Source of the DNA: an uncultured Candidatus Saccharibacteria bacterium
GTDB lineage: Bacteria > Patescibacteriota > Minisyncoccia > Portnoybacterales > UBA2143
Length of the DNA: 51,889 bases
Assembly (NCBI GenBank): GCA_964403725.1
Contig: CAYOHI010000001.1
Span: forward strand, 46,091 to 97,979
Direction of reading: 5' to 3'
The notes beneath the pieces were generated by a model. The model searched no databases, had not been told where the DNA came from, and saw only the letters and a list, made by a program, of their open reading frames with translations. How positions within the stretch are numbered: the stretch's first letter is position 1; the number at the start of each line of letters is the position of its first letter. This document shows, piece by piece, positions 1 to 51,889 of the stretch. Both the position numbers and the translations under genes were made by a program.

Positions 1-555
1 ATGGCTAGAAAGAGCAGTTTCGCATCTTGGACAATATGGAACGATTTTAAATCCCTTGAATAGCAAACCTTTATCCCAAACTTTCTTTAGAATATACCAG
101 ACTGATTCGATATAGTGATTCTCATAAGTTACATAAGGATCTTTCATATCTATCCAGAAAGCAATTCGTTCAGTCATCTTTTCCCATTCATCCTTGTATT
201 TCCAAACGCTTTTCTTGCACTTTTGGTTAAATTTAGCAATACCGTATTCTTCAATATCGTCTTTGTTTTTAAAACCAAGTTGTTTTTCTACTTCTAATTC
301 AACTGGTAGCCCATGAGTATCCCAACCCGCCTTTCGATCAACAAAAAATCCTCGCATTGTCTTATATCGCGGGATTATATCCTTAAAAGCTCTGGCTTCA
401 ACATGATGCATGCCTGGTCGGCCGTTAGCTGTTGGCGGACCTTCAAAGAAAACAAAGTTTTTCTTTCCTTTGTTTTTCTTAAGGCTTTTTTCAAAGACTT
501 TATTCTTTTTCCAAAACTTTAATATTGCTTCTTCTATTTTAGGTATTTGTTTCAT
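1..555 (-). CDS. ileS: isoleucyl-tRNA synthetase, 5' part only (runs off the window start)
   Basis: Absent from the ORF track because it has no stop in the window. Reverse translation from ATG 555-553 stays open to base 1: MKQIPKIEEAILKFWKKNKVFEKSL...FFEGPPTANGRPGMHHVEARAFKDIIPRYKTMRGFFVDRKAGWDTHGLPVELEVEKQLG...PYCPRCETALSSH. This is the class I HIGH region and following segment typical of type-2 IleRS. Confidence 0.85.
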   Translation of the reverse strand, partial: MKQIPKIEEAILKFWKKNKVFEKSLKKNKGKKNFVFFEGPPTANGRPGMHHVEARAFKDIIPRYKTMRGFFVDRKAGWDTHGLPVELEVEKQLGFKNKDDIEEYGIAKFNQKCKKSVWKYKDEWEKMTERIAFWIDMKDPYVTYENHYIESVWYILKKVWDKGLLFKGFKIVPYCPRCETALSSH

Positions 556-2069
556 TACATTTTCTTTGGAGCTGAAATTCCCATCAGATCCAAGGTATTC
601 TTTAATATTATCTTTGTTGCTTTAATTAAGCTAATTCTACTTCTAGTAACTTCCTTATCCTCATCCATAACCCTGCAGTTTTCATAGAATTTATGGAATC
701 TATGAGCCAATTCCATGGAATAGTATGGCAGTCTTTGAGTTTGGTAATCCTTGGCTGTATCTTCAACAATTTCAGGAAATTTAATCAATTCTTTAATTAA
801 ATTCAATTCTGACTCATGGGTTAATTTGCTCAAATTACCTTTTTTTTCTTCCTTTGCTTTCCTTAAGATACTGCAAATTCTAGCATGAGCGTACTGAACG
901 TAATATATTGGGTTCTTGTTTGACTGCTCTTGGGCTAGATTGATATCGAAATTCAAATGAGTATTAGCAGATTTCTGTAGGAAGAAAAACCTGGTTGCGT
1001 CTACTCCAGCTTTTTCTAATAGCTCATCCATATATACATAATTACCTGATCGCTTAGACATTCTCTTAGCTTTGCCTTTTTCTAAAATCGTAACAAATTG
1101 ATAAAGTAAAATCTCTAATTTTCCCTTGTGCCCTATGGCTTCTACACCAGCTGATAGTCCTTTAATATCGCCATGATGGTCCGCCCCCCAGATATTTATG
1201 ACCTTGTCAAATTTCTTATCTTCAAATTTGTAATTGTGCAGAGCGATGTCTCCGGCTAAGTATGTCTTGTTCTTATCCTTTTTAATCACTACTCTGTCTC
1301 TCTCATCGCCTAATTTCTTTGCCTTAAACCATTCTGCATCATCTTCTTCATAGACTAACCCTTTTTCTTTCAAAAAATCAAGGATTTTATTAACTTTATC
1401 TGATTTATGCAAATCTGATTCAAAAATCCATTCATCATACTTAATGCCCATCTTATCAGTGGTTTTTTGAATATGGTTTTTAATAATATACTTGGCAGCT
1501 AATTGCCCAGCTTTAAATGGATTCTTTTCTTTAATTTCTTTGTTTAACTTATCAATATATCCTCCCTCATATTTCCCATCTTTGTCTTTTAAGACAGAAT
1601 GTCCAAGAATTAAGATTTGATTTCCAAAGTCATTGACATAGTATGCTTTTTCCGTTTTGAATCCTGCTTTTTTTAAAATATTGGCTAAAACATCGCCATA
1701 TGGTCCGCCTCTGGCATTTCCTACAGTCAAAGGACCAGTCGGATTAGCTGAAATGAATTCAACTTGGACTTTCTTATCCTTTCCAATTGTCAATTGCCCA
1801 TAATTGTCTTTTTCTTTCAAAATTTCAGCTAATTCATTCTGCAAAGCCTTTTTTGATAAATATATGTTAATGAATCCTGGCCCGGCTTTTTCAACACGCT
1901 CAAATAGGTCATTGTCTTTCAATTTATCAATGATTTCATTTGGATCAGTTTTGGTTTTTAGGGCAATATTGGTTGAAAAATCACCGTGCTTTGATACGGC
2001 TGGATGCTCTAAAATGGCATCAGTTTTAACGATATCTTTAATTAATTCCAATATTTCATCTCTTAACAT
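555..2069 (-). CDS. argS: arginyl-tRNA synthetase
   Basis: 504-aa ORF with SANPTGPLTVGNARG (ArgRS HIGH-equivalent region), a KMSKS-type MSKRSG and a C-terminal anticodon-binding-like region. Its stop TAA (557-555) overlaps the ileS ATG by 1 nt (TAATG). Confidence 0.9.
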   Translation of the reverse strand: MLRDEILELIKDIVKTDAILEHPAVSKHGDFSTNIALKTKTDPNEIIDKLKDNDLFERVEKAGPGFINIYLSKKALQNELAEILKEKDNYGQLTIGKDKKVQVEFISANPTGPLTVGNARGGPYGDVLANILKKAGFKTEKAYYVNDFGNQILILGHSVLKDKDGKYEGGYIDKLNKEIKEKNPFKAGQLAAKYIIKNHIQKTTDKMGIKYDEWIFESDLHKSDKVNKILDFLKEKGLVYEEDDAEWFKAKKLGDERDRVVIKKDKNKTYLAGDIALHNYKFEDKKFDKVINIWGADHHGDIKGLSAGVEAIGHKGKLEILLYQFVTILEKGKAKRMSKRSGNYVYMDELLEKAGVDATRFFFLQKSANTHLNFDINLAQEQSNKNPIYYVQYAHARICSILRKAKEEKKGNLSKLTHESELNLIKELIKFPEIVEDTAKDYQTQRLPYYSMELAHRFHKFYENCRVMDEDKEVTRSRISLIKATKIILKNTLDLMGISAPKKM

Positions 2070-2164
2070 ACATTCATCATAGCCTATTTATCCCTTTTTC
2101 TCAAGGATTTGTTTGACATATTCAATTTTTATGATATGTTAAAGAAAATTGAATAACCCAAGCT

Positions 2165-2581
2165 ATGGAGGGAGATATGGTCTCGCAATTGCAGTTCTTA
2201 CAACTCTCCCAAGGCACCATTACAATCCTTAGGAGGAAAATAGAGGAGTCTCAAGAGATTTTTAATATCAAGCTAAACTCGGAATCTGGCGTCAGTATTG
2301 TAATTTACATCGAAGACCCCAAACTTAAAAAAGCTGCTGAAAATCTCAACGAGAGACTCTTGAGAGTTCTCCCTGAAAAGCTCAGGAAAATGGTACATAC
2401 CCGATTCCTGGTCTTTATCAGATCGACAGGATTATTCGATGTCCACGTCGGATTGAACCGCGCCCATACCATGAGCGGTGAGTGTGTCGTAAAGTTCATT
2501 TACGACCAGATGCGACACCGCGCCCAGCCTGGCTATGAATTTATCGAAAAAATAGAGAGAACGAGACCTTGGTGCGTCTAA
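2165..2581 (+). CDS. hypothetical protein (138 aa), GC-rich orphan ORF
   Basis: Open frame ending just before a strong hairpin terminator. The 3' half is visibly much more GC-rich than the flanks. I recognise no family. Confidence 0.4.
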   Translation: MEGDMVSQLQFLQLSQGTITILRRKIEESQEIFNIKLNSESGVSIVIYIEDPKLKKAAENLNERLLRVLPEKLRKMVHTRFLVFIRSTGLFDVHVGLNRAHTMSGECVVKFIYDQMRHRAQPGYEFIEKIERTRPWCV

Positions 2582-2583
2582 AA

Positions 2584-2620
2584 AACAGCCGCGTCCCTAA
2601 GGGACCGGTTGTTTTGTTTT
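2584..2620. terminator. bidirectional intrinsic terminator between convergent genes
   Basis: Hairpin 2584-2613 with core GTCCC-TAA-GGGAC (2593-2605), extended by AACAGCCG/CGGTTGTT with one bulge. A-run upstream and TTGTTTTG downstream. Confidence 0.7.
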
Positions 2621-2633
2621 GTAAATATAAGCA

Positions 2634-4091
2634 TTACATTAGTAAAAAGTATTTTATAGGAACTTTAACAACATCACCAGATAAAGAAAGTTCTGTATTA
2701 GAAACAACCAATCCATAATTGCCCTTTATCTTTTCTAATGAACGTAAAGTTTGATCATTATTTTTAGACCCACATCCAACTTCAATGACGATTTTCCTAT
2801 TCTTTAATTGAATAATAAAATCTGCTCCACCTTTAGCACTATCATAATAAATAGGAGAAATTAGTTTTTGACTAAATTCTCTGTATAAATAAAAAGAAAC
2901 AATGTCTTCTAAATATTTTCCTTTATTTCTCTCAAAAGTTCCCTCTCCTCCTATAATACTTAACAAAGTATGCCTTATAGCAGGTGTCATAAAGCAATAT
3001 TTTGAAGGTTTACGAACTTTCTTATAAACTGAACCATATGGATAAATTCTAATTATCATCTCTGCTTTTTCCAAAGCGCTAAATACATCTATTAACGTAT
3101 TAATAGAAATATCGGTTAGATTTTTAGCTAGACTTGTTATGCTAATCTCATCACTTGCTGCAATCATTAAAAGAATATTCTTTATTTTCTCTATTGTCTC
3201 TGGAGTAAATTTATTTAATTCCAATAAATCTTTATTAATAACCTTATCGATTAATTCATTTGTTAGAGCATGAATTCTGTCTTCATCCTTAATAGCCAAC
3301 GCAAAAGGCATTGTCTTGAACCGTAAATATTTGTCTATTTCTAGTTGATCTATTCCGCTCCAGTAATTATTAACTTTATCTTGTATGTTTTTCAAACTTA
3401 TAAAACATTTATTCGCATTTTCGCTGTAGAAAAAAGCGTTCTTTATTTCTTCCTTCAATCCTTTAATCGGATATTTTACAATAAGATCCTTATTTGAACT
3501 GTTTAAATATTTACTATTTAATAGAACATATTCCCTGAAATTCATTGGATATAATTTTTCAAAAATAGCTCTTCTTGATAAATCAACCGTTGATTGTAAA
3601 GACAAGGCTGATGATCCTGTACATATTACAAATACATTTTTAGATTTATCAAAAATAGATTTTAAAACTGATGGCCAATTCTCATCAAAATGAATCTCAT
3701 CTATAAATAAAAATATATTTCTTTCTAACTTCTCAAAGCTTGTTCCTATCACTTTTTGATACTCCTCCAAAACTGTATATAAATCTGATCTCAATATATT
3801 AACAATCTGATCTACTGATAAGTATAGTAAATCTTTTTGATATTTGGGGAATAATTCAAGAAATAATTGTGCTAGTAAAGTTGTTTTACCTACACCACGT
3901 AATCCAGGAATTACAATCATTCTTATTTCTTTTCGTCCAGAAATAAAATTACTTACATACTTTTTAGCCCTTATATAAATATCCCTTGATATATATTTAT
4001 TACCAAGATCATCTTGTGTATAGCCTTTTAGTAAAGATGGTGCTCGACTTATTTGATTTTGAACATATTGATTTATTTGATTTTGAGTCAT
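2634..4091 (-). CDS. AAA+ ATPase of the AAA_14/DUF4143 type
   Basis: 485 aa with Walker A GLRGVGKTTL and Walker B LFIDEIH. The long C-terminal region has the layout of COG1373-type ATPases (from memory). Confidence 0.7.
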   Translation of the reverse strand: MTQNQINQYVQNQISRAPSLLKGYTQDDLGNKYISRDIYIRAKKYVSNFISGRKEIRMIVIPGLRGVGKTTLLAQLFLELFPKYQKDLLYLSVDQIVNILRSDLYTVLEEYQKVIGTSFEKLERNIFLFIDEIHFDENWPSVLKSIFDKSKNVFVICTGSSALSLQSTVDLSRRAIFEKLYPMNFREYVLLNSKYLNSSNKDLIVKYPIKGLKEEIKNAFFYSENANKCFISLKNIQDKVNNYWSGIDQLEIDKYLRFKTMPFALAIKDEDRIHALTNELIDKVINKDLLELNKFTPETIEKIKNILLMIAASDEISITSLAKNLTDISINTLIDVFSALEKAEMIIRIYPYGSVYKKVRKPSKYCFMTPAIRHTLLSIIGGEGTFERNKGKYLEDIVSFYLYREFSQKLISPIYYDSAKGGADFIIQLKNRKIVIEVGCGSKNNDQTLRSLEKIKGNYGLVVSNTELSLSGDVVKVPIKYFLLM

Positions 4092-4237
4092 ATTTTTTGT
4101 ATTAATAGCTTAATGTAAAGATTCTTATCTCTATATTAACGTAATGATATAGACTTGTCAATACCTTATATTACGGCTTAAAATAAGGGTTTTTAAACCC
4201 TATTTCTATTTTAATATTTTTAAGATATAATAGGAGT

Positions 4238-4687
4238 ATGAAAAATCTAGCAATCAACCGAAGAGCTAAGTTCGATTACAGAATCCTGGAGAAATTCGAG
4301 GCTGGCTTGGTTTTGAACGGCTATGAAGTCAAAGCCGCTAAAAACGGACACCTAAGCCTGAAAGGAGCATATGTCACCATCAATCAGAATGAGGTTTGGC
4401 TGATCAATGCTTTGATCTCCCCATACCAGCCTAAAAACATGCCTGAAGACTATGATTCGTCCAGAAGCAGAAAACTGTTGATGCATAAGAGAGAAATCAA
4501 GAGCCTGATTGGCAAAAGAAAGGGCAAAGGCTTGACTTTAGTGCCGCTTCGGGTCTATACTAAGCACAGCAGAGTGAAGTTAGAATTCGGTCTCGGGCAA
4601 GGCAAGAGACAAATAGATAAAAGAGAAAATATCAAGCAGAGGGAGACAGACCGAAAAATCGAAAGAGCTATGAAATATCGGGGATGA
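4238..4687 (+). CDS. smpB: SsrA-binding protein SmpB
   Basis: 149 aa with typical SmpB sequence: NRRAKFDYRILEKFEAGLVLNGYEVKA...LISPY...RSRKLLMHKREI. It lies immediately next to the tmRNA. Confidence 0.93.
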   Translation: MKNLAINRRAKFDYRILEKFEAGLVLNGYEVKAAKNGHLSLKGAYVTINQNEVWLINALISPYQPKNMPEDYDSSRSRKLLMHKREIKSLIGKRKGKGLTLVPLRVYTKHSRVKLEFGLGQGKRQIDKRENIKQRETDRKIERAMKYRG

Positions 4688-5058
4688 CAGGTATCGATGG
4701 AAGTTCCTTTTTTAATATGCAAGTCGAGCGTAATCTCGCAAAACTTACATACAGATTAAATGCAAATTTATTCTCAAAAGCTAAGAGTGCAGTAGCTTCG
4801 CTATTCGCTGCTCCAGCTTACGCTGTTGCTTAAAGTCAGCAGCCATCTGACTCCTTGACTCCTAATAGGGGAAATCAGGTGTCAACTTATTAGGATAGGC
4901 AATCGATTCGTCTTGGTTGGTTGCTAAAAACTTAAAGACAAAAAATCATGGGTGTTTTGCTTGGTTTTTAACCCTTGATTTTTATCCTAAACCGAGATAT
5001 GCTTGTAGAGTTATTAAAAAATATCTTTCAGACGGGAGTTCGATTCTCCCCTTCTCCA
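4680..5058 (+). ncRNA. ssrA: tmRNA (transfer-messenger RNA)
   Basis: 5' end GGGGATGACAGGTATCGATGG. 3' end has T-arm GGGAG-TTCGATT-CTCCC (5034-5050), then CTTCTCC pairing with GGGGATG (G3:U wobble, one U-U mismatch) and a discriminator A. Internal tag frame 4762-4833 reads ANLFSKAKSAVASLFAAPAYAVA*. CCA is not fully encoded. Confidence 0.85.
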
Positions 5059-5126
5059 CAGAAAAAATAAAGAAAAAATATTTACAAAAAGAGATTTATT
5101 AAAAGAAAATTCGTTCCGCGGACCCG

Positions 5127-5619
5127 GATAAACCATTGGATAAAGATCAGTCCTATCAGGCTGATTGACCAGAATGGCGAAAATGTCGGCGTTGTCGAGA
5201 CTTCTAAAGCCTTGAAGATGGCCCAAGAAGCGGGTCTTGATTTAATTGAGATAGCGCCCAATGTCAGGCCGCCGGTCTGCCGGATCATGGATCACGGCAA
5301 GTTCCAATATCAGAAATCAAAGCAAGAAAGAGAACAGCGCGCCAAACAGAAGAAAGTCGAGACCAAGGGAGTCAGGATCAGCATGAGAACCGGCCAGCAT
5401 GACCTGGACACTAAGATCAAGCAGATCGAAAAATTCCTAGGCAAAGGAGACCGGGTAAAGATCGATATGATCCTAAAAGGAAGAGAGAAGAGCCTGTTCA
5501 TGTTAGCCAAGGAAAAATTGAACGAATTTATCCAATCAATCCCAACAGAAGTGAAGATTGAACAAGAAATTAGAAAACAACCAAGAGGCTTAAGCGTGGT
5601 TGTAGGAAAACAACAATGA
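5127..5619 (+). CDS. infC: translation initiation factor IF-3, with no canonical start and an apparent +1 frame break near 5160
   Basis: Frame containing 5212-5619 reads LIDQNGENVGVVETSKALKMAQEAGLDLIEIAPNVRPPVCRIMDHGKF... (IF-3). It is closed by TAA at 5140-5142 and has no ATG/GTG/TTG before TTG 5212 (ATT at 5164). The IF-3 N-terminus RINHWIKISPIR sits in the neighbouring frame (5124-5159). Confidence 0.8.
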
Positions 5620-5813
5620 CAAAATTAAAAACAAGAAAATCATTACTGACGAGAATAAAGATCACTGGTCGAAAAAAGATTACTAGAAGAAAGATGCACC
5701 AGGGACACTTCAATGCAAAGGATTCAGGCAATCAGACCAGAGGCAAAAGAGGAGATAGCCGGGCATCGTCAGTTGAAACCAAAAAATTTAAGAAAATATT
5801 GCCAAAGATATAA
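5616..5813 (+). CDS. rpmI: 50S ribosomal protein L35
   Basis: 65 aa, very basic (MTKLKTRKSLLTRIKITGRKKITRRKMHQGH). ATGA overlap with infC, in the canonical infC-rpmI-rplT order. Confidence 0.9.
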   Translation: MTKLKTRKSLLTRIKITGRKKITRRKMHQGHFNAKDSGNQTRGKRGDSRASSVETKKFKKILPKI

Positions 5814-5828
5814 ATTGGCTTTTTAAAT

Positions 5829-6173
5829 ATGACTAGAGTAAAAAGAGGCGTAATGGCCAACAAAAGAAGAAAGAAAGTTATCAAGCAGGCTAAAGGATAT
5901 AAATGGGGAAGAAAGTCCAAGTACAAATTAGCCAAAGATGCTGTTAAGCACGCTTTAACTTATGCCTATCGAGACCGCAAGACAAAGAAACGGAATTTTA
6001 GACGTCTTTGGCAGATTAAGATTAATGCTGCAGCTAGAATTAATGACATGACTTATTCAAAATTCATCAACGCATTAAAGAAGAAAAACATTGAGATTGA
6101 TAGGAAAATATTAGCCACATTGGCTGAAAAGCATTCTGAAGTTTTCAAAAGCATTGTCGAGAAAGTGAAATAA
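5829..6173 (+). CDS. rplT: 50S ribosomal protein L20
   Basis: 114 aa beginning MTRVKRGVMANKRRKKVIKQAKGYKWGR, the typical L20 N-terminus. Confidence 0.93.
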   Translation: MTRVKRGVMANKRRKKVIKQAKGYKWGRKSKYKLAKDAVKHALTYAYRDRKTKKRNFRRLWQIKINAAARINDMTYSKFINALKKKNIEIDRKILATLAEKHSEVFKSIVEKVK

Positions 6174-6191
6174 GGATACTTGATTAAATGC

Positions 6192-6218
6192 AAAAGCGAC
6201 CCATTGGGGTCGCTTTTT
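6192..6218. terminator. bidirectional intrinsic terminator after rplT
   Basis: GCGACCC (6196-6202) pairs with GGGTCGC (6207-6213) around a 4-nt loop. Flanked by AAAA upstream and TTTTT downstream, between convergent genes. Confidence 0.75.
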
Positions 6219-6236
6219 GGTTTTTCGTTCACTTAT

Positions 6237-7022
6237 TTATATTCTCTCTTCTTTGCGAATCCAAGGATAAATAACCGGAATAGCCGAAGATCCTGTACAC
6301 CTGAGCATATCTGTCCTTTCTATCCAAACTCCAGGACCTTCAGTCTGGAGTAATATGCCTCCTAAGACTTTTAAAAATCTGCCCTGCGCTCCATAGAGCA
6401 TATATTTCTTTTTTGCCATTTCAACTAAGATCTCTCGGGAAAAATTCAACAAACCACAATATGGGCCATCAACAGAAAAAAGTTTTTCAAAAAACTTAAT
6501 TTCTTTTTGTAGAGCACCCCTAGAGATCAGTGGTTCAATGTTATCCTTTGATACATCATATTCCGATAAAGACCAAACTACAAAATTAGAATCACCGAAC
6601 AACTTCTCACATCTTCTTTCAAAGGAAGAACAATACTGTCTTTTCCTTCGCTCAAACAATTCGGCATTTAATCCAAAGGAATCCATAAAAGGAAATATGT
6701 ATTCTTCAGCATCATTATCCCCTATAACCACATTAATTTCTGTTAATAGGCCAATTTTCATTAAATCTTTTCTCAGTGACAGAATCTTTGTAACTCTCGG
6801 CTCAAACAGATCAGCTGTTGCTTTTGTAGGCATATATTCTTCAGGATTTTTGGAAAATAGTGCTTTTGTGTCGAATTTTGGACAAGCAAAGATACATAAT
6901 TTTAAAAGGCCGTTTTCTTCTAGTTGACTAACAATCATTTTTTTTATGCGTGTATTATCAGGATTATTAGATAATCGATCGTACTTTCTAAGTATTTCGA
7001 CAGCCTTACTTATCCTAAACAT
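6237..7022 (-). CDS. hypothetical protein (261 aa from the SD-supported start; the ORF track extends it to 7154)
   Basis: Long ORF. The internal ATG at 7022 is preceded by GGAGG (7033-7029) with a 6-nt spacer. The 44-codon extension to 7154 is Lys/Arg-rich, lacks an SD and abuts the tRNA-His 3' end. No family recognised. Confidence 0.6.
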   Translation of the reverse strand: MFRISKAVEILRKYDRLSNNPDNTRIKKMIVSQLEENGLLKLCIFACPKFDTKALFSKNPEEYMPTKATADLFEPRVTKILSLRKDLMKIGLLTEINVVIGDNDAEEYIFPFMDSFGLNAELFERRKRQYCSSFERRCEKLFGDSNFVVWSLSEYDVSKDNIEPLISRGALQKEIKFFEKLFSVDGPYCGLLNFSREILVEMAKKKYMLYGAQGRFLKVLGGILLQTEGPGVWIERTDMLRCTGSSAIPVIYPWIRKEERI

Positions 7023-7155
7023 TCTATTCCTCCTTTCCCTGAAATTTTTGACAGTTTTTCTGATTAATTTTAAAAGAACAATTTTAAATAACCTTAGTTT
7101 GTATCTAAATTTACCAAACTTGCTTCTTTTTAATTTTTTTCTTTTGTAACTCATG

Positions 7156-7230
7156 GGTCACCAAGGAGACTCGAACTCCCAACCAATCGCGCCACAAGCG
7201 ATCGCTCTTGCCAATTGAGCTATGGTGACC
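7156..7230 (-). tRNA. tRNA-His (anticodon GTG) with genome-encoded G-1
   Basis: The reverse complement folds as a cloverleaf: G(-1)+GTCACCA acceptor, TA, GCTC/GAGC D-stem, ATCGC-TTGTGGC-GCGAT anticodon arm (GTG), GGGAG-TTCGAGT-CTCCT T-arm, TGGTGAC and C73 pairing with G-1. CCA is not encoded. Confidence 0.9.
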
Positions 7231-7334
7231 GTGTGCCTGGGAGAGATTGTTCTCCCCCAAGATAGTTAATTATGACTTCCCATTCCGCCGAATGATCTGT
7301 GATATGGATTCATTTATCCCTCCTTTTTGGGAAA

Positions 7335-7361
7335 TAAAAAACAGCCGGTTGCTGCCGGCTG
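7335..7361 (-). terminator. intrinsic terminator (minus strand)
   Basis: Perfect 7-bp stem CAGCCGG/CCGGCTG (7342-7348 / 7355-7361) with a 6-nt loop. On the minus strand it is followed by TTTTTT (7341-7336). Confidence 0.7.
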
Positions 7362-7709
7362 ACGTGATAATGAGAAGTATTTTATCTATTCCCTACTTTT
7401 TAGTCATCACGAAATAACCAACAGCGAACTGCGGCATATGATGACTATGATTTTGGGAAAAGATATTTTCCATGTTTTTAGGATATATTATTAATTCAGC
7501 TGTGTCAACCCTTAGAAAGGTTGACAAAATAAGTTGAATATGATACAGTTTATACATAGTACATTTGACTGACCCCGAAGGGAGCAATTCCTTAAAGGGC
7601 AAAAAAGAAGTGCTTTCCAAAAAGTGGGTCCTATTCTTGGGTCCAGCAAAGAGATATATACTCACATAGCAGAAATTTCGGGTTTCTGCTACTCGCTAGT
7701 ACATTCTCT

Positions 7710-7749
7710 TAAATAAGAAACAACAACCCGTTGCGCAACGCAGCGGGTT
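7710..7749 (-). terminator. intrinsic terminator downstream of holA
   Basis: A 9-10 bp hairpin at 7725-7749 (AACCCGCTGCG..CGCAACGGGTT on the minus strand), followed on that strand by TGTTGTTTCTTATTT. It begins 8 nt after the holA stop. Confidence 0.6.
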
Positions 7750-7756
7750 TATGCTT

Positions 7757-8689
7757 TTAAATCTCAGCAATCAGTAGATCTAAGGCTGTCTGGCCATCCA
7801 GGCGGCCTTTTTTGATTCCTAAATCAATATCAAGCAAGCGCTTGTAAATATTCTTTAATTGATCCAGGCTAAAATTCCTTAATTGTTCAGAACTTTTTTT
7901 AACTACAAAAGGATGCAATTTTGTTTTTTTAGCTAACTCGTAATATTGAACTCCTTTTTCAATCAAGTCTTTTAATTTAATCAGAGTTCTGACTTGGTAA
8001 ACAAACATAGATAACAGATATATTTCATTTTCCCCTGTTTCTAAATGCTCATGCAATAGTCTGAAGGCAGTTTTCTTATCTCTCTTAGCCAATGCATCTA
8101 AGGTGTTGAAAATATTTGTGTCCAGTTTGGCATTGATCAATAGATCAACATCTTGTTCATTAACTGTGCTTTCTGCCTTGTAACTCCCTAACTTATTCAA
8201 TTCAGTGGTTAATTGCCATAAATCACTGCCAATGTATGCTATTAATTTACTAAGTGCCATCTGTTCAATATTGATATCATTTCTTTCTGCTTCTTTTTTA
8301 AGCCAATTGGCTAATTCTAATCCTTGCAAAGGTTTGAATTCTTCAGACATACTGGCTTGTCTTTTAAAAGCAATGCCTACACTCTTATCTTCTTGGAATA
8401 GGACAAGGATTACATCCTCATTATCCTTTAATTTAATTTTCTTTATGTATTTTAGAAAATCATCAGCAATATTTTTATTCTTTAAAATATTTTCTAAAAC
8501 AATCAGTTTCTTTTCATCAAACATTGAAACTGATTCAATATTTTGCTTGACTTTGTCAAAATCAAATTCCTTGTCTTTAAAACGAGATAAATTAAGACCA
8601 CTTTGGTGTTTGGTCTTATACTGGCTAATAATTTCATTTAATTTTTGTCTTAAGCGAAAACTGTCTTCGCCATAAAGTAGAATTAACAT
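7757..8689 (-). CDS. holA: DNA polymerase III delta subunit
   Basis: 310 aa. N-terminus MLILLYGEDSFRLRQKLNEI and overall length and layout are typical of HolA. The call rests on general similarity only. Confidence 0.75.
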   Translation of the reverse strand: MLILLYGEDSFRLRQKLNEIISQYKTKHQSGLNLSRFKDKEFDFDKVKQNIESVSMFDEKKLIVLENILKNKNIADDFLKYIKKIKLKDNEDVILVLFQEDKSVGIAFKRQASMSEEFKPLQGLELANWLKKEAERNDINIEQMALSKLIAYIGSDLWQLTTELNKLGSYKAESTVNEQDVDLLINAKLDTNIFNTLDALAKRDKKTAFRLLHEHLETGENEIYLLSMFVYQVRTLIKLKDLIEKGVQYYELAKKTKLHPFVVKKSSEQLRNFSLDQLKNIYKRLLDIDLGIKKGRLDGQTALDLLIAEI

Positions 8690-8692
8690 GGT

Positions 8693-9715
8693 TTATTCCC
8701 AACTAATTTCTGTATTAGGTTCTACTATTTCAATCCAAGTCTGGCCTTGGACAAAAGAAATTTCTTCATCATTTTCATCTATGAATTTTAATTTGCTAAA
8801 TGGCTTAATTTCACTTTTCTGCCAGGTACAGTCAATGACAATTCCATTCTGATAAATTTGGCATTCCCCGCTTCCCTCTAAGTCTAAATCATTGTAATCA
8901 GGTCCTTGGATTTGTTTTGAAAAAGATCTCATGACCACAACATTTTTAGGATTAACTTGCTGATTGTTTCCTGCATCCATTTCTCTTAAATTATCCCTGT
9001 ATCTCAAATATGTATTGGTTTCTGGATTATACTGGTAAGAAACATAATATGGCCTGGAATATCCGATTTTTAAAACCTTGCTATTTAATTCTTGACTTTG
9101 TCCTTTAACAAAGGAATATCCTTCAAAAATATTAGTCATTCTGTAATTTAATTTTTTAGCAGCATTTGTCAGACGGTCTAAAGATGTAAATCCGTTATGT
9201 GGCTGAGGCTTGCTGCTTTCCCTATAGAATGCATTGTATGGATTTTTTAGTGCATCGATATTATCCATAATTCCTGCATTTAATTTATCTAATGCAAAAT
9301 GCGAGCCACCCCAATGAACTAGAATTGCATCCATGCCTTGGGCTAAATGAATAAAATCGTGCCTAGCACTTCTTAGAGATCCAATTTCTTCCGGCTGTTC
9401 ACAGACAAAAAATGCAATTAATCTGGTAATGCTGCCTGTAATGACTGGCATCTCAATAACCAGGTCTGCTTGAGACAGGCCGAATAAGGGTCTGGCTACC
9501 GGATCATTGGCCATAGCTATGGCCAAAGGCCTTTGATTGTAATTATCACATACTTCCCCGCTTAAAGGACTGATCTTATCACTTTCTATCTGGCTGACTG
9601 ATTGGGCCAATTGATCGCTAATTTCAATAGTCCGGCTGCTTTTTTGCCAAATAAAAATTAGCCCAACGGCTAAAACAACAAAAAGAAAAATTTTAATTAT
9701 TTTCTTATCAACCAT
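8693..9715 (-). CDS. DUF3048 (YerB-like) secreted or membrane-anchored protein
   Basis: 340 aa with an N-terminal hydrophobic anchor. The segment PLSGEVCDNYNQRPLAIAMANDPVARPLFGLSQADLVIEMPV resembles the DUF3048 family core (from memory). Confidence 0.5.
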   Translation of the reverse strand: MVDKKIIKIFLFVVLAVGLIFIWQKSSRTIEISDQLAQSVSQIESDKISPLSGEVCDNYNQRPLAIAMANDPVARPLFGLSQADLVIEMPVITGSITRLIAFFVCEQPEEIGSLRSARHDFIHLAQGMDAILVHWGGSHFALDKLNAGIMDNIDALKNPYNAFYRESSKPQPHNGFTSLDRLTNAAKKLNYRMTNIFEGYSFVKGQSQELNSKVLKIGYSRPYYVSYQYNPETNTYLRYRDNLREMDAGNNQQVNPKNVVVMRSFSKQIQGPDYNDLDLEGSGECQIYQNGIVIDCTWQKSEIKPFSKLKFIDENDEEISFVQGQTWIEIVEPNTEISWE

Positions 9716-9716
9716 C

Positions 9717-10103
9717 TTATTTAGATCCTAAAATATCCCTTACCTTTTTAATAATCTGATCAGGCGTGAAATGGGCTTTGATCAGATAATCACTGGCTCC
9801 CAGTTGCATTCCTTTGTCAACTTCTTCTTTTTGGCCGAGATTGCTCAAGATGATAACTGGGATATCCTTGGTTTTTTCATCTTTCCTGATTTGCTCCAGG
9901 ATATCAAAGCCTTCTATGCCGGGTAAGACTAAATCAAGCAAGACAATGTCTGGCATTTCATCTTTCGTCTTCCTAAAAGCCTCTTGCCCGTCAACGGCTG
10001 TTGAAATCTTAAAGCCAGCTGACTCTAATTTGCGCACTAAAAGCTCTCTTAGGAACTTATCATCCTCAACCAGCATTATAAATATTTTCTTTTCTTTAGT
10101 CAT
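9717..10103 (-). CDS. response regulator, receiver domain only
   Basis: 128 aa with the CheY-like pattern LVEDD...DIVLLDLVLPGIEGF...PVIILSN...KA. No output domain. Confidence 0.85.
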   Translation of the reverse strand: MTKEKKIFIMLVEDDKFLRELLVRKLESAGFKISTAVDGQEAFRKTKDEMPDIVLLDLVLPGIEGFDILEQIRKDEKTKDIPVIILSNLGQKEEVDKGMQLGASDYLIKAHFTPDQIIKKVRDILGSK

Positions 10104-10468
10104 GGTTTGATATATTTTTTAACTTTATCGACTACTTCTTGCGGGTCAAAGTCAGTCTTGATCAGCCAGTCAACGACTCCTAATTCCTTGGCCCGGTCAA
10201 GCTCAACCGGCTGGCCTGAATTAGAAATGATAATAATTGGGATCCTGCTTAATATCTCGTCTTTTTGAAGCTCTTCCATAACTTCAAAGCCACCCATTTT
10301 AGGCATGACAATATCCAGTAAGATCAAATCAATCATGTTTGTCTTAATTTTTTCAAGTCCTTCCTGTCCGTCTCTGGCCACGATGACCTCATATCCCTCT
10401 TGATTTAATTTCTTATCTAGAAGATTTAATAAAGTTTCTTCATCTTCGATAATAATGACTTTTTTCAT
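10100..10468 (-). CDS. response regulator, receiver domain only
   Basis: 122 aa with IIEDE...DLILLDIVMPKMGGF...PIIIISN...K. 4-nt overlap with the next receiver gene. Confidence 0.85.
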   Translation of the reverse strand: MKKVIIIEDEETLLNLLDKKLNQEGYEVIVARDGQEGLEKIKTNMIDLILLDIVMPKMGGFEVMEELQKDEILSRIPIIIISNSGQPVELDRAKELGVVDWLIKTDFDPQEVVDKVKKYIKP

Positions 10469-10469
10469 A

Positions 10470-12026
10470 TTATTTCACAGGCAGAGTAAATCTGAAAGTG
10501 GTTCCTTTTCCTTTTTCACTTTCAAATGAAATCTTGCCCTTATGAGCATTAATAATATTCTTAACAATAAATAATCCCAGTCCTGTTCCTTCAGTCTCTG
10601 TCCTGACTGCGTTATCAGCTCTGAAAAACTTGTTAAATATCCTTTTCTTTTGCTCATCAGGAATACCGATACCATCATCCTTGACTGCAACTTCTAAATT
10701 AACTTTATCACATTTTATTGATACTGTCACTTCTCCACCAGGCTTGTTAAATCTGATAGCGTTGTCCAGTAGATTCTGGACAACAATGCCTATTTTCTCT
10801 CTGTCAGCGTTAACTTTCGGTATTTTCGCCTTGGATTTCTTGTAGGTTAGCTTAATATTCTTGTCCTTGACTATCCCAGACAAGCCATCTAGTGTCTCTT
10901 GGATGATTTCATCTATTGATTGCGGGGTCAGGTCGTAAATGAAGCGTCCTTCTTCAATCCTGGCTACATTTAATAGGTCATTGATCAGAATGATCATCCT
11001 TTCATTGCTCTGATATCCTTTGTTTAAGAATTCAACTTGTTCGGCTGTCAGATTACCCACATCTCCGTCTAAAAGCATCCTCAGGGTCCATTTGATAGCT
11101 GATAATGGAGTCCTTAACTGGTGAGCAGCAATAGAGACGAATTCTGTCTTTAATCTTTCAATTTCTTTTCCTCGGGTAACGTCATGCAAGATGACCATCA
11201 GACCGACTGTCTCTTTGCCGACTACAACAGGAGCAATGGAGACTTGGAAATATCTTTTAATCGGTTTTTTTAGGGTTAATTCATATTTTTGGCCGGTCCA
11301 TTCAATTTTTTTACCCAAAGCCTGGTAAAGATCGTTGAAATTTTTGTGATTTAGAACATCATCGATCTTTTTATTCAAGACTTCCGTTTCTTTCAATTCC
11401 AATATCTTCTCTGCTTCCGGGTTAACTAAGGTGATTCTTTTGTTTTTGCCAAAGACAACCAGTCCGTCCGTCAGGCTGACCAGAGCTGCTCTTGTCTTGT
11501 TTTCTTCTTCCTGGATCTTCTTTCTGATCTCTTCTGCGTCTTCAAGCATGTTTATCAATGCTTTTTTGGCTGTTTCTAATTCTTGAGTTCTTTCCTTTAC
11601 TTTTTCTTCCAGATTTTCCTGGAATTTCTTGATTTCAGTAATATCTGAAATGGCCAGAAAAGCGCCGATGACATTCTTTTTCGTGTCCCTTCTGACTGAT
11701 CCAGAGACATTGACTGGAATCTCTTTCTTGTCTTTATCGATTAGGGTCAGTTCATGGTTTCTGACTAATCCTTCCTTTAATACTTTGTCAAAGAATTTAA
11801 CAGAATCCTTTTTTTCTTTGAATAGGAATTCCAAGTTTTTTCCGATAGCTTCCCCTTCTGTATATTTAGACAGATCCTTAACAGCATTGTTGACATCAAC
11901 AATAATGCCTGTCGGATTGATCATGCAGACTGCCAGAGGCAGAAAAATGGAAAATTCCTCGATGTATCTTTCGAGGTTTTCCAAGTCATCTTGATAATTT
12001 TTCAGTAAGAGTTTTTGATCAATCAT
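10470..12026 (-). CDS. cytoplasmic PAS-PAS sensor histidine kinase
   Basis: 518 aa with H-box AAHQLRTPLSAIKW, N-box LLDNAIRFN, G1 DDGIGIP and G2 GTGLGL. Two PAS-like segments lie upstream and there is no obvious TM helix. Confidence 0.88.
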   Translation of the reverse strand: MIDQKLLLKNYQDDLENLERYIEEFSIFLPLAVCMINPTGIIVDVNNAVKDLSKYTEGEAIGKNLEFLFKEKKDSVKFFDKVLKEGLVRNHELTLIDKDKKEIPVNVSGSVRRDTKKNVIGAFLAISDITEIKKFQENLEEKVKERTQELETAKKALINMLEDAEEIRKKIQEEENKTRAALVSLTDGLVVFGKNKRITLVNPEAEKILELKETEVLNKKIDDVLNHKNFNDLYQALGKKIEWTGQKYELTLKKPIKRYFQVSIAPVVVGKETVGLMVILHDVTRGKEIERLKTEFVSIAAHQLRTPLSAIKWTLRMLLDGDVGNLTAEQVEFLNKGYQSNERMIILINDLLNVARIEEGRFIYDLTPQSIDEIIQETLDGLSGIVKDKNIKLTYKKSKAKIPKVNADREKIGIVVQNLLDNAIRFNKPGGEVTVSIKCDKVNLEVAVKDDGIGIPDEQKKRIFNKFFRADNAVRTETEGTGLGLFIVKNIINAHKGKISFESEKGKGTTFRFTLPVK

Positions 12027-12028
12027 TT

Positions 12029-12631
12029 CTATTCCCAGGTGATAATATATTGATCATATGGATCACCTTTAAAGACACATTGGACTTCTTCGATGTTCAT
12101 CTTGTCCGTCTTGACTACCAGGCTGGCAATGGCCCTGAAATATCCTTTGAAGTACTCGCAGAGGATAGGATGGATCTTGAAATCCTTAAGCTGGATAACC
12201 AGGCGCTTGTCTTCAATATTTATTTCAGGTGATTCCAATTGGCCTACTGAATAGTGTTCCCGCCAATACTTGGAGCTCTCGGCAAATGTCTTCTCCAGAG
12301 AAACGAAATATCTCAGAAGCGTTTTGACAATGAAGGAATACTTCGGCGCTACCAGGCCCATCTTGAATATTTCCTGGTCATCCCAATTAAAGGTATCTTT
12401 AATGAACATCAAAGAGAGAACACGCCAGCTTAAAGGATACCAATTGGTCGCCTTGACTTCCTTGCCATACTTGATGGCTTGGCCAGTTTCTTTCAGAATG
12501 ATTTCTTCCAGTTTCTTCAGTCCTTCTTCGTCGTGCTTTTCCAAAACATATCTGGCATCAGTCTGGAAAACAGCGCCTCTGACTTTTCCTTGTATTTTTA
12601 AAACTTCTTCGATTGTTTTTTGATCTATCAT
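12029..12631 (-). CDS. hypothetical 200-aa protein, paralog of 13454..14056
   Basis: Shares with 13454..14056 the pattern W.P.S...F.W...G...F...L..YF.S.EKT...W..HYS.G.L...K..V..L.DFK.H...YF.G.F and identical length. Sits in the same operon as the kinase. Confidence 0.6.
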   Translation of the reverse strand: MIDQKTIEEVLKIQGKVRGAVFQTDARYVLEKHDEEGLKKLEEIILKETGQAIKYGKEVKATNWYPLSWRVLSLMFIKDTFNWDDQEIFKMGLVAPKYSFIVKTLLRYFVSLEKTFAESSKYWREHYSVGQLESPEINIEDKRLVIQLKDFKIHPILCEYFKGYFRAIASLVVKTDKMNIEEVQCVFKGDPYDQYIITWE

Positions 12632-12635
12632 ATTT

Positions 12636-13460
12636 TTATCCCTTCTTAATTTCCTCCTTTAATTTTTTGACCTTTTCTTTTAATTCAATCATCTTAATTT
12701 CACGGCCAATGGTTAGCTTGTAAAATCTTTCAAGCTCATCAACTCTTTCTTCTAATTCTTTTGTTCTCTGTCTCACTTTTTCTTCTAAATTACCAGTCAT
12801 TTCTTCCAATTCCTTGGTTCTTTGACTGACCTTTTCCTGAAGGTTTAATTTTACTTCTTCCAGTTCATCTGTTTTTTGCCTCAGTCTGCTAGCAAATATG
12901 TTAATATTGACAGCCACTAATCCAAAAGCTCCGCCAGCTACTAAGAGAGTAGTGAAAATGTAATATGGATTCTGGTGAAAGCCGCCGCTAGAAACCAACC
13001 CCTGGAAAGGGATGACTTGGGAATATTGGAGGATCAGCAGAGTAGCGTACAGGAAAAAAACCAGGGATACCAAAAGTATCTTTTTGGCTTTCTGGGGAAG
13101 ATAGAAGACAGAATAGATTATGGTGAAGATGTAGAAGAAGGATCCAATCCATTCAATAGCGCCGATAAAATAGATGACTACCGTCAGGATAATCACGTCA
13201 AAGATCAATTGGCCGAAGAAAAAATCATTGATTTTAGCAACTGTCTTCAGTTTCTGGATGATCAGGAAAGAAAAAAACTGCTCAATGATCCAGATGAGCA
13301 GGATAGCTGAAACCATCAATGGAATGTCGATCTGTTTTAGGAAATGCAGGCTAAAAGCAAGAATGAGGAAAACAGATGTGGTCAAGAGCCTCATTTGAAC
13401 AGTAGGATTGATATCCTTGAGAAATGTTTTGGCTTTTTCTTTGTTCTCCATAATTACCAT
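12636..13460 (-). CDS. polytopic membrane protein with a C-terminal coiled coil (sensor-like, no kinase core)
   Basis: 274 aa with about 5-6 hydrophobic helices. The tail has a duplicated signalling-helix-like motif: QEKVSQRTKELEE / EEKVRQRTKELEE. No H-box or ATPase domain. Confidence 0.6.
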   Translation of the reverse strand: MVIMENKEKAKTFLKDINPTVQMRLLTTSVFLILAFSLHFLKQIDIPLMVSAILLIWIIEQFFSFLIIQKLKTVAKINDFFFGQLIFDVIILTVVIYFIGAIEWIGSFFYIFTIIYSVFYLPQKAKKILLVSLVFFLYATLLILQYSQVIPFQGLVSSGGFHQNPYYIFTTLLVAGGAFGLVAVNINIFASRLRQKTDELEEVKLNLQEKVSQRTKELEEMTGNLEEKVRQRTKELEERVDELERFYKLTIGREIKMIELKEKVKKLKEEIKKG

Positions 13461-14056
13461 TCAAAAATGTATTCGTGGCTGTATTCGTCAATTGACGAAT
13501 ACTTAATGTCTTTTAAATCGATTTTTATGCCGATGGTCATTTCCAGAACCTTGGAAAAGACACCGACAAAGTATATGAGGGTAAAGCGGTGCATTTTGAA
13601 ATCTTCAAGCCTCAGGATTACTTTTTTCTTCTCAAATTCAACTATTTTCAGATTCCCGTATGAATAGTGGTTATGCCAGCCAGCAGCGCCTTTTTGGAGG
13701 GTTTTTTCAGCTGAAGAGAAATATTTGATGTACAGCTTGGTCAAATATTTGAATCCGATGGAACCCTGGCCGATCCTGATAATATCGGCTTTGCTCCATT
13801 GGAATTCTTCAACGCAAGTCACAAAGAATATGTTGACTAGGCTGACTGGAATCCAAGACATGCCATCGATGCCTTCAATATCCGGCGTTTCATAATCCAG
13901 TTCCTTTAATCTGTTCTTTACTCTTTCAAGGCCGTTTTCCTCGTTTTCTTCAATATAATTGGCTAAATACTTGAGGTCTTCGCCTCTTTCTTCCCCAGTC
14001 AGCTCCTTTATTTCATCTATTTCTTTTTTTAGATCAATATTGTTGATATCAGTCAT
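13454..14056 (-). CDS. hypothetical 200-aa protein, paralog of 12029..12631
   Basis: See 12029..12631: same length and conserved C-terminal motif set (GWHNHYSYGNLKIVEFEKKKVILRLEDFKMH...YFVGVF). Confidence 0.6.
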   Translation of the reverse strand: MTDINNIDLKKEIDEIKELTGEERGEDLKYLANYIEENEENGLERVKNRLKELDYETPDIEGIDGMSWIPVSLVNIFFVTCVEEFQWSKADIIRIGQGSIGFKYLTKLYIKYFSSAEKTLQKGAAGWHNHYSYGNLKIVEFEKKKVILRLEDFKMHRFTLIYFVGVFSKVLEMTIGIKIDLKDIKYSSIDEYSHEYIFEW

Positions 14057-14066
14057 ATTACTATAA

Positions 14067-14933
14067 TTATATCACATCCAATCTTTTGATTAAACTTTTG
14101 AATTCCAATCTTTCCAAGATTTTCTTAATTTCTTCCTTGTTGAATCCGTTCCATTTGCAATCATCCAGATTGAAATCAATCTCTACGTCTTTCTTTATGG
14201 TTGCCAGATTCTTGCTCATCAAGGCATCTTCCTTGTATTCCAAAAGTCTTGCCTGCAAGGGCGGCTTTATTTCTCCCTTGTTGATGTCTTTGTAAATTTT
14301 CTCAAGACTGCCGAATTGCTTGATCAGCTGGATGGCGGTCTTTTCCCCGATGCCAGAAATCCCGGGAATATTGTCTGATGGATCCCCTTTCAATCCCTTG
14401 AAATCGATGATCTGGTCCGGGGTCAGGCCGTACTTTTCCTTTATGGCCTTGGTGTCATAGATAAAGGTATGGTTGATTCCTTTTTTCAAGGTGCAGATTT
14501 CAGTCTTTTCATCAACTAACTGCAGGGTATCCAAGTCTCCGGTAATGATAGTCTTTCTAATATCTTCACCTTTCAATTTCTCAACAATGGTGCCGATAAC
14601 ATCATCTGCTTCAAATCCCTTCTTCTCATAGATCGGAATTTCCATAACTTTAAGCAATTCCTTTATTAAAGGAAATTGGTTATAGAATTCTGAGGATTGC
14701 TTTACTCTTTTGGCTTTGTATTCCTTGTATTCCAAATCTCTGAAAGTGGGTCCTTCCAGATCAAAGGTAGCCAGCAGATAATCTGGCTTTAATTCCTGGA
14801 TTATCCTGAATAGGATACTGGTGAATCCATAGACTGAATTAACCAGCATTCCTTTTTTGGTCTTGAAAGGAGGCAAGGCGTGAAAAGCCCTGTGAATCAG
14901 GGCATTACTGTCAATTAGAATCAGATTCTTCAT
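14067..14933 (-). CDS. stand-alone 5'-3' exonuclease (Pol I N-terminal/FEN-like domain)
   Basis: 288 aa with LILIDSNALIHRAFHALP, GFEADDVIGT, ITGDLDTLQL and the H3TH motif GIPGISGIGEKTA. No polymerase domain. Confidence 0.88.
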   Translation of the reverse strand: MKNLILIDSNALIHRAFHALPPFKTKKGMLVNSVYGFTSILFRIIQELKPDYLLATFDLEGPTFRDLEYKEYKAKRVKQSSEFYNQFPLIKELLKVMEIPIYEKKGFEADDVIGTIVEKLKGEDIRKTIITGDLDTLQLVDEKTEICTLKKGINHTFIYDTKAIKEKYGLTPDQIIDFKGLKGDPSDNIPGISGIGEKTAIQLIKQFGSLEKIYKDINKGEIKPPLQARLLEYKEDALMSKNLATIKKDVEIDFNLDDCKWNGFNKEEIKKILERLEFKSLIKRLDVI

Positions 14934-15345
14934 ATGTCACCTTTCTTTTATCTTTATCAATGTATTCAAAATTAATCCAAATCTTATTTGATGGCAGAAT
15001 TTCCTTTATCTTTTCAGCCCATTCAATGATTACAATATTTCCTTTCGTACTTATGATTTCATTGAAATCCAATTCTTTCAGATCATCGGAATTTATCCTG
15101 TATGAATCAATGTGGAAAAGCTTTCCTTTTGGAAGACTGTATTGTTTCATAATGACGAAAGTAGGGCTGGTTACCTTGTCTTCAATTCCTAAATGTTTGG
15201 CTAAAAATTGGGTAAATGTTGTCTTGCCGCTGCCTAGGTCACCTTGCAGGGCAATGATTACAGGGTTTTCTTCATTTTGGATTTTTTTAGCAAATTCTTT
15301 TGCTAATTCTTCCATTTCTTTTGTGTTGTTGATGATGGTTTGCAT
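14911..15345 (-). CDS. tsaE: tRNA t6A37 biosynthesis ATPase TsaE
   Basis: 144 aa with P-loop LQGDLGSGKTTF followed by SPTF and HIDSYR, the typical TsaE/YjeE signature. Confidence 0.85.
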   Translation of the reverse strand: MQTIINNTKEMEELAKEFAKKIQNEENPVIIALQGDLGSGKTTFTQFLAKHLGIEDKVTSPTFVIMKQYSLPKGKLFHIDSYRINSDDLKELDFNEIISTKGNIVIIEWAEKIKEILPSNKIWINFEYIDKDKRKVTYEESDSN

Positions 15346-15444
15346 GGTTTTAGTATATTATATTTAGAGAAATAGGGAAACAATAGCACCCCGAACCTTT
15401 TTAGGCTGGGGCGCTAAACTTAAGATTGAAACCGGCCGGATCAA

Positions 15445-15810
15445 TCAGGTCAATTCGAGGCCTCTAACTTTTTTGGGATCGAGGCCCTCGACTTTGTCGA
15501 AATAAAGGATATTCATGCCGTGGAACATGATCCGCTGGCCTTTTTCCGGCGTATCTTGGATGGTAAACGGTACGCCGTTCGGAATAATGAACGGCTTATC
15601 CGACTCAATTGCCGTCCACTCATCAGGCAATCCCATACCTGAAAGTTTCGCTTCGGCGGCCCATTCAAGCTCGATGATGACCATATCACTGTCATTCATT
15701 TTGACGCTCTTGATGGGACCATGAACCACCCTTTGACCGTTGTTGAGTTCCAGATACCCTTGCGGATTTCGCTCAACAACCTCTTGCCAATCAACTTTCA
15801 TTTCGGACAT
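15445..15810 (-). CDS. hypothetical protein (121 aa), GC-rich orphan ORF
   Basis: ATG at 15810 is preceded by GGGGGAGG (SD) 7 nt upstream. The track's longer 178-aa version adds AT-rich codons with no SD. Followed by a hairpin at about 15385-15418. Visibly higher GC than neighbours. Confidence 0.5.
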   Translation of the reverse strand: MSEMKVDWQEVVERNPQGYLELNNGQRVVHGPIKSVKMNDSDMVIIELEWAAEAKLSGMGLPDEWTAIESDKPFIIPNGVPFTIQDTPEKGQRIMFHGMNILYFDKVEGLDPKKVRGLELT

Positions 15811-15921
15811 TTGTTTTACCTCCCCCTTAAAGATTAATGTCATTCGCACTGTATTTGCCATTGAACTATTGGGAATATAGTAGTATGCAAATATTTTTCT
15901 GTCAATGTTTAAATTACCACA

Positions 15922-15950
15922 TTGACCCCCCACCCAAAATAGAATAAAAT
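15922..15950 (+). promoter_or_regulatory. sigma70-like promoter for the PilB/GspE gene
   Basis: TTGACC (15922-15927), 17-nt spacer, TAAAAT (15945-15950). The -10 ends 7 nt before ATG 15958, so the mRNA would be leaderless or nearly so. Confidence 0.45.
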
Positions 15951-15957
15951 ATAAGAC

Positions 15958-17700
15958 ATGGATAAAGCTAAGCAACTTCAAGAGAAATTAAATCAAATAA
16001 AGCACCAAGAAGAAGAAAACAAAGCCAAAAGATTGGCTGATAAGCTTGATTTGCCATACATTGATCTGAACATTACCCCTATTGATCCAAACGATTTAGT
16101 CTTAATCCCAAAAGAAGAAGCCCAAAAAGGAAAGATTCTAGTCATCAGAAAAGCAGGAAAAATCTTAAGACTGGCCGTCTATGACCCTGAAAACACAAAA
16201 ACAAAAGAAATTATTAATTCCCTTTCAAAAAAAGGATTCGAGTGCAAGCTATTCATTGCATCCTTGAGCAGTCTACAAAAAGGATGGCAGAGATATGAGC
16301 TAGCCATATCACCCCAGAAGGATACTCCTATCAGGGGTGTTTTCGTCATTAAAAATGAAGACTTAGAAAAATTTGAAAAATCCCTAAAGACTGTCCAAGA
16401 TCTGCAAAAGGCAATCAATGATCTTTCAACCAGCGAACTTTTGACATTGATACTAGCTGGATCAATAAAGATGAGTGCTTCTGACATTCATTTGGAGCCA
16501 GGCAAAGATGGAATCAGATTGAGATACAGGATTGACGGCCTCTTGCAAGACGTTGCCGTATTCCCATCAGAAGAACACCACTTCCTAGTTTCAAGGATCA
16601 AGACCCTGTCAGATATGATCCTAAATATTACCGATGTCAGCCAAGATGGAAGATTTACGACTAAGATTACAAATAACAAGAAAGGAGTTCCTGAAACAAT
16701 CGACTTGAGAGTTTCAATCCTGCCGACCAACTACGGCGAAAGCGTAGTTATGCGTCTTTTGGGAATGTCTGCTATTAAACTGAACCTGGATGACATAGGC
16801 ATCAGGCCAGAACTGTTCAAACTGGTCAAAGGCCAGATTGACAGACCTAACGGAATGATTCTAACTACCGGTCCGACAGGATCCGGTAAGACAACCACCC
16901 TTTATGCCTGCCTTAACTATGTCAACAAGCCGGGAACTAAGATCATCACCGTCGAAGATCCAGTTGAATACAAGCTGAAAGGAATTACCCAGACGCCGAT
17001 CAGCCACAGGAAAGGACACACCTTCGGCAAAGCCTTGAGATCGATTGTCAGACAAGACCCGGATATCCTAATGCTTGGCGAAATCAGAGACCAGGAAAGC
17101 GCTGAAATCGCCATTGAATTCGCCCTGACCGGACATATTGTCTTCTCAACCATCCATACCAATCAGGCAGCCGGAGCGATCCCTAGGCTTTTCGGCATGG
17201 AAGCCAGCCCGGGGTCCCTAGCCTCTTCCCTGAACCTGATTATGGCCCAGAGGCTGGTCAGGAAGCTCTGTCCTGATTGCAAAGAGAAATATGAGGTTGA
17301 ATCGGAGAAAAAAGAAATTATGAAGAAAATCATTTCATCCATAGGACCTGAATCTGGATTGAAGATTCCAGAAGAAATTCCTGAAATATATAAGGCTAAA
17401 GGATGCGAGAAATGCCATGGTCTGGGATATCAAGGAAGAATCGGTATCTTTGAATTTTTAAACGTAACTGAGGCAATAAAGAAGATTATCCTTAAAAAAT
17501 CAGCTGCTTTTGAAATCCAAGACAAAGCTCAGGAAGAAGGGATGATCACCCTAATGCAGGATGCCATATTAAGGACCATTGAAGGGCAAACGAGCCTTGA
17601 TGAAGTAGAAAGAGTGGTTGGATCACTAGAAATTACAGCTAAAAGAATGGAAAATTTAAAAAAAAGAAACCCCGTCGGTAATGACGAGGTTACATCCTAA
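15958..17700 (+). CDS. GspE/PilB-family secretion ATPase (type II secretion / type IV pilus assembly)
   Basis: 580 aa with Walker A GPTGSGKTTT, GEIRD, His-box GHIVFSTIHTN and tetracysteine CPDC...CEKCHGLGYQGR. Confidence 0.9.
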   Translation: MDKAKQLQEKLNQIKHQEEENKAKRLADKLDLPYIDLNITPIDPNDLVLIPKEEAQKGKILVIRKAGKILRLAVYDPENTKTKEIINSLSKKGFECKLFIASLSSLQKGWQRYELAISPQKDTPIRGVFVIKNEDLEKFEKSLKTVQDLQKAINDLSTSELLTLILAGSIKMSASDIHLEPGKDGIRLRYRIDGLLQDVAVFPSEEHHFLVSRIKTLSDMILNITDVSQDGRFTTKITNNKKGVPETIDLRVSILPTNYGESVVMRLLGMSAIKLNLDDIGIRPELFKLVKGQIDRPNGMILTTGPTGSGKTTTLYACLNYVNKPGTKIITVEDPVEYKLKGITQTPISHRKGHTFGKALRSIVRQDPDILMLGEIRDQESAEIAIEFALTGHIVFSTIHTNQAAGAIPRLFGMEASPGSLASSLNLIMAQRLVRKLCPDCKEKYEVESEKKEIMKKIISSIGPESGLKIPEEIPEIYKAKGCEKCHGLGYQGRIGIFEFLNVTEAIKKIILKKSAAFEIQDKAQEEGMITLMQDAILRTIEGQTSLDEVERVVGSLEITAKRMENLKKRNPVGNDEVTS

Positions 17701-17711
17701 TATCCACTAAA

Positions 17712-17851
17712 CTGTAGGCAACAACTCCCTGCCTGAGAACAGAGAGAAAAGACCTTCCGAGGAGTATTCCAGTCGAAACCAAAATATCCAAAAATCTAAG
17801 AGAAATCCCCACAGGCTCTATTGAATAAATTGAGCCCCCCATTGCCTACAG
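17712..17851. other. 140-bp element bounded by perfect 10-bp inverted repeats (structured RNA or MITE-like element)
   Basis: CTGTAGGCAA (17712-17721) and TTGCCTACAG (17842-17851). Internal helices ACTCC/GGAGT and GGCTC/GAGCC. More GC-rich than the surrounding intergenic DNA, and no ORF. Confidence 0.35.
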
Positions 17852-17873
17852 ATTGTTAAATATTAACTAAAAG

Positions 17874-17900
17874 GAGGAGAGAACATCTCCTCATTTGTAT
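17874..17900 (+). terminator. hairpin, possible weak terminator upstream of ruvB
   Basis: GAGGAGA-GAACA-TCTCCTC (17874-17892) followed by ATTTGTAT. The T-tract is weak. Confidence 0.3.
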
Positions 17901-17924
17901 ACATAGTAGCAGATTATCACTAAA

Positions 17925-18950
17925 ATGTCAAGAGAAATTACGGATTCCAAACAATTAAATGAAGATCGCTATCTAGATATGACCTTGAGGCCCAAAAGCT
18001 TTGATGAATACATGGGCCAGGAAAAAATCAAGGATAACCTTAAGATTCTGATAGAAGCAGCCAGAAAAAGGGATGAAGCCGTAGATCATGTCCTTCTATG
18101 CGGCAGTTCAGGACTGGGCAAGACTACCCTGGCCCATATCATTTCAAAGGAAATGAATAGCAATATCAAGATTACCTCTGGCCCGGCTATCGAGAAGGTT
18201 GGCGACCTGGCTTCAATCTTAACCAACCTGCAGCCTGGTGATATTCTTTTTGTTGATGAAATCCATAGACTAAACAAAACTATTGAAGAAACCCTTTATC
18301 CGGCAATGGAGGACTTTGCCTTGGATATCATTATAGGCAAAGGGCCTTCAGCTAGAACTCTACAGTTGGAATTGCCTAGATTCACCCTAATTGGAGCCAC
18401 TACCAGGACAGGATTGATTTCCTCCCCTTTAAGAGGGCGCTTTGGCGCAACTTACAGATTGGATTTCTATCACCAGCCAGATATTGAAAGGATTATAGCC
18501 AGATCAGCTAATATTTTAAATGTCTCAATCAATGAAAATGAAGCCCTGCAGGTCATTGCCCAATCAGCCAGACAGACTCCGAGAGTAGCTAACAGATTAC
18601 TTAAAAGAGTCAGAGATTACAGCCAGGTCAGGGCAGATGGCGTAATTAACCGACAAACAGCTTCTGAAGCATTAAAAATGCTTGAAATCGATCAGTATGG
18701 ATTAGAGCCAGCTGATCGAAGATTATTGGAAATGATTATTAAAAAATTTAGCGGTGGACCAGTTGGATTACAAGCTTTGGCAGCAGCCTGCCAGGAAGAA
18801 ACTGACACCATTGCCGATGTTCATGAACCCTATCTTCTGCAATTGGGATTCATTGACCGTACACCTCGTGGACGCATTGCCACTAAGACGGCTTATGAGC
18901 ATCTGGGAATTGACTTTCCTGAAGTAGAACAGAGCAAGTTGATACTTTAG
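17925..18950 (+). CDS. ruvB: Holliday junction branch migration ATPase RuvB
   Basis: 341 aa with [16 protein letters not shown], Walker [12 protein letters not shown], Walker [10 protein letters not shown] and [16 protein letters not shown]. Confidence 0.95.
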
Positions 18951-19220
18951 TTATTTATATATCTTGTGAGTTCCGATTAAATAGAAACGAACTTCTTCTT
19001 TGCTTATAAACCTGAAAATTATTCGGTATTTATAATCAACAGAAAAAGACCAGTATTTTTCTATTTTCCCCTTGAACTTTCCATGAAGTTTGTGAGTTTT
19101 TAGTTTTGGATTAAATGGATTCTTAAGGAAAATACTTTCTTTTTCTTCAGCTAACTCCTTAACTTTATTAGGTAGTCTTTTGTAGTCACGGATAAACTTG
19201 TTTGAGTAATAAATTTTCAT
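18951..19220 (-). CDS. type II toxin, RelE/YafQ/ParE superfamily
   Basis: 89 aa. The pattern KTHKLHGKFKG...WSFSVDYKYRIIFRF...VRFYLIGTHKIY matches the RelE/YafQ core, with an RHH gene upstream. Confidence 0.75.
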   Translation of the reverse strand: MKIYYSNKFIRDYKRLPNKVKELAEEKESIFLKNPFNPKLKTHKLHGKFKGKIEKYWSFSVDYKYRIIFRFISKEEVRFYLIGTHKIYK

Positions 19221-19295
19221 TAAATTAATATACCCACCACCTCCACTCTTTATTCTTTTTAGGTATATAGCTTTCTTTCGACCTTACTTATTAAG

Positions 19296-19514
19296 TTATT
19301 TTAAATCTTTAAGAGAGCGCAGAGTCTTACCTTTGCCAGTATCAAAATCACGATCCATTTTTTCTAGTTTAGATAGTAATTTGCTTTCTTCTTCATAGTC
19401 ACGCAAAAGAGCGCGAAAGAATTCGCTAACACTAACATACTTATTCTTTTTTACTTCCCGCTTGATCATCTTTACAGTTTCAGCAGGAAGAGAAAGATTA
19501 ACAATACTACGCAT
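19296..19514 (-). CDS. ribbon-helix-helix (CopG/Arc-type) antitoxin
   Basis: 72 aa. N-terminus RSIVNLSLPAETVKMIKREVKKNKYVSVSEFFRALLRDY fits a beta-strand plus two helices of the RHH fold. Confidence 0.7.
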   Translation of the reverse strand: MRSIVNLSLPAETVKMIKREVKKNKYVSVSEFFRALLRDYEEESKLLSKLEKMDRDFDTGKGKTLRSLKDLK

Positions 19515-19532
19515 ATATTTAATATTTTAATC

Positions 19533-19554
19533 TTGTTACTCGACTATGTAACAA
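19533..19554. promoter_or_regulatory. palindromic operator candidate in the TA promoter region
   Basis: TTGTTAC (19533-19539), 8-nt spacer, GTAACAA (19548-19554), located 19-40 nt upstream of the antitoxin ATG. It overlaps a -35-like TTGTTA on the minus strand. Confidence 0.45.
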
Positions 19555-19565
19555 TATGTATTAGA

Positions 19566-21062
19566 TTGTATTACAAGTTTATCAAAATCAAAATACTCTG
19601 TCAAGCCCTATTCTTAGGCCTGTTTTTACTCAATCCTCTATTAACTCTAGCCGCTACAGGCGATGTAATCATCAATGAAATTGCCTGGATGGGCACAGAA
19701 ACATCTTCAAGCGATGAATGGATTGAACTATACAATACAACTTCCCAAGATATTGATCTGACTGACTGGACCCTAGCTTCAACTGACGGAACGCCTGATA
19801 TCACCCTGTCTGGAACAATAGCTGCCAACAGCTATTTTTTATTAGAACGAACTGATGATAATTCAGTTCCTAGTATTACCGCAGACCAAATTTACACTGG
19901 TGCCCTAGGTAATTCTGGAGAGAATTTAGAATTGAAAGATAACAGCAGTAATCTGATTGATTCAGCTGATCATTCAGGCGGCTGGACAGCTGGCGACAAT
20001 TCAACCAAGCAAACAATGGAACTGGTCAGCAGCGCCTGGCAGACAAGCACTGATATTGGCGGAACCCCTAAGGCGCAAAACAGCATATCAACTTCAACCA
20101 CAACAGAAGATACCAGCACTACTACTGAATCCACTACCACAACCAGCAGTGATTCTACTGATTATCCTCCATTTGCCATTGCCGGAACGAATATTACGGC
20201 CCTGACTAACCAGGAAATCCCATTTGATGCCAGCGAATCATATGACAGAAGAAATGATCCTTTAACATACTTTTGGAATTTCGGAGATGGAGCCACTGAC
20301 ACAGAAAAGAAAACAACCCATACTTATGCCCATCCTGGACAATATTTAGTCACCCTGATGGTTTCAGATGGTGCTTTTGAATCTTTAGATATTATTACCG
20401 TAAATATTTATGACCAATCCGTCATTATTAGCGAATTTAGCAAAGATTGGATTGAATTATATAACCAGAGCGATTCAGTGGCCAATCTGACTGATTGGCA
20501 GTTAGTCAATTCAAGTAGTTCTCTTTTTATCTTCCCGCCCAACAGCCTGATTGGACCGAAGCAATTCCTTGTCTTGAGAAAAGAGATTACGAAGATGGAA
20601 TTCAACGATAATCAAATTAGCTTAATTTACCCAGATGGCTCGATTGGCATTGAAATCAATTATTCAACACAAGGAAAAGAAAATTTCTGCATTGCTTTTA
20701 ATGGATCTGACTATTTCTGGACGAATATGGCTACGCCTGGAACAAGCAACATTATTTCCACCCAGCCAATCATTCCAAAAAGCTTTTCAGTTAACAATCC
20801 GAAGATCCCAAAACAAGAAACAAACAATCTGACCCAAGAACAGAATTTCAATACCCAAAACCAAGCCACTACGACAAATACAATTCAACCTACAAAAGAA
20901 ATACCTAAAAACGAATTAAAAGACACCCAATCTGCATCCATATTCCAATCACAGCAAAATACAAAATCTAATCTGATTACATATATTATCCTAATTACCT
21001 CTGCTTCTTTGGTAATTAGCTGGATTGTAATCAAAATTAGGAAAAGGGTGTTAAAGCATTGA
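19566..21062 (+). CDS. surface protein: signal peptide, lamin-tail domain (LTD), Ser/Thr linker, PKD domain, second LTD, C-terminal TM anchor
   Basis: INEIAWMGT...DEWIELYN and VIISEF..DWIELYN are LTD signatures. FDASESYD...LTYFWNFGDG...HTYAHPGQYLVTLMVSDG is PKD. C-terminal helix LITYIILITSASLVISWIVI+KIRKR. The track start is TTG 19533, inside the operator; TTG 19566 gives a cleaner signal peptide. Confidence 0.75.
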   Translation: MYYKFIKIKILCQALFLGLFLLNPLLTLAATGDVIINEIAWMGTETSSSDEWIELYNTTSQDIDLTDWTLASTDGTPDITLSGTIAANSYFLLERTDDNSVPSITADQIYTGALGNSGENLELKDNSSNLIDSADHSGGWTAGDNSTKQTMELVSSAWQTSTDIGGTPKAQNSISTSTTTEDTSTTTESTTTTSSDSTDYPPFAIAGTNITALTNQEIPFDASESYDRRNDPLTYFWNFGDGATDTEKKTTHTYAHPGQYLVTLMVSDGAFESLDIITVNIYDQSVIISEFSKDWIELYNQSDSVANLTDWQLVNSSSSLFIFPPNSLIGPKQFLVLRKEITKMEFNDNQISLIYPDGSIGIEINYSTQGKENFCIAFNGSDYFWTNMATPGTSNIISTQPIIPKSFSVNNPKIPKQETNNLTQEQNFNTQNQATTTNTIQPTKEIPKNELKDTQSASIFQSQQNTKSNLITYIILITSASLVISWIVIKIRKRVLKH

Positions 21063-21087
21063 CAAATACTATCTTGGGTGGTATAAT
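21059..21087 (+). promoter_or_regulatory. consensus sigma70 promoter with extended -10
   Basis: TTGACA (21059-21064), 17-nt spacer, TGgTATAAT (TATAAT 21082-21087). It overlaps the stop codon of the LTD gene. Confidence 0.65.
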
Positions 21088-21145
21088 ACAGCCAGTACTA
21101 TAAAACAGATTTTGGAAATATATCGTTGACCCATACAGGAGAAGT

Positions 21146-21385
21146 ATGATGAATCAAGTTGAAAGAGACAGACTCATCAAAATGAGAGACTGGTTGGCCA
21201 GCATTCTCAGCGTAGCCGCAAGCATGATCGCTACCCTATCCGTTTTTATGAAAACTAACCCAGATGTACCTAAATCACTATTCGACGACATTGTTTTACT
21301 GCCATGTGTCGTTACCGGCCTTGCAACAGGCATTCTGATCTTATTGGCAGTGCATAAAGCTTTCGATATGAAACTTAAAAAATAA
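21146..21385 (+). CDS. small two-helix membrane protein (79 aa)
   Basis: Two hydrophobic segments (LASILSVAASMIATLSVF; LLPCVVTGLATGILILLAV). It has its own consensus promoter and terminator. Confidence 0.55.
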   Translation: MMNQVERDRLIKMRDWLASILSVAASMIATLSVFMKTNPDVPKSLFDDIVLLPCVVTGLATGILILLAVHKAFDMKLKK

Positions 21386-21410
21386 CGCGCACTAGCGCAC
21401 TAACCAAAAT

Positions 21411-21444
21411 ACCGGTGATCTACTTAAAGGTCACCGGTGTTTTA
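21411..21444 (+). terminator. intrinsic terminator
   Basis: ACCGGTGA (21411-21418) pairs with TCACCGGT (21431-21438), followed by GTTTTA. Confidence 0.7.
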
Positions 21445-21490
21445 ATTCCATCCATTGACACTGATTAAGGCATAATAGTATCATTAAGGT

Positions 21491-22027
21491 ATGAGCGGAC
21501 ACAGTCACTGGTCAACAATCAAGCATAAAAAGGGGGCGGAGGATGCGAAACGGGGTAAGATTTTTTCTAAAATATCCCGTTTAATTAGTGTCGCTGCTAA
21601 AGAAAAAGGAGGAGATCCTGATTCAAATCCAAAACTGAGAACCGCTATCAAGAAAGCCAATGAGGCGAACATGCCAAAAGACAAGATTGAGCATGCCATT
21701 AAAAGAGGAACCGGGCAATTAGAAGGATCTGTCATTGAAGAAGTAATCTATGAAGCCTACGGTCCAAACAGCGTCGCTATTATCATTGAAGGAATTACTG
21801 ATAATAGGAATAGGACCTCTGCTGAAATCAAGCATATCCTGTCAAAACATGGAGGAAAATTAGCCGAGCCGGGAAGCGTCAAATACATGTTTGATAAGAA
21901 TGACGAAGGATGGATTCCAAAATACCCGATGGAAGTTGATGAAAAGACCCAGAAGCAATTGGAAAAGATTTTTGAAGCTCTAGACGACAATGATGATGTC
22001 CAGGAAATATATAGCAATATAAAGTAA
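21491..22027 (+). CDS. yebC: YebC/PmpR-family protein, short form
   Basis: 178 aa beginning MSGHSHWSTIKHKKGAEDAKRGKIFSK, with DPDSNPKLRTAI and TDNRNRTSAEI. It is about 60 aa shorter than typical YebC. Upstream of ruvC, as in many bacteria. Confidence 0.85.
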   Translation: MSGHSHWSTIKHKKGAEDAKRGKIFSKISRLISVAAKEKGGDPDSNPKLRTAIKKANEANMPKDKIEHAIKRGTGQLEGSVIEEVIYEAYGPNSVAIIIEGITDNRNRTSAEIKHILSKHGGKLAEPGSVKYMFDKNDEGWIPKYPMEVDEKTQKQLEKIFEALDDNDDVQEIYSNIK

Positions 22028-22028
22028 T

Positions 22029-22505
22029 ATGGTAATTTTAGGCGTCGATCCAGGAACAGCATTAATCGGTTTTGGCGTTATCAAAGATACAAAAAGGAGG
22101 ATTGAAATGATTGAATACGGCTGTATTGAAACTGATCCTCAATATTCAACAGCCGAACGTCTTTTAAAACTAGATACGGATCTAGAGAAGATAATAAAGA
22201 AACATAAGCCAGACAGGGCTGCTGTTGAAGACATTTTCTTTTTTAAGAATCTAAAAACAGCAGTCAAAGTCAGCCAGGCTCGGGGGGTAATTTTAGCACG
22301 AATTGCCAAAATGAAGATTCCGGTATGCGAATACACTCCCCTGCAAGTAAAGCAAGCCGTGACCAGCTATGGCCGAGCTGAAAAGAAACAGGTCCAGCAA
22401 ATGGTCAAGCTTCTTTTAAACTTAAAAGAAATTCCAAAGCCGGATGACGCAGCTGATGCTTTGGCTGTCGCTATCTGTTGCGCTAATTCAAATATTAATT
22501 ACTAA
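22029..22505 (+). CDS. ruvC: Holliday junction resolvase RuvC
   Basis: 158 aa with ILGVDPGTALIGFGVI, AVEDIFFFKN and DAADALAVAICC. Confidence 0.92.
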   Translation: MVILGVDPGTALIGFGVIKDTKRRIEMIEYGCIETDPQYSTAERLLKLDTDLEKIIKKHKPDRAAVEDIFFFKNLKTAVKVSQARGVILARIAKMKIPVCEYTPLQVKQAVTSYGRAEKKQVQQMVKLLLNLKEIPKPDDAADALAVAICCANSNINY

Positions 22506-22510
22506 TACAT

Positions 22511-23188
22511 ATGTCATTTATCACCCAATTCATGATCAGTCAGGGAGTCCCCCAGGAGACCCTAATTTACCTTCTAATGCTGCCCATCGTAGCTACTGTC
22601 ATTGCCCTTGCTAGGCAAGTTATCGGCATCAAAGGATTCGGCATCTACACTCCCTTAATCATCGCTTTTGCCTTTTTGGCTACCGGATTGAAATATGGGA
22701 TAATTTTCTTTTTCACCATCCTAATAACCGGAACATTGGCCAGGCTGTTCATCAGAAAATTCAGGCTTCTCTATCTTCCCCGAATGGCCATTGCTTTGAC
22801 TGTCGTTGTCTTGGCTATTCTTGCAATCTTCTATTTCGGCGCCTATAATGGCCAGACGAATCTGATTAGCATTTCCATTTTCACGGTCTTGATCATGGTA
22901 ACTCTGGTTGAAAAATTCCTGGCTGCCCAGATTGAAAGAGGCGGCAAAGGAGCCATGTTTCTGACCATGGAAACCTTAATCCTTTCAATCATCTGCTATT
23001 GGGTAGCTTCCTGGGTCTGGCTGCAGGCCTTTATCCTGAGCCATCCTTTAGCCACGATCTTTTTAGCAATCATTATCAATATCTTCTTGGGCAAATGGAC
23101 CGGCTTGCGCCTGATCGAATACTTCCGATTCAGGGAAGTGATTAAAAGCATTGAAATACCCAAGAAAAAAAGACCGGGCAAAATTTAA
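22511..23188 (+). CDS. 7TM membrane protein of the '7TM-transglutaminase-associated' family (no transglutaminase domain here)
   Basis: 225 aa, polytopic. The N-terminus LMLPIVATVIALARQVIGIKGFGIYTPLIIAFAF matches the 7TM module that accompanies TIGR02291-type ATP-grasp genes (from memory). Confidence 0.6.
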   Translation: MSFITQFMISQGVPQETLIYLLMLPIVATVIALARQVIGIKGFGIYTPLIIAFAFLATGLKYGIIFFFTILITGTLARLFIRKFRLLYLPRMAIALTVVVLAILAIFYFGAYNGQTNLISISIFTVLIMVTLVEKFLAAQIERGGKGAMFLTMETLILSIICYWVASWVWLQAFILSHPLATIFLAIIINIFLGKWTGLRLIEYFRFREVIKSIEIPKKKRPGKI

Positions 23189-23193
23189 AAAAT

Positions 23194-24522
23194 ATGTTTG
23201 AATTCTTAGAAAAATCTCGTTATGTCTTAGGTATGAATGCCCGTATCCTGACATATATGCGGCCCTCTAATTCCTTGAGGGCTATTCGTATTGCGGATAA
23301 TAAATTGCTGGCCAAAAGGATATTGAAGAAGAACGGCCTGCCAGTCCTGCAGAATTACGCTGTCATCAGGAAACTTCATGAGTTGAGAGATTTTGACTGG
23401 AGTACTCTGCCTAACAGTTTTACCCTGAAGCCGAATAGAGGATTAGGTGGCGAAGGTATCCTGATAGTTTACGCTAAAAGGAAAAAATATCCTCATCCTT
23501 GGGTCAAGGCAGACAAGAAGATCATTACCATCAATGATTTGGAAAGCCATATCCTAAACATTCTTGAAGGAACATATTCCATGACCAGCGTTCCTGATGT
23601 TGCTTTTTTTGAAGAAAGGATCAAGCTATTGAAGCTTTTCAAGCCGTATTCCTTCAGAGGCATTCCTGATATTAGGATAATCGTCTATAACTCTGTCCCT
23701 ATCATGGCTGAACTCAGATTGCCTACTGAAGAATCTGGCGGTAAAGCCAATCTTCATCTGGGCGGTATCGGCGTCGGTATCGATATGGGCACGGGCGTAA
23801 CCACTACGGCCATTTGCAAGAACAAGATTATCGAATACGTGCCCAAAACCAGGCTACCTTTAAGAGGCATCCAGATTCCTGACTGGGAAGAAATCCTGAG
23901 ATTGGCAATCCACGCCCAGCAGATTACAAAGATCGGCTTCCTGGGCATCGATATCGCTATTGACCGGGAAAAAGGACCTGTTATCTTAGAATTGAACACG
24001 CGCCCGGGACTATCCATCCAGATTGCCAATTTGAGCCCCTTAAACGACAGACTGAAAAGAGTTAAAGGATTAAAGGTAAAGACTGTTACCAAAGGAGTGA
24101 AATTAGCCCAAGATCTATTCGGCGGTGAAGTAGAAGACGAACTGGAAGAGATTTCTGGAAGAAAAGTCGTCGGCATCAATGAGACCATTGAAATACTTGA
24201 TAAGAACAAGGAAAAGCATGCTATTATGGCCAAAGTCGATACCGGCGCTTACCGAACGACAATTTGTTCCAATCTGGCTAAGGAATTGGGCGTTGACCAG
24301 GTTATCGGATCAAAGAAAGTCAGAGGCGCCTTGGGTATGGAGGAGAGAAACATCGTCAATTTCTCCTTCTATATGGACAAGCGTATGGTCACTACTGAAG
24401 CTTTTGTCGCTGACAGGTCTGAGATGAAATATGATATTATTGTCGGCCGTCGAGATTTAAAAAGATTCTTAGTTGATCCAGCCAAAAATGTCTTCATGAA
24501 AAAGCCAATCAAGGCTAAGTGA
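23194..24522 (+). CDS. alpha-L-glutamate-ligase-like ATP-grasp enzyme fused to a retropepsin-like 'ATP-dependent zinc protease' (RimB-type) domain
   Basis: 442 aa. VLGMNARILTYMRPSN...IADNKLLAKRIL...FTLKPNRGLGGEGILIV...ELNTRPGLSIQ is ATP-grasp. The C-terminal AKVDTGAYRTTICSNLAKELG...DIIVGRRDL is the DUF785/Zn_protease-like module. Confidence 0.75.
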   Translation: MFEFLEKSRYVLGMNARILTYMRPSNSLRAIRIADNKLLAKRILKKNGLPVLQNYAVIRKLHELRDFDWSTLPNSFTLKPNRGLGGEGILIVYAKRKKYPHPWVKADKKIITINDLESHILNILEGTYSMTSVPDVAFFEERIKLLKLFKPYSFRGIPDIRIIVYNSVPIMAELRLPTEESGGKANLHLGGIGVGIDMGTGVTTTAICKNKIIEYVPKTRLPLRGIQIPDWEEILRLAIHAQQITKIGFLGIDIAIDREKGPVILELNTRPGLSIQIANLSPLNDRLKRVKGLKVKTVTKGVKLAQDLFGGEVEDELEEISGRKVVGINETIEILDKNKEKHAIMAKVDTGAYRTTICSNLAKELGVDQVIGSKKVRGALGMEERNIVNFSFYMDKRMVTTEAFVADRSEMKYDIIVGRRDLKRFLVDPAKNVFMKKPIKAK

Positions 24523-26036
24523 ATATGATCAAAGATTTAGAGACACAAAAACAATATTTAAAAGATTTAAAGACCCCCATATTCGGAGCCGGAGTTTATG
24601 TCTGGGACAGATTGGGCTTAGAAAATATCATTGATAATTACAGGATTCTAGCCCTGCGCTATAGTCTGGATACAGAATTAATCGAAAAAGATATTGAAAT
24701 ATTATCTTTGGAAAAAGGCATGGGCAACAGGCATATTAGAGAACCTCGCAATGCTACTACTGTCATCGGTCATCCAAAAACAAGAAAATTCTTAGACAAA
24801 TTCACTTCTCAAGAAAGACCAGCCATCCTAGTCTACAAGCCTTCAACTAAAATGGAGAAAATTTGCAAAGAGAATAATTGGAATTTACTGGCCAATCCTA
24901 CTTCTTTTGGCAAGGAAACATTGGAAAACAAGATTAAATTCAGGAAAATACTAAAGGAAATCGGCGTTCCTGTACCGCCAGGAAAAATATCTTCAGTTGA
25001 TAAATTACATTACGGTCATCTGATGAATAAATACGGATTGCCTTTCGTTATCCAGCATCCGACTAAAGGCGGCGGCAAAGGAACTTTTTTCATTAACAAT
25101 CAAGAAGATTTTGATAAAGCCTTTAAGAAATTGAAAGGCAGATGGAAGCCTGGATTGCAAGACGATGCAGAGACGAAATATGAGCAAGTCCCTGAAGCCT
25201 TAGTGGCTAAATATATTCAAGGATCATCCCCTAGTATAACTGGATGTGTTACCAGACACGGCATCATTTCAACGAATCTTCAGCATCAGATTGTCGATAT
25301 TCCTGAATTATTCAGCCCAGAAAAGGGATCTGGCCTGTTCTGCGGCCATGATTGGACAGCTTCGGAATTCGATGATGAAGTCAAAAGTCAGGCCTATGAA
25401 GCTGTTGAAAAAATCGGCCAATATTTCAAATCATTAGGTTACAAGGGTATTTTCGGATTAGATTTTGTCTTAGATAGAGAAACCAACAAACTCTATACTG
25501 TAGAATGCAACCCTCGACTGGTCGGCTCTTTCCCTGTTTTGCCTATGACACAAGAACTGAACAACGAGCCTTCAATTTTAGCTTTCCATATTATGGAATT
25601 CCTTAACTTAGATTATGAGATTGATTTGGATGAAATCAACCGCCTGATGAGACAGGACAAGATCGGAACCCAGATGATATCGCACAACCTGACCAAGCGA
25701 TGGGCCAGAAACCATAAACAGATGAAAGCAGGTGTTTACAAACTAGACAATGATGAATTAAAATACTTAAGGCCTGGGTACAAGCTGACACACATTAAAA
25801 ATGATGAAGAGTTCGTCTTGGCTGACGGCATCCAGTTCAAGAAATCCCCTTTCAGCCCCAATAGAAGATTAGGTCGCATCTTAACCCTAAAAAGAGTATT
25901 GGATGATTCATACAAGCAATTAACACCTTGGGCTCTGAAAGTCACTGAAGAGATACATAAGGCCCATGATTTAAAACCAGTCAGATTTCTAAAAATTAAG
26001 AAGTTTTTTAACCCAAATATTCTGGCCAAAGGATAA
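24519..26036 (+). CDS. ATP-grasp domain protein (505 aa), substrate unknown
   Basis: KIKFRKILKEIGVPVP...PFVIQHPTKGGGKGTFFI...GIFGLDFVLDRETNKLYTVECNPRLVGSFP. 4-nt overlap with the previous gene. Confidence 0.7.
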   Translation: MNMIKDLETQKQYLKDLKTPIFGAGVYVWDRLGLENIIDNYRILALRYSLDTELIEKDIEILSLEKGMGNRHIREPRNATTVIGHPKTRKFLDKFTSQERPAILVYKPSTKMEKICKENNWNLLANPTSFGKETLENKIKFRKILKEIGVPVPPGKISSVDKLHYGHLMNKYGLPFVIQHPTKGGGKGTFFINNQEDFDKAFKKLKGRWKPGLQDDAETKYEQVPEALVAKYIQGSSPSITGCVTRHGIISTNLQHQIVDIPELFSPEKGSGLFCGHDWTASEFDDEVKSQAYEAVEKIGQYFKSLGYKGIFGLDFVLDRETNKLYTVECNPRLVGSFPVLPMTQELNNEPSILAFHIMEFLNLDYEIDLDEINRLMRQDKIGTQMISHNLTKRWARNHKQMKAGVYKLDNDELKYLRPGYKLTHIKNDEEFVLADGIQFKKSPFSPNRRLGRILTLKRVLDDSYKQLTPWALKVTEEIHKAHDLKPVRFLKIKKFFNPNILAKG

Positions 26037-27053
26037 ATGATTTCAGTCACCGAAAAAAACTTAAAAGATATTTTTAAATATGGAGGCCAGTATTTAATTT
26101 TAAAAGAGTCTCTTAAAAAGAAGATCAAATGCTCCGTTTTAATCCAGAAAAAGGGCAATAGGAAGAATATATATATCAAGCTTAAGAAAGATGGTAAATC
26201 CCGTTGGTTGAGCCACCAAAAGGGATTTTTTAATTCAAAGCTCAGTTGTGAATTGGCTTTGTCGAAATATTTAACTTACAAAGCTCTGGAATCGATAAAA
26301 TCACCCATCCCCCAATTTATTAAGATTAACAAGACCGATAAAATTGGTGAAATTAAGATTCCAGAACCCTGGGTTATCAAGCCGATCAACCAGACTAAGG
26401 GACGAGACGTAGTAATCAAGATTAAGACCAAAGAACGGCTTAAAAAAGTGGCCAGAAGATTATTCAAGAAATACAAATATCTGATGATTGAAGAATTCAT
26501 CCAAGGAAAAGATTACAGACTCTTAATTTTAAACAACAAGTTAATTGGCGCTGTCAGAAGAATCCCAGCCAAAATAAAGGGAGACGGAATCCATAATATC
26601 AAGCAATTAATTGAAATTAGCAACAAAAAAGAACGAAGAATTAAAGCCAAACAACTGGCTCCATTTATTAAAAAAATTAAAATTGATTCAGAAGTCAAAA
26701 GATGTCTTGCCCAGAAGAAATTAAGATTGACTTCTGTTCCAAAAAAGAATCAGATTGTCCAAGTCAGAAAAAATGCCAATTTCAGCACTGGCGGCGAGGC
26801 TGAAGACGTAACCAAATCAGTCCATCCTGATAATATTAAAATAGCCCGCAAAGCAGTAAAAGCTCTGGGGCTAAAGATCGGAGGGGTTGATATTATTACC
26901 AAGGATATCTCAAAATCTATTCTTAAAAGCAAAGGCAAGGTTATTGAAATTAACGGAATTCCTTCGCTTTGGCTCCATCATTTCCCGAATCAAGGCAAAG
27001 GCCAGAATACAACTAGTAAAGTTATTGATTATTTATTTAAAAATCACCTTTGA
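26037..27053 (+). CDS. ATP-grasp ligase resembling the cyanophycin-synthetase G-domain / RimK group
   Basis: 338 aa. GKDYRLLILNNKLIGAVRRIPAKIKGDGIHNIKQLIE...ANFSTGGEAEDVTKSVHPDNIKIARKAVKALGLKIGGVDIITKDI closely follows the CphA ATP-grasp consensus as I remember it. It starts on the base after the previous stop. Confidence 0.7.
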   Translation: MISVTEKNLKDIFKYGGQYLILKESLKKKIKCSVLIQKKGNRKNIYIKLKKDGKSRWLSHQKGFFNSKLSCELALSKYLTYKALESIKSPIPQFIKINKTDKIGEIKIPEPWVIKPINQTKGRDVVIKIKTKERLKKVARRLFKKYKYLMIEEFIQGKDYRLLILNNKLIGAVRRIPAKIKGDGIHNIKQLIEISNKKERRIKAKQLAPFIKKIKIDSEVKRCLAQKKLRLTSVPKKNQIVQVRKNANFSTGGEAEDVTKSVHPDNIKIARKAVKALGLKIGGVDIITKDISKSILKSKGKVIEINGIPSLWLHHFPNQGKGQNTTSKVIDYLFKNHL

Positions 27054-27850
27054 TAAACACTGAAATGAGGAGCGGTAATCTGAGATATTTCCAGACAAGT
27101 TATCCCTTCTTTTCTGTACCGATTACAGCTGCCAGAACCCCCGTTATGCTCATAAACAACATCTTTTCGAGGGAAACCAGACGCTACGAGACTATCAAAG
27201 ACATCTTTTACATCACTAGGATCATCGCTGCGATCCGTTAAATTAACATCAACACATGTCCCGTTATAATGACAGGGAGACTGATGATTAACTGTTGGAG
27301 GCCAACCTTCAGTCACCCACCAATCAGAACAAGTAGGATCACTGTTGCACCTCGCATAAGCATCATTCAACAAGGTTGCCATAACAGGCGTAATCTTATT
27401 ACTACTACCAGGCTTAACCGGTACTGTCATAGCCACGCAAGTCGGACAGTCAACGCTGTGCTGCATTGGCGGCATCATAGTCACACTTGGCAGGTTAGGA
27501 GATTGATTCTGCAGCAATACGGGATTGATGGTATTAAGGATTAAGTAAGTAGCTAGTCCCAGTACTAATCCAGACAGGGCTCCGGTAATGTAGTCTTTAG
27601 CCTTATCCTTGGAAGTGACTGTGTCTGAGAGCATATAGAGGAATCCTCCATAGACCAGCATGCCCAGTGCTGCTATGCCTACTGCACCCAGTCCTATGAA
27701 GTATATATAGCTCAGATACTGAGGTAATGTGAATGTAGCCATCGAAGTCGCGCCTGGGAGGGTTATCTCTACTTGGTAGCCGGCCAAAGCAAAATTAACA
27801 ACAAAAAAGAGGTTTAATAATATAATTAGTATTAAAACTAATTTTTTCAT
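27044..27850 (-). CDS. T4SS-type pilin module (signal peptide + two TM helices) fused to a Cys-rich C-terminal domain with a LAS/M15 zinc-peptidase-like motif
   Basis: 268 aa. Residues 23-127 are near-identical to residues 25-129 of 41408..41965. The C-terminus carries VTEGWPPTVNHQSPCHYNGTCVDV (H-x7-D spacing as in SxHxxGxAxD) and a distal APHFSV. ATGA overlap with the tyrS stop. Confidence 0.6.
   Translation of the reverse strand: MKKLVLILIILLNLFFVVNFALAGYQVEITLPGATSMATFTLPQYLSYIYFIGLGAVGIAALGMLVYGGFLYMLSDTVTSKDKAKDYITGALSGLVLGLATYLILNTINPVLLQNQSPNLPSVTMMPPMQHSVDCPTCVAMTVPVKPGSSNKITPVMATLLNDAYARCNSDPTCSDWWVTEGWPPTVNHQSPCHYNGTCVDVNLTDRSDDPSDVKDVFDSLVASGFPRKDVVYEHNGGSGSCNRYRKEGITCLEISQITAPHFSVYQR
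27471..27784 (-). repeat. copy 1 of a 314-bp direct repeat (pilin module)
   Basis: Hand alignment to 41580-41893 gives about 20 mismatches in 314 positions. The stretch 27606-27724 is identical to 41715-41833 (119 nt). Confidence 0.9.
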
Positions 27851-29049
27851 AAATTAACCTTAATAAATTTCCTTTTGCCTACTTGGATAATCATTCCCTT
27901 TTTCACTTCAATCTCTTTTTGCCAGTCTTTAACTTTCTGATCATCAATCTTGACTCCACCTTGCTCAACCAATCTTTTAGCTTCTCCTTTACTAGGAGTC
28001 ATCTTTGTTTCTACTAATAAATCTAAAATTTGATGTTTCTTTTTATCTGTCTTGAAAACAGGGATTTCTGTTGGCTTGTCTTTGTCTTTAAATACTTTTT
28101 CAAATTCTTTCTCTGCTTTTTCTGCATCCTTCTTGCTGTAATAAAGAGCAACCAATTCTCTAGCTAACCTCGCTTTGGCATCTCTTGGATTCAATTTATC
28201 AGCCTTCATATCGCTTTCCATTTTTTTAATTTCATCCATATCCACGCTTGTACACAATTCTAATCCTGGAATAATCAAGCCGTCAGACCAAGCCATGACT
28301 TGGCCGAACATTTCATTAGGACTTTCATCTAGGTTAATGATATTGCCTTCTGTCTTACCCATCTTCTTGCCTGATGGATCAGCTAGTAATTTAGTGGTTA
28401 GGACGAATTTTTCTTTGTTTTTAATAGCCTTCATCAAGTCTCTTCCTCTGAGCATATTGAAAGTCTGGTCATTGCCTCCGATTTCCAAATCAACATCCAT
28501 GCCGACACTGTCATAACCTTGGGCTAAAGGATAGAGAAATTCATGCAGATAGATCGGCTCATTATTCTTAATCCTTTCTTGGAACATATCCCTGACCATC
28601 ATCTGCTGAACTGTGAAATTAGAGGCGATTTCAATCAAATCAATAAAGCTCAGCTTATCGCTCCATTCACTGTTGTTCATAACCTTGGCCGGATTCTTTC
28701 CTGAAAAATCCAATATCTTACCAGCTTGTTCCTGATAGAATTCAGAATTCTCAAGAACTTCCTTTCTGGTCATCTTCTTGCGGGCTGCCGTCTTGTCGGT
28801 CGGATCGCCAATCATGCCCGTAAAATCGCCGATCAAGAAAATTACTTCATGGCCTAATCTCTGGAATTGGGCTAATTTCATAATTTGGATAGCATTGCCG
28901 ATATGCAAAGACTTAGCGCTAGGATCAAAACCACAATACAACCTAATTTTCTTATCAGACCTCAATACTTTTTCAAAAGTTTCCCTATCAGGGTAAATAT
29001 TCTCTACCCCACGGGTCAAAACCTCCTTAATTTGTTGTTCTTTATTCAT
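27847..29049 (-). CDS. tyrS: tyrosyl-tRNA synthetase
   Basis: 400 aa from ATG 29049 (MNKEQQIKEVLTRGVENIYPD). HIGH motif SLHIGNA, KMSKS-like KKMGKT and a C-terminal S4 domain (SKGEAKRLVEQGGVKIDDQKV). The track's 88-codon N-terminal extension looks non-coding. Confidence 0.9.
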   Translation of the reverse strand: MNKEQQIKEVLTRGVENIYPDRETFEKVLRSDKKIRLYCGFDPSAKSLHIGNAIQIMKLAQFQRLGHEVIFLIGDFTGMIGDPTDKTAARKKMTRKEVLENSEFYQEQAGKILDFSGKNPAKVMNNSEWSDKLSFIDLIEIASNFTVQQMMVRDMFQERIKNNEPIYLHEFLYPLAQGYDSVGMDVDLEIGGNDQTFNMLRGRDLMKAIKNKEKFVLTTKLLADPSGKKMGKTEGNIINLDESPNEMFGQVMAWSDGLIIPGLELCTSVDMDEIKKMESDMKADKLNPRDAKARLARELVALYYSKKDAEKAEKEFEKVFKDKDKPTEIPVFKTDKKKHQILDLLVETKMTPSKGEAKRLVEQGGVKIDDQKVKDWQKEIEVKKGMIIQVGKRKFIKVNL

Positions 29050-29116
29050 AATATTGCCCTTATCTACTGATATATTAAATATATCACCCTTGATAAAAAT
29101 AAGCAATTCTGTCAAA

Positions 29117-31648
29117 ATGTATAATATGTTAATAAGAAGTGGAAAAGTAGTAAGAACATTTATCAAAATCTTAATATTCCTAATACTAATCGGTTTCCTT
29201 TTTGGAATCGGCGTTTTAGCATATTTTGCCAAAGATCTACCAGATCCGACTAAGATCGACGAACGGCAAGTCGTAGAATCGACCAAAATATATGACAGGA
29301 CTGGCCAAGTCATCCTTTATGATATCCATGGCGAAGAAAAAAGAACCATTATTCCTTTTGAAGATATCCATCAGCACGTCAAAGACGCCACTATTGTCGC
29401 TGAAGACGATAATTTCTACCACCATATCGGCATAGATTGGCGGGGTATTATTAGATCTTTTATCGCCAACTTTAGGAATAGTAGAATTTCACAAGGCGCT
29501 TCGACTATCACCCAGCAATTCATTAAAAATGCATACTTAGGTGGCCCTCAGGCAGAAAGGACGTATACCCGTAAAATTAAGGAAGTGATTCTATCAGTCA
29601 TTATGGAAAGAAAGTATTCCAAGGATGAAATCCTAGGATTCTACTTAAATCAAGTCCCATACGGCTCAAACGCCTATGGCATTGAAGCAGCAGCTCAGAC
29701 TTTCTTCAATAAATCAGCTAAAGAATTGAATTTGGCTGAAACCAGCCTTTTAGCTGCTCTGCCTAACGGCCCAAGCTATTACTCCCCTTACGGATCCCAC
29801 CCTGAAGAATTAAAGGAAAGACAAGAATATATTCTGGACAGGATGGTTAAATTCGGATACATCAATAAAGAAGAAGCAGAAAGCGCCAAGCAGGAAGAAT
29901 TAAAATATGCTTCTAAGGGAGATTTGAAAGCGCATCATTTTGTCACCATGATTCAGGAATATTTAGAAGAAGAATACAGCCGAAACTACAGCGATATCAA
30001 TATGGCTGGACTGAAAGTTTATACTACCCTAGATTGGGATCTACAGCAATTAGCTGAAGAGATCATTACAGAAAAAGCGGAAACAAATGAAAAAACCTAC
30101 AGAGCCAGCAATGCGGCTCTAGTCAGCATCGATCCAAAAACAGGACAAGTATTAACTCTGGTCGGATCCAAGAATTACAGTGAGGACCAGTTCAACGTAG
30201 CTACCAGCCCGAACAGGCAACCTGGATCTTCTTTCAAGCCTTTTGCTTACGCTATGGCATTTGAAAAAGGATATAGTCCGGCCAGTATTCTTTTTGATCT
30301 AGAAACGAGCTTTGGCGAATTCGGCCCGGTCGGCGAAGAGAAAGAATACAAGCCGAACAACTATGACTTGAAATTCAGAGGACCGATCAGCATGAGAGAC
30401 TCCTTAGCCCAGTCAGTCAACGTTACTTCAGTTAAAGCCCTTTACTTAGCTGGCGTTAACGATACCATCAATCTAGCCCAGGATATGGGCATCACTACCT
30501 TAAAAGACAGAGGCAGATACAGCCTATCTCTGGTTCTTGGCGGCGGAGAAGTTAAATTAATCGATGAAACGGCAGCTTACGGAGTTTTCGCCACAGAAGG
30601 AACCAGACATCCAACTAAATTAATCTTAAGAATTGAAGATTCCAAGGGAAATATTTTAGAAGAATACGAAGATGATCCAAAGAAAGTTTTAAGCGAACAG
30701 ACAGCCAGGCAGATCAGCGATGTCTTATCGGATGAAGCTGCCAGAATCCCTGTCTTTGGACCTAAGTCAGACCTATACCTATCTGGCCGGCCAGCTGCTG
30801 CCAAAACCGGTACAACTCAAGATTACGCCGATGGTTGGACAATCGGATACACCCCTAGTCTGGTCACTGGCGTCTGGGCTGGGAATAATGATTTTACCGA
30901 TAAGATGAAGCCTGGGGCAGCCGGCCTTTATGTCGCCTCCCCTATTTGGAACGAATTCATGAGTAGAGCTTATGAATTAAAAATTGAAGATAATGATAAT
31001 ACTATTACTGATGAAGAAAATATTATTGAAAACGAATTTTTCTTACCTGAGAAAACAGAACAATTCACTTCTCCGGAACCAGTAGCTAGTAGCACTACGC
31101 CAATGATTAATGGAGAATTGGCATATATGAATAAGGTGAAAATTGACAGGATTTCTGGGAAATTAGCTACTGAACTGACTCCGCCTGATCTGATTACAGA
31201 AAAAACTTACCAGGAAGTCCACTCAATCCTTTACTATATCGACCAAGATGACGAACAATTCAATAATTGGGAACCAGCTGTTCAGACTTGGGTTTCAAGC
31301 CAGTCATGCTCTTCTGGGAATATTTGTTACAATCAAAATCCACCAACTGAATATGACGACATCCATACAAAAGAAAACCAGCCTGATGTAGAAATCACTT
31401 CCCCAATGGAAGATACGACTATTAACGGCTCAAGCTTAACCATTCAAGCTGATGCATTCGCTAAATTAGGAATTAAGCAAGTTGATTTCTTCTTAAACGA
31501 TCAATTAATTGGAACTGATAGAACTCTGCCTTATTCAGTAACTTTTAATCCTATTCCCTATTTAACAGGTGATGAACAAATAATTAAAGTAAGAGCCTAT
31601 GATATGGTTTTAAATAGGCAAGAAGATGAGATTAATGTAGATTATTAA
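29117..31648 (+). CDS. class A penicillin-binding protein (glycosyltransferase + transpeptidase) with a C-terminal Ig-like domain
   Basis: GT51 motifs EDDNFYHHIGID, GASTITQQ and RKIKE. Transpeptidase motifs SSFKP, SVN and KTGT. The last ~90 aa are beta-rich and Ig-like. Start taken at ATG 29117 (MYNMLIRSGK, before the TM helix). Confidence 0.9.
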   Translation: MYNMLIRSGKVVRTFIKILIFLILIGFLFGIGVLAYFAKDLPDPTKIDERQVVESTKIYDRTGQVILYDIHGEEKRTIIPFEDIHQHVKDATIVAEDDNFYHHIGIDWRGIIRSFIANFRNSRISQGASTITQQFIKNAYLGGPQAERTYTRKIKEVILSVIMERKYSKDEILGFYLNQVPYGSNAYGIEAAAQTFFNKSAKELNLAETSLLAALPNGPSYYSPYGSHPEELKERQEYILDRMVKFGYINKEEAESAKQEELKYASKGDLKAHHFVTMIQEYLEEEYSRNYSDINMAGLKVYTTLDWDLQQLAEEIITEKAETNEKTYRASNAALVSIDPKTGQVLTLVGSKNYSEDQFNVATSPNRQPGSSFKPFAYAMAFEKGYSPASILFDLETSFGEFGPVGEEKEYKPNNYDLKFRGPISMRDSLAQSVNVTSVKALYLAGVNDTINLAQDMGITTLKDRGRYSLSLVLGGGEVKLIDETAAYGVFATEGTRHPTKLILRIEDSKGNILEEYEDDPKKVLSEQTARQISDVLSDEAARIPVFGPKSDLYLSGRPAAAKTGTTQDYADGWTIGYTPSLVTGVWAGNNDFTDKMKPGAAGLYVASPIWNEFMSRAYELKIEDNDNTITDEENIIENEFFLPEKTEQFTSPEPVASSTTPMINGELAYMNKVKIDRISGKLATELTPPDLITEKTYQEVHSILYYIDQDDEQFNNWEPAVQTWVSSQSCSSGNICYNQNPPTEYDDIHTKENQPDVEITSPMEDTTINGSSLTIQADAFAKLGIKQVDFFLNDQLIGTDRTLPYSVTFNPIPYLTGDEQIIKVRAYDMVLNRQEDEINVDY

Positions 31649-31670
31649 GATAAATCTTCAAACTAAAAAG

Positions 31671-31693
31671 CGGGGTCATACCCCGCTTTTTTA
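31671..31693. terminator. bidirectional intrinsic terminator (PBP / dnaN)
   Basis: GCGGGGT-CAT-ACCCCGC (31671-31687), flanked by AAAAA and TTTTTT. Confidence 0.8.
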
Positions 31694-31709
31694 ATTCCTT
31701 TAAATAAAC

Positions 31710-32813
31710 TTAAACCTTAATCGGCATAATTACATAAGTATATAATGTGTCGCCCACTGGCCTGGCTACGACAGGCTTTGATTCATCATTTAATCCTAGA
31801 ATTACCTTATCGCTGAAAATATTATTCAATCCGTCTAAGAGATACTTGTAATTAAATATTACTTCCACTTCTTTCCCTGTAATTTCAGCTTCAATTTTTG
31901 ACTTATTCTCACCAATATCAGCATCTTTGGCTAAAACCTCGATAAATGACTTTTTAGGATTGATAGTCATCCTAATATCATTAATCTTTCCACTAAACAA
32001 GCTAGCTACTTTAATATTACTAATCAACTCGCTTCGATCAACAGTAACCTGGGTCTGAAAGCTGCCTGGGATAATCTGTTGATAATCTGGGTATTGTCCT
32101 TCAATAAGCCTTGAAATGACTTGGGCATAGCCTAAATCGAATAAGATTTGGTTACCAGACAGGATCACTTCTACTTCAGTATCTTCTTCCCCTAAGATCC
32201 TGTTAATTTCCTGGATTGTCCTCTGGGGGATAATAATAGATTGAGTTTTAGGCGCTTTTGAGCCATTTATTTCCAAATCTTTTTCTGCTAGGCGAAAACT
32301 ATCCGTTGCCGCTAATTTAATCTTATCCTTATCGAACTTCATGAAAATACCAGATATTTCAGGCCTTGATTCTGATAAGGAAGCCATTTCCACTACTTGA
32401 GAAAAGCCATTCTTCAAAACAATACCTTTGGTTTTCAATAAAGGCTTATCTTTAATCTTAGGAATGATTGGAAAATCATCAGCTGGCAATCCTTTTAAAG
32501 ATGCTTTGAATTTCTTGCATTTAACATCTAGTTGATTACCCTTAGTCTTTAACTCGACTTTTTCATTAGGTAGGTTATTAACAAAATCAGCTAATAGCCT
32601 GGCTGGAATAGTGATACTTCCCTTATCCTGGACTTTCCCGTTAACCCAAGAATTAATGCCGATTTCCAAATTAGTTGAAGATATCTTTAATCTACTTCCC
32701 TCCACTGTTAATAGAAGATTATTTAGGATCGGTAGAGTTAAATTACGACCGATAATCTTCTCAGTAATATTCAATGCTTGTTTTAAATTTTCTTGGAGGC
32801 AAATTATGTGCAT
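31710..32813 (-). CDS. dnaN: DNA polymerase III beta sliding clamp
   Basis: 367 aa with typical N-terminus (LKQALNITEKIIGRNLTLPILNNLLL) and C-terminus (ESKPVVARPVGD..YTYVIMPI). Directly downstream of dnaA. Confidence 0.93.
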   Translation of the reverse strand: MHIICLQENLKQALNITEKIIGRNLTLPILNNLLLTVEGSRLKISSTNLEIGINSWVNGKVQDKGSITIPARLLADFVNNLPNEKVELKTKGNQLDVKCKKFKASLKGLPADDFPIIPKIKDKPLLKTKGIVLKNGFSQVVEMASLSESRPEISGIFMKFDKDKIKLAATDSFRLAEKDLEINGSKAPKTQSIIIPQRTIQEINRILGEEDTEVEVILSGNQILFDLGYAQVISRLIEGQYPDYQQIIPGSFQTQVTVDRSELISNIKVASLFSGKINDIRMTINPKKSFIEVLAKDADIGENKSKIEAEITGKEVEVIFNYKYLLDGLNNIFSDKVILGLNDESKPVVARPVGDTLYTYVIMPIKV

Positions 32814-32959
32814 AAGTTTTTATTTAATAATTAATAATATAAATATTTAAAAAAATTATTATTACTATTAGCCTATCTAAATACGGGGAAAAGTCAATAT
32901 ATTGGGTTAGTAATTGATAATTCTAAATTGTTAAACTGTTAATTTCTCTCTTGTTAATC

Positions 32960-32968
32960 TGTGGATAA
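32960..32968. promoter_or_regulatory. perfect DnaA box
   Basis: TGTGGATAA is the reverse complement of TTATCCACA. It lies in the AT-rich dnaA-dnaN spacer, 20 nt from the dnaA stop. Confidence 0.6.
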
Positions 32969-32988
32969 AATATGAATTATTTTTTGAC

Positions 32989-34350
32989 TTAATTATACAG
33001 TCGTTCTTTAATTAAGTTTAACTCATGTTGGAGAGAATCATTACTCTCTATTTCCTTATTGATTTTTTGACAGGCATACATAACAGTGGTGTGGTCACGG
33101 CCGCCTAATTTCTCTCCGATGTATGGATATGATCCATTTAATTCATTCCTAATCAAATACATACTGATCTGTCTTGGTCTGACTAATTGTTTTTTTCTTG
33201 AATGGGTGAATAGATCATCGAATTTAATGTCATAAAAGTCAGATACAGCTTTGAATATCTTCTTACAATTAGTCATTTTCTTTGGAGTATTGATAATCTG
33301 AGAAAGGATTTTAGGAACATTCTTGACTGTCGGAGTGGTATTGGTAATTTGGGAATGAGCGATTATCCTGTTTAAAGCCCCTTCTAATTCTCTAATATTG
33401 CTTTGGATATTCTTAGCGACATATTCTAAAACGTCTTCTGATACCTTATACTTCTTCTCTTCTGTCTTATTCTTAAGGATAGCCAGTCTTGTCTCTAGAT
33501 CCGGCTGGGATATGTCAGCGATCATTCCTCCTTCAAATCTAGACCTTAGCCTGTCTTCTAAAGTTGAAATAGCTTTAGGCGGTCTATCGGAGCTAATGAT
33601 AATCTGCTTATTCTTTTGGTATAGGGCATTGAAAGTATTGAAGAATTCTTCCTGAGTTTTTTCCTTGCCAGCGATGAATTGAATATCATCAATAATCAGG
33701 GTATCGATCTTATGATATTTCTTCTTAAAGGCTTCCATTCCTCTATTACGCAAGGCATCAACCAATTCACCAGTGAATTTTTCAGAACTCAAGTATTTAA
33801 CCTTCTTATTCTTATCTTTCTTAGATAATTCATTTCCAATTGCCTGGAGTAAATGGGTTTTTCCCAAACCGACTCCGCCATAAATAAAAAGGGGGTTGTA
33901 TAAAGTACCAATATGTTTGGTTACCCCCTTGCCAGCTGCTTGAGCTAATTCATTAAAAGATCCAATAATGAAATTATCAAAAGAATATTTAGGATTTAAA
34001 TTAGTTTCTTTGTTAAGATTGAATTCTTGGAAATTCAATTGGCTGTCTATCTGATTGGGTTTTGTCTTCTTTTTTGTTTTGGTATTACTTACAGTTACAG
34101 CTTCATTACCACCGATAACGAATTTTATTTCCTTAACATCAGGTGAATTATTTCTAAGAATCTTAAGAATCAGCTTATTATACTTATTCTCCAACCATTC
34201 TTTAGTAAAGCCATTAGGAGCGCTTACTGTAATCATTCCATCTTTCTTGGAATGGATTTTAGTATTCCTGAACCAAGTAATGAAACTGGCTTTGGATATA
34301 GTTAACTCAACCTCCCCTAAAACAGTTTGCCAAAGATTTTTTAAGTTCAT
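32989..34350 (-). CDS. dnaA: chromosomal replication initiator DnaA
   Basis: 453 aa with Walker A GGVGLGKTHLL, Walker B LIIDDIQF, and sensor and DNA-binding region GGRDHTTVMYACQKI. Confidence 0.96.
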   Translation of the reverse strand: MNLKNLWQTVLGEVELTISKASFITWFRNTKIHSKKDGMITVSAPNGFTKEWLENKYNKLILKILRNNSPDVKEIKFVIGGNEAVTVSNTKTKKKTKPNQIDSQLNFQEFNLNKETNLNPKYSFDNFIIGSFNELAQAAGKGVTKHIGTLYNPLFIYGGVGLGKTHLLQAIGNELSKKDKNKKVKYLSSEKFTGELVDALRNRGMEAFKKKYHKIDTLIIDDIQFIAGKEKTQEEFFNTFNALYQKNKQIIISSDRPPKAISTLEDRLRSRFEGGMIADISQPDLETRLAILKNKTEEKKYKVSEDVLEYVAKNIQSNIRELEGALNRIIAHSQITNTTPTVKNVPKILSQIINTPKKMTNCKKIFKAVSDFYDIKFDDLFTHSRKKQLVRPRQISMYLIRNELNGSYPYIGEKLGGRDHTTVMYACQKINKEIESNDSLQHELNLIKERLYN

Positions 34351-34429
34351 AAAGATAACAGATTAGTAATTTAGACTTATTGTATCATAATAGCAGAAAA
34401 TTCAAAACAACTCAATTTTGTTAATAAGC

Positions 34430-34449
34430 TGTGGATGAAATGTGGAATA
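34430..34449. promoter_or_regulatory. two adjacent degenerate DnaA-box-like sites upstream of dnaA
   Basis: TGTGGATGA (34430-34438, one mismatch) and TGTGGAATA (34441-34449, two mismatches). The flanking TTGTTAAT..CTGTGGAT context is repeated at 32951-32968. Confidence 0.4.
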
Positions 34450-34479
34450 TTTTCGGGTTAATTATTAGAAATATGAAGA

Positions 34480-34508
34480 TTGACTTTATGATTATGAGAT
34501 GCTATTCT
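34480..34508 (+). promoter_or_regulatory. sigma70-like promoter for rpmH
   Basis: TTGACT (34480-34485), 17-nt spacer, TATTCT (34503-34508). The -10 ends 7 nt before the rpmH ATG. Confidence 0.4.
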
Positions 34509-34515
34509 GGAATAT

Positions 34516-34650
34516 ATGTCGCAAACATATAATCCAAAAAAGAAGAAAAGAAAAAAGACTCATGGATTCAAAGCAAGGATGGCCACTTCGTATGGTCGTC
34601 GTGTTTTATCCAAAAGAAGAGCTAAAAAACGGAAGAAACTAACTGTTTAA
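34516..34650 (+). CDS. rpmH: 50S ribosomal protein L34
   Basis: Too short for the ORF track. My translation is [44 protein letters not shown] (44 aa), the classical L34 sequence. Divergent from dnaA and upstream of rnpA. Confidence 0.92.
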
Positions 34651-34675
34651 AGTTAGTCATTTTTTAATTTAAAAT

Positions 34676-35017
34676 ATGTTGTCTCGAGAATATAAATTAA
34701 AAAGGGATAATGATTTCAAGAAAGTATTCAATGAAGGAAAGTATTATCGAGATAATTTTATTGGAATCAAATATTTGAAAAATGACTTAGAGTTCAGCCG
34801 TTTTGCTTTTATAGTTGGATTAAAAATTTCAAAAAAAGCTGTAGTAAGAAACAGAGTTAAGCGTCGGCTTGAAGAAATAGTTAGATTGAGTTTAGATCAG
34901 ATTAAGAAAGGTTTTGATATTGTAGTTATGGTTGAATCTCAGATAATCAAGGAGGATTACCAAAAGATAGAAAGTGAGCTTGTTAATGTGCTTGAGAAAA
35001 ATAAATTAATTAACTAA
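34676..35017 (+). CDS. rnpA: RNase P protein component
   Basis: 113 aa with the RNR motif VVRNRVKRRLEEIVR, in rpmH-rnpA-yidC order. Confidence 0.9.
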   Translation: MLSREYKLKRDNDFKKVFNEGKYYRDNFIGIKYLKNDLEFSRFAFIVGLKISKKAVVRNRVKRRLEEIVRLSLDQIKKGFDIVVMVESQIIKEDYQKIESELVNVLEKNKLIN

Positions 35018-35018
35018 T

Positions 35019-35738
35019 ATGGATCTTATAATAACTATTTTCAATGAAAGCCTTTACCGTCCTTTGTTTAACGCCTTGGTTTGGCTTTATAATATAATTC
35101 CCGGAAACGACTTAGGTATCGCTATTATTGTCTTAACAGTAATAATCAGATTAATTCTCTATCCTTTATCCAAAAAAGCGATTCAATCGCAAAAAGCGAT
35201 TAATAAATTGCAGCCTAAAATGAAAGAGATTCAGAAGAAATATAAGAACAAGGAAGAACAGGCCAAAGCGATGATGGAGTTGTATCAGAAGCATAAGGTA
35301 AATCCGATGGCCGGTTGCTTGCCAATATTAATCCAATTGCCTCTTTTGATTGCTTTGTACCAAGTTTTCATTAATGGATTAAAGCCAGAGGCATTAAGCG
35401 CCTTATACAGCTTCATCCCGAGTCCAGAATCATTGAATGTAATGTTTTTAGGATTAATCGATCTCTCTCAAAGAAATATTTTCTTGGCATTATTAGCCGG
35501 TTTCTTCCAATTCATCCAGTCTAAGATGATTATGCCAAAGAATTTAAATACTAAGAAAGGCAAATCTGACAGTATGGATTTCGCATCGATAATGAGCAAG
35601 CAAATGCTGTATTTCATGCCTTTAATCACTATTTTTATTGCTTGGAGTCTGCCGGCTGCCCTACCTCTCTATTGGATAGTAATCACCTTATTCGGCATCC
35701 TGCAGCAACACACCACTAAAAGCGAAATTAAAAATTAA
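35019..35738 (+). CDS. yidC: membrane protein insertase YidC (short, Gram-positive-type)
   Basis: 239 aa with GIAIIVLTVIIRLILYPL, KVNPMAGCLPILIQLPLLIALY and PAALPLYWIV. Confidence 0.9.
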   Translation: MDLIITIFNESLYRPLFNALVWLYNIIPGNDLGIAIIVLTVIIRLILYPLSKKAIQSQKAINKLQPKMKEIQKKYKNKEEQAKAMMELYQKHKVNPMAGCLPILIQLPLLIALYQVFINGLKPEALSALYSFIPSPESLNVMFLGLIDLSQRNIFLALLAGFFQFIQSKMIMPKNLNTKKGKSDSMDFASIMSKQMLYFMPLITIFIAWSLPAALPLYWIVITLFGILQQHTTKSEIKN

Positions 35739-35748
35739 ATTTAAACAT

Positions 35749-36201
35749 ATGGATAAGACAAATATTATTAAAGATACAATCAAAGAATTATTAGAAGCTA
35801 TGAAATTTGATGGAAATATTGCAGTTGATAATCCGCAATCAGACAGCGTTTTGGTTAATGTCCAGACTGAGCAAGCAGGTTTCTTGATTGGTCAAGCTGG
35901 CGCTAATCTGGATGCTTTGCAGCATATTGCCAGGATTCTAGTGAATAAGAAGAATGAAGAACCGGTTCCATTTGTCTTAGATGTGAATAATTATCGCAAA
36001 CACAGGATAGATCTTTTGAAAGATTTAGCTGAGAATATGGCTCGTCAAGCTTTGACAGAAAAAGTGGCTCTGACTCTTCAGCCAATGTCCGCCTATGAAA
36101 GACGAGTTATTCATTTGGCTTTAGTTGATAAGCCAGAGGTAAGTACTGAAAGTGTTGGCTCTGATCTAGAAAGAAGAATAGTTATTAAACCTGTTAAATA
36201 G
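35749..36201 (+). CDS. jag: Jag/KhpB RNA-binding protein (KH + R3H)
   Basis: 150 aa. GFLIGQAGANLDALQHI is KH-like and MSAYERRVIHLAL is R3H. Located downstream of yidC. Confidence 0.85.
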   Translation: MDKTNIIKDTIKELLEAMKFDGNIAVDNPQSDSVLVNVQTEQAGFLIGQAGANLDALQHIARILVNKKNEEPVPFVLDVNNYRKHRIDLLKDLAENMARQALTEKVALTLQPMSAYERRVIHLALVDKPEVSTESVGSDLERRIVIKPVK

Positions 36202-36225
36202 TTTTTATTCATAAGAATAAAAACC

Positions 36226-36504
36226 ATGCTTATTAAAGCTAAAAAAATCATTAATAATAAAGTTGTTACTAGAAGCGGACAACCGCTTGGTAGAGTGGTT
36301 GATTTTGAGGTGGATACTTCCGGCCAGAGAATCGTTAAGTATCATACCCATCAAGACCTGCTTGGTTTTCTGAAGGAGCCATTAATTATTGATGCCGCTC
36401 AAGTTGTTGATATTAAGGATGATGAATTAATCGTTGAAGACGGCTTAGTTTCTCAAAAAATAAGTAAAAAGAAAACAACATCAGACGTAGAATATGTTAG
36501 GTAG
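36226..36504 (+). CDS. PRC-barrel domain protein
   Basis: 92 aa. KVVTRSGQPLGRVVDFEVDTSGQRIVKY is a typical PRC-barrel pattern. Confidence 0.6.
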   Translation: MLIKAKKIINNKVVTRSGQPLGRVVDFEVDTSGQRIVKYHTHQDLLGFLKEPLIIDAAQVVDIKDDELIVEDGLVSQKISKKKTTSDVEYVR

Positions 36505-37897
36505 AAAAATTGCTTTTAATACTATTATCTCAGCTGGGGCTAGGATTATCGGACTAGCCCTTTCTTTAGTCATAATTGGTCTGATTTCTCGATATCTGGG
36601 CCAGGATGGATTTGGGTATTACTCAACTATCTTGGCTTTTTTGTTTTTCTTCAATTCTTTAGCTGATCTGGGCCTTTATTCCATTTGCCTAAGAGAAATA
36701 TCAAGACCCAAAGCAGATGAGGTGAAAGTAATTAGCAATGCTTTTACTCTGAAATTCGTATCTGGTCTGTTTATTTTTGCCCTGTCTCCTATTATTGTTT
36801 ATCTTTTTCCATATCCGGTTGAAGTTAAAGTTGGAGTTTTGATCGGAGCGGTTGGTTTCTGGCTAATGTCTAATCAACATGTTTTAATAGGTATTTTCCA
36901 GAAGTATCTGAGAATGGATAAAGTAGCTTTGGCTGAAGTGATGGGCCGTTTAGTTCAATTAGGATTGGTCCTGTTTTTCGTTAAATATGACTTTGATTTT
37001 CTATATATAGTCAGCGCTTTGGTTTTCGGTTCTTTGGTTAATTTCATTCTGCTCTTTTTATTCGGTCAGAAATATATTCGTATTTCATTTGAATTTGATT
37101 TTAAATTCTGGAAATCTTTACTGAAGGAATCTCTTCCTTTAGCTTTGGCTATTGTCTTTACGATGATCTATTTCAAAGTAGATACAATTATGCTTTCTCT
37201 GATGAAGCCGGTAGCTGATGTAGGGATTTATAATCTGGCTTACAAGTTCTTGGAGAGTCTATTGTTCTTCCCGGCAATGTTTGTCGGCTTGGTCATGCCT
37301 CTGATGTCTGAATATGCTTTTTCAGCTAAAAAGAAATTCAGGAAGATAATCCAGAGGACATCGGATATTTTGTTGATTTTTGCTATTCCTATGGTTATTG
37401 GAGTTATCTTTCTCTCTGAAAATATTGTTGTTCTGATAGCTGGGCCTGATTTCATCCTTTCAGCTGGGGTTTTGAATATTCTGATTGTTGCTGCTGGGAT
37501 TATTTTCCTAGGCGTCCTTTTCTCTAATATGATTATCGTTTTAAAGAAACAAAAGAGCCTGACTTATATTTATGGAGCTGGGGTAATTGTTAATTTGATA
37601 GCCAATTATATTTTTATTCCTAAGTATTCATATTACGGGGCTGCTTGGACAACTCTTTTAACTGAATTAATTGTTACTATTTTAATGCTGTTTGTGATTA
37701 AGAATATTCCTTCTTTTAGGTTTGTTTATAAGTATGTATTGGCTGGTTTGGTTATGGCTCTGGTTTTGTATTATTTCTCTAGCTTGCCTCTGTTTGTTTT
37801 GATTATCCTGTCGATCTTTGTCTATTTTGGCGTTCTGTTCTTAATTAAAGGTTTTTCTGGCAGAGAGGTCTTATACTTAATTAAAAAAGATGTTTAA
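36494..37897 (+). CDS. MOP/Wzx-type polysaccharide flippase
   Basis: 467 aa with about 12-14 TM helices and N-terminus KIAFNTIISAGARIIGLALSLVIIGLISRYLG, typical of polysaccharide biosynthesis (Wzx) proteins. Confidence 0.75.
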   Translation: MLGRKIAFNTIISAGARIIGLALSLVIIGLISRYLGQDGFGYYSTILAFLFFFNSLADLGLYSICLREISRPKADEVKVISNAFTLKFVSGLFIFALSPIIVYLFPYPVEVKVGVLIGAVGFWLMSNQHVLIGIFQKYLRMDKVALAEVMGRLVQLGLVLFFVKYDFDFLYIVSALVFGSLVNFILLFLFGQKYIRISFEFDFKFWKSLLKESLPLALAIVFTMIYFKVDTIMLSLMKPVADVGIYNLAYKFLESLLFFPAMFVGLVMPLMSEYAFSAKKKFRKIIQRTSDILLIFAIPMVIGVIFLSENIVVLIAGPDFILSAGVLNILIVAAGIIFLGVLFSNMIIVLKKQKSLTYIYGAGVIVNLIANYIFIPKYSYYGAAWTTLLTELIVTILMLFVIKNIPSFRFVYKYVLAGLVMALVLYYFSSLPLFVLIILSIFVYFGVLFLIKGFSGREVLYLIKKDV

Positions 37898-39140
37898 CTG
37901 GATCCTTCTCTTAGTTAACTACCTCCCCTTTCAGATAGCTCTGAATCCAAGGGTCGGTTTTGATTTGTCTTCCTTGCGCGTATTTATTCTGCTGTTATTT
38001 ATTTTTTCCTTAATAGAAATCTATTTAAAGAGAAAAAATCTTTACAATCTTCAATTTGCAGGATTGTTTTTGTTTTTAATCTTATCTGGCGTTTCTCTAT
38101 TCGGGGCAGAGAATATTTCCTGGGGATTGAGGAAAGTATTGTTCTTTGTCTCTGTTTTTCCCATGTATCTTTTAATTTTGTTTTTTGTTAATAATTATTT
38201 GAAGACTGATAAGATTATTAGGTTTTTATATATTTCTACGGGCTTATTTGCTTTTATTGGTTTAATTCAGTTCTTATCTCAATTTGTATTCAGTTTAGAG
38301 AGAGTTTATGAATTCTGGTCAATAAATGTCTTGCCGATTTTTTCCGGTTTTAATCTAGGGTCTATGATTTTAGCTTATCCTAGTTGGCTGGTTAATGTGG
38401 GAGGAGAGACGATAATGAGGGCTTTTTCTTTGTTTTCTGATCCCCATATGTTTTCTTTTTACTTAGGCTTGGTTTTGCCATTTTTTGTTTTTCTTTATTT
38501 CAAGGGGTTTAATAGGGTTGTTTTATATTCTATATATTTCTTAATATTCATTACTTTAACACTTACTTTTACAAGAGGTGCTTATTTGGCTATTATTATC
38601 ACTTTTTCTGCATTATTTCTTCTTTTATGGTGGATCAAAGAGAAGAAATTGGCTCTTTTGTTCATTTTATCATTATTGATTTTCATTATTCCGATTACTC
38701 CTGTTTCAGATAGGTTTTATTCATCTTTTGATTTAGATGAAGGCTCTAATGTAGGGAGATTGGAAATGTGGCAGCAGGCTGGAGAAACTGGGTTTGATTA
38801 TTTCTTCTCGGGTGTCGGTTTGGGTAATTATTCGCTTTCAGTCAATTCTGAACTTGATTACCGTAATCCTGTCACTGCTCATAATTTGTATCTGGATATT
38901 TTTTCTGAAATGGGCATATTTGCTCTATTAATCTTATTAATCCTTATTATTGGCACTATTTATCATTTATTTAAGAGAATTAATGGGGATAATGGTTATT
39001 TAGTTATTTCTTTAATTGGCTCACTAGTATATTTCTTGGTTCATAGTGTTTTTGAAACGGCTATTTACAGCCCGAGCGTTTTAGCTCTCTTAATGGTAAT
39101 TTTGGGGCTCTCATCATATGTTACAAAAGATAATCGATAA
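37890..39140 (+). CDS. O-antigen ligase/polymerase-like (Wzy_C domain) membrane protein
   Basis: 416 aa, polytopic. Central TFTRGAYLAII and the loop ...GRLEMWQQA...FFSGVGLGNY...AHNLYLDIFSEMG match the Wzy_C signature. Confidence 0.75.
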   Translation: MFNWILLLVNYLPFQIALNPRVGFDLSSLRVFILLLFIFSLIEIYLKRKNLYNLQFAGLFLFLILSGVSLFGAENISWGLRKVLFFVSVFPMYLLILFFVNNYLKTDKIIRFLYISTGLFAFIGLIQFLSQFVFSLERVYEFWSINVLPIFSGFNLGSMILAYPSWLVNVGGETIMRAFSLFSDPHMFSFYLGLVLPFFVFLYFKGFNRVVLYSIYFLIFITLTLTFTRGAYLAIIITFSALFLLLWWIKEKKLALLFILSLLIFIIPITPVSDRFYSSFDLDEGSNVGRLEMWQQAGETGFDYFFSGVGLGNYSLSVNSELDYRNPVTAHNLYLDIFSEMGIFALLILLILIIGTIYHLFKRINGDNGYLVISLIGSLVYFLVHSVFETAIYSPSVLALLMVILGLSSYVTKDNR

Positions 39141-40266
39141 TTTAATTTATTTGATAGTTTTCTCTCTGCCTCTATATCTGGTTAGTTTCAAGGTTTTTTG
39201 GGTGCCTTTTAATATTTTGGAAATATTGATCTGTGTTTTATTTATCTTTTGGGCTTTTAATTTTAAGGATAGATCTTTGTTCAATTCAAAGATTTTCTTG
39301 CCAATATTATTGATTCTTGTTGGTATAACTGTTTCTGTTTGGGTTTCAAATGATTTAGAGGTTAGTGCTGGCATCTGGAAGGGTTGGTTTATTGTTCCGA
39401 TGCTGTTTTTTATAGTACTTATTGACCGGGTTAAGAAAAGAGATCAGGTTAACAGGATTATTGTTAGCTTAACTTTATCGGGTTTAGTTGTGGCCTTAAT
39501 ATCTCTTTGGTATTGGTTGAGTGGCAATTTGACCTATGATGGAAGATTAAGCGGATTTTATCTTTCAGCTAATTTCTTAGCTATGTATTTGTCCCCTATC
39601 TTAATATTATCCCTGTATTTATTTTCTGTCTTTAAGGAGAGAAAATACAGGATAGGTCTGTTGTTTGTCTATTTTCTATTATCTTTTGTAATCTATTTGA
39701 CTTATTCTTATGGCGCTTGGCTGGGTCTTCTGATAGCTTTTCTTTTTATCTTATTAAAACAAAAAAACAAGAAAATCCTATTGATATTTTCTTTGTTGGT
39801 TATTCTGGTTTCTGTTATCCAGATTCCTAGTTACAAGTTTCAGGGTTTTTTGGATTTGTCTTATCCTTCTCTGCAGTCGCGCTTGGTTATTTGGCAAAGC
39901 GCTTTTGAAATATTGAAAGATAATCTTGTCTTTGGTATTGGACTGGGCATGTTTCAGGAATATTACTTGGCATATCAGGATATGTTTTTGCCTTATCCTG
40001 AATGGGCCGTACCCCAGCCTCATAATATTTTCTTGGCTTTCTGGCTGCAGGCTGGATTATTGGGCTTTGTCGGCTTTGTCTGGCTGTTAGTATATTTCTT
40101 TAAAAAAACAAACCCCAGTCATGTGCTAGGGTCTGTTCTAATAGGTCTTATGGTCTATATCTTAATTCACGGTCTGATTGATACCACTTATTTCAAAAAT
40201 GACTTATCAGTAATATTCTGGCTTGTTATAGCTCTAGGCTATAAAGCAGATTATCTGGCTGATTGA
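39118..40266 (+). CDS. second O-antigen ligase/polymerase-like (Wzy_C domain) membrane protein
   Basis: 382 aa, polytopic. SRLVIWQSAFEI...FGIGLGMF...PHNIFLAFWLQAGLLG. It overlaps the preceding gene by 23 nt. Confidence 0.75.
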   Translation: MLQKIIDNLIYLIVFSLPLYLVSFKVFWVPFNILEILICVLFIFWAFNFKDRSLFNSKIFLPILLILVGITVSVWVSNDLEVSAGIWKGWFIVPMLFFIVLIDRVKKRDQVNRIIVSLTLSGLVVALISLWYWLSGNLTYDGRLSGFYLSANFLAMYLSPILILSLYLFSVFKERKYRIGLLFVYFLLSFVIYLTYSYGAWLGLLIAFLFILLKQKNKKILLIFSLLVILVSVIQIPSYKFQGFLDLSYPSLQSRLVIWQSAFEILKDNLVFGIGLGMFQEYYLAYQDMFLPYPEWAVPQPHNIFLAFWLQAGLLGFVGFVWLLVYFFKKTNPSHVLGSVLIGLMVYILIHGLIDTTYFKNDLSVIFWLVIALGYKADYLAD

Positions 40267-41380
40267 CGAAAATCAGGTAATCTTCCAAAGGAGGTAAGAT
40301 TAATTCCTCTACATTATATATCTTTGTCTCTCCGAGTCCCTGGACTTCAAATATCTTAGTCATTTCTTCTGTTTCTAGGTTGATTCTCCAGAATTCATCA
40401 TTAAATGAAACTTTTTCTTTGTAATAGTCATCTGGCATGACAGCATCGTTGGAGATATTCTTCGGAATAGCGCAGAAAATCGTCCGGTTATCCTGGCTCC
40501 AGATGCATTTCTCTACTAAAGTGACAACATTTAACTCGCTAACAGTCTGGCCATCTAGGTCAGCTATTTTTAATTTCAGATTCTTGCCGTCACTGTCCGT
40601 TTCTGAATAAAGTATCTTATCCCCCATAGGTGACCATAAGGCTGATAAACCATAGGTTTCGTTGATAATTTTTTGGAAATCTCCAGTTGTTGGATTAATG
40701 ACATAGACTACGCTTTCAACAAGGCCGCTAGGCTTGTTTCTGATTGATACCTTATTGGCTACTGGCCACTCTACGATTAAATCCTTCATCCTTGTTTGGA
40801 AGATGGATTCCCAATTCGATCCATCTGGGTTAGCAATGCTGATATTGTTATCCTCAGTAACGGAATTATAGTATTGGTAAGCTATTTTGCTCTGATTTGG
40901 CGACCAGGTTACCCAGCGGACCTCTCCGAGTAAAGGAGTTGATATTTTCGTGTTGTAGTCATAAAGATATTTCTTAATCAATCCATTTTCATCAAAAAGA
41001 GCAATAACTTTATCCTTATCAGGAGACCAGATAGCTTTGATTAGATCACTTAGAACAATAGATGATGTTCTGGTCAGCTCAGCGCCATCAAGGTCCGATT
41101 CGAATACATTACCATTGCTTTTCGAGTAGTACCTGACTTTTTTACCATCTGTAACAGGACTCAAGACTGCCTCTTGGGAAATTTGTTTGAGTTTTCCTTC
41201 AATAGGAGTGTTATTTATTGGATCCGTGCTTGGATCAGAGATCGGTATCTGGCTGGGGTCGTCTGTTGTCGCAGTCGGGTCTGTTTCTTCGTCAGAAGAA
41301 AAGTAATTGTACGCGACCAGACCGGTAATGACCATAACCAAGGCTATTATTAGAATGATGAATATTTGTTTAAGTGACAT
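40226..41380 (-). CDS. membrane-anchored TolB-like beta-propeller (PD40 repeats)
   Basis: 384 aa with an N-terminal TM helix and repeated W-S-P motifs (IWSPDKDKV, VTWSPNQSKIAYQ, ALWSPMGDKILYS, CIWSQDNRTIF). Last gene of the T4SS-like operon. Confidence 0.65.
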   Translation of the reverse strand: MSLKQIFIILIIALVMVITGLVAYNYFSSDEETDPTATTDDPSQIPISDPSTDPINNTPIEGKLKQISQEAVLSPVTDGKKVRYYSKSNGNVFESDLDGAELTRTSSIVLSDLIKAIWSPDKDKVIALFDENGLIKKYLYDYNTKISTPLLGEVRWVTWSPNQSKIAYQYYNSVTEDNNISIANPDGSNWESIFQTRMKDLIVEWPVANKVSIRNKPSGLVESVVYVINPTTGDFQKIINETYGLSALWSPMGDKILYSETDSDGKNLKLKIADLDGQTVSELNVVTLVEKCIWSQDNRTIFCAIPKNISNDAVMPDDYYKEKVSFNDEFWRINLETEEMTKIFEVQGLGETKIYNVEELILPPLEDYLIFVNQPDNLLYSLEL

Positions 41381-41407
41381 ATATTTTTATTAATTAGTAT
41401 TTTGAAA

Positions 41408-41965
41408 TTATCTAGGTATACAGCAGCAAACGTTTGTGTTTGGCGGAGTGCAAAGTCCCTTTAGAGCAGCACAATCCGTAGCACAGTTTCCTGTAGTTCC
41501 ACCTTTTTTATGGAGATCAGTACATGCTGATGCTGATATAGGAGCGCAGATTTGGGGTGAAGGCGGAGCGGGCGGAGATGGCATCATAGTCACACTTGGC
41601 AGGTTAGGTGATTGATTCTGCAACAGTACAGGATTGATAGTATTAAGGATTAAGTAAGCTGCTAGTCCTAGTACTAATCCAGATAGAGCTCCGGTAATGT
41701 AGTCTTTAGCCTTGTCCTTGGAAGTGACTGTGTCTGAGAGCATATAGAGGAATCCTCCATAGACCAGCATGCCCAGTGCTGCTATGCCTACTGCACCCAG
41801 TCCTATGAAGTATATATAGCTCAGATACTGAGGCAATGTGAATGTAGTTGTTGGAGTTGTACCTGGGAGGGTTATCTCTACTTGGTAGCCGGCTGCCTGG
41901 ACATTAAAACAAATGAATAGCGAGAATGCTGCAATGATTAATATTTTTTTAAATTTTAAATTCAT
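41408..41965 (-). CDS. T4SS-type (VirB2/TrbC-topology) pilin with a Cys-rich C-terminal extension
   Basis: 185 aa with signal peptide ...NVQAAG and two hydrophobic helices separated by SDTVTSKDKAKDY. Then a PSPPAPPSPQ linker and a tail with 9 Cys ending VCCCIPR. Confidence 0.65.
   Translation of the reverse strand: MNLKFKKILIIAAFSLFICFNVQAAGYQVEITLPGTTPTTTFTLPQYLSYIYFIGLGAVGIAALGMLVYGGFLYMLSDTVTSKDKAKDYITGALSGLVLGLAAYLILNTINPVLLQNQSPNLPSVTMMPSPPAPPSPQICAPISASACTDLHKKGGTTGNCATDCAALKGLCTPPNTNVCCCIPR
41580..41893 (-). repeat. copy 2 of the 314-bp direct repeat (pilin module)
   Basis: See 27471..27784. The offset between copies is exactly 14,109 bp, in the same orientation. Confidence 0.9.
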
Positions 41966-41968
41966 ATT

Positions 41969-42661
41969 TTATGGAACTAAGAATACTTCAGCAGAAGCAC
42001 TATTCCTTTGAATCCGGTTATTCCTATTCTCTACCCAGACTTCTAGGGTCTGCCTGATGGTTTCATTAACCTTGCCTATCTTTATGGAGAGATCGTTGAA
42101 ATCAACGACATCTACTTGGGGAGCTATTTTCTGTCCAAATTGCCACTGGTATTCCAATTCGCTCAGATTAAAGATATTGAAGAAGAACGGTTGGGCTGTG
42201 AATTCTACTTCCTGGTCACCAGAGAGGTTATATTGCTCCAGGAATCCCAAGGCTGGACTTTTCAGCTTTATGACAATTTCAGGTAAACGGGCTTTTAGGA
42301 AGAGGTTTTTCGATGTTGCTATCTTGTAGTTGTTTCTATCTATGACTTCAACTCTAATTATATGGTCCTTGGTAATGCTTTCACTCATCTGGAATTTGAA
42401 ATTCTGTTTGCCAAGTCCTGATTCGTCTTGAATATGGTTATTCAAGAACCAGTTAAAAGTCAATTCTTCTGGGTTTAATCCCTTGGAATTAAATTGGGCA
42501 GCTACTTCTACATTGCTTCCCCTGCTAGGCAGAGCTGCTCCTCTGTAATCAAGGGGAACATAGGTGTCTGTTATCCAAGTCAAAGTCACTCCAGCAGCTT
42601 GAGCTGAAAAAGCGAAAGATAAACAAAGAATAGTTGGTAAGATGTAATGTTTTAATTTCAT
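41969..42661 (-). CDS. secreted hypothetical protein (230 aa)
   Basis: Signal peptide ILCLSFAFSAQAAG followed by beta-rich sequence. 4-nt overlap with the upstream gene. No family recognised. Confidence 0.55.
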   Translation of the reverse strand: MKLKHYILPTILCLSFAFSAQAAGVTLTWITDTYVPLDYRGAALPSRGSNVEVAAQFNSKGLNPEELTFNWFLNNHIQDESGLGKQNFKFQMSESITKDHIIRVEVIDRNNYKIATSKNLFLKARLPEIVIKLKSPALGFLEQYNLSGDQEVEFTAQPFFFNIFNLSELEYQWQFGQKIAPQVDVVDFNDLSIKIGKVNETIRQTLEVWVENRNNRIQRNSASAEVFLVP

Positions 42662-43068
42662 TTTTTAGCTATTTTCCCTAATTGAGTATTGTGTTCAGCA
42701 TACATGCTGATTAGGAATATGGTCCAAGTTGGTGAAAGATCGCCTATTCCCGGGAACATTTCTATCAGGAATGTTCCGCCAAATCTAGCTGAAGGGAATT
42801 TATGAAGGCGGATAAAGCACCATATTCCCAAGATTCCCGCAGTGCTTAAATCAAGTGCTCTGAAAAGGATCAAATCTAGTCCGAAATAGTCACAGGCGTC
42901 GTTGATCACCCCGATTGATCCGATAATGGCCCATTCAGCGCCCGTTATTTCACTAATTGACTGTCTTGATTTTTCTTTCAGTTTCCCTTTTATCTTTCCC
43001 TTAGCTTTTTTTTGAGTGTCTTTTCTTAATTGATTCAATTTGGCTAATCTTTCCGTGTAATCTGGCAT
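42658..43068 (-). CDS. small membrane protein (136 aa)
   Basis: Basic N-terminus followed by three hydrophobic segments. Packed between the VirB4 gene and the secreted protein gene. Confidence 0.55.
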   Translation of the reverse strand: MPDYTERLAKLNQLRKDTQKKAKGKIKGKLKEKSRQSISEITGAEWAIIGSIGVINDACDYFGLDLILFRALDLSTAGILGIWCFIRLHKFPSARFGGTFLIEMFPGIGDLSPTWTIFLISMYAEHNTQLGKIAKK

Positions 43069-43072
43069 GGTT

Positions 43073-44875
43073 TTAATAGGCAGTGCCTTCTCCTTTCATT
43101 TCTTCTTCCGCTAAATCTTTTTTAGCTTGTTCAATTTCCATCAATTGGGCTGGATCAGAGGTGATTACCTGGTCTTCAGTATATGAAGCAACGATTTTAA
43201 TGGCTACATGCTTTGATCCAGCAAAGAATATCCCCTCTCCCACAGCGCTCTCCAAAAGCATGTATTTTTCCTGGTCTGTTAGGTTGAATGTTTCCTTGAT
43301 TACATCAATAGCAGCCGGAGATTGTTTTAAAAGTAGTTGAATAGATGAGTTAGTTACAATCGGTTTGCCATATTTGGATTTCATGAAATCTGCTACGTCC
43401 TGGGTTATGGTAGTCAGTCCGAGATAGTATTTTCGGCATCTTTTAGCGATGCCGTACAAGAATGAGGCAGCATCGTCATTCTGCATCATGACCCAGGCTT
43501 CATCAACAACCATCATCCTTTTCTTTCTCTTAGAACGGATAATATTCCAGATATATCTTAGGATAATATACATGGCCAGTGGCCTCAATTCTTTTTCCAT
43601 ATCTCTGATGCTGAAAACGACTAGCTTCTTCCCTAATTCAACATTAGTTGGCTGGTTGAAGAAATTGGCATAGCTGCCAGAAATGAATTTTTCCAGTCTA
43701 GTTACCAAAGATTCTGTTCCAGTCATGCCCTTGAGGACTGTGTACAGGTCCTGCATCAAAGGAGGATTGACTTTGCTGAAATCAGATTCAGGGGTAATGT
43801 CTCTGGCGGCATAGGTTTCAGTCAGGGCCTTGTCGACGATAGCGTCTTCTTCAGGGGTCAGTCCGCCCAGCATTATCCTTAGAAGCCCGACTAGGTTAAT
43901 GACGTTGTTTCTCAATACGTCAGCTGGCTTTTCATCCGGCCCAGGAACCGGCAAGTCAAAAGGATTCAAGTGATGGGGAGAAGAAATTGATATATCAATA
44001 AAGGTGCCCCCTACTGTTTCAGCCAGGTATTTATATTCTTTTTCTGGGTCGATAATTAAAACTTCTGTATCCTGCATCAAGGAACGAAGAACTTCCAGTT
44101 TAATAGCATAAGATTTGCCGCTGCCTGATTTGGCGAAGACACAGGCATTCGCATTTTCCATGCCGAATCTGTCAAAAAGAATCAAGGAATTATTATGCCT
44201 GTTGATTCCATAAAGGATTCCCTTGTTCTCGCTCAAATCAGATGAAATGAAAGGGAAAGCAGCTGATAATGGTGCCGTATTGAAATTATTGTGGACATAG
44301 ATCTTATCTGATCCCAAAGGAAGAGTAGAAACGAAGCCTTGTTCCTGCTGGAAGACGGCTGGCTTGGCATAGATCATCTGGTTTTCCAAAAGAGCCCTGA
44401 TGCTATTCTCTATCTCATCCAATTGTTTGGGATTATCTGCGAAAAAAGTGACGTAAAGACCGAGCTTGAAGAGCTTCTCAGTCCCTTGCTGGAGGGTAGT
44501 TCTCAATTCTTCGATGCTTTGCAGGGCGGTTTCCAGCTTGGGATCGCGCACTTTTCCTTTTTCTGCCTGCATAGACATCTGTGATTGGACTTGGGCTGTC
44601 TTTTTAGTCAGTGTCTTCAAGGCGGCGTTAGTCTCGGCTGGGTGAATGAACATGGATATATTCGTTTCTTGGTCCAAGGTGATGACTGAGGATAGCCAGC
44701 CGGTATCCAAATTCTGGGGGTACGAGAAGACAAATATGGTCCGGCCATACTTCTCGCCGATCTGGATATAGTTTGAGTTGATTTGTAATCCGGCTGGAGC
44801 GATCAAATCAACCAAATCGGTTTCTTGGTGTGTTCCTTGAGGCGCTATTTGCTTTTTCTTGAATAAATTAAGCAT
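43073..44875 (-). CDS. VirB4/TrsE-type T4SS ATPase (ATPase body)
   Basis: 600 aa with Walker A FAKSGSGKSYAIK and Walker B RMMVVDEAW. The N-terminal segment LIAPAGLQINSNYIQIGEKYGRTIFVFSYPQNLDTGWLS is typical of Gram-positive VirB4 homologues. Confidence 0.85.
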   Translation of the reverse strand: MLNLFKKKQIAPQGTHQETDLVDLIAPAGLQINSNYIQIGEKYGRTIFVFSYPQNLDTGWLSSVITLDQETNISMFIHPAETNAALKTLTKKTAQVQSQMSMQAEKGKVRDPKLETALQSIEELRTTLQQGTEKLFKLGLYVTFFADNPKQLDEIENSIRALLENQMIYAKPAVFQQEQGFVSTLPLGSDKIYVHNNFNTAPLSAAFPFISSDLSENKGILYGINRHNNSLILFDRFGMENANACVFAKSGSGKSYAIKLEVLRSLMQDTEVLIIDPEKEYKYLAETVGGTFIDISISSPHHLNPFDLPVPGPDEKPADVLRNNVINLVGLLRIMLGGLTPEEDAIVDKALTETYAARDITPESDFSKVNPPLMQDLYTVLKGMTGTESLVTRLEKFISGSYANFFNQPTNVELGKKLVVFSIRDMEKELRPLAMYIILRYIWNIIRSKRKKRMMVVDEAWVMMQNDDAASFLYGIAKRCRKYYLGLTTITQDVADFMKSKYGKPIVTNSSIQLLLKQSPAAIDVIKETFNLTDQEKYMLLESAVGEGIFFAGSKHVAIKIVASYTEDQVITSDPAQLMEIEQAKKDLAEEEMKGEGTAY

Positions 44876-45512
44876 TTTCTTGTTTTTCTATTTTTGGATC
44901 TTCTTTGGCGCTTGGGTTATAGAATTTATAGAAGAGTTCTATCAATTCTTCCGTGTTCAGAGGGACTGTCTTGATGCCCAATCCCCTGAGGCCGGTAGAG
45001 ATATATTCCACTCTTTGCCAAAGATTATTCTTTAATTCTTGGAATGATTCCTCTTTGGTAGCTTCTTTCTCTTTTTTAGTGAAGATATTACTGAAGAATC
45101 CTCCTTTCTTTATAGCTGACGGACTGTACGGGACAATTATGTAAAAGGATTTAGTCATGACGTTGGTCATCTGGGTCAATCCTTTGACAAAATTGATATA
45201 TTCGTTGGTTTGAATTCTTAAAAGCTCGTTTTCTTGCTGGGTTTGTCTATGTTCTAGGGTCTGGATATATGGGGTGATGTCAAATTTGCGTGAAGAAGTC
45301 ATTATTTGAAGGGAAAAATCAAGTGAATTTAAGAAATCCTGATAGCGGTAAATGATAGCATCTCTTTCCTCAGTTGATTTTAGGGCAAAGTTTATGCTGG
45401 TAGCCATCAAAACAGAACGCAGTCCTTTGTTCTTAAGGACTACAACATCATCTTTAATTTCCTTTACTTCCAAATGCTTTTGGATTGAAGCTGCGTTTAA
45501 TTTGTTAGCCAT
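44868..45512 (-). CDS. VirB4 N-terminal-domain-like protein (separate ORF)
   Basis: 214 aa. VVVLKNKGLRSVLMATSINFALKSTEERDAIIYRYQDFLNSLDFSLQI follows the pattern of the first ~200 aa of long VirB4 proteins (from memory). It overlaps the ATPase ORF by 8 nt in another frame. Confidence 0.5.
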   Translation of the reverse strand: MANKLNAASIQKHLEVKEIKDDVVVLKNKGLRSVLMATSINFALKSTEERDAIIYRYQDFLNSLDFSLQIMTSSRKFDITPYIQTLEHRQTQQENELLRIQTNEYINFVKGLTQMTNVMTKSFYIIVPYSPSAIKKGGFFSNIFTKKEKEATKEESFQELKNNLWQRVEYISTGLRGLGIKTVPLNTEELIELFYKFYNPSAKEDPKIEKQENA

Positions 45513-45513
45513 A

Positions 45514-45798
45514 CTATTTTTTCCCTCTTTTCCATAGGTATAGTTTTGGTTTAGTCATATATTTTATCAGTGAACCCAAGAGATATACGAATGGTCTTCC
45601 ATTAACTTTGTAAAAAGCTAATCCTAAGACTAGGATAGCGATAGGAACAGCGATAATGATGAAAAGAGTTAATTTGAGATAGAACCAAAGCATAGCCAGG
45701 ACACCAACTCCGCCTAATAGATACAGGAATTGCTTGAGAGTCAGGGGTCCGACTATCTTGTCTTCTATATCGATAAATTGAGGAACTCTAAATCTCAT
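45514..45798 (-). CDS. PrgI-family (VirB3-like) small membrane protein
   Basis: 94 aa. MRFRVPQFIDIEDKIVGPLTLKQFLYLLGG followed by two TM helices, the hallmark of the PrgI family found next to VirB4 in Gram-positive T4SS. Confidence 0.7.
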   Translation of the reverse strand: MRFRVPQFIDIEDKIVGPLTLKQFLYLLGGVGVLAMLWFYLKLTLFIIIAVPIAILVLGLAFYKVNGRPFVYLLGSLIKYMTKPKLYLWKRGKK

Positions 45799-45800
45799 AT

Positions 45801-46301
45801 TTATTCTCCTTTCAGGTCAACAATATTTCCATTAAGCTGAGGCTTTGGCTCGACTGGCTCTTGGTAATTATTAACTGGTTCCGGCTTTGGCTCTTCTTTT
45901 TGTATTTCTTGTTTTGGCTGCTCTTGCCCTTTGGGCCATTCTGAAATTTGATGGACTTTCTTTAGGCTCTCTTGGGCTGATAGGAATATTTGTTGATTGA
46001 CATCGCGGGCCAGTTGCCTGGCAGCTGATTCTTCTAGGGTGCACTTGTCTTGGAGCGTCTTAACGAAGTCAGTTATTTTGGTTTCACCCAAGAAGATCAT
46101 GCCGATTGTATGAGAAGCCCACCAAATCTGATTGCTATCTAAGTTATTCTTTTGTCCTGTTTGATGTATCTTATCGGCAGTCTCAATGCTAAACATCATC
46201 TGACGCAAGTCAGTTGGCAATTGAGACCATTTGATATATCTTTGTTTGATCAAAGGGTCTTTTATGGATTGGATATTTTTAATTTGATTTGGAGTAAGCA
46301 T
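45801..46301 (-). CDS. hypothetical protein (166 aa) with a Pro/Glu/Gln-rich tail
   Basis: In-operon ORF. The C-terminus is low-complexity (PKGQEQPKQEIQKEEPKPEPVNNYQEPVEPKPQ). No family recognised. Confidence 0.5.
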   Translation of the reverse strand: MLTPNQIKNIQSIKDPLIKQRYIKWSQLPTDLRQMMFSIETADKIHQTGQKNNLDSNQIWWASHTIGMIFLGETKITDFVKTLQDKCTLEESAARQLARDVNQQIFLSAQESLKKVHQISEWPKGQEQPKQEIQKEEPKPEPVNNYQEPVEPKPQLNGNIVDLKGE

Positions 46302-46309
46302 AATTTATA

Positions 46310-48199
46310 TTAAGCTGTTGAAAATGGTGCTCCTTGTTTTGGTTGATTTTTAACATCTCCAAAGAGTGCTTTGCCAGCAGTGCTGTCAAGATATTTTTCA
46401 ATATCAGCTCGAAAGCTGCCTTTTTTCTTATCAATAATTTCTTTTTTGACTTTAATAAATAGATCGGCATTATCTTCAGCCATCTTTTCTAAATGATTCT
46501 TCTTCCATTTGCCTTTATCCATAAGTTCTTTTTCGATTGCTTTCATAACATCATCATTAATATATTTTTCTTGGAGATTCTCCATATCTTTGGGCTTAAC
46601 ACCAGAGACAACCTTACTAATTGCTTCATCTTTGCTGAGTTTTTTATTCTTGTCATCTTTGTCTGTAAAGCCCATTAGAGGCGCAAGGTCAGGTCTGTAT
46701 TTGGTGATTTCGCTAGCATCACCATGCATCTTTTTAAGGAAGTCAATTTTTTCCTGAGCTTTACTTCCAGAATCCTTAAATCCTCCTTTTTTAGCTAGTT
46801 CGGCAATAGCAGCTGCTTTTCTAATTCTATCTTCTTGGGTGTATGTCCCTTGATTGGCCATTATATTCAAATCATCAGTAGTACGCTCAGAAATCTTTTT
46901 GCGCTCTTCTTTGATTTTTTCAGCCTGATCAGAAGCATACTTGCCAGGTCCGCCTATGGCTCGGCCAAGTACTGGTGTTTTTTCTGCTTTCTTCATAGCC
47001 CAGCTCTTTATCTTGTTAGTTTCAGGGAATGCTTTTCCTAAAATAGGTACTTTTCTAGCTAATCCAGCAGCGCCTCCGGCAGTGGCCTTTGTTCCCCGCC
47101 AAGTGCCTTTGCCAGCCGATCTGCCGATTGATTTAGAAAAATTAATTGCTCCATTAGCTCCATAAACACTCATTTTCTGAGCAGCTATCAATCCGCCAAA
47201 GAGGACGCCGATAATTACAATGAATTGCATAAGGGCTGAAGGAGTTGATGCTAAAGCAACAAAAAGAGTTTCCTTAAACCCGCTAGCATTGACGATATTT
47301 TCCATTTCAGTACTGACAATATTGCTGAATTTACCGGCTTGTCCTGCTTGGATAGCTAAATATACGAAGAACATATATATTGGAGCAAAGAAGGTCCACT
47401 TCAGGAAAGTATTCCACCATTGTTTGAATAGATGGCTAGTACCCGGTATTATCCAAAAAAACCAAGCAAGTGGGGCTAGAATTAATAAGATCCAAATCAT
47501 AATCATTCGTATAATCAAGAAGAAAGCGCCGAGGAGCAAGGCTAAACTAGCGGCTAAGATTAGGATTGTTCCAAAGAATATAGAGAAGGCCAACATTATC
47601 ACTCCAGCTACTCCCTCCGCTATTTTTTCCGCCGCATTGGCATCTGGATTTAGTTTTGGTACTTGTTGGATATTGAATACGCTGGCTATTTGTGCTCCAA
47701 CTCCTGAACTTCCTTTTATTTCTTCATAGAAGAAGTTTGTCAAAATTTGTGAAAAATCAATCACTACTCCAGCAATAACTAAACTGAAATTAATTAATAA
47801 AGCGGCCACAATCAATTTCCATAGAATTTGCTTCATGCCGTAGGTTTCAACCCTTAAGATGGTAGCAAAAGCAATTGCTAATAGGACAAGAACAAAGAAC
47901 ATATTAGCCAAGTCTCTAGTAATAGTCCAGCCAGTCTGGACAAATCCAGATTTGGTAAATTTTTCTATACCGAAGGTCATTTCCAGAATCATTCCTGAAA
48001 GCCAAAACAGAATAGAAACAAAACTATGGATTATCGCGCCAATGCGGGTAATTATCCAAGCTAGGATATCAAAGCCAATATCTATGCCAAATAAATCAGC
48101 ATGAGCTGGTCTAGCACTAAAAACAAAAACACCTAAAGAACTAATTACAAGAATTAGGAATAGGCTCAGAAAAAGTTTTTTGTGTTTTAAATTAAACAT
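46310..48199 (-). CDS. VirB6/TrbL-like polytopic membrane protein with a long hydrophilic C-terminal tail
   Basis: 629 aa. About 7-8 TM helices in the first ~360 aa, then a ~260-aa Lys/Glu-rich soluble region. Its position next to VirB3/VirB4 supports the assignment; the sequence-level assignment is weak. Confidence 0.55.
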   Translation of the reverse strand: MFNLKHKKLFLSLFLILVISSLGVFVFSARPAHADLFGIDIGFDILAWIITRIGAIIHSFVSILFWLSGMILEMTFGIEKFTKSGFVQTGWTITRDLANMFFVLVLLAIAFATILRVETYGMKQILWKLIVAALLINFSLVIAGVVIDFSQILTNFFYEEIKGSSGVGAQIASVFNIQQVPKLNPDANAAEKIAEGVAGVIMLAFSIFFGTILILAASLALLLGAFFLIIRMIMIWILLILAPLAWFFWIIPGTSHLFKQWWNTFLKWTFFAPIYMFFVYLAIQAGQAGKFSNIVSTEMENIVNASGFKETLFVALASTPSALMQFIVIIGVLFGGLIAAQKMSVYGANGAINFSKSIGRSAGKGTWRGTKATAGGAAGLARKVPILGKAFPETNKIKSWAMKKAEKTPVLGRAIGGPGKYASDQAEKIKEERKKISERTTDDLNIMANQGTYTQEDRIRKAAAIAELAKKGGFKDSGSKAQEKIDFLKKMHGDASEITKYRPDLAPLMGFTDKDDKNKKLSKDEAISKVVSGVKPKDMENLQEKYINDDVMKAIEKELMDKGKWKKNHLEKMAEDNADLFIKVKKEIIDKKKGSFRADIEKYLDSTAGKALFGDVKNQPKQGAPFSTA

Positions 48200-48208
48200 T
48201 TATATATA

Positions 48209-48889
48209 TTAACGACCGCAGCAAACGACACAACAGGAACAGCAACATAATCCTCCACAATGCCATACTCTTCCATATGGTGTATCTGTATAGCATGGTC
48301 CCTCAGCATTATCGCAAGTGCATCCTGGCCCTGAAAAAGCTAATGTGTTTTCACAAAGAGAAGTTGAGTAGTCATCTTCCCAGAATAATTCTTTGTTAGC
48401 TTCATAATACGCCATCCCTTCCTTAAAATCTTCTGATAAAAAGTATTCTTCCCAAGAGAGAAAACCAACCATGGCCAGAGCTTCTTCTAAATATTCTTCA
48501 TTAGCAGAACAAAGAGAGCATGTTTTTGAATCTTGAGGCTGATAACTAGATGGACTTAATGATAGGCTTTTAATTTCTGATAAAATACTTTCTGTTGTTA
48601 AATATTCAACACTATTAATTAAATCTGATGATGTTGGTGTTTCTGGATTGTTAATTTCTTGTTCTTGTTTATTAGAATTATCCTGGCTTTTGGTTAATTT
48701 TTCTGTTTTTTGGGATTTGGTGCTTAAAATGCTTTTGAATAAGCTTACTTTTTCAGTTTCTTCTTGATTAGTATTAGTATTTACTTCCATTGGCTTTTCA
48801 TCATTTGTCCATCCATATGAGAATAAGATTATTGCTAAACTGCCAAATAAAATAATAACAGGAATAAATTTTTCTTTAAAAGAAATCAT
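48209..48889 (-). CDS. membrane-anchored protein with a poly-cysteine C-terminus
   Basis: 226 aa with an N-terminal TM helix, an Asn/Gln/Thr/Ser-rich linker, and a C-terminal domain with 16 Cys ending HCGGLCCCSCCVVCCGR. Confidence 0.55.
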   Translation of the reverse strand: MISFKEKFIPVIILFGSLAIILFSYGWTNDEKPMEVNTNTNQEETEKVSLFKSILSTKSQKTEKLTKSQDNSNKQEQEINNPETPTSSDLINSVEYLTTESILSEIKSLSLSPSSYQPQDSKTCSLCSANEEYLEEALAMVGFLSWEEYFLSEDFKEGMAYYEANKELFWEDDYSTSLCENTLAFSGPGCTCDNAEGPCYTDTPYGRVWHCGGLCCCSCCVVCCGR

Positions 48890-48893
48890 ATAT

Positions 48894-50762
48894 TTATCGT
48901 GTTATTGGCGGTACCCATGCATTACAAGTGTCTTCTCTGCTTTGTGCATCTGCCTTTAATTGCGCAGCTGCTTCTATTTCAGCATATAGGGTGCCTGGAT
49001 CTGGGAATGTTGGATTACCTCTGGCTGTCATTAAATTCTGAGCCAAAGTGACAATAGTTGAATTGGAATTAAGAGTTTCTGTAGTCAGTCCGCCCAGATC
49101 TGTTGAAGAGACAGCGCCGTTAATGTCTGTTATTAAGGCCTGAGTGGCTGTAATTAAATTATTCTTAGCTGTATTCATTTCTGTGGTGGCAGTCTGCATA
49201 GCAGTGGTAGTAGCTCGTCCACCTGTTTGTTGATAAACAGTAAGCCAATTATTTGCCTTGTTAACTAATTCTTGAGCTAGAACAGAGGTACTTCTGGTAT
49301 CATTGATCAAAGCGATAGTATCGGGAATATCAACGGTTTCCATAGTATTAATCATGCTGTTGTATCTTGGAATTATGGTATTGTTAATCTCATTTTTCTT
49401 GCCTTGAGCCCAAGTAATATAACTAGCATATGGAGGAACATTAGTACAGGCGTTAATGACAAGATCCAAATCAGGAAAGGCTCCCTGATAAGCTGGTCCA
49501 ATAGATCTCATGACTGCCAGGTTTGTCTGCTGTTCGTTAAGTAGCTGATTATTGATGTTGTTATCAAGTGCAGCTAATTGGACATCTAGAGCAGTTGCAT
49601 CAACTTTATTCTGTTCAGCATCTTGGGGGGAGATGGTTTGAGGAATACCAGCACTAGCGCCAACATCACCAAAATTAGGTTTTGTCTGAGGATCAGCTTT
49701 GAGAAGTCCCATTCCTTCTTTCATTATTCGATTCATCAAGGCATTGATTACAGCTTGGAGATATACTTGATAAGGGCCGGCCTTAGCCGTAGCTCCGGCA
49801 ATAGCTGCGTTCATCTGATCCATCCAGTTATTAACAGTCTTGTTGACAGTCTTGTTGATTGTGTTAGCTGGTGTCCAGGTCTCACATTGCAGGGCACATG
49901 GCTTAACAACTCCTGATGTTTGCCAATCTCCTTTACAAGCACTAGGTAAAGGAGGAATGCCTCTGACATCTGTTATCCTCTGAACAACCGTACGCCTAGC
50001 ATCATACCAAATACAGTTTCTGGCTGGTAACCAGCCTTCATCAGAATCTGCTTCAATATTTCTCATGGTGTCATTAATGACCTTAGTTTTCTCATCTTGA
50101 GCCATTAACAGGGAGCCATAGAAATTGTTTTGCGGTTTTGATAATTCAATCCATCCTTTCCATCCCCCTTGGCTAAAGTCTTGGTAAAAATTATCAAGGT
50201 TGCCAATCATTTGCGAGAAAGTACATTGAGCTTTGGCATCAAAGGTTGGTACATCCAACAGAGCAATCTTAATATCTAAATCAAAAGACTGACATAGGAG
50301 GCCTAATCCTAAATACTGGTCTATGAAATTGCCAGCTACATTGTCTATTGCGTCTTCGAGATAGCCGCCAAATCCTTCAGTCATAAATCTGGGCTTTTGT
50401 CCATTTTCAATCCAATTAACAATATCATTAGTCAGTTCAGTCAAGAGCTGATGGATCATCATATTCAAAAGAACGCTAGCTGCCCATTTAGCTATTTCAC
50501 CAGCATTGGCAGCCACTAATTCAGCAACTGTAGTAATGGCCTCACCTAAGGCTCCTGATTCATATGCTTTTTGAATTGCTCGCCATCCTATTTGAAGAGC
50601 TGATTGCTTTTCTTCAGGTACTGATGTAGCTACAGAAACAGGACATAGAGCTTGTGCTTTTTTAGGATAAAACAAAACCGGTCCAGCTATTAAGCTGATC
50701 ATACAAATACTTAAAATTAAAGCAGTGCTTTTTTTTAGGTATGAGTTTTGGAAAATGATCAT
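48894..50762 (-). CDS. large secreted or anchored hypothetical protein (622 aa)
   Basis: N-terminal hydrophobic segment ALILSICMISLIAGPVLF. Asn/Thr/Ala-rich, with scattered Cys pairs. No family recognised. Confidence 0.55.
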   Translation of the reverse strand: MIIFQNSYLKKSTALILSICMISLIAGPVLFYPKKAQALCPVSVATSVPEEKQSALQIGWRAIQKAYESGALGEAITTVAELVAANAGEIAKWAASVLLNMMIHQLLTELTNDIVNWIENGQKPRFMTEGFGGYLEDAIDNVAGNFIDQYLGLGLLCQSFDLDIKIALLDVPTFDAKAQCTFSQMIGNLDNFYQDFSQGGWKGWIELSKPQNNFYGSLLMAQDEKTKVINDTMRNIEADSDEGWLPARNCIWYDARRTVVQRITDVRGIPPLPSACKGDWQTSGVVKPCALQCETWTPANTINKTVNKTVNNWMDQMNAAIAGATAKAGPYQVYLQAVINALMNRIMKEGMGLLKADPQTKPNFGDVGASAGIPQTISPQDAEQNKVDATALDVQLAALDNNINNQLLNEQQTNLAVMRSIGPAYQGAFPDLDLVINACTNVPPYASYITWAQGKKNEINNTIIPRYNSMINTMETVDIPDTIALINDTRSTSVLAQELVNKANNWLTVYQQTGGRATTTAMQTATTEMNTAKNNLITATQALITDINGAVSSTDLGGLTTETLNSNSTIVTLAQNLMTARGNPTFPDPGTLYAEIEAAAQLKADAQSREDTCNAWVPPITR

Positions 50763-51733
50763 TGTTGACGACTTTCTAAATCGTTTTGCATCTCATTTAA
50801 AAGTTGGGCAAATTGTTCAGCAGTTTCTTTGAATTTTTCTACAACTAGCAAGCCCTTGAGAGGATCATCTGTATACGTTGGCAAATGCTGATAAATCTTA
50901 TGGTAATTCCAATAAACTGTTAAAAATTTCCTATGGACATCTAGCCAATCCAAGGGTACCGGTACATTCAACATCATCTTGTAAGCTTGGAGGTATGAAT
51001 TGGTTAGGCAATAACTCATTGAAAAATCACTGTATTGAATGCTGTCATTTATGATTTCAGCGTCATTCTTATGATTATTAGGATCCTGACATGATTCAAT
51101 CTCGCTTAACTTATCACTTACTTCTTTGCTGTAGTTCTTAATAGTAGTCAGATTATTCTCTGGTGTTAATTGGAATTCATGTTGTTCCTTTTCAAAAGCT
51201 GGAACGAATTCATAGATAAAATTGGTAGATGCTTTTTGTAAGGCATCAACAACTTTTTCATCCATAGCTTCAGTTAAAGATTCTTCAAATGAATCAATAT
51301 CATTGCCGGTAACTGAAATTGACTCGAATTTCATCTGATTAGCTAGAATGTATGTCAGGGTCTGAGTTAGGTTTCCTGGCTGAGGTCTGATTGGCTGATT
51401 AAGAACAGTTCCGTCATCAAGTCTGTCATCAGGAGAAGGAATAGTTGGGCTGTATCCGGCGGCCACCTCTTCCCCATCAAGATATCCATCGCCATCAGTA
51501 TCAGGATTATTAGGATCAGTTCCTTGGATACTCTCTTCCCAACCACTTAGACCATCATAGTCTAGATCATCAATGATTTTCTTATCTTGTATTTGTTGAG
51601 CTATTTGTTCTAGTAAATTGGCTTTACTGATTCTGCTTTGAAGAATCAGATAGGTGCCAATAATCGTGCTGCTTACCAAAACCAAAACGGCCACAACAAT
51701 AACTATTTTTTTGGAGGATTTTTGTGGTTTCAT
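50759..51733 (-). CDS. membrane-anchored protein with thrombospondin type-3-like calcium-binding repeats
   Basis: 324 aa with TM helix IVIVVAVLVLVSSTIIGTYLIL and DYDGLSGWEESIQGTDPNNPDTDGDGYLDGEE (TSP3-type D-x-D-x-D-G repeats). First gene of the operon. Confidence 0.6.
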   Translation of the reverse strand: MKPQKSSKKIVIVVAVLVLVSSTIIGTYLILQSRISKANLLEQIAQQIQDKKIIDDLDYDGLSGWEESIQGTDPNNPDTDGDGYLDGEEVAAGYSPTIPSPDDRLDDGTVLNQPIRPQPGNLTQTLTYILANQMKFESISVTGNDIDSFEESLTEAMDEKVVDALQKASTNFIYEFVPAFEKEQHEFQLTPENNLTTIKNYSKEVSDKLSEIESCQDPNNHKNDAEIINDSIQYSDFSMSYCLTNSYLQAYKMMLNVPVPLDWLDVHRKFLTVYWNYHKIYQHLPTYTDDPLKGLLVVEKFKETAEQFAQLLNEMQNDLESRQQ

Positions 51734-51753
51734 TTGTATTAATATTACTAATT

Positions 51754-51782
51754 ATTATACATCAATTTCAAATATTTCTCAA
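51754..51782 (-). promoter_or_regulatory. sigma70-like promoter of the T4SS-like operon
   Basis: On the minus strand: TTGAGA (51782-51777), 17-nt spacer, TATAAT (51759-51754), 20 nt upstream of ATG 51733. Confidence 0.55.
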
Positions 51783-51841
51783 ACACCTTTTCCACAGAAT
51801 TTTGGCTTTAAGCCATAGGTTAAGGGGAAGTAGCTAAACTA

Positions 51842-51871
51842 TTGACAGAATGGATATTTATGTGGTATAAT
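51842..51871 (+). promoter_or_regulatory. consensus promoter firing out of the window (divergent from the T4SS-like operon)
   Basis: TTGACA (51842-51847), 18-nt spacer, TGgTATAAT (TATAAT 51866-51871). Confidence 0.5.
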
Positions 51872-51889
51872 TAGAACATCAAGAAGCTT

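Follow-up and report, generated by a model that had tools for sequence, protein, structure and literature searches.

A candidate membrane-coupled locus for C-terminal peptide extension and trimming, with exchangeable ATP-grasp ligases, in Patescibacteria

What could be made or modified by the products of a tight run of genes encoding a 7TM protein and three ATP-grasp ligases, one of them fused to a retropepsin-like domain? Such a run lies next to the replication origin of a marine, tiny-genome Patescibacteria bacterium, in a window of 51,889 nucleotides (contig CAYOHI010000001.1), the whole stretch of DNA that was analysed. An earlier note had described four co-directional genes downstream of ruvC, and their open reading frames and junctions are as described there. 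All four are on the forward strand: P1 (22511-23188, 225 aa) encodes a 7TM_transglut membrane protein, P2 (23194-24522, 442 aa) the ATP-grasp ligase-retropepsin fusion, P3 (24519-26036, 505 aa) an ATP-grasp protein, and P4 (26037-27053, 338 aa) a stand-alone ATP-grasp protein resembling the G domain of CphA. Homologues of P1-P4 number in the hundreds to thousands, with 50-89% identity, and thus these are real genes rather than chance open reading frames.

The upstream neighbours kept next to P1 are yebC (21491-22027; Pfam TACO1/YebC) and ruvC (22029-22505; Pfam RuvC; NCBIfam RuvC equivalog, 229 bits), on the same strand and with spacers of 1-5 nt. Read directly in the DNA, the ruvC stop codon is separated from the P1 ATG by 5 nt, and P1 from P2 by another 5 nt. 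P2 and P3 overlap by 4 nt (GTGA), P3 having a GTG start; if the alternative ATG at 24525 is used, the overlap becomes a 2-nt gap. P3 and P4 abut with no spacer (TAAATG). A promoter-like site, TTGACA-18-TATCAT, with 11 of 12 consensus matches, is found on the forward strand just upstream of yebC (21455..21484), and is likely the start of a yebC-ruvC-P1-P2-P3-P4 transcript. No terminator-like sites were observed on the forward strand before a weak one within P4 (26645-26660). Given this tight spacing, the six genes would be co-transcribed as a single unit.

The locus is bounded by a convergent gene (27044-27850, reverse strand), which overlaps the end of P4 by 10 nt, as the earlier note had stated. 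Its naming there as a pilin-peptidase is plausible on the basis of two weak matches: the N-terminus is T4SS-pilin-like (PF18895, 6e-4, below the cut-off), and the C-terminal pattern TEGW..H..HYxGxxVD aligns with the zinc site of the Hedgehog N-domain (Hedgehog/LAS-type, E 0.16). A homologue was found at one related locus only, where it is placed elsewhere; most relatives lack it.

The 7TM assignment of P1 holds (PF14402 7TM_transglut, 3.9e-30). The NCBIfam model of RloB matches P1 at positions 311-507 of 508 only, that is, in its membrane half. The domain search found no transglutaminase or PF14400-type domain, and only 16 residues precede the first transmembrane helix. Hydropathy and the positive-inside rule predict an N-out/C-in topology with a basic cytoplasmic tail. 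The AF2 model is all helical (mean pLDDT 78.6) and matched no relatives among solved structures (best E 0.37). The P1 family has 55 invariant columns in an alignment of 31 homologues.

In P2, both domains named by the earlier note, a TIGR02291-type ligase and a C-terminal DUF785 domain with the AKVDTGAYRT motif, were found. The ATP-grasp domain occupies residues 20-291 (23251..24066, forward strand; PF14397, 1.3e-65). Residues 8-310 align to positions 9-314 of the 317 in TIGR02291 (1.4e-78; 264 bits against an equivalog cut-off of 314). This is clearly the nearest family, the next best being the RimK family at 40 bits. The positions of the ATP/Mg motifs, K79, D253, E266 and N268, are invariant in the family alignment. 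Across Patescibacteria, P2 proteins are 50-89% identical. No transmembrane or hydrophobic segment was found in P2, which is thus predicted to be soluble.

The retropepsin-like domain covers P2 residues 342-438 (24217..24507, forward strand), with D349-T-G-A at 24238-24249. PF05618 (Zn_protease/DUF785) matches residues 369-437 (1.8e-7), there are weak matches to gag-asp_proteas and Asp_protease_2, and a GR(R)D motif is present at residues 418-421. The profile of the protease family aligns over its full length with the Ddi1 retropepsin domain (1.4e-5) and also matches the RloA-type structures 9g59/9g58 (1.8e-5). K347, R385 and R408 of P2 align with K46, R114 and R137 of RloA, residues that contact polyE and whose mutants cut polyE less in vitro; R114A and R137A cause the strongest loss of cleavage and do not complement in vivo (PMC12239564). 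In the P2 family DTGA, with K347, D349 and R408, is invariant, and R385 is present in eight of nine members. The catalytic D349 aligns with D48 of RloA. Compared with RloA, the domain is shorter by about 30 residues and is missing the stretch aligning with the long flaps, and thus its cleavage specificity may differ. It is directly preceded by an acidic linker, GGEVEDELEEISG (residues 310-322; 24121..24159, forward strand), in which G310, G311, E314, E318, E319, S321 and G322 are invariant in the family alignment. Speculatively, this linker may be a pseudo-substrate or a self-processing site; it has no run of five to six or more contiguous Glu, the requirement of RimB.

We surveyed the gene neighbourhood in 80 species-level Patescibacteria genomes, 69 of whose loci could be assessed for the content of the region downstream of P2, the cassette. 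The order ruvC-7TM-fusion is essentially invariant in the 80 genomes: the 7TM and fusion genes are adjacent in every assessable one, and at 78 of 80 loci RuvC is found within 1.5 kb on the upstream side of the fusion gene. In one locus (L046), a single 689-aa open reading frame comprises 7TM protein, ligase and protease. This triple fusion was seen once, in a metagenome-assembled genome, and could be an assembly indel. A class A PBP gene always adjoins the locus, with convergent tyrS in between; this adjacency is part of a general conserved synteny near oriC.

One to four extra ATP-grasp ligases directly follow the core at 63 of 69 loci (91%); six loci have the core alone. The cassette genes are on the strand of the core, with spacers of 0-10 nt or overlaps. 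A P4-like gene occurs at 26 of the 69 loci, and P3 together with a P4-like gene at six, so the four genes are not a fixed unit. Relatives also carry RimK-family ligases, a CphA-M-like Mur ligase and a MATCAP carboxypeptidase in the cassette; the eukaryotic enzyme of the latter name cleaves the C-terminal Tyr from tubulin. YdjC deacetylase (five loci), GT1 glycosyltransferase (one) and a MurF-like ligase (one) are rare. The RimK-family, Mur-ligase and MATCAP members all act on peptide carboxyl termini, and in this respect the chemistry fits the multi-step non-ribosomal peptide, polymer or tagging pathway at the membrane that the earlier note had proposed. As relatives swap P3 and P4 for other ligases, a short acidic peptide is probably what this locus makes and trims.

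The 505-aa P3 is an ATP-grasp protein, as had been reported, with a generic domain call and an alignment of NCBIfam PRK06524 (biotin carboxylase-like) to residues 7-464. However, its N-terminal 150 or so residues, said to be unassigned, are an ordinary pre-ATP-grasp N domain according to AF2, Foldseek and PRK06524. The model (pLDDT 90.1) has the three-domain fold of biotin carboxylase and PurK (Foldseek E 4e-17, TM 0.5-0.6, identity 12-15%), and P3 shares with them a glycine-rich loop, GGGKGTF, and an E-x-N-x-R Mg/phosphate motif (ECNPR). The loop and E329, N331 and R333 are invariant in the family. However, sequence similarity to these enzymes is limited to the ATP-binding region, and no gene for a biotin carrier or carboxyltransferase lies near P3. 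The family is restricted to Patescibacteria and linked to the 7TM-fusion core. All source-named proteins among 296 homologues are from Patescibacteria, Parcubacteria, Paceibacterota or Spechtbacteria. P3 is present at 25 of 69 loci, every time inside the downstream cassette, and homologues looked up independently were again found in this cassette and only there.

P4 aligns with positions 204-473 of the 862 in the CphA model TIGR02068 (6e-77), covering the whole G domain of CphA1, and with PDB 7lgm (3.7e-48; about 40% identity, read off the alignment). It is also homologous to the GshF C-domain and to the ATP-grasp domain of N-acetylglutaminylglutamine synthetase. CphA1 residues K220, K261, R309, R323, N394, S396, D431 and E450 are kept, and the TeCphA1 activity residues E215, R309, R323 and N394 correspond to P4 E72, R161, R175 and N248. 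Judging by these residues, P4 probably activates a peptide C-terminal carboxylate. However, while the G-domain likeness noticed earlier stands, two residues that define CphA1 and are required by it are replaced, H267 by K121 and R458 by W312; G456 is S310 in P4. Close orthologues have K at the H267 position in three of four cases and W at the R458 position in all four. CphA1 consists of N, G and M domains, whereas P4 lacks N and M and stands alone. A few relatives, such as L064, have a separate M-like Mur ligase gene beside a G-like one, recalling a split CphA. In an alignment of 28 P4-like paralogues, K77, K115, D285, E304 and N306 are invariant and the specificity positions are hypervariable, a pattern that suggests active but diversified enzymes. 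The net charge of P4 (+15.7 per 100 aa, the basicity of the ligases in this locus being partly an effect of the Lys-rich, AT-rich genome) is the highest in the window, where the median is +1.0; basic ligases fit a polyanionic substrate.

Against Ddl, GshB, RimK-S6, biotin carboxylase and CphA, the housekeeping enzymes considered, all three ligases score far below the curated cut-offs, and thus none maps to one of them. P2 scores 40 bits against a cut-off of 143 for the RimK family and 20 against 243 for Ddl, and does not match the S6-Glu ligase model. P3 scores 163 against 684 for biotin carboxylase and 41 against 723 for AccC. P4 scores 259 against 850 for cyanophycin synthetase, 43 against 243 for Ddl and 27 against 331 for the S6 ligase. 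With the genes also co-occurring in related genomes, neither of the two outcomes that the earlier note had named as refuting was observed, and its interpretation is partly supported.

The favoured explanation, to which we assign a probability of about one half, is a minimal Patescibacterial system of the RloB/RloC/RloA (RimK/RimB) type, in which peptide C-termini are extended with ATP and trimmed at the membrane, with swappable ligases. P1 would be embedded in the membrane, its C-terminus facing the cytoplasm, and would dock P2, as strict adjacency and the one natural triple fusion suggest. The ATP-grasp half of P2, by its family membership, would activate a C-terminal carboxylate as an acyl-phosphate and add Glu repeatedly; alpha-linked L-glutamate is most likely the amino acid added, by analogy with the distantly similar RimK and from the specificity of the protease. 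The retropepsin half would dimerise, bind oligo-Glu through K347, R385 and R408, and cut. Cleavage would set the chain length or release the product, and might stimulate the ligase as RimB does RimK; this step is drawn from the conserved residues and published RimB and RloA biochemistry. P3 and P4, soluble basic ligases, may add other residues, for example a primer, cap or branch. P4 appears to retain the residues that hold the peptide C-terminal carboxylate and the acidic side chain, and to lack the clamp by which CphA1 grips the incoming alpha-carboxylate. Speculatively, the product could be passed to or through P1 to the surface or envelope, by comparison with periplasmic RloA in Pseudomonas. 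P3 and P4 could also act in unrelated pathways.

The same enzymes could serve a reversible C-terminal tag on one protein, perhaps a membrane protein brought in by P1, acting as a regulatory switch in the manner of RimK-S6 or tubulin. Ligase and protease share a compartment and a polypeptide, cassettes of relatives pair TTL/RimK-like ligases with the MATCAP-family carboxypeptidase, and RimK/RimB provide a precedent on S6 (PMC11957791). However, no acceptor candidate or substrate peptide, for which a search nearby had been suggested, was found: no open reading frame in the window ends in at least three acidic residues or has at least five consecutive Glu, and a 79-aa upstream one is not conserved. 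The S6-type reaction needs no 7TM partner, yet it is obligatory here; a single conserved target would hardly explain such hypervariable ligase content, and the RimK and S6-Glu ligase models do not claim P2. We consider tagging unlikely. A cytoplasmic peptide osmolyte or nitrogen/carbon storage polymer (NAGGN-like, cyanophycin-like or poly-Glu), with P1 as sensor or regulator, is improbable. It would agree with the homologies of P4, the paired G-like and M-like genes of L064, the cytoplasmic location of all three ligases and the protease, and the osmotic phenotypes of mutants in rlo, a stress-tolerance operon (PMC12239564). However, besides the CphA domains and residues missing from P4, the locus contains no cyanophycinase or amidotransferase, the 7TM family has no recognised sensor or output domain, and the proteases acting on the product are secreted in Pseudomonas.

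That peptides decorate an envelope glycopolymer or peptidoglycan is quite improbable. The ligases would join amino acids to the carboxylate of a sugar acid or stem peptide at the membrane, with P1 presenting or flipping the lipid-linked acceptor. This could explain the name of PF14397 (sugar-transfer associated), the YdjC, GT1 and MurF-like genes, the neighbouring class A PBP gene, and the cell-shape and beta-lactam phenotypes of rlo mutants (PMC12239564). However, those cassette genes are rare, PBP1 lies beyond tyrS in the origin synteny, and the retropepsin residues indicate a peptide, polyE-type substrate. Finally, P1 and P2 alone could be the system, with P3 and P4 as unrelated ligases in a recombination-prone slot between the core and tyrS. 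The incidence of P3 and P4-like genes, the six core-only loci, and the arrival of P4 together with the pilin-like gene would be expected in this case. This is very improbable: nearly all genes in the slot are on the strand of the core and encode amidoligases or peptide-trimming enzymes, and P3-family genes were found only there.

A broader interpretation, tentative and rather unlikely, is an origin-adjacent, modular, membrane-coupled non-ribosomal peptide polymerase in much of Patescibacteria (at least 249 species-level genomes), which would make a surface poly-amino-acid, acidic or branched, that is specific to the lineage. The invariant core and the hypervariable cassette (RimK-like, CphA-G-like, CphA-M-like, BC-like, MATCAP) may then build the polymer together. 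If true, this would add an envelope component that had gone unrecognised, and cassette swapping could matter for host attachment or phage evasion in episymbionts.

The earlier note had regarded the combination of 7TM protein, ATP-grasp ligase and protease as a computational prediction only. This no longer holds after two experimental studies (PMC12239564, PMC11957791). In rloABC of Pseudomonas aeruginosa (Lormand et al. 2025, mBio, PMC12239564), deletion of rloB or rloC suppresses the loss of RloA proteases, and thus the substrate of the protease is made by the ligase and the 7TM protein. P1-P2 resemble rloABC in their three modules, likewise operon-linked, the ligase by its full-length match below the equivalog cut-off, and including a RimB-like retropepsin with K-x-D-T-G-A and Arg polyGlu contacts. 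However, RloB, reported to be 96% proteobacterial, has a periplasmic inactive-transglutaminase domain that P1 lacks. RloA stands alone and is periplasmic or secreted, whereas the P2 protease, joined to the ligase C-terminus and devoid of a signal peptide, should be cytoplasmic; because of this difference, the two systems may function differently. The additional ligases after the core, and the Patescibacterial host, also set this locus apart.

In RimK/RimB and RimBK (Little et al. 2025, JBC, PMC11957791), a cytoplasmic ATP-grasp ligase is likewise paired or fused with an oligo-Glu retropepsin. RimB cuts runs of five to six or more Glu and boosts poly-alpha-Glu synthesis by RimK, and a RimB-RimK hybrid is active. 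RimB is N-terminal in RimBK, whereas in P2 the ligase precedes the protease. The P2 ligase is nearest to the RloC/ATPgrasp_ST clade and not to RimK; in Pseudomonas, RloC and RimK are 24% identical (PMC12239564). No link to S6 was found for P2, and its 7TM partner is obligatory.

The four open reading frames identified by ORF calling lie on the forward strand exactly at the positions proposed in the earlier note: the 7TM protein P1 (22511-23188, 225 aa), the ATP-grasp ligase-retropepsin fusion P2 (23194-24522, 442 aa), and two further ATP-grasp ligases, P3 (24519-26036, 505 aa, GTG start) and P4 (26037-27053, 338 aa). The junctions, read in the DNA, are tight. Spacers of 5 nt separate ruvC from P1 and P1 from P2. 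P2 and P3 share a GTGA overlap, or are separated by 2 nt if P3 starts at the ATG at 24525. P3 and P4 meet without spacing in TAAATG, and P4 overlaps the convergent gene 27044-27850 by 10 nt. The upstream genes yebC (21491-22027) and ruvC (22029-22505) are packed equally tightly. This packing, together with a near-consensus promoter-like site at 21455-21484 and the lack of a forward-strand terminator-like site before a weak one within P4, makes a single transcript spanning the six genes from yebC to P4 likely. The sequencing runs containing the locus are DNA only, from marine and seawater metagenomes.

P1 belongs to the 7TM_transglut family (PF14402, 3.9e-30) and matches only the C-terminal 7TM part of the NCBIfam RloB model (positions 311-507 of 508). 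No transglutaminase-like domain was found in P1 by comparison with Pfam and NCBIfam profiles. Hydropathy and charge predict seven helices with the N-terminus outside and a basic C-terminal tail inside. The AF2 model is all helical (mean pLDDT 78.6), and its Foldseek comparison with solved structures produced no significant match, the best being NqrD/RnfE (E 0.37, TM about 0.4).

P2 has no TM segment. Its residues 8-310 cover the whole TIGR02291 'alpha-L-glutamate ligase-like' model (1.4e-78, 264 bits against a cut-off of 314), and this half also aligns with PF14397. Residues from about 342 to 438 form a retropepsin-like domain (PF05618/DUF785; the RloA and RimB models match weakly). Searched as a profile, this domain gives a full-length match to the Ddi1 retropepsin domain (1.4e-5) and also hits the RloA-type structures 9g59/9g58 (1.8e-5). 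The motif K347-V-D349-T-G-A and the motif G-R-(R)-D are invariant in nine diverse family members. In RloA, residues K46, R114 and R137 contact polyglutamate and are needed for its cleavage (PMC12239564); in the 9g59 alignment their counterparts are K347, R385 and R408 of P2. Relative to RloA, the domain lacks approximately 30 residues, from the region where RloA's long flaps would lie. It is directly preceded by a strongly conserved acidic linker, GGE(V/I)E(E/D)ELEEISG (window 24121-24159, residues 310-322), which, speculatively, may be a pseudo-substrate or a self-cleavage site. Its role as a RimB-type cleavage site stays speculative because the linker, although conserved, has no contiguous Glu run.

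The alignment of P4 to cyanophycin synthetase takes in the complete G domain (TIGR02068 positions 204-473, 6e-77; PDB 7lgm, 3.7e-48); P4 aligns more poorly with the GshF C-domain and NAGGN synthetase. Functional residues of TeCphA1 (Miyakawa et al. 2022, PMC9427784) were transferred to P4 via the 7wac alignment. The conserved ones are E215, recognising the Arg side chain of the last primer unit (E72 in P4), the ATP-binding K220 and K261 (K77, K115), R309, which holds the C-terminal carboxylate of the peptide (R161), R323 and N394, which bind the beta-carboxylate of the incoming Asp (R175, N248), S396 lining the small Asp-binding pocket (S250), and the Mg-binding D431 and E450 (D285, E304). Three are replaced: the P-loop His H267, critical for catalysis (K121), G456, involved in oxyanion stabilisation (S310), and R458, the clamp for the alpha-carboxylate of the incoming Asp (W312). 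The replacements of H267 and R458 recur in most or all of the four close orthologues. As judged by its residues, P4 is a G-domain homologue and not a cyanophycin synthetase. In 28 P4-like paralogues the catalytic residues are invariant and the positions that set substrate choice in CphA1 are hypervariable. Stand-alone relatives of 320-350 aa are common in metagenomes (8808 representatives with E below 1e-3). P4 is also the most basic protein of the window, with a net charge of +15.7 per 100 aa against a median of +1.0.

The AF2 model of P3 is confident (pLDDT 90.1), and the modelled structure has a three-domain fold of the biotin-carboxylase/PurK type (Foldseek E 4e-17, TM 0.5-0.6, 12-15% identity). 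Thus the N-terminal 150 residues, described in the earlier note as unassigned, are the ordinary N domain of this fold, in line with the alignment of NCBIfam PRK06524 to residues 7-464, and a novel domain is rejected. L-amino-acid ligases, BesA and LdmS were considered as closer solved relatives; only matches of the biotin-carboxylase/PurK type were obtained in profile and fold searches. As sequence similarity to solved enzymes is restricted to the ATP-binding region, the substrate of P3 cannot be inferred. The family has 296 detectable members, and all those with a named source are labelled Patescibacteria, Parcubacteria, Paceibacterota or Spechtbacteria. The public gene call begins at the internal Met68 and is 438 aa long. 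Homologues retain the full 505-aa length including the N-terminus, and thus the gene call on deposit is probably too short, with the real start at GTG 24519 or ATG 24525. The three ligases do not map to housekeeping enzymes, an outcome that would have counted against the earlier note: scores fall below the curated cut-offs, which rule out Ddl, GshB, the RimK-S6 ligase, AccC, PurK and CphA.

The P2 fusion has 3637 database homologues at E below 1e-5, the best 120 of the 3637 being 65-89% identical; across orders the identity is 50-89%. When one genome was scanned for each GTDB species, the fusion turned up in 249 genomes, and the best 80 of the 249 loci, labelled Portnoybacteria, Moranbacteria, Parcubacteria, Spechtbacterales or generic CPR, were compared by ORF calling and BLAST. 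The order yebC-ruvC-7TM-fusion is observed in essentially all 80 loci, with RuvC upstream in 78. The linkage of the 7TM and fusion genes is invariant. By a strict rule they adjoin in 75/80 loci, which upholds their predicted co-occurrence in relatives; the exceptions are ORF-extension overlaps (loci L066, L075), a 338-nt gap (L078), an upstream region cut off by the contig edge (L054), and locus L046, where they form a single ORF. This 689-aa ORF (6275-8344 of CAYVZN010000011.1, a GTDB MAG) contains the 7TM_transglut, ATPgrasp_ST and Zn_protease (retropepsin) domains. As this is a single case, both a natural triple fusion and an assembly indel would account for it. A genuine fusion would place the 7TM C-terminus in the cytoplasm and demonstrate physical coupling.

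Downstream of the fusion gene, up to the convergent tyrS/PBP1 block, runs a variable, ligase-rich cassette of same-strand genes. In the 69 loci whose downstream sequence extends for 2.5 kb or more, none, one, two, three or four extra ATP-grasp genes were found in 6, 33, 22, 7 and 1 loci, respectively. The genes are of the P4/CphA-G-like type (26/69 loci), the P3 type (25), the RimK family above the TIGR00768 cut-off (23) and the RimK/TTL-like type (14); rarer are MATCAP/DUF1704 (TIGR02421) metallocarboxypeptidases (7), YdjC (5), double ATP-grasp proteins (2), and Mur ligases matching the CphA M domain (2; positions 481-860 of 862, 1e-61). The latter are stand-alone genes of Moranbacteria-type cassettes (L064, about 8368-11500; L051, 8480-9742), and in L064 the Mur ligase directly follows a G-domain-like ATP-grasp gene, resembling a split cyanophycin synthetase without the N domain. 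Of three divergent P3 homologues checked independently, two are in 7TM-fusion-MATCAP-x-P3 cassettes, and the contig of the third is too short to tell. MATCAP/DUF1704 ('QEGLA') genes occur within the cassettes of L087 (3242-4351), L089 (3404-4528), L045 (3050-4165) and L065 (10907-12244). Several MAGs labelled Bdellovibrionales, Micavibrio or Saccharibacteria (L054, L058, L061, L072-L084) have Moranbacteria-type synteny (yebC-ruvC-7TM-fusion-ligases-PBP1), and thus their labels look unreliable.

The window is a segment of a Patescibacteria (CPR) chromosome near oriC with typical CPR genes as neighbours. The dnaN and dnaA genes are on the reverse strand (31710-34676; genes at 31.7-34.4 kb), the minimum of the cumulative GC skew is at 33-34 kb, and the ruvB...dnaA block is syntenic throughout the clade. 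The 34351-34675 gap probably holds the replication origin, which would place the ligase locus 7-12 kb from oriC. The convergent gene 27044-27850 (reverse strand) encodes a 268-aa protein with an N-terminal signal/TM region, a weak match to T4SS pilins, and a Cys-rich C-terminal domain whose motif WVTEGWPPTVNHQSPCHYNGTCVDVN lines up, at an E-value of only 0.16, with the Hedgehog N-domain zinc site (LAS/DD-peptidase fold). It may be a pilin-anchored cell-wall peptidase, judging by these similarities, and is absent from this position in nearly all related loci. The tyrS ORF (27847-29313, reverse strand) has 488 aa, against about 400 in relatives, and overlaps head-to-head, by ~260 nt, the class A PBP ORF (29054-31648, forward strand, TTG start); the real starts of both are probably internal, e.g. 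MNKEQQ... for TyrRS. A YafQ/RelE-like toxin (89 aa) and an RHH antitoxin (72 aa) are encoded at 18951-19514 (reverse strand), between ruvB and the gene of an LTD-PKD surface protein, and L001 and L002 carry a comparable pair at this place. Within 21059-21402, a 79-aa ORF with two TM segments (21146-21385) has a sigma-70 site of perfect consensus (TTGACA-17-TATAAT with TG) in front of it and a hairpin and T-run after it (21383-21402). A polysaccharide flippase gene and two tandem Wzy_C/O-antigen-ligase-like genes (36494-40266) and a VirB4/TraG-type T4SS ATPase gene (43073-44875) add to the envelope and pilus functions encoded close to the origin.

The best supported reading, to which we assign a probability of about 0.5, is synthesis and trimming of a product at the membrane by P1-P4. 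P1 would hold P2 to the membrane on the cytoplasmic side. The ligase half of P2 would lengthen a carboxyl terminus with Glu through an acyl-phosphate, and the retropepsin half, as a dimer, would bind and cut the acidic chain and so fix how long the chain becomes or set it free. P3 and P4 would add other residues, and P1 may pass the product to the outside. The multi-step peptide or polymer pathway of the earlier note is partly supported: it was right in direction, some details were outdated or imprecise, and the product is putative.

Eukaryotic MATCAP removes the C-terminal Tyr of tubulin, acting opposite an ATP-grasp ligase, and by analogy the pairing of MATCAP with ligases in the cassettes looks like a prokaryotic cycle of addition and removal at a C-terminus. 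That the locus serves to tag a protein reversibly at its C-terminus is doubtful. In the window, no ORF has a C-terminus of at least three acidic residues and no run of at least five Glu is encoded, and homologues of the 79-aa upstream ORF are absent from the other loci (L001-L091); thus no candidate substrate or acceptor was found near the locus among these. It is unlikely that P1 is a sensor and the product an osmolyte or storage peptide of the cytoplasm, and quite unlikely that the system decorates peptidoglycan or a glycopolymer. P3 and a P4-like gene co-occur in only 6/69 loci, two of which (L007, L008) come from the closest relatives of the window. That P3 and P4 are unrelated neighbours of the core is very unlikely. 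If the product of membrane synthesis and trimming is a surface polymer, it would bear on envelope building in the uncultured episymbionts of this group.

Patescibacteria have genomes of roughly 1 Mb and few biosynthetic pathways. Despite this reduction, the lineage retains 4.5 kb of ATP-consuming ligases in a highly conserved syntenic block. The locus is a minimal, reverse-fused RloBC/RimBK-like core without the transglutaminase domain. It occurs widely among Patescibacteria and is joined by an exchangeable cassette of amidoligases, which would be a new case of modular, non-NRPS peptide diversification. The clinically relevant rlo system now extends well beyond Proteobacteria. Its minimal version, with ligase and protease on one chain and a possible natural 7TM fusion, reveals the essential parts and offers a simpler setting in which to look for the product of the whole family. 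We consider the interest moderate to high because of the strong conservation in reduced genomes, the reach beyond Proteobacteria, and this simpler setting.

The triad of a 7TM protein, an ATP-grasp ligase and a protease was reportedly first predicted by Iyer et al. in 2009. Its description in the earlier note as a computational prediction only is outdated, as both rloABC (PMC12239564) and RimK/RimB (PMC11957791) have been studied experimentally. The 7TM, ATP-grasp and DUF785 triad of P. aeruginosa is now called rloABC; its RloA proteases, which are secreted retropepsins, cleave stretches of at least 8 Glu, the triple protease mutant has hypo-osmotic sensitivity, misshapen cells and antibiotic sensitivity, deletion of rloB or rloC suppresses these defects, and the distribution of RloB was reported as 96% proteobacterial (PMC12239564). 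In Proteobacteria the rlo system, described in 2025, is important for osmotic tolerance, antibiotic resistance and biofilm. The literature search found no paper tying Patescibacteria to the 7TM/ATP-grasp/DUF785 (rlo) system and no follow-up of rloBC biochemistry. RimB requires 5-6 contiguous Glu and boosts the synthesis of poly-alpha-Glu by RimK, and an active RimB-RimK hybrid exists, with the protease at the N-terminus (PMC11957791). Compared to this hybrid, the window fusion has the opposite order, contains an RloC-type ligase, and keeps the 7TM partner. Unlike rloABC, the window version lacks the periplasmic domain and carries the ligase and the protease on one chain.

What the first reader, a model, noticed from the sequence alone, without database searches (positions are those of the whole stretch)
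27047..27469. The C-terminal domain of the outlying pilin paralog resembles a LAS/M15 zinc peptidase (cell-wall hydrolase)
After the shared pilin module, the 268-aa protein continues with a 140-aa domain containing 11 Cys. The domain carries WWVTEGWPPTVNHQSPCHYNGTCVDVNL and, near the end, ITAPHFSV.

The H-x7-D spacing (HYNGTCVD) matches the SxHxxGxAxD zinc-ligand motif of VanX/VanY/M15 and YcbK-type peptidases. The preceding VTEGW resembles their (I/V)TSGYR segment, and the distal His could be the third ligand.

Gram-positive-type T4SS need a peptidoglycan hydrolase, and none is recognisable in the operon. Displaying a hydrolase on a pilin scaffold would be unusual. It could act on the organism's own wall or on a host's wall.
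Basis: inference. Interest (0 to 1): 0.6.

Follow-up and report, generated by a model that had tools for sequence, protein, structure and literature searches.

The report
Secretion pilin carrying a Hedgehog-like zinc peptidase
An ultra-small (Patescibacteria) bacterium fuses a secretion-system pilin to a Hedgehog-like zinc peptidase domain that probably cuts cell-wall peptides, and related bacteria put several kinds of wall-cutting enzyme on the same pilins, which I could not find described.

Summary
Residues 128-268 hold 8 Cys, not 11, and the motif is H-x6-D, not H-x7-D.

A profile of 39 homologous domains matches only Hedgehog N-domains in the PDB (E 2.5e-4). The AlphaFold2 model (pLDDT 93.8) matches Hedgehog N-domains first (Foldseek E 3e-4, probability 1.0), then MepA and LdcB/VanY.

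Residues aligned to Shh H135, H141, D148 and E177 are H189, H194, D201 and E234. H262 is assigned to H183 by motif only. In the 150 best relatives all are invariant except H194 (143/150). No Pfam model covers the domain, yet 1,125 clusters at 50% identity match it. Of the best 150, 122 also match T4SS_pilin.

In about 17 of 39 related loci the fusion sits right after virB4. Here that slot holds a short pilin with an 85%-identical module. Neighbouring pilins elsewhere carry SLT, Peptidase_M15_4 or 3D heads, so wall-hydrolase heads on these pilins are recurrent.

Most likely it is a pilin-tethered peptidoglycan peptidase of the type IV secretion system. Whether it cuts the host wall or its own is open. 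Metal-site geometry could not be measured.

Earlier reports of this scan on this same window flagged the Hedgehog-like head.

The parts
27782..27850 (-). Signal peptide, residues 1-23 (MKKLVLILIILLNLFFVVNFALA). It differs from the signal peptide of the operon pilin.
   Evidence: Hydropathy; helix 2-21 in the full-length model; alignment with 41408-41965.
27470..27781 (-). VirB2-like pilin module, residues 24-127. It holds helix 42-74, a basic loop (SDTVTSKDKAKDY), helix 78-114, and the Pro-rich linker 115-127.
   Evidence: PF18895 T4SS_pilin at E 6e-4, 20.3 bits, below the 26.6-bit cut-off. AF2 gives a helical hairpin with pLDDT above 90 and a linker 117-127 with pLDDT below 50. 85% aa identity to the operon pilin.
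27047..27469 (-). C-terminal LAS (Hedgehog/DD-peptidase fold) domain, residues 128-268. This is the finding itself.
   Evidence: AF2 pLDDT 93.8, pTM 0.88. Foldseek top 38 hits are Hedgehog N-domains, then MepA, LdcB and VanY. Profile against PDB E 2.5e-4.
27269..27271 (-). H194, putative first zinc ligand (aligns with Shh H141).
   Evidence: Alignments. H in 143 of 150 relatives, Q in 6, S in 1.
27248..27250 (-). D201, putative second zinc ligand (aligns with Shh D148). Spacing from H194 is H-x6-D.
   Evidence: Invariant in 150/150; alignments.
27065..27067 (-). H262, putative third zinc ligand on the last beta-strand (HFSV compared with Shh H183-C-S-V).
   Evidence: Invariant in 150/150. Strand 262-266 in the model. 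The equivalence to H183 is inferred from the motif, not from an alignment or coordinates.
27149..27151 (-). E234, putative general base (aligns with Shh E177).
   Evidence: Invariant in 150/150; aligned.
27284..27286 (-). H189, putative transition-state residue (aligns with Shh H135).
   Evidence: Invariant in 150/150; aligned.
27308..27310 (-). E181 of the invariant TE-x-x-PPT motif. It aligns with Shh E127, a Ca2+ ligand. The two other Ca2+ ligand positions are P184 and T186 here.
   Evidence: Invariant in 150/150. Ungapped alignment VTEGWPPTVNH / VTEGWDEDGHH.
27847..29313 (-). Upstream tyrS. Its TGA stop overlaps the ATG of the fusion gene (ATGA). No promoter-like site lies between them on the minus strand.
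41408..41965 (-). The T4SS-operon pilin (185 aa). It shares the same mature pilin module but ends in a 57-aa Cys-rich tail instead of the peptidase. It holds the slot that the fusion holds in other genomes.
43073..45798 (-). Core of the T4SS operon: PrgI/VirB3-like (45514-45798) and a split VirB4 (44868-45512 and 43073-44875).
   Evidence: Pfam hits; synteny with 16-17 related loci.

Best explanation
The gene encodes a Sec-exported VirB2-like pilin of the Patescibacteria type IV secretion system (T4SS). Its C-terminus, outside the membrane, carries a zinc peptidase domain of the LAS (Hedgehog/DD-peptidase) fold on a flexible Pro-rich linker.

Proposed mechanism: H194, D201 and H262 hold the zinc. 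E234 activates the water and H189 stabilises the transition state. The substrate is a peptide bond in a peptidoglycan stem or cross-link.

Because its polymerisation module is almost identical to that of the operon pilin, I propose that it co-assembles with that pilin as a minor subunit. The peptidase would then sit on the pilus, where it can open the cell wall at the contact site with the host. It may also open the producer's own wall while the pilus grows out.

Shown: the fold, conservation of the catalytic residues, the predicted topology, the link to the T4SS, and that other wall hydrolases occupy the same position on sister pilins.

Inferred: zinc binding, peptidoglycan as substrate, incorporation into a pilus, and which wall is cut.
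For: Fold and active site:
- AF2 pLDDT 93.8. The top 38 Foldseek hits are Hedgehog N-domains (E 3e-4, rmsd about 2.6 A over 100 columns), followed by MepA, LdcB and VanY.
- Profile against PDB E 2.5e-4. hhalign against an Shh fragment gives probability 82%.
- E181, H189, D201, E234 and H262 are invariant, and H194 is present in 143, of the 150 best clusters.

Pilin module:
- 122 of 150 relatives match PF18895 and 7 match TrbC/VirB2.
- The full-length model shows a signal helix, a helical hairpin and a disordered linker.
- All 8 Cys lie in the outer domain, which fits an extracytoplasmic location.

Link to the T4SS:
- In about 17 of 39 loci the fusion lies right after virB4.
- In many of those loci it is the only pilin-like ORF within 8 kb on either side.

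Wall-cutting role:
- Tandem sister pilins carry SLT, Peptidase_M15_4 and 3D heads.
- Pilin fusions with SLT, M15_4, VanY and M15_3 are numerous in the large protein collection.

Co-assembly:
- The mature module is 85% identical in protein to the operon pilin, and identity ends at the linker.

Literature:
- In S. epibionticum, the essential gene next to virB4 (SEML1_0007) has a C-terminal Hedgehog/DD-peptidase domain (PMC10633639 Table S2).
Against: - No biochemical data exist for any member.
- Model coordinates are not exposed, so convergence of H194, D201 and H262 was not measured. The H262 = Shh H183 equivalence rests on motif matching only.
- About 4% of relatives have Gln in place of H194, so some members may not bind zinc.
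- Vertebrate Hedgehog shows that this fold can act as a ligand.
- The domain was not found in 30 close relatives, and was found in only 5 of 300 other sampled genomes of the phylum. The T4SS therefore works without it.
- The focal gene lies 14 kb from the operon, behind tyrS.
- The pilin module scores below Pfam's cut-off and found no solved pilin by sequence or fold.
- Where the fusion is the only pilin, a filament in which every subunit carries a 15-kDa head is untested.
- Nothing here distinguishes the host wall from the organism's own wall.
Confidence: 0.5

Rival explanations
1. It is a membrane-anchored substitute for VirB1. The pilin hairpin serves only as a membrane anchor and docking device for the T4SS. 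The peptidase cuts the producer's own peptidoglycan locally so that the channel or pilus can cross it. It is never displayed on a filament.
For: - Monoderm T4SSs use membrane-anchored multi-domain hydrolases such as PrgK and TraG. Most Patescibacteria that have VirB2 lack VirB1 (PMC12102498).
- No hydrolase is recognisable by Pfam in this operon.
- In many loci the fusion is the only pilin-like gene near virB4.
- The window encodes an 864-aa protein (29054-31648) that I read as a class A penicillin-binding protein from sequence motifs alone, so the organism probably has a wall of its own.
Against: - The domain was not found in same-genus, same-family or same-order genomes that keep the pilin, so it is not needed for assembly there.
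- The genome has M23 and CHAP enzymes elsewhere.
- A plain anchor would not need to stay nearly identical to the operon pilin, although recent gene conversion could be neutral.
Confidence: 0.3
2. The pilin acts as an export carrier. The C-terminal domain is cleaved off at the linker during pilin maturation, as happens to the C-termini of TrbC/VirB2 pilins, and is released as a soluble peptidase.
For: - The disordered Pro-rich linker 117-127 lies exactly at the module boundary.
- C-terminal processing of VirB2/TrbC pilins is established for the RP4 and Ti systems (my own knowledge, not tested here).
Against: No maturation peptidase or conserved cleavage motif was identified. Linkers vary widely in length and sequence across the family.
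Confidence: 0.08
3. The head is a non-catalytic binding module: a Hedgehog-like ligand, or a domain that binds peptidoglycan or a host surface. It would tip or decorate the pilus as an adhesin.
For: - The closest solved structures are signalling ligands whose zinc site is used for binding (PMC6027127).
- 6 of 150 relatives have Gln at the first ligand position. Two relatives also lose both flanking Cys.
- The operon pilin carries a non-enzymatic Cys-rich head in the same position.
Against: - The putative general base E234 and H189 are invariant in 150/150, which binding alone would not require.
- The Ca2+/heparin-type Hedgehog surface is not conserved: D130 and D132 are replaced by P184 and T186.
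- Sister pilins carry true catalytic domains.
Confidence: 0.1

Closest known systems
Hedgehog N-terminal signalling domain (Shh/Ihh/Dhh, e.g. 1VHH, 3D1M) and the Hh/DD-peptidase group of Roelink 2018 (PMC6027127)
   Same: - Best sequence and fold match.
- Shared VTEGW strand, H-x6-D, the YE strand carrying the general base, and a final H-x-S-V strand.
- Residues aligned to Shh H135, H141, D148 and E177 are present; H262 is matched to H183 by motif.
   Different: - Only 24-26% identity in the structural alignment, whereas bacHh proteins exceed 50%.
- It does not hit Pfam HH_signal.
- The Ca2+ ligands D130 and D132 are replaced by the invariant P-P-T.
- The first His of HxH is Ala or Gly.
- There is an insertion of about 25 residues before the last strand and an extra N-terminal CxxC subdomain.
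- It is fused to a pilin and has no Hint/autoprocessing domain.
Bacterial LAS peptidoglycan peptidases: MepA (M74, 1U10), LdcB/VanY (M15B, 4MPH, 4OX3, 5HNM), and phage M15 lysins
   Same: Same fold, at weaker scores (Foldseek E 0.02-0.1). Same zinc-ligand logic. These are the enzymes that show what this fold does in bacteria.
   Different: - No Pfam M15 model matches any of 39 members.
- hhalign against pilin-borne VanY, M15_3 and M15_4 heads gives only 1-36% probability.
- The general base lies on the preceding strand as in Hedgehog, not in an E-x-x-H motif.
SEML1_0007 of Ca. Southlakia epibionticum ML1 (Wang et al. 2023, PMC10633639, Table S2)
   Same: - It is encoded directly downstream of virB4.
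- Its Hedgehog/DD-peptidase domain (ECOD e6n7gC1) lies at the extreme C-terminus (residues 951-1105).
- It is essential for epibiotic growth.
- Long members of the present family have the layout signal peptide, extra domain, two TM helices, LAS head.
   Different: It is 1,113 aa against 268 aa. I could not obtain its sequence, so membership in this family and the presence of a pilin hairpin are unverified. The domain appears only in a supplementary table; I did not find it discussed in the main text.
T4SS peptidoglycan hydrolases: VirB1, PrgK (pCF10), TraG (pIP501)
   Same: A wall hydrolase dedicated to a T4SS. The monoderm versions are membrane-anchored and encoded in the operon (PMC12102498).
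   Different: Those use SLT, CHAP or LytM domains and a simple TM anchor. Here a LAS peptidase sits on the VirB2-like pilin itself.
Other pilin-hydrolase fusions in Patescibacteria (PF18895 with SLT, Peptidase_M15_4, VanY, Peptidase_M15_3 or 3D)
   Same: Same architecture and the same loci, often in tandem with the Hedgehog-like fusions.
   Different: Their heads are recognised by Pfam and so receive automatic names such as 'M15 family metallopeptidase'. The focal head is not recognised by any Pfam model.

Membership tests
LAS metallopeptidase superfamily (Hedgehog/DD-peptidase fold) | Central antiparallel beta-sheet packed against helices, superposable on solved members | tested here: met
   AF2 pLDDT 93.8. 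Foldseek probability 1.0, TM about 0.5, rmsd 2.6 A over about 100 columns to Hedgehog N-domains. MepA, LdcB and VanY rank next.
LAS metallopeptidase superfamily (Hedgehog/DD-peptidase fold) | H-x(3-6)-D zinc-ligand motif | tested here: met
   H194-x6-D201. H in 143/150 and D in 150/150 relatives. Aligned to Shh H141 and D148.
LAS metallopeptidase superfamily (Hedgehog/DD-peptidase fold) | Third His ligand on the last strand (second His of HxH) | tested here: inconclusive
   H262 is invariant and lies on the last strand. Every variant ending (APH, GEH, SFH, HLH, NIH) can place a His at this position. The equivalence to H183 is by motif only, and the first His of HxH is absent.
LAS metallopeptidase superfamily (Hedgehog/DD-peptidase fold) | Ligands converge on one metal; zinc is bound; peptidase activity | not testable with these tools
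   Model coordinates are not returned and there is no biochemistry.
Hedgehog N-domain / bacHh (Pfam HH_signal PF01085) | Match to the family model | tested here: not met
   No hit at E up to 10 in the focal protein, in 39 members, or in the whole genome.
Hedgehog N-domain / bacHh (Pfam HH_signal PF01085) | Two-calcium site (Shh E127, D130, D132 and others) | tested here: not met
   E181 is kept, but P184 and T186 replace D130 and D132 in an ungapped alignment. The P-P-T motif is nearly invariant.
Pfam Peptidase_M15 families (VanY PF02557, M15_3 PF08291, M15_4 PF13539) | Match to a family model | tested here: not met
   None of 39 members hits any of these models at E up to 10. hhalign against pilin-borne examples gives probability 1-36%.
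VirB2-like T4SS pilin (PF18895 T4SS_pilin) | Match to the family model | tested here: inconclusive
   The focal protein scores 20.3 bits against a cut-off of 26.6, E 6e-4. 122 of 150 relatives match at E up to 1e-3 and 7 match TrbC.
VirB2-like T4SS pilin (PF18895 T4SS_pilin) | Signal peptide plus a hairpin of two hydrophobic helices with a short basic loop | tested here: met
   Hydropathy. AF2 helices 42-74 and 78-114 with pLDDT above 90.
VirB2-like T4SS pilin (PF18895 T4SS_pilin) | Encoded with virB4, virB3 and virB6 | tested here: inconclusive
   The focal gene lies 14 kb away, behind tyrS. Its module is 85% identical to the operon pilin. Homologous fusions lie next to virB4 in about 17 of 39 loci.
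VirB2-like T4SS pilin (PF18895 T4SS_pilin) | Similarity to solved pilins; polymerisation into a pilus | tested here: inconclusive
   No PDB hit by sequence. The hairpin gives only generic helical matches by fold. Polymerisation cannot be tested here.

The most novel reading that the evidence does not exclude
Patescibacteria T4SS pili are armed filaments. VirB2-like pilins carry interchangeable muralytic heads (Hedgehog-like LAS, M15, VanY, SLT, 3D), much as evolved VgrG/PAAR spikes carry effector domains in type VI secretion. The heads are displayed along or at the tip of the pilus and cut through the host's cell wall to set up the epibiotic connection. In this genome, gene conversion keeps one polymerisation module shared between a plain pilin and a peptidase-headed pilin so that the two co-assemble.
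Probability: 0.3. Interest if true: 0.85.

Novelty: new variant of a known kind. Interest (0 to 1): 0.68.

Why it matters
What the essential T4SS and its unusual pilins do in Patescibacteria is an open question (PMC10633639, PMC12102498). The 2025 survey concluded that the VirB2 pilus appears not to need VirB1.

Wall hydrolases fused to the pilins themselves suggest an answer and a direct experiment: mutate the catalytic Glu in a cultivable Saccharibacterium.

The focal head is also a large family that no Pfam model covers (1,125 clusters at 50% identity). Its closest solved relatives are animal Hedgehog proteins. This adds a bacterial branch to the debate about the peptidase ancestry of Hedgehog.

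Tried and rejected
- Pfam and NCBIfam on the focal protein gave only a weak pilin hit.
- Pfam on 39 isolated heads gave nothing relevant.
- HH_signal against the whole genome gave no hit.
- Single-sequence phmmer against the PDB was not significant on its own (E 0.5).
- The BFVD fold search gave only weak phage M15 lysin hits, none at E 1e-3 or better.
- The pilin module against the PDB by sequence gave no hit. The full-length model against the PDB found no pilin.
- hhalign could not extend the Shh alignment to the last strand.
- Literature searches for a described pilin-peptidase or pilin-hydrolase fusion found none. One query was rejected for its syntax.
- I considered a chance motif and a spurious ORF and rejected both. 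The family has 888 clusters at E 1e-10 or better, with invariant catalytic residues.
Full report
**1. What is at the coordinates**

The ORF 27044..27850 on the minus strand encodes 268 aa. Positions 27047-27469 encode residues 128-268. Both quoted peptides are present, at residues 177-204 and 258-265.

The domain has 8 Cys, not 11, and these are all the Cys in the protein. The motif HYNGTCVD is H-x6-D, not H-x7-D. H-x6-D is the spacing given for DD-peptidases and Hedgehog in PMC6027127.

The ATG overlaps the stop of tyrS (ATGA). No promoter-like site separates the two genes on that strand.

**2. The N-terminal module**

Residues 1-23 form a Sec-type signal peptide. Residues 42-74 and 78-114 form two hydrophobic helices joined by a Lys-rich loop.

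The full-length AlphaFold2 model has pLDDT 86.5. It shows a confident helical hairpin, a disordered linker at 117-127, and then a separate globular domain.

Pfam T4SS_pilin matches weakly: E 6e-4, 20.3 bits against a cut-off of 26.6.

The mature module is 85% identical in protein to the pilin of the T4SS operon (41408-41965). Long stretches are identical in DNA. The identity stops exactly at residue 127/128, where the two C-termini diverge. The operon pilin ends in a 57-aa Cys-rich tail.

The operon also holds PrgI/VirB3 and a split VirB4. The pilin module found no solved pilin by sequence or by fold.

**3. The C-terminal domain**

Alone, the sequence gives only non-significant PDB hits, but every one of them is a Hedgehog N-domain (E 0.5).

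I collected 38 homologous loci from species genomes and one more from a Logan contig. Most are labelled as Patescibacteria. I cut out the heads and aligned them as A2.
- The A2 profile hits Sonic, Indian and Desert hedgehog N-domains at E 2.5e-4 to 1e-3 over about 85 residues. Nothing else in the PDB falls below E 0.5.
- hhalign against the Shh fragment printed gives probability 82%, E 1e-5, 37% identity over 57 columns.
- AlphaFold2 on A2 gives pLDDT 93.8 and pTM 0.88.
- Foldseek against the PDB ranks 38 Hedgehog chains first (E 3e-4 to 6e-3, probability 1.0, rmsd about 2.6 A, 24-26% identity). Next come MepA, the LdcB/VanY-like carboxypeptidases and VanY.
- Against viral models only weak phage M15 lysin hits appear.

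**4. Catalytic residues**

The alignments place H189 on Shh H135, H194 on H141, D201 on D148 and E234 on E177. The last strand, H262-F-S-V, matches Shh H183-C-S-V by motif only. An insertion of about 25 residues keeps the programs from aligning it.

A profile search of 1.84 billion representatives finds 1,125 clusters at E 1e-3 or better and 888 at E 1e-10 or better. The domain is almost always at the extreme C-terminus.

In the best 150 clusters:
- E181, H189, D201, E234 and H262 are invariant.
- H194 is His in 143, Gln in 6 and Ser in 1.
- C193 and C199 are each present in 149.

Variant endings (SFHV, GGHLHL, NIHV) still place a His at the ligand position if the strand is aligned without right-justifying the C-termini.

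The Hedgehog calcium site is not kept. In the ungapped alignment VTEGWPPTVNH / VTEGWDEDGHH, the positions of D130 and D132 hold P184 and T186.

I could not measure the metal-site geometry because coordinates are not exposed.

**5. Family status**

No Pfam model covers the head.
- HH_signal and the M15 families give no hit in any of 39 members at E up to 10.
- HH_signal finds nothing in the whole genome.
- Profile-profile scores against other pilin-borne LAS heads are weak: M15_3/HH-like 26%, VanY 36%, M15_4 1%. An SLT control gives 0.3%.

This is a distinct LAS subfamily. By sequence it lies nearest to Hedgehog, but it is not a member of HH_signal or of the bacHh group, whose members exceed 50% identity to Shh.

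**6. Architecture and context in relatives**

- 122 of 150 relatives match T4SS_pilin and 7 match TrbC/VirB2.
- Even long members of 500-1,044 aa have the layout signal peptide, extra domain, two TM helices, head.
- In about 17 of 39 loci the fusion lies directly after virB4 and a homologue of 41969-42661. It lies before a homologue of 40226-41380, then yidC and dnaA. In the window, the short pilin holds that slot.
- In many of these loci the fusion is the only pilin-like ORF within 8 kb on either side.

The domain is patchy.
- The 675-kb genome, 99% complete, has one copy.
- It was not found in 30 genomes of the same genus, family or order.
- It was found in 5 of 300 other sampled genomes of the phylum.
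- The five genomes checked (three same-genus, two same-family) have pilins with open frames of 150-200 aa and no such head. The one read in full, from G001, is 164 aa and ends in a Cys-rich tail.

**7. The strongest functional clue**

Pilin genes in tandem with the Hedgehog-like fusions carry other cell-wall hydrolase heads:
- T4SS_pilin + SLT (L033, E 1e-15).
- T4SS_pilin + Peptidase_M15_4 (L037, E 5e-19).
- T4SS_pilin + 3D domain (L005, E 3e-6).

In the 5.8-billion-protein collection:
- About 76 of 120 listed relatives of the SLT fusion carry both domains.
- Relatives of the M15_4 fusion include about 49 clusters with pilin + M15_4, 16 with pilin + VanY and 5 with pilin + M15_3. One of the last group also hits HH_signal.

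The C-terminus of these pilins is thus a recurrent mounting point for muralytic enzymes. This supports a peptidoglycan peptidase role for the Pfam-invisible head.

**8. Literature**

The 2025 survey of Patescibacteria T4SS lists VirB2 arrays and notes that most genomes with VirB2 lack VirB1. In the passages I searched it does not mention fusions (PMC12102498).

Wang et al. 2023 found the T4SS and its pilins essential. Their Table S2 assigns an ECOD Hedgehog/DD-peptidase domain to residues 951-1105 of SEML1_0007. This is the essential gene next to virB4. I did not find it discussed in the main text. I could not verify that it belongs to this family.

No paper I could find describes pilin-hydrolase fusions.

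Two earlier follow-up reports of this scan on the same window had flagged the Hedgehog-like head and the shared module. I re-tested the shared module and the ATGA overlap myself.

**9. Mechanism and rivals**

Most likely (0.5): the protein is a minor pilin that co-assembles with the operon pilin. It carries a zinc peptidase that cuts peptidoglycan peptides at the T4SS or pilus site, possibly in the host wall.

Rivals:
- A membrane-anchored substitute for VirB1 that acts on the organism's own wall (0.3).
- A head that is cleaved off and released (0.08).
- A non-catalytic adhesin or ligand (0.1).

The data do not separate the host wall from the organism's own wall. The genome has M23 and CHAP proteins elsewhere and no SLT.

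**10. Verdict**

This is a new variant of a known kind. A Hedgehog-like LAS peptidase is mounted on a VirB2-like pilin, as part of a wider and apparently undescribed set of pilin-borne wall hydrolases. Interest 0.68.

Noticed in passing
L033:6196-7203; L037:5675-6640; L005:6937-7872: Pilin genes directly upstream of the Hedgehog-like fusions carry other wall-hydrolase heads: T4SS_pilin + SLT, T4SS_pilin + Peptidase_M15_4, and T4SS_pilin + 3D domain. Large-collection searches show dozens of clusters of each, plus fusions with VanY and M15_3.
   Followed up: yes
L034:7266-8216: This member looks circularly permuted. The helix-YEV-HFSVY half comes before the CxxC...TEAFPPT...CH..D half, and the protein ends at VDVGFF. 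All catalytic residues are present. An assembly artefact is not excluded.
   Followed up: no
L008:6804-7721, L010:5465-6403, L009:7962-8852, L015:7893-8780: The first zinc-ligand His is replaced by Gln. In L008 and L010 both flanking Cys are lost with it (CH..GTC becomes GQ..GTS), which suggests that C193 and C199 form a disulfide. L009 and L015 have CQ plus a 4-residue insert. These members may be inactive.
   Followed up: partly
window 41408-41965 (-) and L041:1501-1995: The operon pilin and its same-genus counterpart end in different short Cys-rich tails after a Pro-rich linker. The pilin C-terminus seems to be a general site for swapping head modules.
   Followed up: partly
P0357 (357 aa): This T4SS pilin has a head that hits both Peptidase_M15_3 and Pfam HH_signal (GHHDGSQHYNGLAID ... 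HHVH). It is a second, more Hedgehog-like LAS head on a pilin, and the focal family's HMM does not match it.
   Followed up: partly
L003 (labelled Gammaproteobacteria) and L010 (labelled Nitrospira): L010 carries the Patescibacteria-type virB4 - pilin - yidC - dnaA arrangement. L003 carries tandem T4SS_pilin-family genes, including the fusion. Their taxonomic labels are probably binning errors.
   Followed up: no
window 43073-45512 (-): VirB4 is split into two ORFs, 44868-45512 and 43073-44875. The same split appears in 16-17 related loci, so it is a conserved arrangement and not a frameshift.
   Followed up: partly
window 27044-27053: The 3' end of the fusion gene overlaps the 3' end of the convergent ATP-grasp gene (26037-27053, +) by 10 bases.
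   Followed up: no
L037:3983-5143 and L030:6211-7215: These two T4SS pilins have large C-terminal heads with no Pfam hit. Their motifs (ES...GLWQIN and YES...GAFQVL) look lysozyme- or transglycosylase-like. This is my reading of the motifs only.
   Followed up: no

Follow-up and report, generated by a model that had tools for sequence, protein, structure and literature searches.

The window, by which is meant the whole stretch of 51,889 nucleotides analysed, contains two genes that by their sequences are paralogous VirB2-like pilins of a chromosomal, monoderm-type T4SS of an uncultured, ultra-small Portnoybacteria-like member of the Patescibacteria. Gene B, near VirB4, is on this evidence the native pilin of the T4SS cluster, and gene A, beside tyrS, is a lineage-specific chimera of B's module and a predicted Hedgehog/DD-peptidase-like zinc peptidase domain. 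The likeness between the two modules is well supported as the product of non-reciprocal recombination (gene conversion) rather than of ordinary divergence. The account as a whole, with B native, A a chimera whose module was overwritten by that of B at least twice, and a C-terminal domain of the LAS zinc peptidase type, is considered probable.

Organization of the repeat and the T4SS cluster

The coordinates of all features are collected in Table 1. The sequence-only reading had reported a 314-bp direct repeat with about 20 mismatches, an offset of 14,109 bp and an identical core of 119 nt, all of which were reproduced by MAFFT, a repeat finder and blastn. The two segments differ at 20 of 314 bases (MAFFT; 93.6% identity without gaps in blastn) and the repeat finder reports no direct-repeat family besides theirs anywhere in the window (300 nt, 93%, spacing 14,109). 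Compared codon by codon, the in-frame shared tract comprises 105 codons (AGYQ...TMMP) and differs at 21 of 315 nt, giving modules that are 93% identical in DNA and 95% identical in protein. Differences are synonymous only in 13 codons, and the five amino-acid changes consist of four in ATSMA/TTPTT and one T/A, just as had been described, with most nucleotide differences synonymous. The core without any difference spans 27606-27724 in A and 41715-41833 in B. The tract has a sharp boundary at each end, outside which A and B are unrelated, both in the n and h regions of the signal peptide upstream and in all sequence after TMMP downstream; the alignment bears out the picture of one signal-peptide-end/two-helix module before two unrelated C-termini.

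Table 1. Positions of the features in the window, with strand and the evidence for each
Feature	Position	Strand	Evidence
Gene A, 268 aa: signal peptide, B-type T4SS pilin module, predicted Hedgehog/LAS-like zinc peptidase domain	27044..27850	-	ORF, translation
C-terminal domain of A, residues 131-268: predicted Hedgehog N-domain/DD-peptidase-like LAS fold	27047..27460	-	profile, AF2, Foldseek, conservation
Repeat copy A: shared pilin module (signal-peptide end, mature N-terminus, two-helix hairpin, linker start)	27471..27784	-	alignments, repeat finder, blastn
Identical 119-nt core, encoding helix 1 and loop	27606..27724	-	longest identical run; 0/30 synonymous sites differ
tyrS, directly upstream of gene A, translationally coupled	27847..29049	-	start context
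dnaN, dnaA, dnaA/rnpA spacer (probable oriC)	31710..34675	.	Pfam labels, GC-skew minimum, DnaA-box matches
Gene B, 185 aa: signal peptide, pilin module, Pro-rich linker, Cys-rich tail with 8 Cys	41408..41965	-	PF18895, orthologue in same slot
B-specific tail, residues 130-185	41411..41578	-	no relation to the C-terminus of A or to the tails found in the closest orthologues of B
Repeat copy B: shared pilin module	41580..41893	-	alignments, repeat finder, blastn
Remaining T4SS cluster	42658..51733	-	Pfam and NCBIfam; gene order kept in relative L003
p136, T4SS cluster member	within 42658..51733	-	
VirB4-like ATPase	43073-44875	-	Pfam/NCBIfam
TrsD/TraC-like	44868-45512	-	Pfam/NCBIfam
VirB6/TrbL-like, weak match (E 0.57)	46310-48199	-	L003 orthologue has 'weak' TrbL hit
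TSP3-repeat protein	50759-51733	-	Pfam/NCBIfam

The two copies, which had been placed on either side of dnaA/oriC, do enclose dnaA (32989-34350) and dnaN (31710-32813). Cumulative GC skew reaches its minimum at ~34 kb, inside the dnaA/rnpA spacer, so the copies lie ~7 kb on either side of the likely origin; DnaA-box matches occur at 32960 (perfect), 34430 and 34606. The start of gene A overlaps the stop of tyrS (ATGA).

Both proteins score below the 26.6-bit Pfam cutoff for PF18895, B just under it (25.2 bits) and A at 20.3 bits. B also has a weak match to a pilin-like conjugal-transfer family, its module is predicted to form a helical hairpin (pLDDT 89-94), and an orthologue, P0003, occupies the same slot in a relative. 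The earlier term pilin can be refined here to a VirB2/TrbC-type T4SS pilin (Pfam PF18895), as opposed to a type IV pilus pilin. Patescibacteria are known to carry VirB2-like pilins beside virB4 and dnaA, with VirB1 mostly missing (Microb Genom 2025, PMC12102498). The arrangement here resembles that of their chromosomal MPF-FATA-like T4SS with PF18895 pilins: the pilin adjoins virB4, TrsD and PrgI-like genes, the cluster is near dnaA/dnaN/rnpA, no relaxase is seen in the window, and B is an ordinary member of the VirB2-like (PF18895 T4SS_pilin) family. The cluster (42658..51733) also includes unknowns. In the pilin arrays that have been published the genes stand in tandem, with identities not above 54% (PMC12102498), whereas the two genes described here are 14 kb apart across the origin.

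A predicted Hedgehog-like zinc peptidase domain on a pilin

The C-terminal domain of A matches no Pfam or NCBIfam model, including Pfam HH_signal and M15. Profile searches against the PDB detected Sonic hedgehog at E=8e-7; matches to Shh, Ihh and Dhh lie at E ~1e-6, in alignments that extend across the zinc motif. The AF2 model of the domain (pLDDT 94.5) was compared using Foldseek, and the best 38 matches are Hedgehog N-domains (probability 1.0), followed by MepA and LdcB. H194, D201 and H262 are the predicted Zn ligands, E234 and H189 the predicted catalytic residues, and C193 and C199 are conserved cysteines. In an alignment of 150 diverse representatives, E51, H59, C63, C69, D71, E104 and H132 are conserved in 100% and H64 in 97%; conserved positions in this alignment correspond to Shh E127, H135, H141, D148, E177 and H183, the roles of which were taken from PMC6027127. 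The model and these correspondences identify the C-terminus of A as a predicted Hedgehog/DD-peptidase-type (LAS) zinc peptidase domain that keeps all catalytic residues.

The domain shares with the Hedgehog/DD-peptidase group (LAS, MEROPS M15A-like) the fold, the H-x6-D and distal His ligands, and both catalytic residues, Glu and His. It differs in that a single His stands where classical DD-peptidases show H-x-H, as throughout this Hedgehog-like family, which is also without the Hedgehog calcium-site residues (WPPT for WDEDG). The domain further has two additional conserved cysteines that surround the zinc His and 20-30 residues inserted ahead of the final His, and it is carried by a T4SS pilin. 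It lies at the C-terminus and follows membrane helices at the N-terminus, an arrangement also described for rhizobial bacterial Hedgehog proteins (Roelink 2018, PMC6027127). Its identity to Hedgehog is ~25%, compared with >50% for the described bacterial proteins (PMC6027127).

The pilin-peptidase fusion is widespread, with 829 cluster representatives at E<=1e-10; among the best 150 representatives of the domain, 140 carry a pilin module and the other 10 are short fragments. No description of the fusion was found in the literature searched, and PMC12102498 makes no mention of extra C-terminal domains on Patescibacteria T4SS pilins. In two other genomes examined, L025 and L026, the pilin-Hedgehog-like gene sits in the cluster pilin slot. 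Depending on the lineage, the pilin encoded at this one chromosomal position ends in a Cys-rich tail or in a Hedgehog-like domain. Near-identical modules with unrelated tails, and similar tails on dissimilar modules, are found between genomes; by these comparisons modules and tails have clearly been reshuffled across the family, and the sequence-only reading was right to propose a polymorphic pilin family.

Gene A combines parts of different affinity. Its module branches as sister to that of B among the short-tailed pilins, with 99% identity across the hairpin, and is 24-58% identical to those of all other Hedgehog-domain pilins, with no near neighbour among the 150 representatives, while its C-terminal domain groups with these distant pilins at 34-47% identity. 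The tyrS/ATP-grasp slot varies between relatives; no A gene is present there in the relatives examined, all more distant than the P0003 genome, and no orthologue of A was found in a database of 5.8 billion proteins. The chimerism of A, the T4SS context and the Hedgehog/LAS identity of its C-terminus are all absent from the earlier reading.

Gene conversion and alternative explanations

Over the module, A and B differ by dS 0.22 and dN 0.024 (omega 0.11). The dN/dS analysis that had been proposed against genome-wide paralogue divergence was calibrated here with orthologues: synonymous sites are saturated against the closest relative, and housekeeping orthologues show dS from 1.3 to saturation. 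Divergence within the module is uneven: dS is 0.35 in the 5' part and 0.41 in the 3' part, and 0/30 synonymous sites differ in the core. An identical run of 119 nt has P ~6e-4 if differences are evenly spread and ~1.4e-3 at the codon level, for a run that had already been noticed beforehand. Between B and its P0003 orthologue, 29/29 synonymous sites of the core differ with only 3 non-synonymous changes, and the core is under no nucleotide-level constraint. The orthologue calibration, the mosaic tract, the sharp boundaries and the conflicting trees together point to gene conversion, as the sequence-only reading had suggested for the uniformity of the module. The core is the presumptive most recently exchanged tract, and the module was apparently copied more than once, a reading drawn from the uneven spread of the 21 differences within one pair, the only two copies known.

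A single recent partial duplication, in which one copying event joined the 5' part of B in frame to a gene for a Hedgehog-like domain by tyrS and the two copies thereafter only diverged, is unlikely. It agrees with the presence of two copies only and with an overall dS that is a plausible age for one event. An initial illegitimate fusion is needed in any case: the modules of typical Hedgehog pilins have diverged too far for homologous exchange, and if the ancestral module was only ~35-55% identical, ordinary homologous conversion cannot account for the event that first joined a B-type module to a distant Hedgehog-like domain, so that such a fusion may have come earlier. Divergence alone would nevertheless leave unexplained a core without synonymous differences between flanks at dS 0.35-0.41 (P ~6e-4) and free of nucleotide-level constraint in orthologue comparisons, and the 140 pilin-borne domains among the best 150 indicate that A's ancestor probably already had a module.

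It is improbable that A was acquired horizontally, having served a sister strain or species as its cluster pilin before landing by tyrS, with ~93% orthologous identity and no intragenomic exchange. The variability of the tyrS/ATP-grasp slot, the use of Hedgehog-domain pilins as cluster pilins in other lineages and the presence of two related populations in one sample (L001 and L003, both SCRA20-1) would suit such an origin. Orthologues at 93% identity, however, are not expected to lose similarity abruptly on both sides, among 1,080 representatives and the database matches no short-clade module is joined to a Hedgehog domain, and the 119-nt identical core would remain unexplained.

Stored variant segments copied into an expression locus for antigenic or phase variation, as in Neisseria pilE/pilS, are very improbable here, even though the pilin family has polymorphic surface-exposed ends, the two copies do show conversion, and variable VirB2 paralogue arrays are reported in Patescibacteria (PMC12102498). 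Each copy belongs to an intact gene that has a start and a signal peptide of its own and is apparently expressed, no promoterless partial copies are present in the 52 kb window, and each copy is invariant in the one other assembly that covers it (0 SNPs). The part exchanged is the conserved module and not the variable end, so the label cassette-like is not supported within this genome. The search for further modules, which was to reveal other C-termini, returned only A and B in the window and no additional copy in the 5.8-billion-protein database; the near-identical modules with unrelated tails lie in other genomes.

A misassembly, in which one copy or the hybrid gene A arose by chimeric joining or repeat collapse, is scarcely credible, despite the metagenome source and the capacity of ~300-nt repeats to mislead short-read assemblers, since 21 diagnostic positions separate the copies, the identical core is just 119 nt, both junctions are in frame within complete ORFs, and contigs from other samples, one covering copy A and another copy B at 99.98% identity including the flanks, reproduce each copy's own diagnostic bases. 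Gene A is present in the independent assembly L001, and by contig-size bin, contigs of 17.8 kb and 83 kb each appear to carry both genes.

Discussion

Concerted evolution of bacterial paralogues is known from tufA/tufB and rRNA operons, and pilin conversion from Neisseria pilE/pilS. The pair described here resembles these systems in having paralogues far closer than orthologues, sharp tract edges and mosaic divergence. It differs from them in that only a sub-genic module is involved, the C-terminal domains are different and the repeats bracket the replication origin, and it is the opposite of pilE/pilS in that the conserved part is homogenised.

In the favoured account of gene conversion, A's 105-codon membrane-insertion/polymerisation module would have been overwritten by that of B through non-reciprocal homologous recombination at least twice, first across the full 315 nt and more recently across at least the 119-nt core. 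That crossing-over between the copies would remove dnaA, dnaN and the origin, as argued earlier, is a sound inference, and because direct repeats flank dnaA, dnaN and oriC, only non-crossover outcomes would survive, as in other conversions between repeats around essential DNA.

The T4SS and its pilins are essential in S. epibionticum (Cell 2023, PMC10633639). By virtue of the shared module, the peptidase-bearing A may be processed, inserted into the membrane and docked to or co-assembled with the T4SS in the same way as the major pilin, which would give selection a reason to keep conversions. A predicted wall-cutting enzyme genetically tied to the T4SS is reminiscent of the peptidoglycan hydrolases VirB1 and, in monoderms, PrgK, TraG and CwlT (PMC12102498), from which it differs in being a LAS metallopeptidase, not a lytic transglycosylase or CHAP domain, and in being covalently fused to the pilin, not a separate subunit. 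Judged from the topology of VirB2/TraA, the C-terminal domain would face outward, where it could cut peptidoglycan peptide stems in the cell's own wall, replacing the usually missing VirB1, or alternatively might act on the wall of the host.

The repeat and its authenticity

The main interest of this region, beyond the framing of the sequence-only reading, is a family of T4SS pilins fused to a Hedgehog-like domain, and this genome carries a conversion-maintained chimera of that family. The organism is a Patescibacteria/CPR bacterium, and the source names of its relatives point to Portnoybacteria/Parcubacteria. The window contains one direct-repeat family with a spacing of 14,109 (repeat finder), and both copies lie inside minus-strand genes, A (268 aa) and B (185 aa). 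As the sequence-only reading had claimed, the copies align over 314 nt with 20 mismatches and 0 gaps in blastn, with which MAFFT and the repeat finder agree, and they include a perfectly identical stretch of 119 nt, here called the core. In frame, the shared tract, or module, comprises 105 codons (AGYQVEITLPG...PSVTMMP) running from the end of the signal peptide through a two-helix hairpin to the start of a linker, and differs at 21 of 315 nt. Thirteen codons differ synonymously only, and the amino-acid differences are, as first read, four clustered changes (ATSMA/TTPTT) and a single T/A change elsewhere. The edges of the tract are abrupt: similarity begins at GCCGGCTACC and stops at ...ATGATGCC (A/B junction sequences). 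Eight of the 21 differences are packed into 14 nt of codons 10-15 at the mature N-terminus, where ATSMA faces TTPTT. This segment is hypervariable across the family too; conversion may have missed it, or selection may be diversifying it.

The copies had also been placed on either side of dnaA/oriC, and the genes dnaN, dnaA, rnpA, yidC and jag, with the dnaA/rnpA spacer, do lie between them. The cumulative GC skew turns at ~34 kb and dnaA is flanked by DnaA-box matches, which together put the copies ~7 kb to each side of the probable origin.

Chimeric or collapsed assembly as the origin of the repeat is ruled out by two independent contigs from other samples, L001 (SCRA20-1 scaffold_2738) and L002 (SUTE22-1 scaffold_225), which match the window at 99.98%. 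Copy A is covered by L001 and copy B by L002, each with its own diagnostic bases, and SNPs relative to the window occur only at 24701, 35315, 36305 and 37462, none of them in either copy. The 21 differing positions, with just 119 identical bases, likewise show that the repeat is not a product of such an assembly. The final 88 nt of L001 do not match the window, the break falling within a 505-aa ATP-grasp ORF; a rearrangement between strains or an artefact of the contig end would account for it.

Pilin identity and genomic setting

Against PF18895 (T4SS_pilin), gene B scores 25.2 bits and gene A 20.3 bits, both under the 26.6 cutoff. The same family is matched at E<=1e-3 by 60 of 66 aligned homologues (best 5e-9), and NCBIfam NF045849, a pilin-like conjugal-transfer family, matches B weakly. 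In B a signal peptide precedes two hydrophobic helices that a short charged loop connects into a hairpin, and the same sequence is present in A. The AF2 model of B places helices at residues 3-24 (signal peptide), 44-78 and 83-110, with a pLDDT of 89-94 for the hairpin. A bare hairpin is too simple for fold and profile searches: Foldseek returned generic helical matches (best E 0.79) and a profile search of PDB gave 0 matches.

B lies two genes from a VirB4-like ATPase, an order also found in the locus of the closest relative (L003) and in those of two further relatives (L025 and L026), and its cluster includes TrsD/TraC-like genes, weakly VirB6/TrbL-like genes and conserved unknowns. In the closest relative the same order runs from the T4SS cluster through the pilin (P0003), a ~384-aa protein, two Wzy-like proteins, a flippase, jag, yidC, rnpA, rpmH, dnaA and dnaN to PBP. 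Gene A is located outside the T4SS cluster, 14 kb away and beside tyrS. Patescibacteria are described as having T4SS machinery of the monoderm type, with VirB2-like pilins beside virB4, often near dnaA, and with VirB1 mostly absent (PMC12102498). The T4SS and its pilins are essential to the epibiotic life of S. epibionticum, the sole Patescibacterium tested genetically (PMC10633639). Since the cluster of B fits the former description, the initial identification of a pilin was right, but the pilin is of the T4SS kind. A type IV pilus subunit is rejected because class III signal peptide and prepilin motif are both absent and the setting is that of a T4SS.

Several features of the neighborhood are listed in the table. 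The T4SS cluster including B is transcribed towards the probable origin, head-on to the fork of its replichore, and this orientation relative to dnaA is the same in the relatives examined (L003, L025 and L026); gene A, on the other side of the origin, is co-directional with replication. A protein of ~385-400 aa is encoded directly after the pilin gene in every cluster examined. It has a weak TolB-like beta-propeller match and no Pfam family match, and has the look of a conserved part of the T4SS that has so far gone unrecognised. A 324-aa protein encoded at the far end of the cluster carries thrombospondin type-3 repeats (bacterial, calcium-binding) and is kept in L003. Between the cluster and the origin lie genes for a polysaccharide flippase and for two membrane proteins of the Wzy_C (O-antigen-ligase-like) type; these are kept in L003 and L025, so the T4SS may move together with a surface-glycan module.

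Coordinates of features in the window and in the loci of other genomes
Feature	Window	Other loci
tmRNA gene (tag AAPAYAVA*)	4680-5059	
tRNA-His(GTG) gene	7155-7229	
505-aa ATP-grasp ORF	24519-26036	
Mismatching end of L001	~24594-24682	L001 13170-13257
ATP-grasp gene pair (+)	24519-27053	
Gene A (-)	27044-27850	
tyrS-to-ATP-grasp slot	27044-29049	L007 8828-14184
Core, copy A	27606-27724	
ATSMA/TTPTT patch, copy A	27740-27755	
Signal peptide of A	27785-27850	
Flippase and two Wzy_C genes	36494-40266	
~385-400-aa protein	40226-41380	L003 10519-11670; L025 10852-12018; L026 10863-12083
Gene B (-)	41408-41965	
T4SS cluster including B (-)	41408-51733	
Core, copy B	41715-41833	
ATSMA/TTPTT patch, copy B	41849-41864	
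324-aa thrombospondin type-3 repeat protein	50759-51733	L003 444-1418

A Hedgehog-like domain in gene A

The last 138 residues of A, here called its C-domain, align with ~20 other long family members. Numbered within the domain, E51, H59, C63, C69, D71 and E104 are invariant in this alignment and H64, G67, T68, H132 and F133 nearly so. A profile built from it has PDB matches at E=8e-7 to the N-terminal signalling domains of three hedgehog proteins (Sonic, Indian and Desert), and the HMMER alignment runs through 'RVTEGW..HH...LHYEGRAVD...YYE'. For the AF2 model of the domain (pLDDT 94.5, pTM 0.88), the best 38 PDB matches in Foldseek are all Hedgehog N-domains (probability 1.0, TM ~0.53, rmsd ~2.5 A over ~100 columns), the next matches being MepA and LdcB, two LAS peptidases that act on peptidoglycan. 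When 1.84 billion representatives were searched exhaustively with a profile, 1,080 proteins passed E<=1e-3, and 829 of them passed E<=1e-10. The Hedgehog-like domain follows a pilin module in 140 of the best 150 of the 1,080, the other 10 being mostly short fragments.

The zinc-binding motif H-x6-D is present in A as CH(194)YNGTCVD(201) in full-length numbering, where HMMER aligns it to H141 and D148 of Shh; the equivalent of H194 is kept in 146 of 150 representatives (97%) and that of D201 in all 150. The C-terminal histidine ('APH(262)FSV'), also invariant (150/150), pairs with Shh 'IH183CSV' by manual extension past the end of the HMMER alignment. Equally invariant are E234 ('VYE') and H189, which align with Shh E177 and H135, the latter being the catalytic helper histidine. 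From this conservation and from the model, the C-domain of A is predicted to be an active zinc peptidase. The corresponding Shh residues H141, D148 and H183 are zinc ligands, and E177 is catalytic (PMC6027127).

The domain nevertheless differs from classical Hedgehog/DD-peptidases. The first histidine of the H-x-H motif is absent from A, leaving a single histidine there, and the two-calcium site is missing, Shh 'EGWDEDG' being 'EGWPPTV' in A with the E127 equivalent alone kept. Pfam (HH_signal, Peptidase_M15) and NCBIfam give no match to the C-domain of A, and of 20 family members just 2 touch HH_signal, with E no better than 0.07. Because of these differences the C-domain is filed as a distinct, uncatalogued Hedgehog/DD-peptidase (LAS) subfamily. 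No description of a pilin-peptidase or pilin-Hedgehog fusion in CPR was found in the limited literature searched, and the large family of T4SS pilins fused to a Hedgehog/DD-peptidase-like domain, predicted to be catalytically intact, is apparently undescribed.

In L025 and L026 a pilin-Hedgehog-like gene occupies exactly the slot of B, in the order VirB4, two small genes, pilin, ~390-aa gene, ... yidC, rnpA, dnaA, dnaN, PBP, tyrS. One chromosomal pilin slot thus bears different C-terminal ends in different lineages. In the window, the C-terminus of B has a linker rich in Pro followed by a 56-residue tail containing 8 Cys. Even the closest orthologues of B have unrelated tails, and Pfam and NCBIfam scans of the tail of B gave nothing usable.

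Gene A as a chimera

The tree of pilin modules places A as sister to B, with 99% identity over the hairpin core, deep within a clade of short, Cys-tailed pilins; the modules of all other Hedgehog-domain pilins are 24-58% identical to that of A. Its Hedgehog-like domain is 34-47% identical to any other. The conflict between the module tree and the affinities of the C-domain identifies A as a chimera. No module near that of A occurs among the best 150 of the 1,080 representatives of the Hedgehog-like domain, no close homologue of its C-domain is present in the database, and protein A had no relative in a scan of GTDB genomes.

Relatives that keep the dnaA-dnaN-PBP-tyrS synteny have no A-like gene after tyrS. 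For the genome of the closest relative (that of P0003), the absence of an A gene would follow from the database matches, which include none, the tyrS-anchored scans of genomes and metagenomes and a TyrRS protein search having reached several other relatives. The start of A overlaps the tyrS stop codon (ATGA), and it is therefore probably co-expressed with tyrS.

What lies between tyrS and a RimK-like ATP-grasp gene varies among genomes. Gene A occupies this slot in the window; the same slot in L007 holds 5.3 kb of unrelated genes up to the orthologous ATP-grasp gene, encoding a radical-SAM protein, a methyltransferase, a DHODH-like fusion and, as read from the translations, an apparent small toxin-antitoxin pair. 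L008 and L013/14 differ again, and synteny ends at this point in L008 and L013. Two adjacent ATP-grasp (RimK/GSH-synthase-like) genes converge on A in the window, the second sharing 10 nt with its 3' end. The two may form a pair of peptide ligases, and no link to the pilin was found. The signal peptide of A (…NFALAGYQ) is closer to that of the P0008-P0013 short-pilin subclade (…HFALAGYK) than to that of B (…NVQAAGYQ). This hints at yet another origin for the 5' end of A, in a signal peptide too short and low in complexity to build on.

Probable gene conversion between A and B

The modules of A and B differ with a dS of 0.22, a dN of 0.024 and an omega of 0.11. In the comparison with the closest relative, synonymous change has reached saturation in dnaA, dnaN, virB4, yidC and the pilin (dS 1.3 to infinity), and the paralogues are thus far more alike than the orthologues. 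Divergence within the tract is uneven: dS is 0.35 over the first 20 codons and 0.41 over the last 46, and zero in the 39-codon core between them, where 0 of 30 synonymous sites differ. Under even placement of differences the 119-nt identical run has P ~6e-4, or ~1.4e-3 at the codon level, in a test that was prompted by the run already noticed and that draws on one gene pair. A nucleotide-level constraint on the core, for example an embedded RNA, is rejected because B and its orthologue differ there at 29 of 29 synonymous sites with just 3 amino-acid changes.

The gene conversion proposed from the sequence alone is well supported by the dS contrast with orthologues, the sharp edges with unrelated flanks, the uneven divergence inside the tract and the conflicting trees for module and C-domain. 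The simplest reading of the pattern, drawn from this one gene pair, is that sequence was transferred non-reciprocally at least twice, first over the whole tract and more recently over the core. B looks like the native sequence because it agrees with orthologues where the two proteins differ. To bring a B-type module together with a distant Hedgehog-like domain in the first place, an illegitimate fusion may have been necessary.

The sequence-only reading had further described a polymorphic, cassette-like family. At the level of the family, polymorphism is evident: near-identical modules carry unrelated tails (P0025/P0026, 95%; P0007/P0015, 93%; P0009/P0341, 92%), similar tails occur on modules only 67% identical (P0018/P0026), and ~19 of 69 members are essentially tailless. 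This mixing between genomes marks the junction of module and tail as a recurrent recombination point. Cassettes within the genome are not supported, since the window has just two module copies, both of them complete genes, and no silent partial copies of the kind that serve as pilE/pilS donors; a third hidden copy was searched for and ruled out. In pilE/pilS antigenic variation silent copies donate variable segments, whereas the part exchanged between A and B is the conserved one.

Proposed mechanism and implications

Because the copies are direct repeats, a crossover between them would loop out a 14.1-kb circle and leave the chromosome without an origin. The circle would carry oriC, dnaA, dnaN, rnpA, yidC, tyrS and PBP, and only non-crossover products would be expected to persist, which would explain a repeat that is stable yet homogenised. 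With the module of B, protein A would have the same signal-peptide cleavage context, membrane insertion and interface for T4SS docking or polymerisation as the major pilin, and this shared assembly interface could be the reason for selection to keep the conversions. In VirB2 and TraA both termini face outward, and a similar topology would put the C-domain of A on the cell or pilus surface, an extracytoplasmic location that the conserved Cys pairs of the domain would fit. A LAS peptidase displayed in this manner could clear a path for the apparatus through the wall of its own cell and so stand in for VirB1, which is reported as mostly missing; alternatively, its substrate could be the wall of a host.

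A broader and decidedly tentative proposal, which we consider rather improbable as it stands, is that Patescibacteria T4SS pilins are modular display scaffolds in which a constant polymerisation module carries interchangeable outward payloads, the pilus bearing its own wall-cutting enzyme. The payload would be a Hedgehog-type zinc peptidase, one of various Cys-knot tails or none. Recombination at the junction of module and payload would reshuffle payloads between lineages, and intragenomic conversion would keep a peptidase-bearing minor pilin able to co-polymerise with the major pilin. The pilus-borne enzyme would replace VirB1 and perhaps breach the host wall during epibiotic attachment.

The window is a clean natural case of sub-genic conversion that keeps an assembly module identical between proteins with different ends, with repeats bracketing oriC, dnaA and dnaN such that any crossover should be lethal. 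The pilin-Hedgehog family (829 representatives at E<=1e-10) is a testable candidate for the missing VirB1 activity and for a function directed at the host wall. With it the Hedgehog/DD-peptidase family gains a bacterial branch of many members, which bears on the debate over a bacterial origin of the Hedgehog N-domain.

Follow-up and report, generated by a model that had tools for sequence, protein, structure and literature searches.

The window analyzed here, a 51,889-nt stretch of a Paceibacteria/Portnoybacteria-like genome, carries 12 intact open reading frames on the minus strand at 40226-51733. In the ORF listing of the window these genes (g1 to g12) are tightly packed, with junctions of -4, +4, +9, +8, +2, +1, -8, +4, -4, +3 and +27 nt in order, which bears out an earlier interpretation made without database searches (the sequence-only reading) of twelve minus-strand genes with gaps of at most 27 nt and several 4-8 nt overlaps. 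The features of this cluster, and a related pilin gene outside of it, are as follows.

51754-51782, minus strand: sigma-70-like promoter motif (consensus match only), TTGAGA-17-TATAAT, its end 20 nt before the start codon of g1
50759-51733, minus strand: g1, TSP3 anchor, 324 aa, with N-terminal membrane anchor, calcium-binding TSP3 repeats (predicted) and helical C-terminal domain
48894-50762, minus strand: g2, 622 aa, with N-terminal hydrophobic segment, Cys-rich domain and long stalk, without family assignment
48209-48889, minus strand: g3, 226 aa, membrane-anchored, with poly-Cys tail (...CCCSCCVVCCGR)
46310-48199, minus strand: g4, VirB6/TrbL-type polytopic "extended" membrane protein, 629 aa (family-level evidence only)
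45801-46301, minus strand: g5, 166 aa, helical domain and conserved C-terminal GNIVDLK motif, without TM segment
45514-45798, minus strand: g6, PrgI family (PF12666), the VirB3 equivalent of monoderm T4SSs, 94 aa
44868-45512, minus strand: g7, TrsD-like paralogue of the VirB4 N-terminal domain, 214 aa, overlapping g8 by 8 nt
43073-44875, minus strand: g8, VirB4 ATPase, 600 aa, carrying the Walker motifs GSGKSY (A) and MMVVDEAW (B)
42658-43068, minus strand: g9, 136 aa, with basic N-terminal tail and hydrophobic stretches
41969-42661, minus strand: g10, predicted secreted protein of Ig-like beta-sandwich repeats, 230 aa
41408-41965, minus strand: g11, Sec-type VirB2-like T4SS pilin, 185 aa, with signal peptide, two-helix core, Pro-rich linker and 9-Cys mini-domain
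40226-41380, minus strand: g12, membrane-anchored TolB-type (PD40) beta-propeller, 384 aa
27044-27850, minus strand: second VirB2-like pilin, 268 aa, outside the operon, with a core near-identical to that of g11

The TTGAGA-17-TATAAT motif is present as had been claimed, running from 51782 to 51754 on the minus strand with a score of 11/12, the top minus-strand match of the region. Promoter-like sites overall were as frequent in shuffled sequence (36 versus 34 in shuffles, no enrichment), and the motif is therefore a plausible, rather than a demonstrated, candidate promoter of the operon. The setting is chromosomal, with dnaN (31710-32813), dnaA (32989-34350) and yidC (35019-35738) in the same window and a distance of 6 kb between the operon and dnaA. 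The 10 kb upstream of g1 contain ksgA, uvrD and type IV pilus genes.

The four T4SS components named in the sequence-only reading, a VirB4-type ATPase, a PrgI/VirB3-like protein, a polytopic VirB6-like protein and a two-helix pilin, were each recovered in family searches. Both ATPase motifs lie in the g8 product, which matched the Pfam families P-loop_TraG (1.8e-26) and CagE_TrbE_VirB (2.7e-7) and the PDB entries for Thermoanaerobacter VirB4 (4AG5, 6.6e-46) and TrwK (6.8e-7); its best plasmid matches were CD1110-family VirB4 proteins of Firmicutes and Actinobacteria, at 28-35% identity. PF12666 was matched by g6 with an E-value of 4.7e-12 (46.7 bits, cutoff 27), and two TM-like segments are present in this protein. 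About seven TM-like segments occur in aa 1-345 of g4, followed by a Lys/Glu-rich hydrophilic C-terminal region. The g4 window protein by itself gave no Pfam match, so the VirB6 call is made at the family level, where 9 of 39 orthologues matched PF04610 (best 2.1e-6) and the family consensus did so at 1.4e-5, aligning to positions 17-200 of the 215 in the profile with 25.4 bits (cutoff 25.9). The pilin call for g11 is also a family-level one because its own PF18895 score (1.8e-5, 25.2 bits) is 1.4 bits below the Pfam cutoff of 26.6; its orthologues are well over the cutoff, at up to 43.5 bits, and the NCBIfam Mbov_0395 pilin-like model matched g11 at 0.0028. The earlier tally of four assigned and seven unassigned products accounts for eleven genes and had left out g7. 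This protein matched TrsD (6.9e-7) and residues 102-288 of the VirB4_plasma model (2.7e-9) in NCBIfam, both far under the curated cutoffs, and has a precomputed Pfam assignment to PF26593 (TraC-like). In 76 of 80 loci it is encoded by its own gene, with a product of about 215-235 aa.

Neither the 40 window ORFs that were scanned nor the 10 kb past the window end yielded a relaxase, a VirD4-type coupling protein or an integrase (the DNA visible to flank searches being the 52 kb window plus these 10 kb). This agrees with the earlier observation that the window lacks VirD4 and relaxase. Genes for a coupling protein and a relaxase may lie in other parts of the genome; in most Patescibacteria genomes VirD4 homologues are distant from virB4 (PMC12102498). 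VirB11 was also said to be missing, and the one candidate for it was rejected, the sole T2SSE-family ATPase being a PilB-type protein of 580 aa that carries an MshEN domain. The operon yielded no VirB8-like or VirB1-like protein, and in it Pfam and NCBIfam scans found no DNA-binding or nuclease domain. The sequence-only reading had held that a flanking relaxase, VirD4 and integrase, or a lack of T4SS-family matches for the VirB3, VirB6 and pilin candidates, would refute it; the flanking genes were not found and the candidates do have such matches.

Seven products had been listed without a T4SS role, a description that still fits g3, g5 and g9, which match nothing, whereas g1, g10 and g12 can now be described. 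In g1, two predicted calcium-binding TSP3 repeats (aa ~54-93) follow a single TM-like segment (aa 10-28), with a TSP3_bac match of 3.1e-8 (33.8 bits, cutoff 25; family consensus 1e-15), a PDB profile match to Bap restricted to the repeat region (2.5e-7) and a C-terminal helical domain without an assigned fold; of the 48 loci that extend far enough upstream, 20 have the gene. The family profile of g10, which has a signal-like N-terminal segment, matched phage T4 Hoc in the PDB (7.8e-5, aa 56-206), and that of g12 matched TolB (8.7e-11), along with NCBIfam propeller_TolB (1.1e-7) and a family consensus match to PD40. The 622-aa secreted g2 remains without a sequence match in Pfam, NCBIfam or the PDB, and its 50 homologues are all unnamed, but its structure can be outlined as a conserved Cys-rich domain (aa ~100-350) and a predicted long three-helix-bundle stalk (aa ~375-615); AlphaFold2 gave pLDDT values >90 over aa 380-615 and low ones throughout the N-terminal half, and Foldseek returned just generic helical bundles (E >= 0.003). 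Pfam and NCBIfam searches with g3 gave no match; its tail motif CCCxCCxxCCG[RI] is common to loci L001, L002 and L015, its position is empty in most relatives, and it is a clade-specific accessory gene. With no TM segment, g5 is presumably cytoplasmic. It matched neither Pfam, NCBIfam nor other families and is a conserved T4SS-linked family, its HMM detecting a member in the VirB6-PrgI interval of 21 of 48 loci, at times within larger proteins. Alignment of g9, which occurs in 18 of the 45 loci that extend far enough downstream, showed conserved W..RL.KFP and P.WT.F motifs, and searches of Pfam, NCBIfam and with the family consensus found no match.

The arrangement is not due to chance, since the g1-g12 order and gene sizes, whose conservation the sequence-only reading had proposed to check, recur in about 20 independent related Patescibacteria genomes with VirB4 identities of 70-91%. 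Beyond g1-g12, Wzy-like genes, a flippase, yidC and dnaA follow in conserved order in these genomes. The core VirB6...PrgI-TrsD-VirB4 is found in essentially all of 80 related loci where the contig extends far enough, all from Patescibacteria MAGs.

The pilin itself varies. In g11 the core spans aa ~25-129 and the 9-Cys C-terminal mini-domain is encoded at 41411-41578; among orthologues the C-terminal tails are highly variable. The second pilin gene at 27044-27850, which went unmentioned in the sequence-only reading, matched the pilin HMM at 1.2e-57 and shares with g11 a 323-nt block of 91% identity, with flanks at 33-47%. A predicted zinc peptidase domain of the Hedgehog/DD-peptidase fold (LAS-type) makes up its last 140 aa (27047-27466). 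The family profile of this domain matched the Sonic hedgehog N-domain in the PDB at 4.4e-6, with the top 24 matches all Hedgehog, and its AlphaFold2 model (pLDDT 93, pTM 0.87) retrieved Hedgehog N-domains as the top 38 Foldseek matches (E 6e-5, TM 0.54), followed by VanXYc, LdcB, MepA and VanY. In many other Patescibacteria this operon has a Hedgehog-type pilin where g11 stands here. Among 36 metagenome loci of such pilins with >4.5 kb of upstream sequence, 21 have a same-strand VirB4 gene that ends <4 kb upstream, and in these 21 the pilin sits between g10-like and g12-like genes; a g10-like gene is directly upstream in 23/44 Hedgehog-type pilin loci and a g12-like gene directly downstream in 28/52. 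The T4SS pilin appears to be modular, with a constant core and exchangeable C-terminal domains.

The cluster is the chromosomal, origin-proximal, relaxase-free T4SS of the ultrasmall Patescibacteria (CPR), on which publications already exist (Wang 2023; Quinonero-Coronel 2025). A system made up in this way, of VirB4, TrsD, PrgI/VirB3, VirB6 and VirB2-like pilin, without relaxase and near dnaA/dnaN, has been reported for 2,417 genomes (PMC12102498), and the novelty given to the system in the sequence-only reading was overstated, as it had been described in about 2,400 Patescibacteria genomes with its dnaA proximity included. The preference of that reading for a contact, pilus or effector machine over a conjugation module agrees with the published inference (PMC10633639, PMC12102498) and, like it, is an inferred role. 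Overall, a chromosomal Patescibacteria T4SS with a modular pilin and a role in host contact or delivery, derived from monoderm MPF-FATA conjugation machinery but without its DNA-processing genes, is probably the best explanation.

A DNA-import machine like archaeal Ced or Helicobacter ComB, which would pull in neighbour-cell DNA and so supply nucleotides to an organism unable to make them, is an unlikely alternative with some points in its favor. The core of VirB4, VirB6, a small VirB3-like protein and a VirB2-like pilin without relaxase or T4CP would suit it, and the Ced system has this composition too (PMC9905601), but no DNA-binding or nuclease domain was found in the operon. Although 37 Patescibacteria VirB4 proteins group with archaeal homologues (PMC12102498), the nearest non-CPR relatives of this VirB4 are Firmicutes/Actinobacteria conjugative ATPases and not Ced-type. 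A UvrD-type helicase gene does lie 1.5 kb upstream of the operon; in S. epibionticum, DNA uptake proceeds via type IV pili and ComEC, and cells with comEC deleted lost competence yet stayed viable, whereas the T4SS remained essential (PMC12857230).

We consider it rather less likely still that this is a working conjugative DNA-export T4SS with relaxase, coupling protein and oriT elsewhere on the chromosome. VirD4-type homologues, for the most part distant from virB4, occur in 2,918 Patescibacteria genomes, but relaxases in just 103 of 3,035, and the t4cp homologue of S. epibionticum is non-essential whereas the T4SS genes are essential (PMC12102498). The VirB4 shares homology with conjugative ATPases of the MPF-FATA type, yet monoderm conjugative systems lack the VirB2-like pilin present here, relaxase and T4CP are absent from ~62 kb, and the synteny with housekeeping genes beside dnaA is conserved, with no mobile element. 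The missing VirB1, VirB8, VirD4 and relaxase could also mark a decaying, functionless remnant of an integrated conjugative element, which is very improbable given that 12 of 12 ORFs are intact and tightly packed. Their order and sizes are kept across 80 genomes as VirB4 identity drops from 91% to ~50%, a pattern that already contradicts a remnant; no integrase or flanking tRNA gene was found, there is no compositional break (operon GC 0.38-0.41, similar to most of the window), and in S. epibionticum the T4SS genes of the homologous system, pilins included, are essential (PMC10633639).

For the chromosomal host-contact T4SS, we infer that g1-g12 are co-transcribed. With PrgI and VirB6 keeping it at the membrane, VirB4 (g8) would pull out membrane-inserted pilin and polymerise it into a wall-crossing filament. 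Judging from location and predicted topology only, g1, g2, g3, g10 and g12 may form a wall-spanning scaffold or adhesive surface and so make up for the lack of VirB1 and VirB8. The machine would serve host-cell contact and the display or delivery of proteins onto the host, not conjugation. The pilin would come with a putative Cys-knot tail in the g11 allele and a Hedgehog/DD-peptidase-fold zinc peptidase tail in the 27044-27850 allele, whose Hedgehog-like domain could act as a peptidoglycan-type peptidase borne on the filament or released from it. Pilin versions carrying this predicted Hedgehog-like zinc peptidase domain are a new lead.

The operon belongs to the already described Patescibacteria T4SS, and the pilin-peptidase architecture is the part worth pursuing. 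Twelve ORFs, all intact, occupy 40226-51733 on the minus strand (here g1 to g12, in transcription order), with junctions of -4, +4, +9, +8, +2, +1, -8, +4, -4, +3 and +27 nt. The tight packing of twelve minus-strand genes described in a sequence-only reading of this DNA was thus recovered; its product list gave four assigned and seven unassigned proteins, eleven in total, and had omitted the 214-aa gene at 44868-45512 (g7). A TTGAGA-17-TATAAT motif at 51782-51754 (minus strand), with 20 nt between its end and the first start codon, is the top minus-strand promoter-like match of the region. Promoter-like matches showed no excess here over shuffled sequence, and because they are equally frequent there the motif is regarded as a plausible promoter only. 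A perfect TTGACA-18-TATAAT with an extended -10 TG (51842-51871, plus strand) faces the other way, 60 nt upstream of the operon -35 hexamer, and probably drives the divergent small ORFs and ksgA that lie beyond the window end (locus L081). At the distal end of the operon, the 3' ends of g12 and of a convergent Wzy-like gene (39118-40266, plus strand) overlap by 41 nt (40226-40266), and no terminator-like hairpin was found between these two genes.

The central ATPase gene, g8, encodes a monoderm-type VirB4 (P-loop_TraG, 1.8e-26; CagE_TrbE_VirB, 2.7e-7), with PDB matches to 4AG5 (6.6e-46) and TrwK (6.8e-7). Its Walker A (GSGKSY) and Walker B (MMVVDEAW) motifs are intact, and both had been quoted correctly in the sequence-only reading. 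The 80 best genome matches to this VirB4 were CPR MAGs (a few with automatic non-CPR labels) at 51-91% identity, whereas the best non-CPR plasmid matches reached at most 35%, an identity comparison that serves as a proxy for clade. The best plasmid relatives were CD1110-type VirB4 proteins of Firmicutes and Actinobacteria (28-35% identity). The g6 product belongs to the PrgI family, the VirB3 equivalent (PF12666, 46.7 bits against a cutoff of 27). Adjoining virB4, g7 encodes a TrsD-like paralogue of the VirB4 N-terminal domain (NCBIfam TrsD, 6.9e-7, and VirB4_plasma, 2.7e-9, both scores under the curated cutoffs), with a precomputed PF26593 TraC-like assignment. In 76 of 80 related loci a TrsD-like protein of this type has a gene of its own, and on this ground, together with the fit to the known TrsD family, the idea that g7 and g8 are a frameshifted or split VirB4 was rejected.

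Assignment of the remaining two core components drew on their orthologues. The g4 protein of the window had no Pfam match by itself, 9 of 39 orthologues matched PF04610 (TrbL/VirB6), and the family consensus matched the same model over most of the profile at 1.4e-5 (25.4 bits against a cutoff of 25.9). With about seven transmembrane segments followed by a hydrophilic tail, g4 is a putative VirB6/TrbL-type polytopic membrane protein, with Pfam support at the level of the family. A full-length g4 family profile was also compared with the PDB and returned only low-complexity Lys/Glu-rich proteins, which were uninformative. The g11 product is assigned to the T4SS pilins of PF18895: it scores 25.2 bits (cutoff 26.6), its orthologues reach 43.5 bits, and its signal peptide is followed by two hydrophobic helices. 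Its C-terminal tail (41411-41578, minus strand) contains 9 Cys. In-operon pilin tails are very variable across the VirB4-related loci (L001-L080): they are absent in some (120-129 aa proteins), and others consist of a 6-Cys mini-domain (C-x4-C-x3-C-x3-C...C-x-C), a tail with 32 Cys (L010), or larger domains of undefined type. LAS peptidase tails, suspected from motifs in the long pilins of L016, L031 and L060, were unsupported by Pfam and by the Hedgehog-domain HMM described below, and the idea was dropped.

Seven products had been left without a role in the sequence-only reading, and for four of these (g2, g3, g5 and g9) that stands, as they match no family; the other three can be placed. The g12 protein is a membrane-anchored TolB-type beta-propeller (profile against PDB, 8.7e-11), g10 has Ig-like repeats (T4 Hoc, 7.8e-5), and g1 combines an anchor, two calcium-binding TSP3 repeats and a helical domain. 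The family of the 622-aa g2 protein has about 50 members, all unnamed, and g2 matched nothing in Pfam, NCBIfam or a PDB profile search. In an AlphaFold2 model of g2, the C-terminal part (residues 380-615) is a long three-helix bundle predicted with confidence, and the Cys-rich N-terminal half is predicted poorly. The Foldseek matches were all generic or designed helical bundles (E >= 0.003), no VirB5/TraC-like protein was among the best 50, and g2 is assigned to no family.

The products of g3, g5 and g9 had no match in any library, including with family consensus sequences or with the larger g5-domain proteins of distant loci. The g3 protein (48209-48889, minus strand) ends in a poly-Cys tail, CCCxCCxxCCG[RI], at or a few residues from the C-terminus, which is kept in three relatives (L001:4547-5113, L002:6244-6822 and L015:5499-6455) and matched no known sorting signal or metal-binding family; in most relatives g3 is absent and g2 abuts g4. 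The g5 protein (45801-46301, minus strand) has no transmembrane segment and carries a conserved C-terminal (E)GNIVDLK after a low-complexity linker, a peptide that looks like a short docking motif. More distant g5 homologues have DPYRE(P/Q)I at the C-terminus in place of GNIVDLK, and in Moranbacteria-type loci the g5 domain also occurs within 400-690 aa proteins at the same operon position. The g9 product is small and has hydrophobic stretches as well as two motifs that are conserved. No sequence match to a VirB1-type wall hydrolase or to a VirB8-like (NTF2-fold) protein was found in the twelve products; structure was predicted for g2 alone, and g1 or g3 may have an NTF2-like fold.

A VirB4-seeded scan, taking one genome per species, recovered 80 loci, all from Patescibacteria MAGs (a few with automatic non-CPR labels). 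The nearest named loci were from Portnoybacteria and the farther ones from Moranbacteria and other Parcubacteria. Conservation of the twelve-gene order, which the sequence-only reading had proposed to check, was found in about 20 genomes, where the full g1-g12 order is followed by the Wzy-like genes, the flippase, yidC and dnaA. The VirB6...PrgI-TrsD-VirB4 core recurred in essentially all of the 80 loci whose contig extended far enough. Family HMMs detected g12 in 26 and the pilin in 33 of the 45 loci with enough downstream sequence, and g5 in 21 and g4 in 35 of the 48 with enough upstream sequence. In addition, the genes downstream of VirB4 (40226-42661) for the Ig-repeat protein (g10), the pilin and the TolB-like propeller (g12) are kept as a triad far beyond the lineage of the window, in the metagenome loci L086-L160, and this conservation suggests that the three act together.

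The window consists of ordinary chromosomal DNA from a bacterium with a small genome. Its other genes include dnaN, yidC, a class A PBP, TyrRS, ArgRS, RuvB, the DNA polymerase III delta subunit and a PilB-type ATPase, and the genes that follow the cluster directly are two Wzy/O-antigen-ligase-like genes and one for a flippase. The GC content of the cluster (0.38-0.41) is like that of most of the window. Features of this setting are as follows.

32989-34350: dnaA, 5.9 kb from g12
7155-7229, minus strand: tRNA-His, the sole tRNA gene of the window, 33 kb from the cluster
6237-7154: 305-aa ORF abutting the tRNA-His gene, no family match
4680-5059, plus strand: tmRNA gene, tag AAPAYAVA
15958-17700, plus strand: PilB-type ATPase with MshEN domain, one of two separate type IV pilus gene sets
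L081:1-6611, past the window end: PilB-PilC-pseudopilin cluster, the other type IV pilus set, 3.4-10 kb upstream of the T4SS operon

Contigs with an identical g1 reach 10 kb past the window end, where they encode two small ORFs, ksgA, a UvrD helicase and type IV pilus genes (pseudopilins, PilC, PilB). No relaxase, T4CP (VirD4/TcpA) or integrase was found in the 40 window ORFs or in these 10 kb; the absence of relaxase and VirD4 from the window, noted earlier from the sequence, therefore holds and extends beyond the window end. An integrative conjugative element was rejected on the conserved housekeeping synteny, the flanking genes and the lack of an integrase and of a flanking tRNA gene.

These features agree closely with published work. 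In a survey of 3,035 Patescibacteria genomes, VirB4 was found in 2,417 and formed a monophyletic clade nested in MPF-FATA, usually together with TrsD, PrgI/VirB3, VirB6 and VirB2-like pilins, almost never with a relaxase, and often near dnaA, dnaN and ksgA (Quinonero-Coronel et al., 2025; PMC12102498). A 2025 review treats the Patescibacteria systems as a recognised T4SS subtype (PMC12857230). In Ca. Southlakia epibionticum the T4SS locus, including its pilin array, was shown by Tn-seq to be essential for epibiotic growth, and it lacks a coupling protein and relaxase (Wang et al., 2023; PMC10633639). The window operon shares with this clade, and with SEML1_0004-0019 of Ca. Southlakia epibionticum ML1, a VirB4, an adjacent TrsD-like protein, PrgI/VirB3, a VirB6-like protein and PF18895 pilin(s), as well as a chromosomal position near dnaA/dnaN with no relaxase or coupling protein nearby. 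Ig-like secreted proteins adjoin VirB4 in both the Southlakia locus and ours. The two differ in that the Southlakia locus encodes an array of six pilins, a pair of large VirB6-like proteins, an NTF2-like (VirB8-like) protein and, just downstream of virB4, wall hydrolases with lysozyme/CHAP and DD-peptidase domains. The window operon instead has a single in-cluster pilin, no stand-alone lysozyme, CHAP or M15 hydrolase, no recognisable NTF2-like protein, and an accessory set of its own: the TSP3 anchor (g1), the 622-aa stalk (g2), the poly-Cys protein (g3), g5, g9 and the TolB-like propeller (g12). Unlike the Southlakia wall hydrolases, the DD-peptidase-fold domain in this genome is fused to a pilin paralogue.

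This paralogue, the second pilin, is encoded at 27044-27850 (minus strand; 268 aa; g11-family HMM, 1.2e-57), 13.5 kb from the operon; there is a 4-nt overlap between its start and the end of tyrS. A block of 323 nt, corresponding to the mature pilin core, is 91% identical between the two pilin genes (41575-41897 and 27466-27788, both minus strand). The edges of the block are sharp, as outside it identity falls to background (47% in the signal-peptide region and 33% in the C-terminal region). The genome thus holds two pilin alleles, one with a Cys-knot tail in the operon (g11) and one with a peptidase-type tail 13.5 kb away. Their near-identical cores suggest gene conversion; from the sequence, the shared block looks like the product of gene conversion or cassette exchange, which would keep the cores compatible while the tails differ.

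No Pfam model covers the C-terminal 140 aa of the second pilin (27047-27466). All top phmmer matches of this domain in the PDB were Hedgehog N-domains aligned at the zinc-site motif, which were not significant alone. A word-indexed search recovered one relative only and an exhaustive search was used instead; it revealed at least 525 representative clusters (50% identity) with the domain, nearly always at the extreme C-terminus, and a PF18895 pilin core preceded it in 48 of 56 sampled members. When the clusters of ten such pilins were looked up, a single member had an organism name, 'Patescibacteria group bacterium'. Across 30 members of the domain family, E55, H63, D75, E108 and H136 were invariant and H68 nearly so (domain numbering). 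H63, H68, D75 and E108 align with H135, H141, D148 and E177 of Shh; H136 (PHFSV, versus HCSV in Shh) was paired with H183 by motif only, as the alignment stops short of it. The family profile matched Sonic hedgehog in the PDB (4.4e-6). In Foldseek, the AlphaFold2 model (pLDDT 93, pTM 0.87) had Hedgehog N-domains as its first 38 matches (E 6e-5 to 6e-3, probability 1.00, TM ~0.54), followed by VanXYc, LdcB, MepA and VanY. The model and motifs point to a predicted zinc peptidase of the Hedgehog/DD-peptidase (LAS) fold, with an H-x6-D motif, a putative third zinc-binding His and a putative catalytic Glu. The fold is shared with the Shh N-domain, VanX/VanY, LdcB and MepA, but in contrast to classical LAS enzymes the first His of the H-x-H motif is absent and there are extra conserved cysteines. 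Bacterial Hedgehog-like domains have been described behind three-TM N-termini in some Rhizobium species (Roelink, 2018; PMC6027127), and the second pilin likewise has its domain C-terminal to a transmembrane N-terminus; unlike in those proteins, its N-terminal partner is a T4SS VirB2-like pilin core. No description of a pilin-Hedgehog/DD-peptidase fusion was found in the searchable literature.

A metagenome scan for the domain gave 80 loci. Of the 36 with enough upstream sequence, 21 have a VirB4 gene in the same orientation that ends at most 4 kb upstream, and in those 21 the Hedgehog-type pilin stands between g10-like and g12-like genes, which is the g11 slot. None of the 84 loci closest to the window carried the domain; hence in the lineage of the window the operon encodes a pilin with a short Cys-rich tail, and the allele with the peptidase tail is located outside it.

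Following established T4SS biology, VirB4, docked on VirB3 and VirB6 and partnered by TrsD, would dislocate the membrane pilin and power filament growth, and the anchored extracellular proteins would form wall-spanning and adhesive parts. Because DNA-processing genes are absent and given the Southlakia genetics, the machine would be for contact with the host and for displaying or delivering proteins, not for conjugation. The sequence-only reading had likewise favoured a contact or delivery machine over conjugation, which both the literature and the gene content support, although the idea is not new, the system having been described already. A conjugative system with a distant relaxase and T4CP is a rival explanation, and the nearest ATPases to the window VirB4 are indeed those of MPF-FATA conjugative T4SS (pGO1/pSK41 trs, pCF10 prg/pcf, and the CD1110-type VirB4 of Clostridioides CTn2). 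The PrgI-TrsD-VirB4 gene order mirrors TrsC-TrsD-TrsE of pGO1/pSK41, and as in those systems there are no outer-membrane core proteins (VirB7, 9, 10). Unlike them, however, the window operon is without relaxase, T4CP, VirB1-type hydrolase, recognisable VirB8-like protein or PrgB-type surface adhesin, it has a VirB2-like pilin that MPF-FATA conjugative systems lack, and it is not on a mobile element.

A Ced/ComB-like DNA importer is the other rival. The archaeal Ced DNA-import system (PMC9905601) shares with the operon a minimal set of VirB4-like ATPase, VirB6-like protein and VirB2-like pilin with no relaxase or coupling protein, but no sequence affinity to Ced proteins was seen and the best non-CPR relatives are bacterial conjugative VirB4 proteins. 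A decayed element is contradicted by the conservation pattern. Within the contact and delivery reading, we tentatively propose, with a little less than even confidence, that the T4SS pilin is a modular carrier, in which a VirB2-like core bears exchangeable C-terminal domains, commonly the predicted Hedgehog/DD-peptidase-fold zinc peptidase. The proposal is based on the number of domain clusters (at least 525), the frequency of pilin cores among them (48/56), the many genomes with Hedgehog-type pilins in the g11 slot, and the two alleles with the same core in this genome. Speculatively, the tails (Cys-knot or zinc peptidase) would be shown on the filament or cut from it and act on peptidoglycan. 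The filament would display a peptidoglycan-cutting enzyme at the host contact site; alternatively, the enzyme may be released by C-terminal processing, as in the maturation of RP4 TrbC.

If the modular-carrier reading is true, it would provide a concrete, testable effector for what the Patescibacteria T4SS does and would supply the missing VirB1 function. Specialists already see the system as central to the epibiotic life of Patescibacteria, and it is essential in one tested species, a picture this operon leaves unchanged. What the operon adds is a description of a Paceibacteria/Portnoybacteria-type accessory set, the conservation of the Ig-repeat, pilin and TolB-like propeller genes as a downstream triad, and the observation that a predicted Hedgehog/DD-peptidase-fold zinc peptidase is often attached to the pilin. 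Should the peptidase observation hold, it would suggest a mechanism that includes cleavage of the host wall (or the cell's own) at the pilus, and it would widen the range over which bacterial Hedgehog-like domains are known.

Two further regions of the window were observed. At 22511-27053 (plus strand), a 7TM_transglut membrane protein is followed by ATP-grasp genes (an ATPgrasp_ST with a Zn_protease domain and two more), a run that may form a module for peptide modification or ligation. The gene at 19533-21062 (plus strand) encodes a probable surface protein of 509 aa, which contains a PKD domain and two lamin-tail domains.
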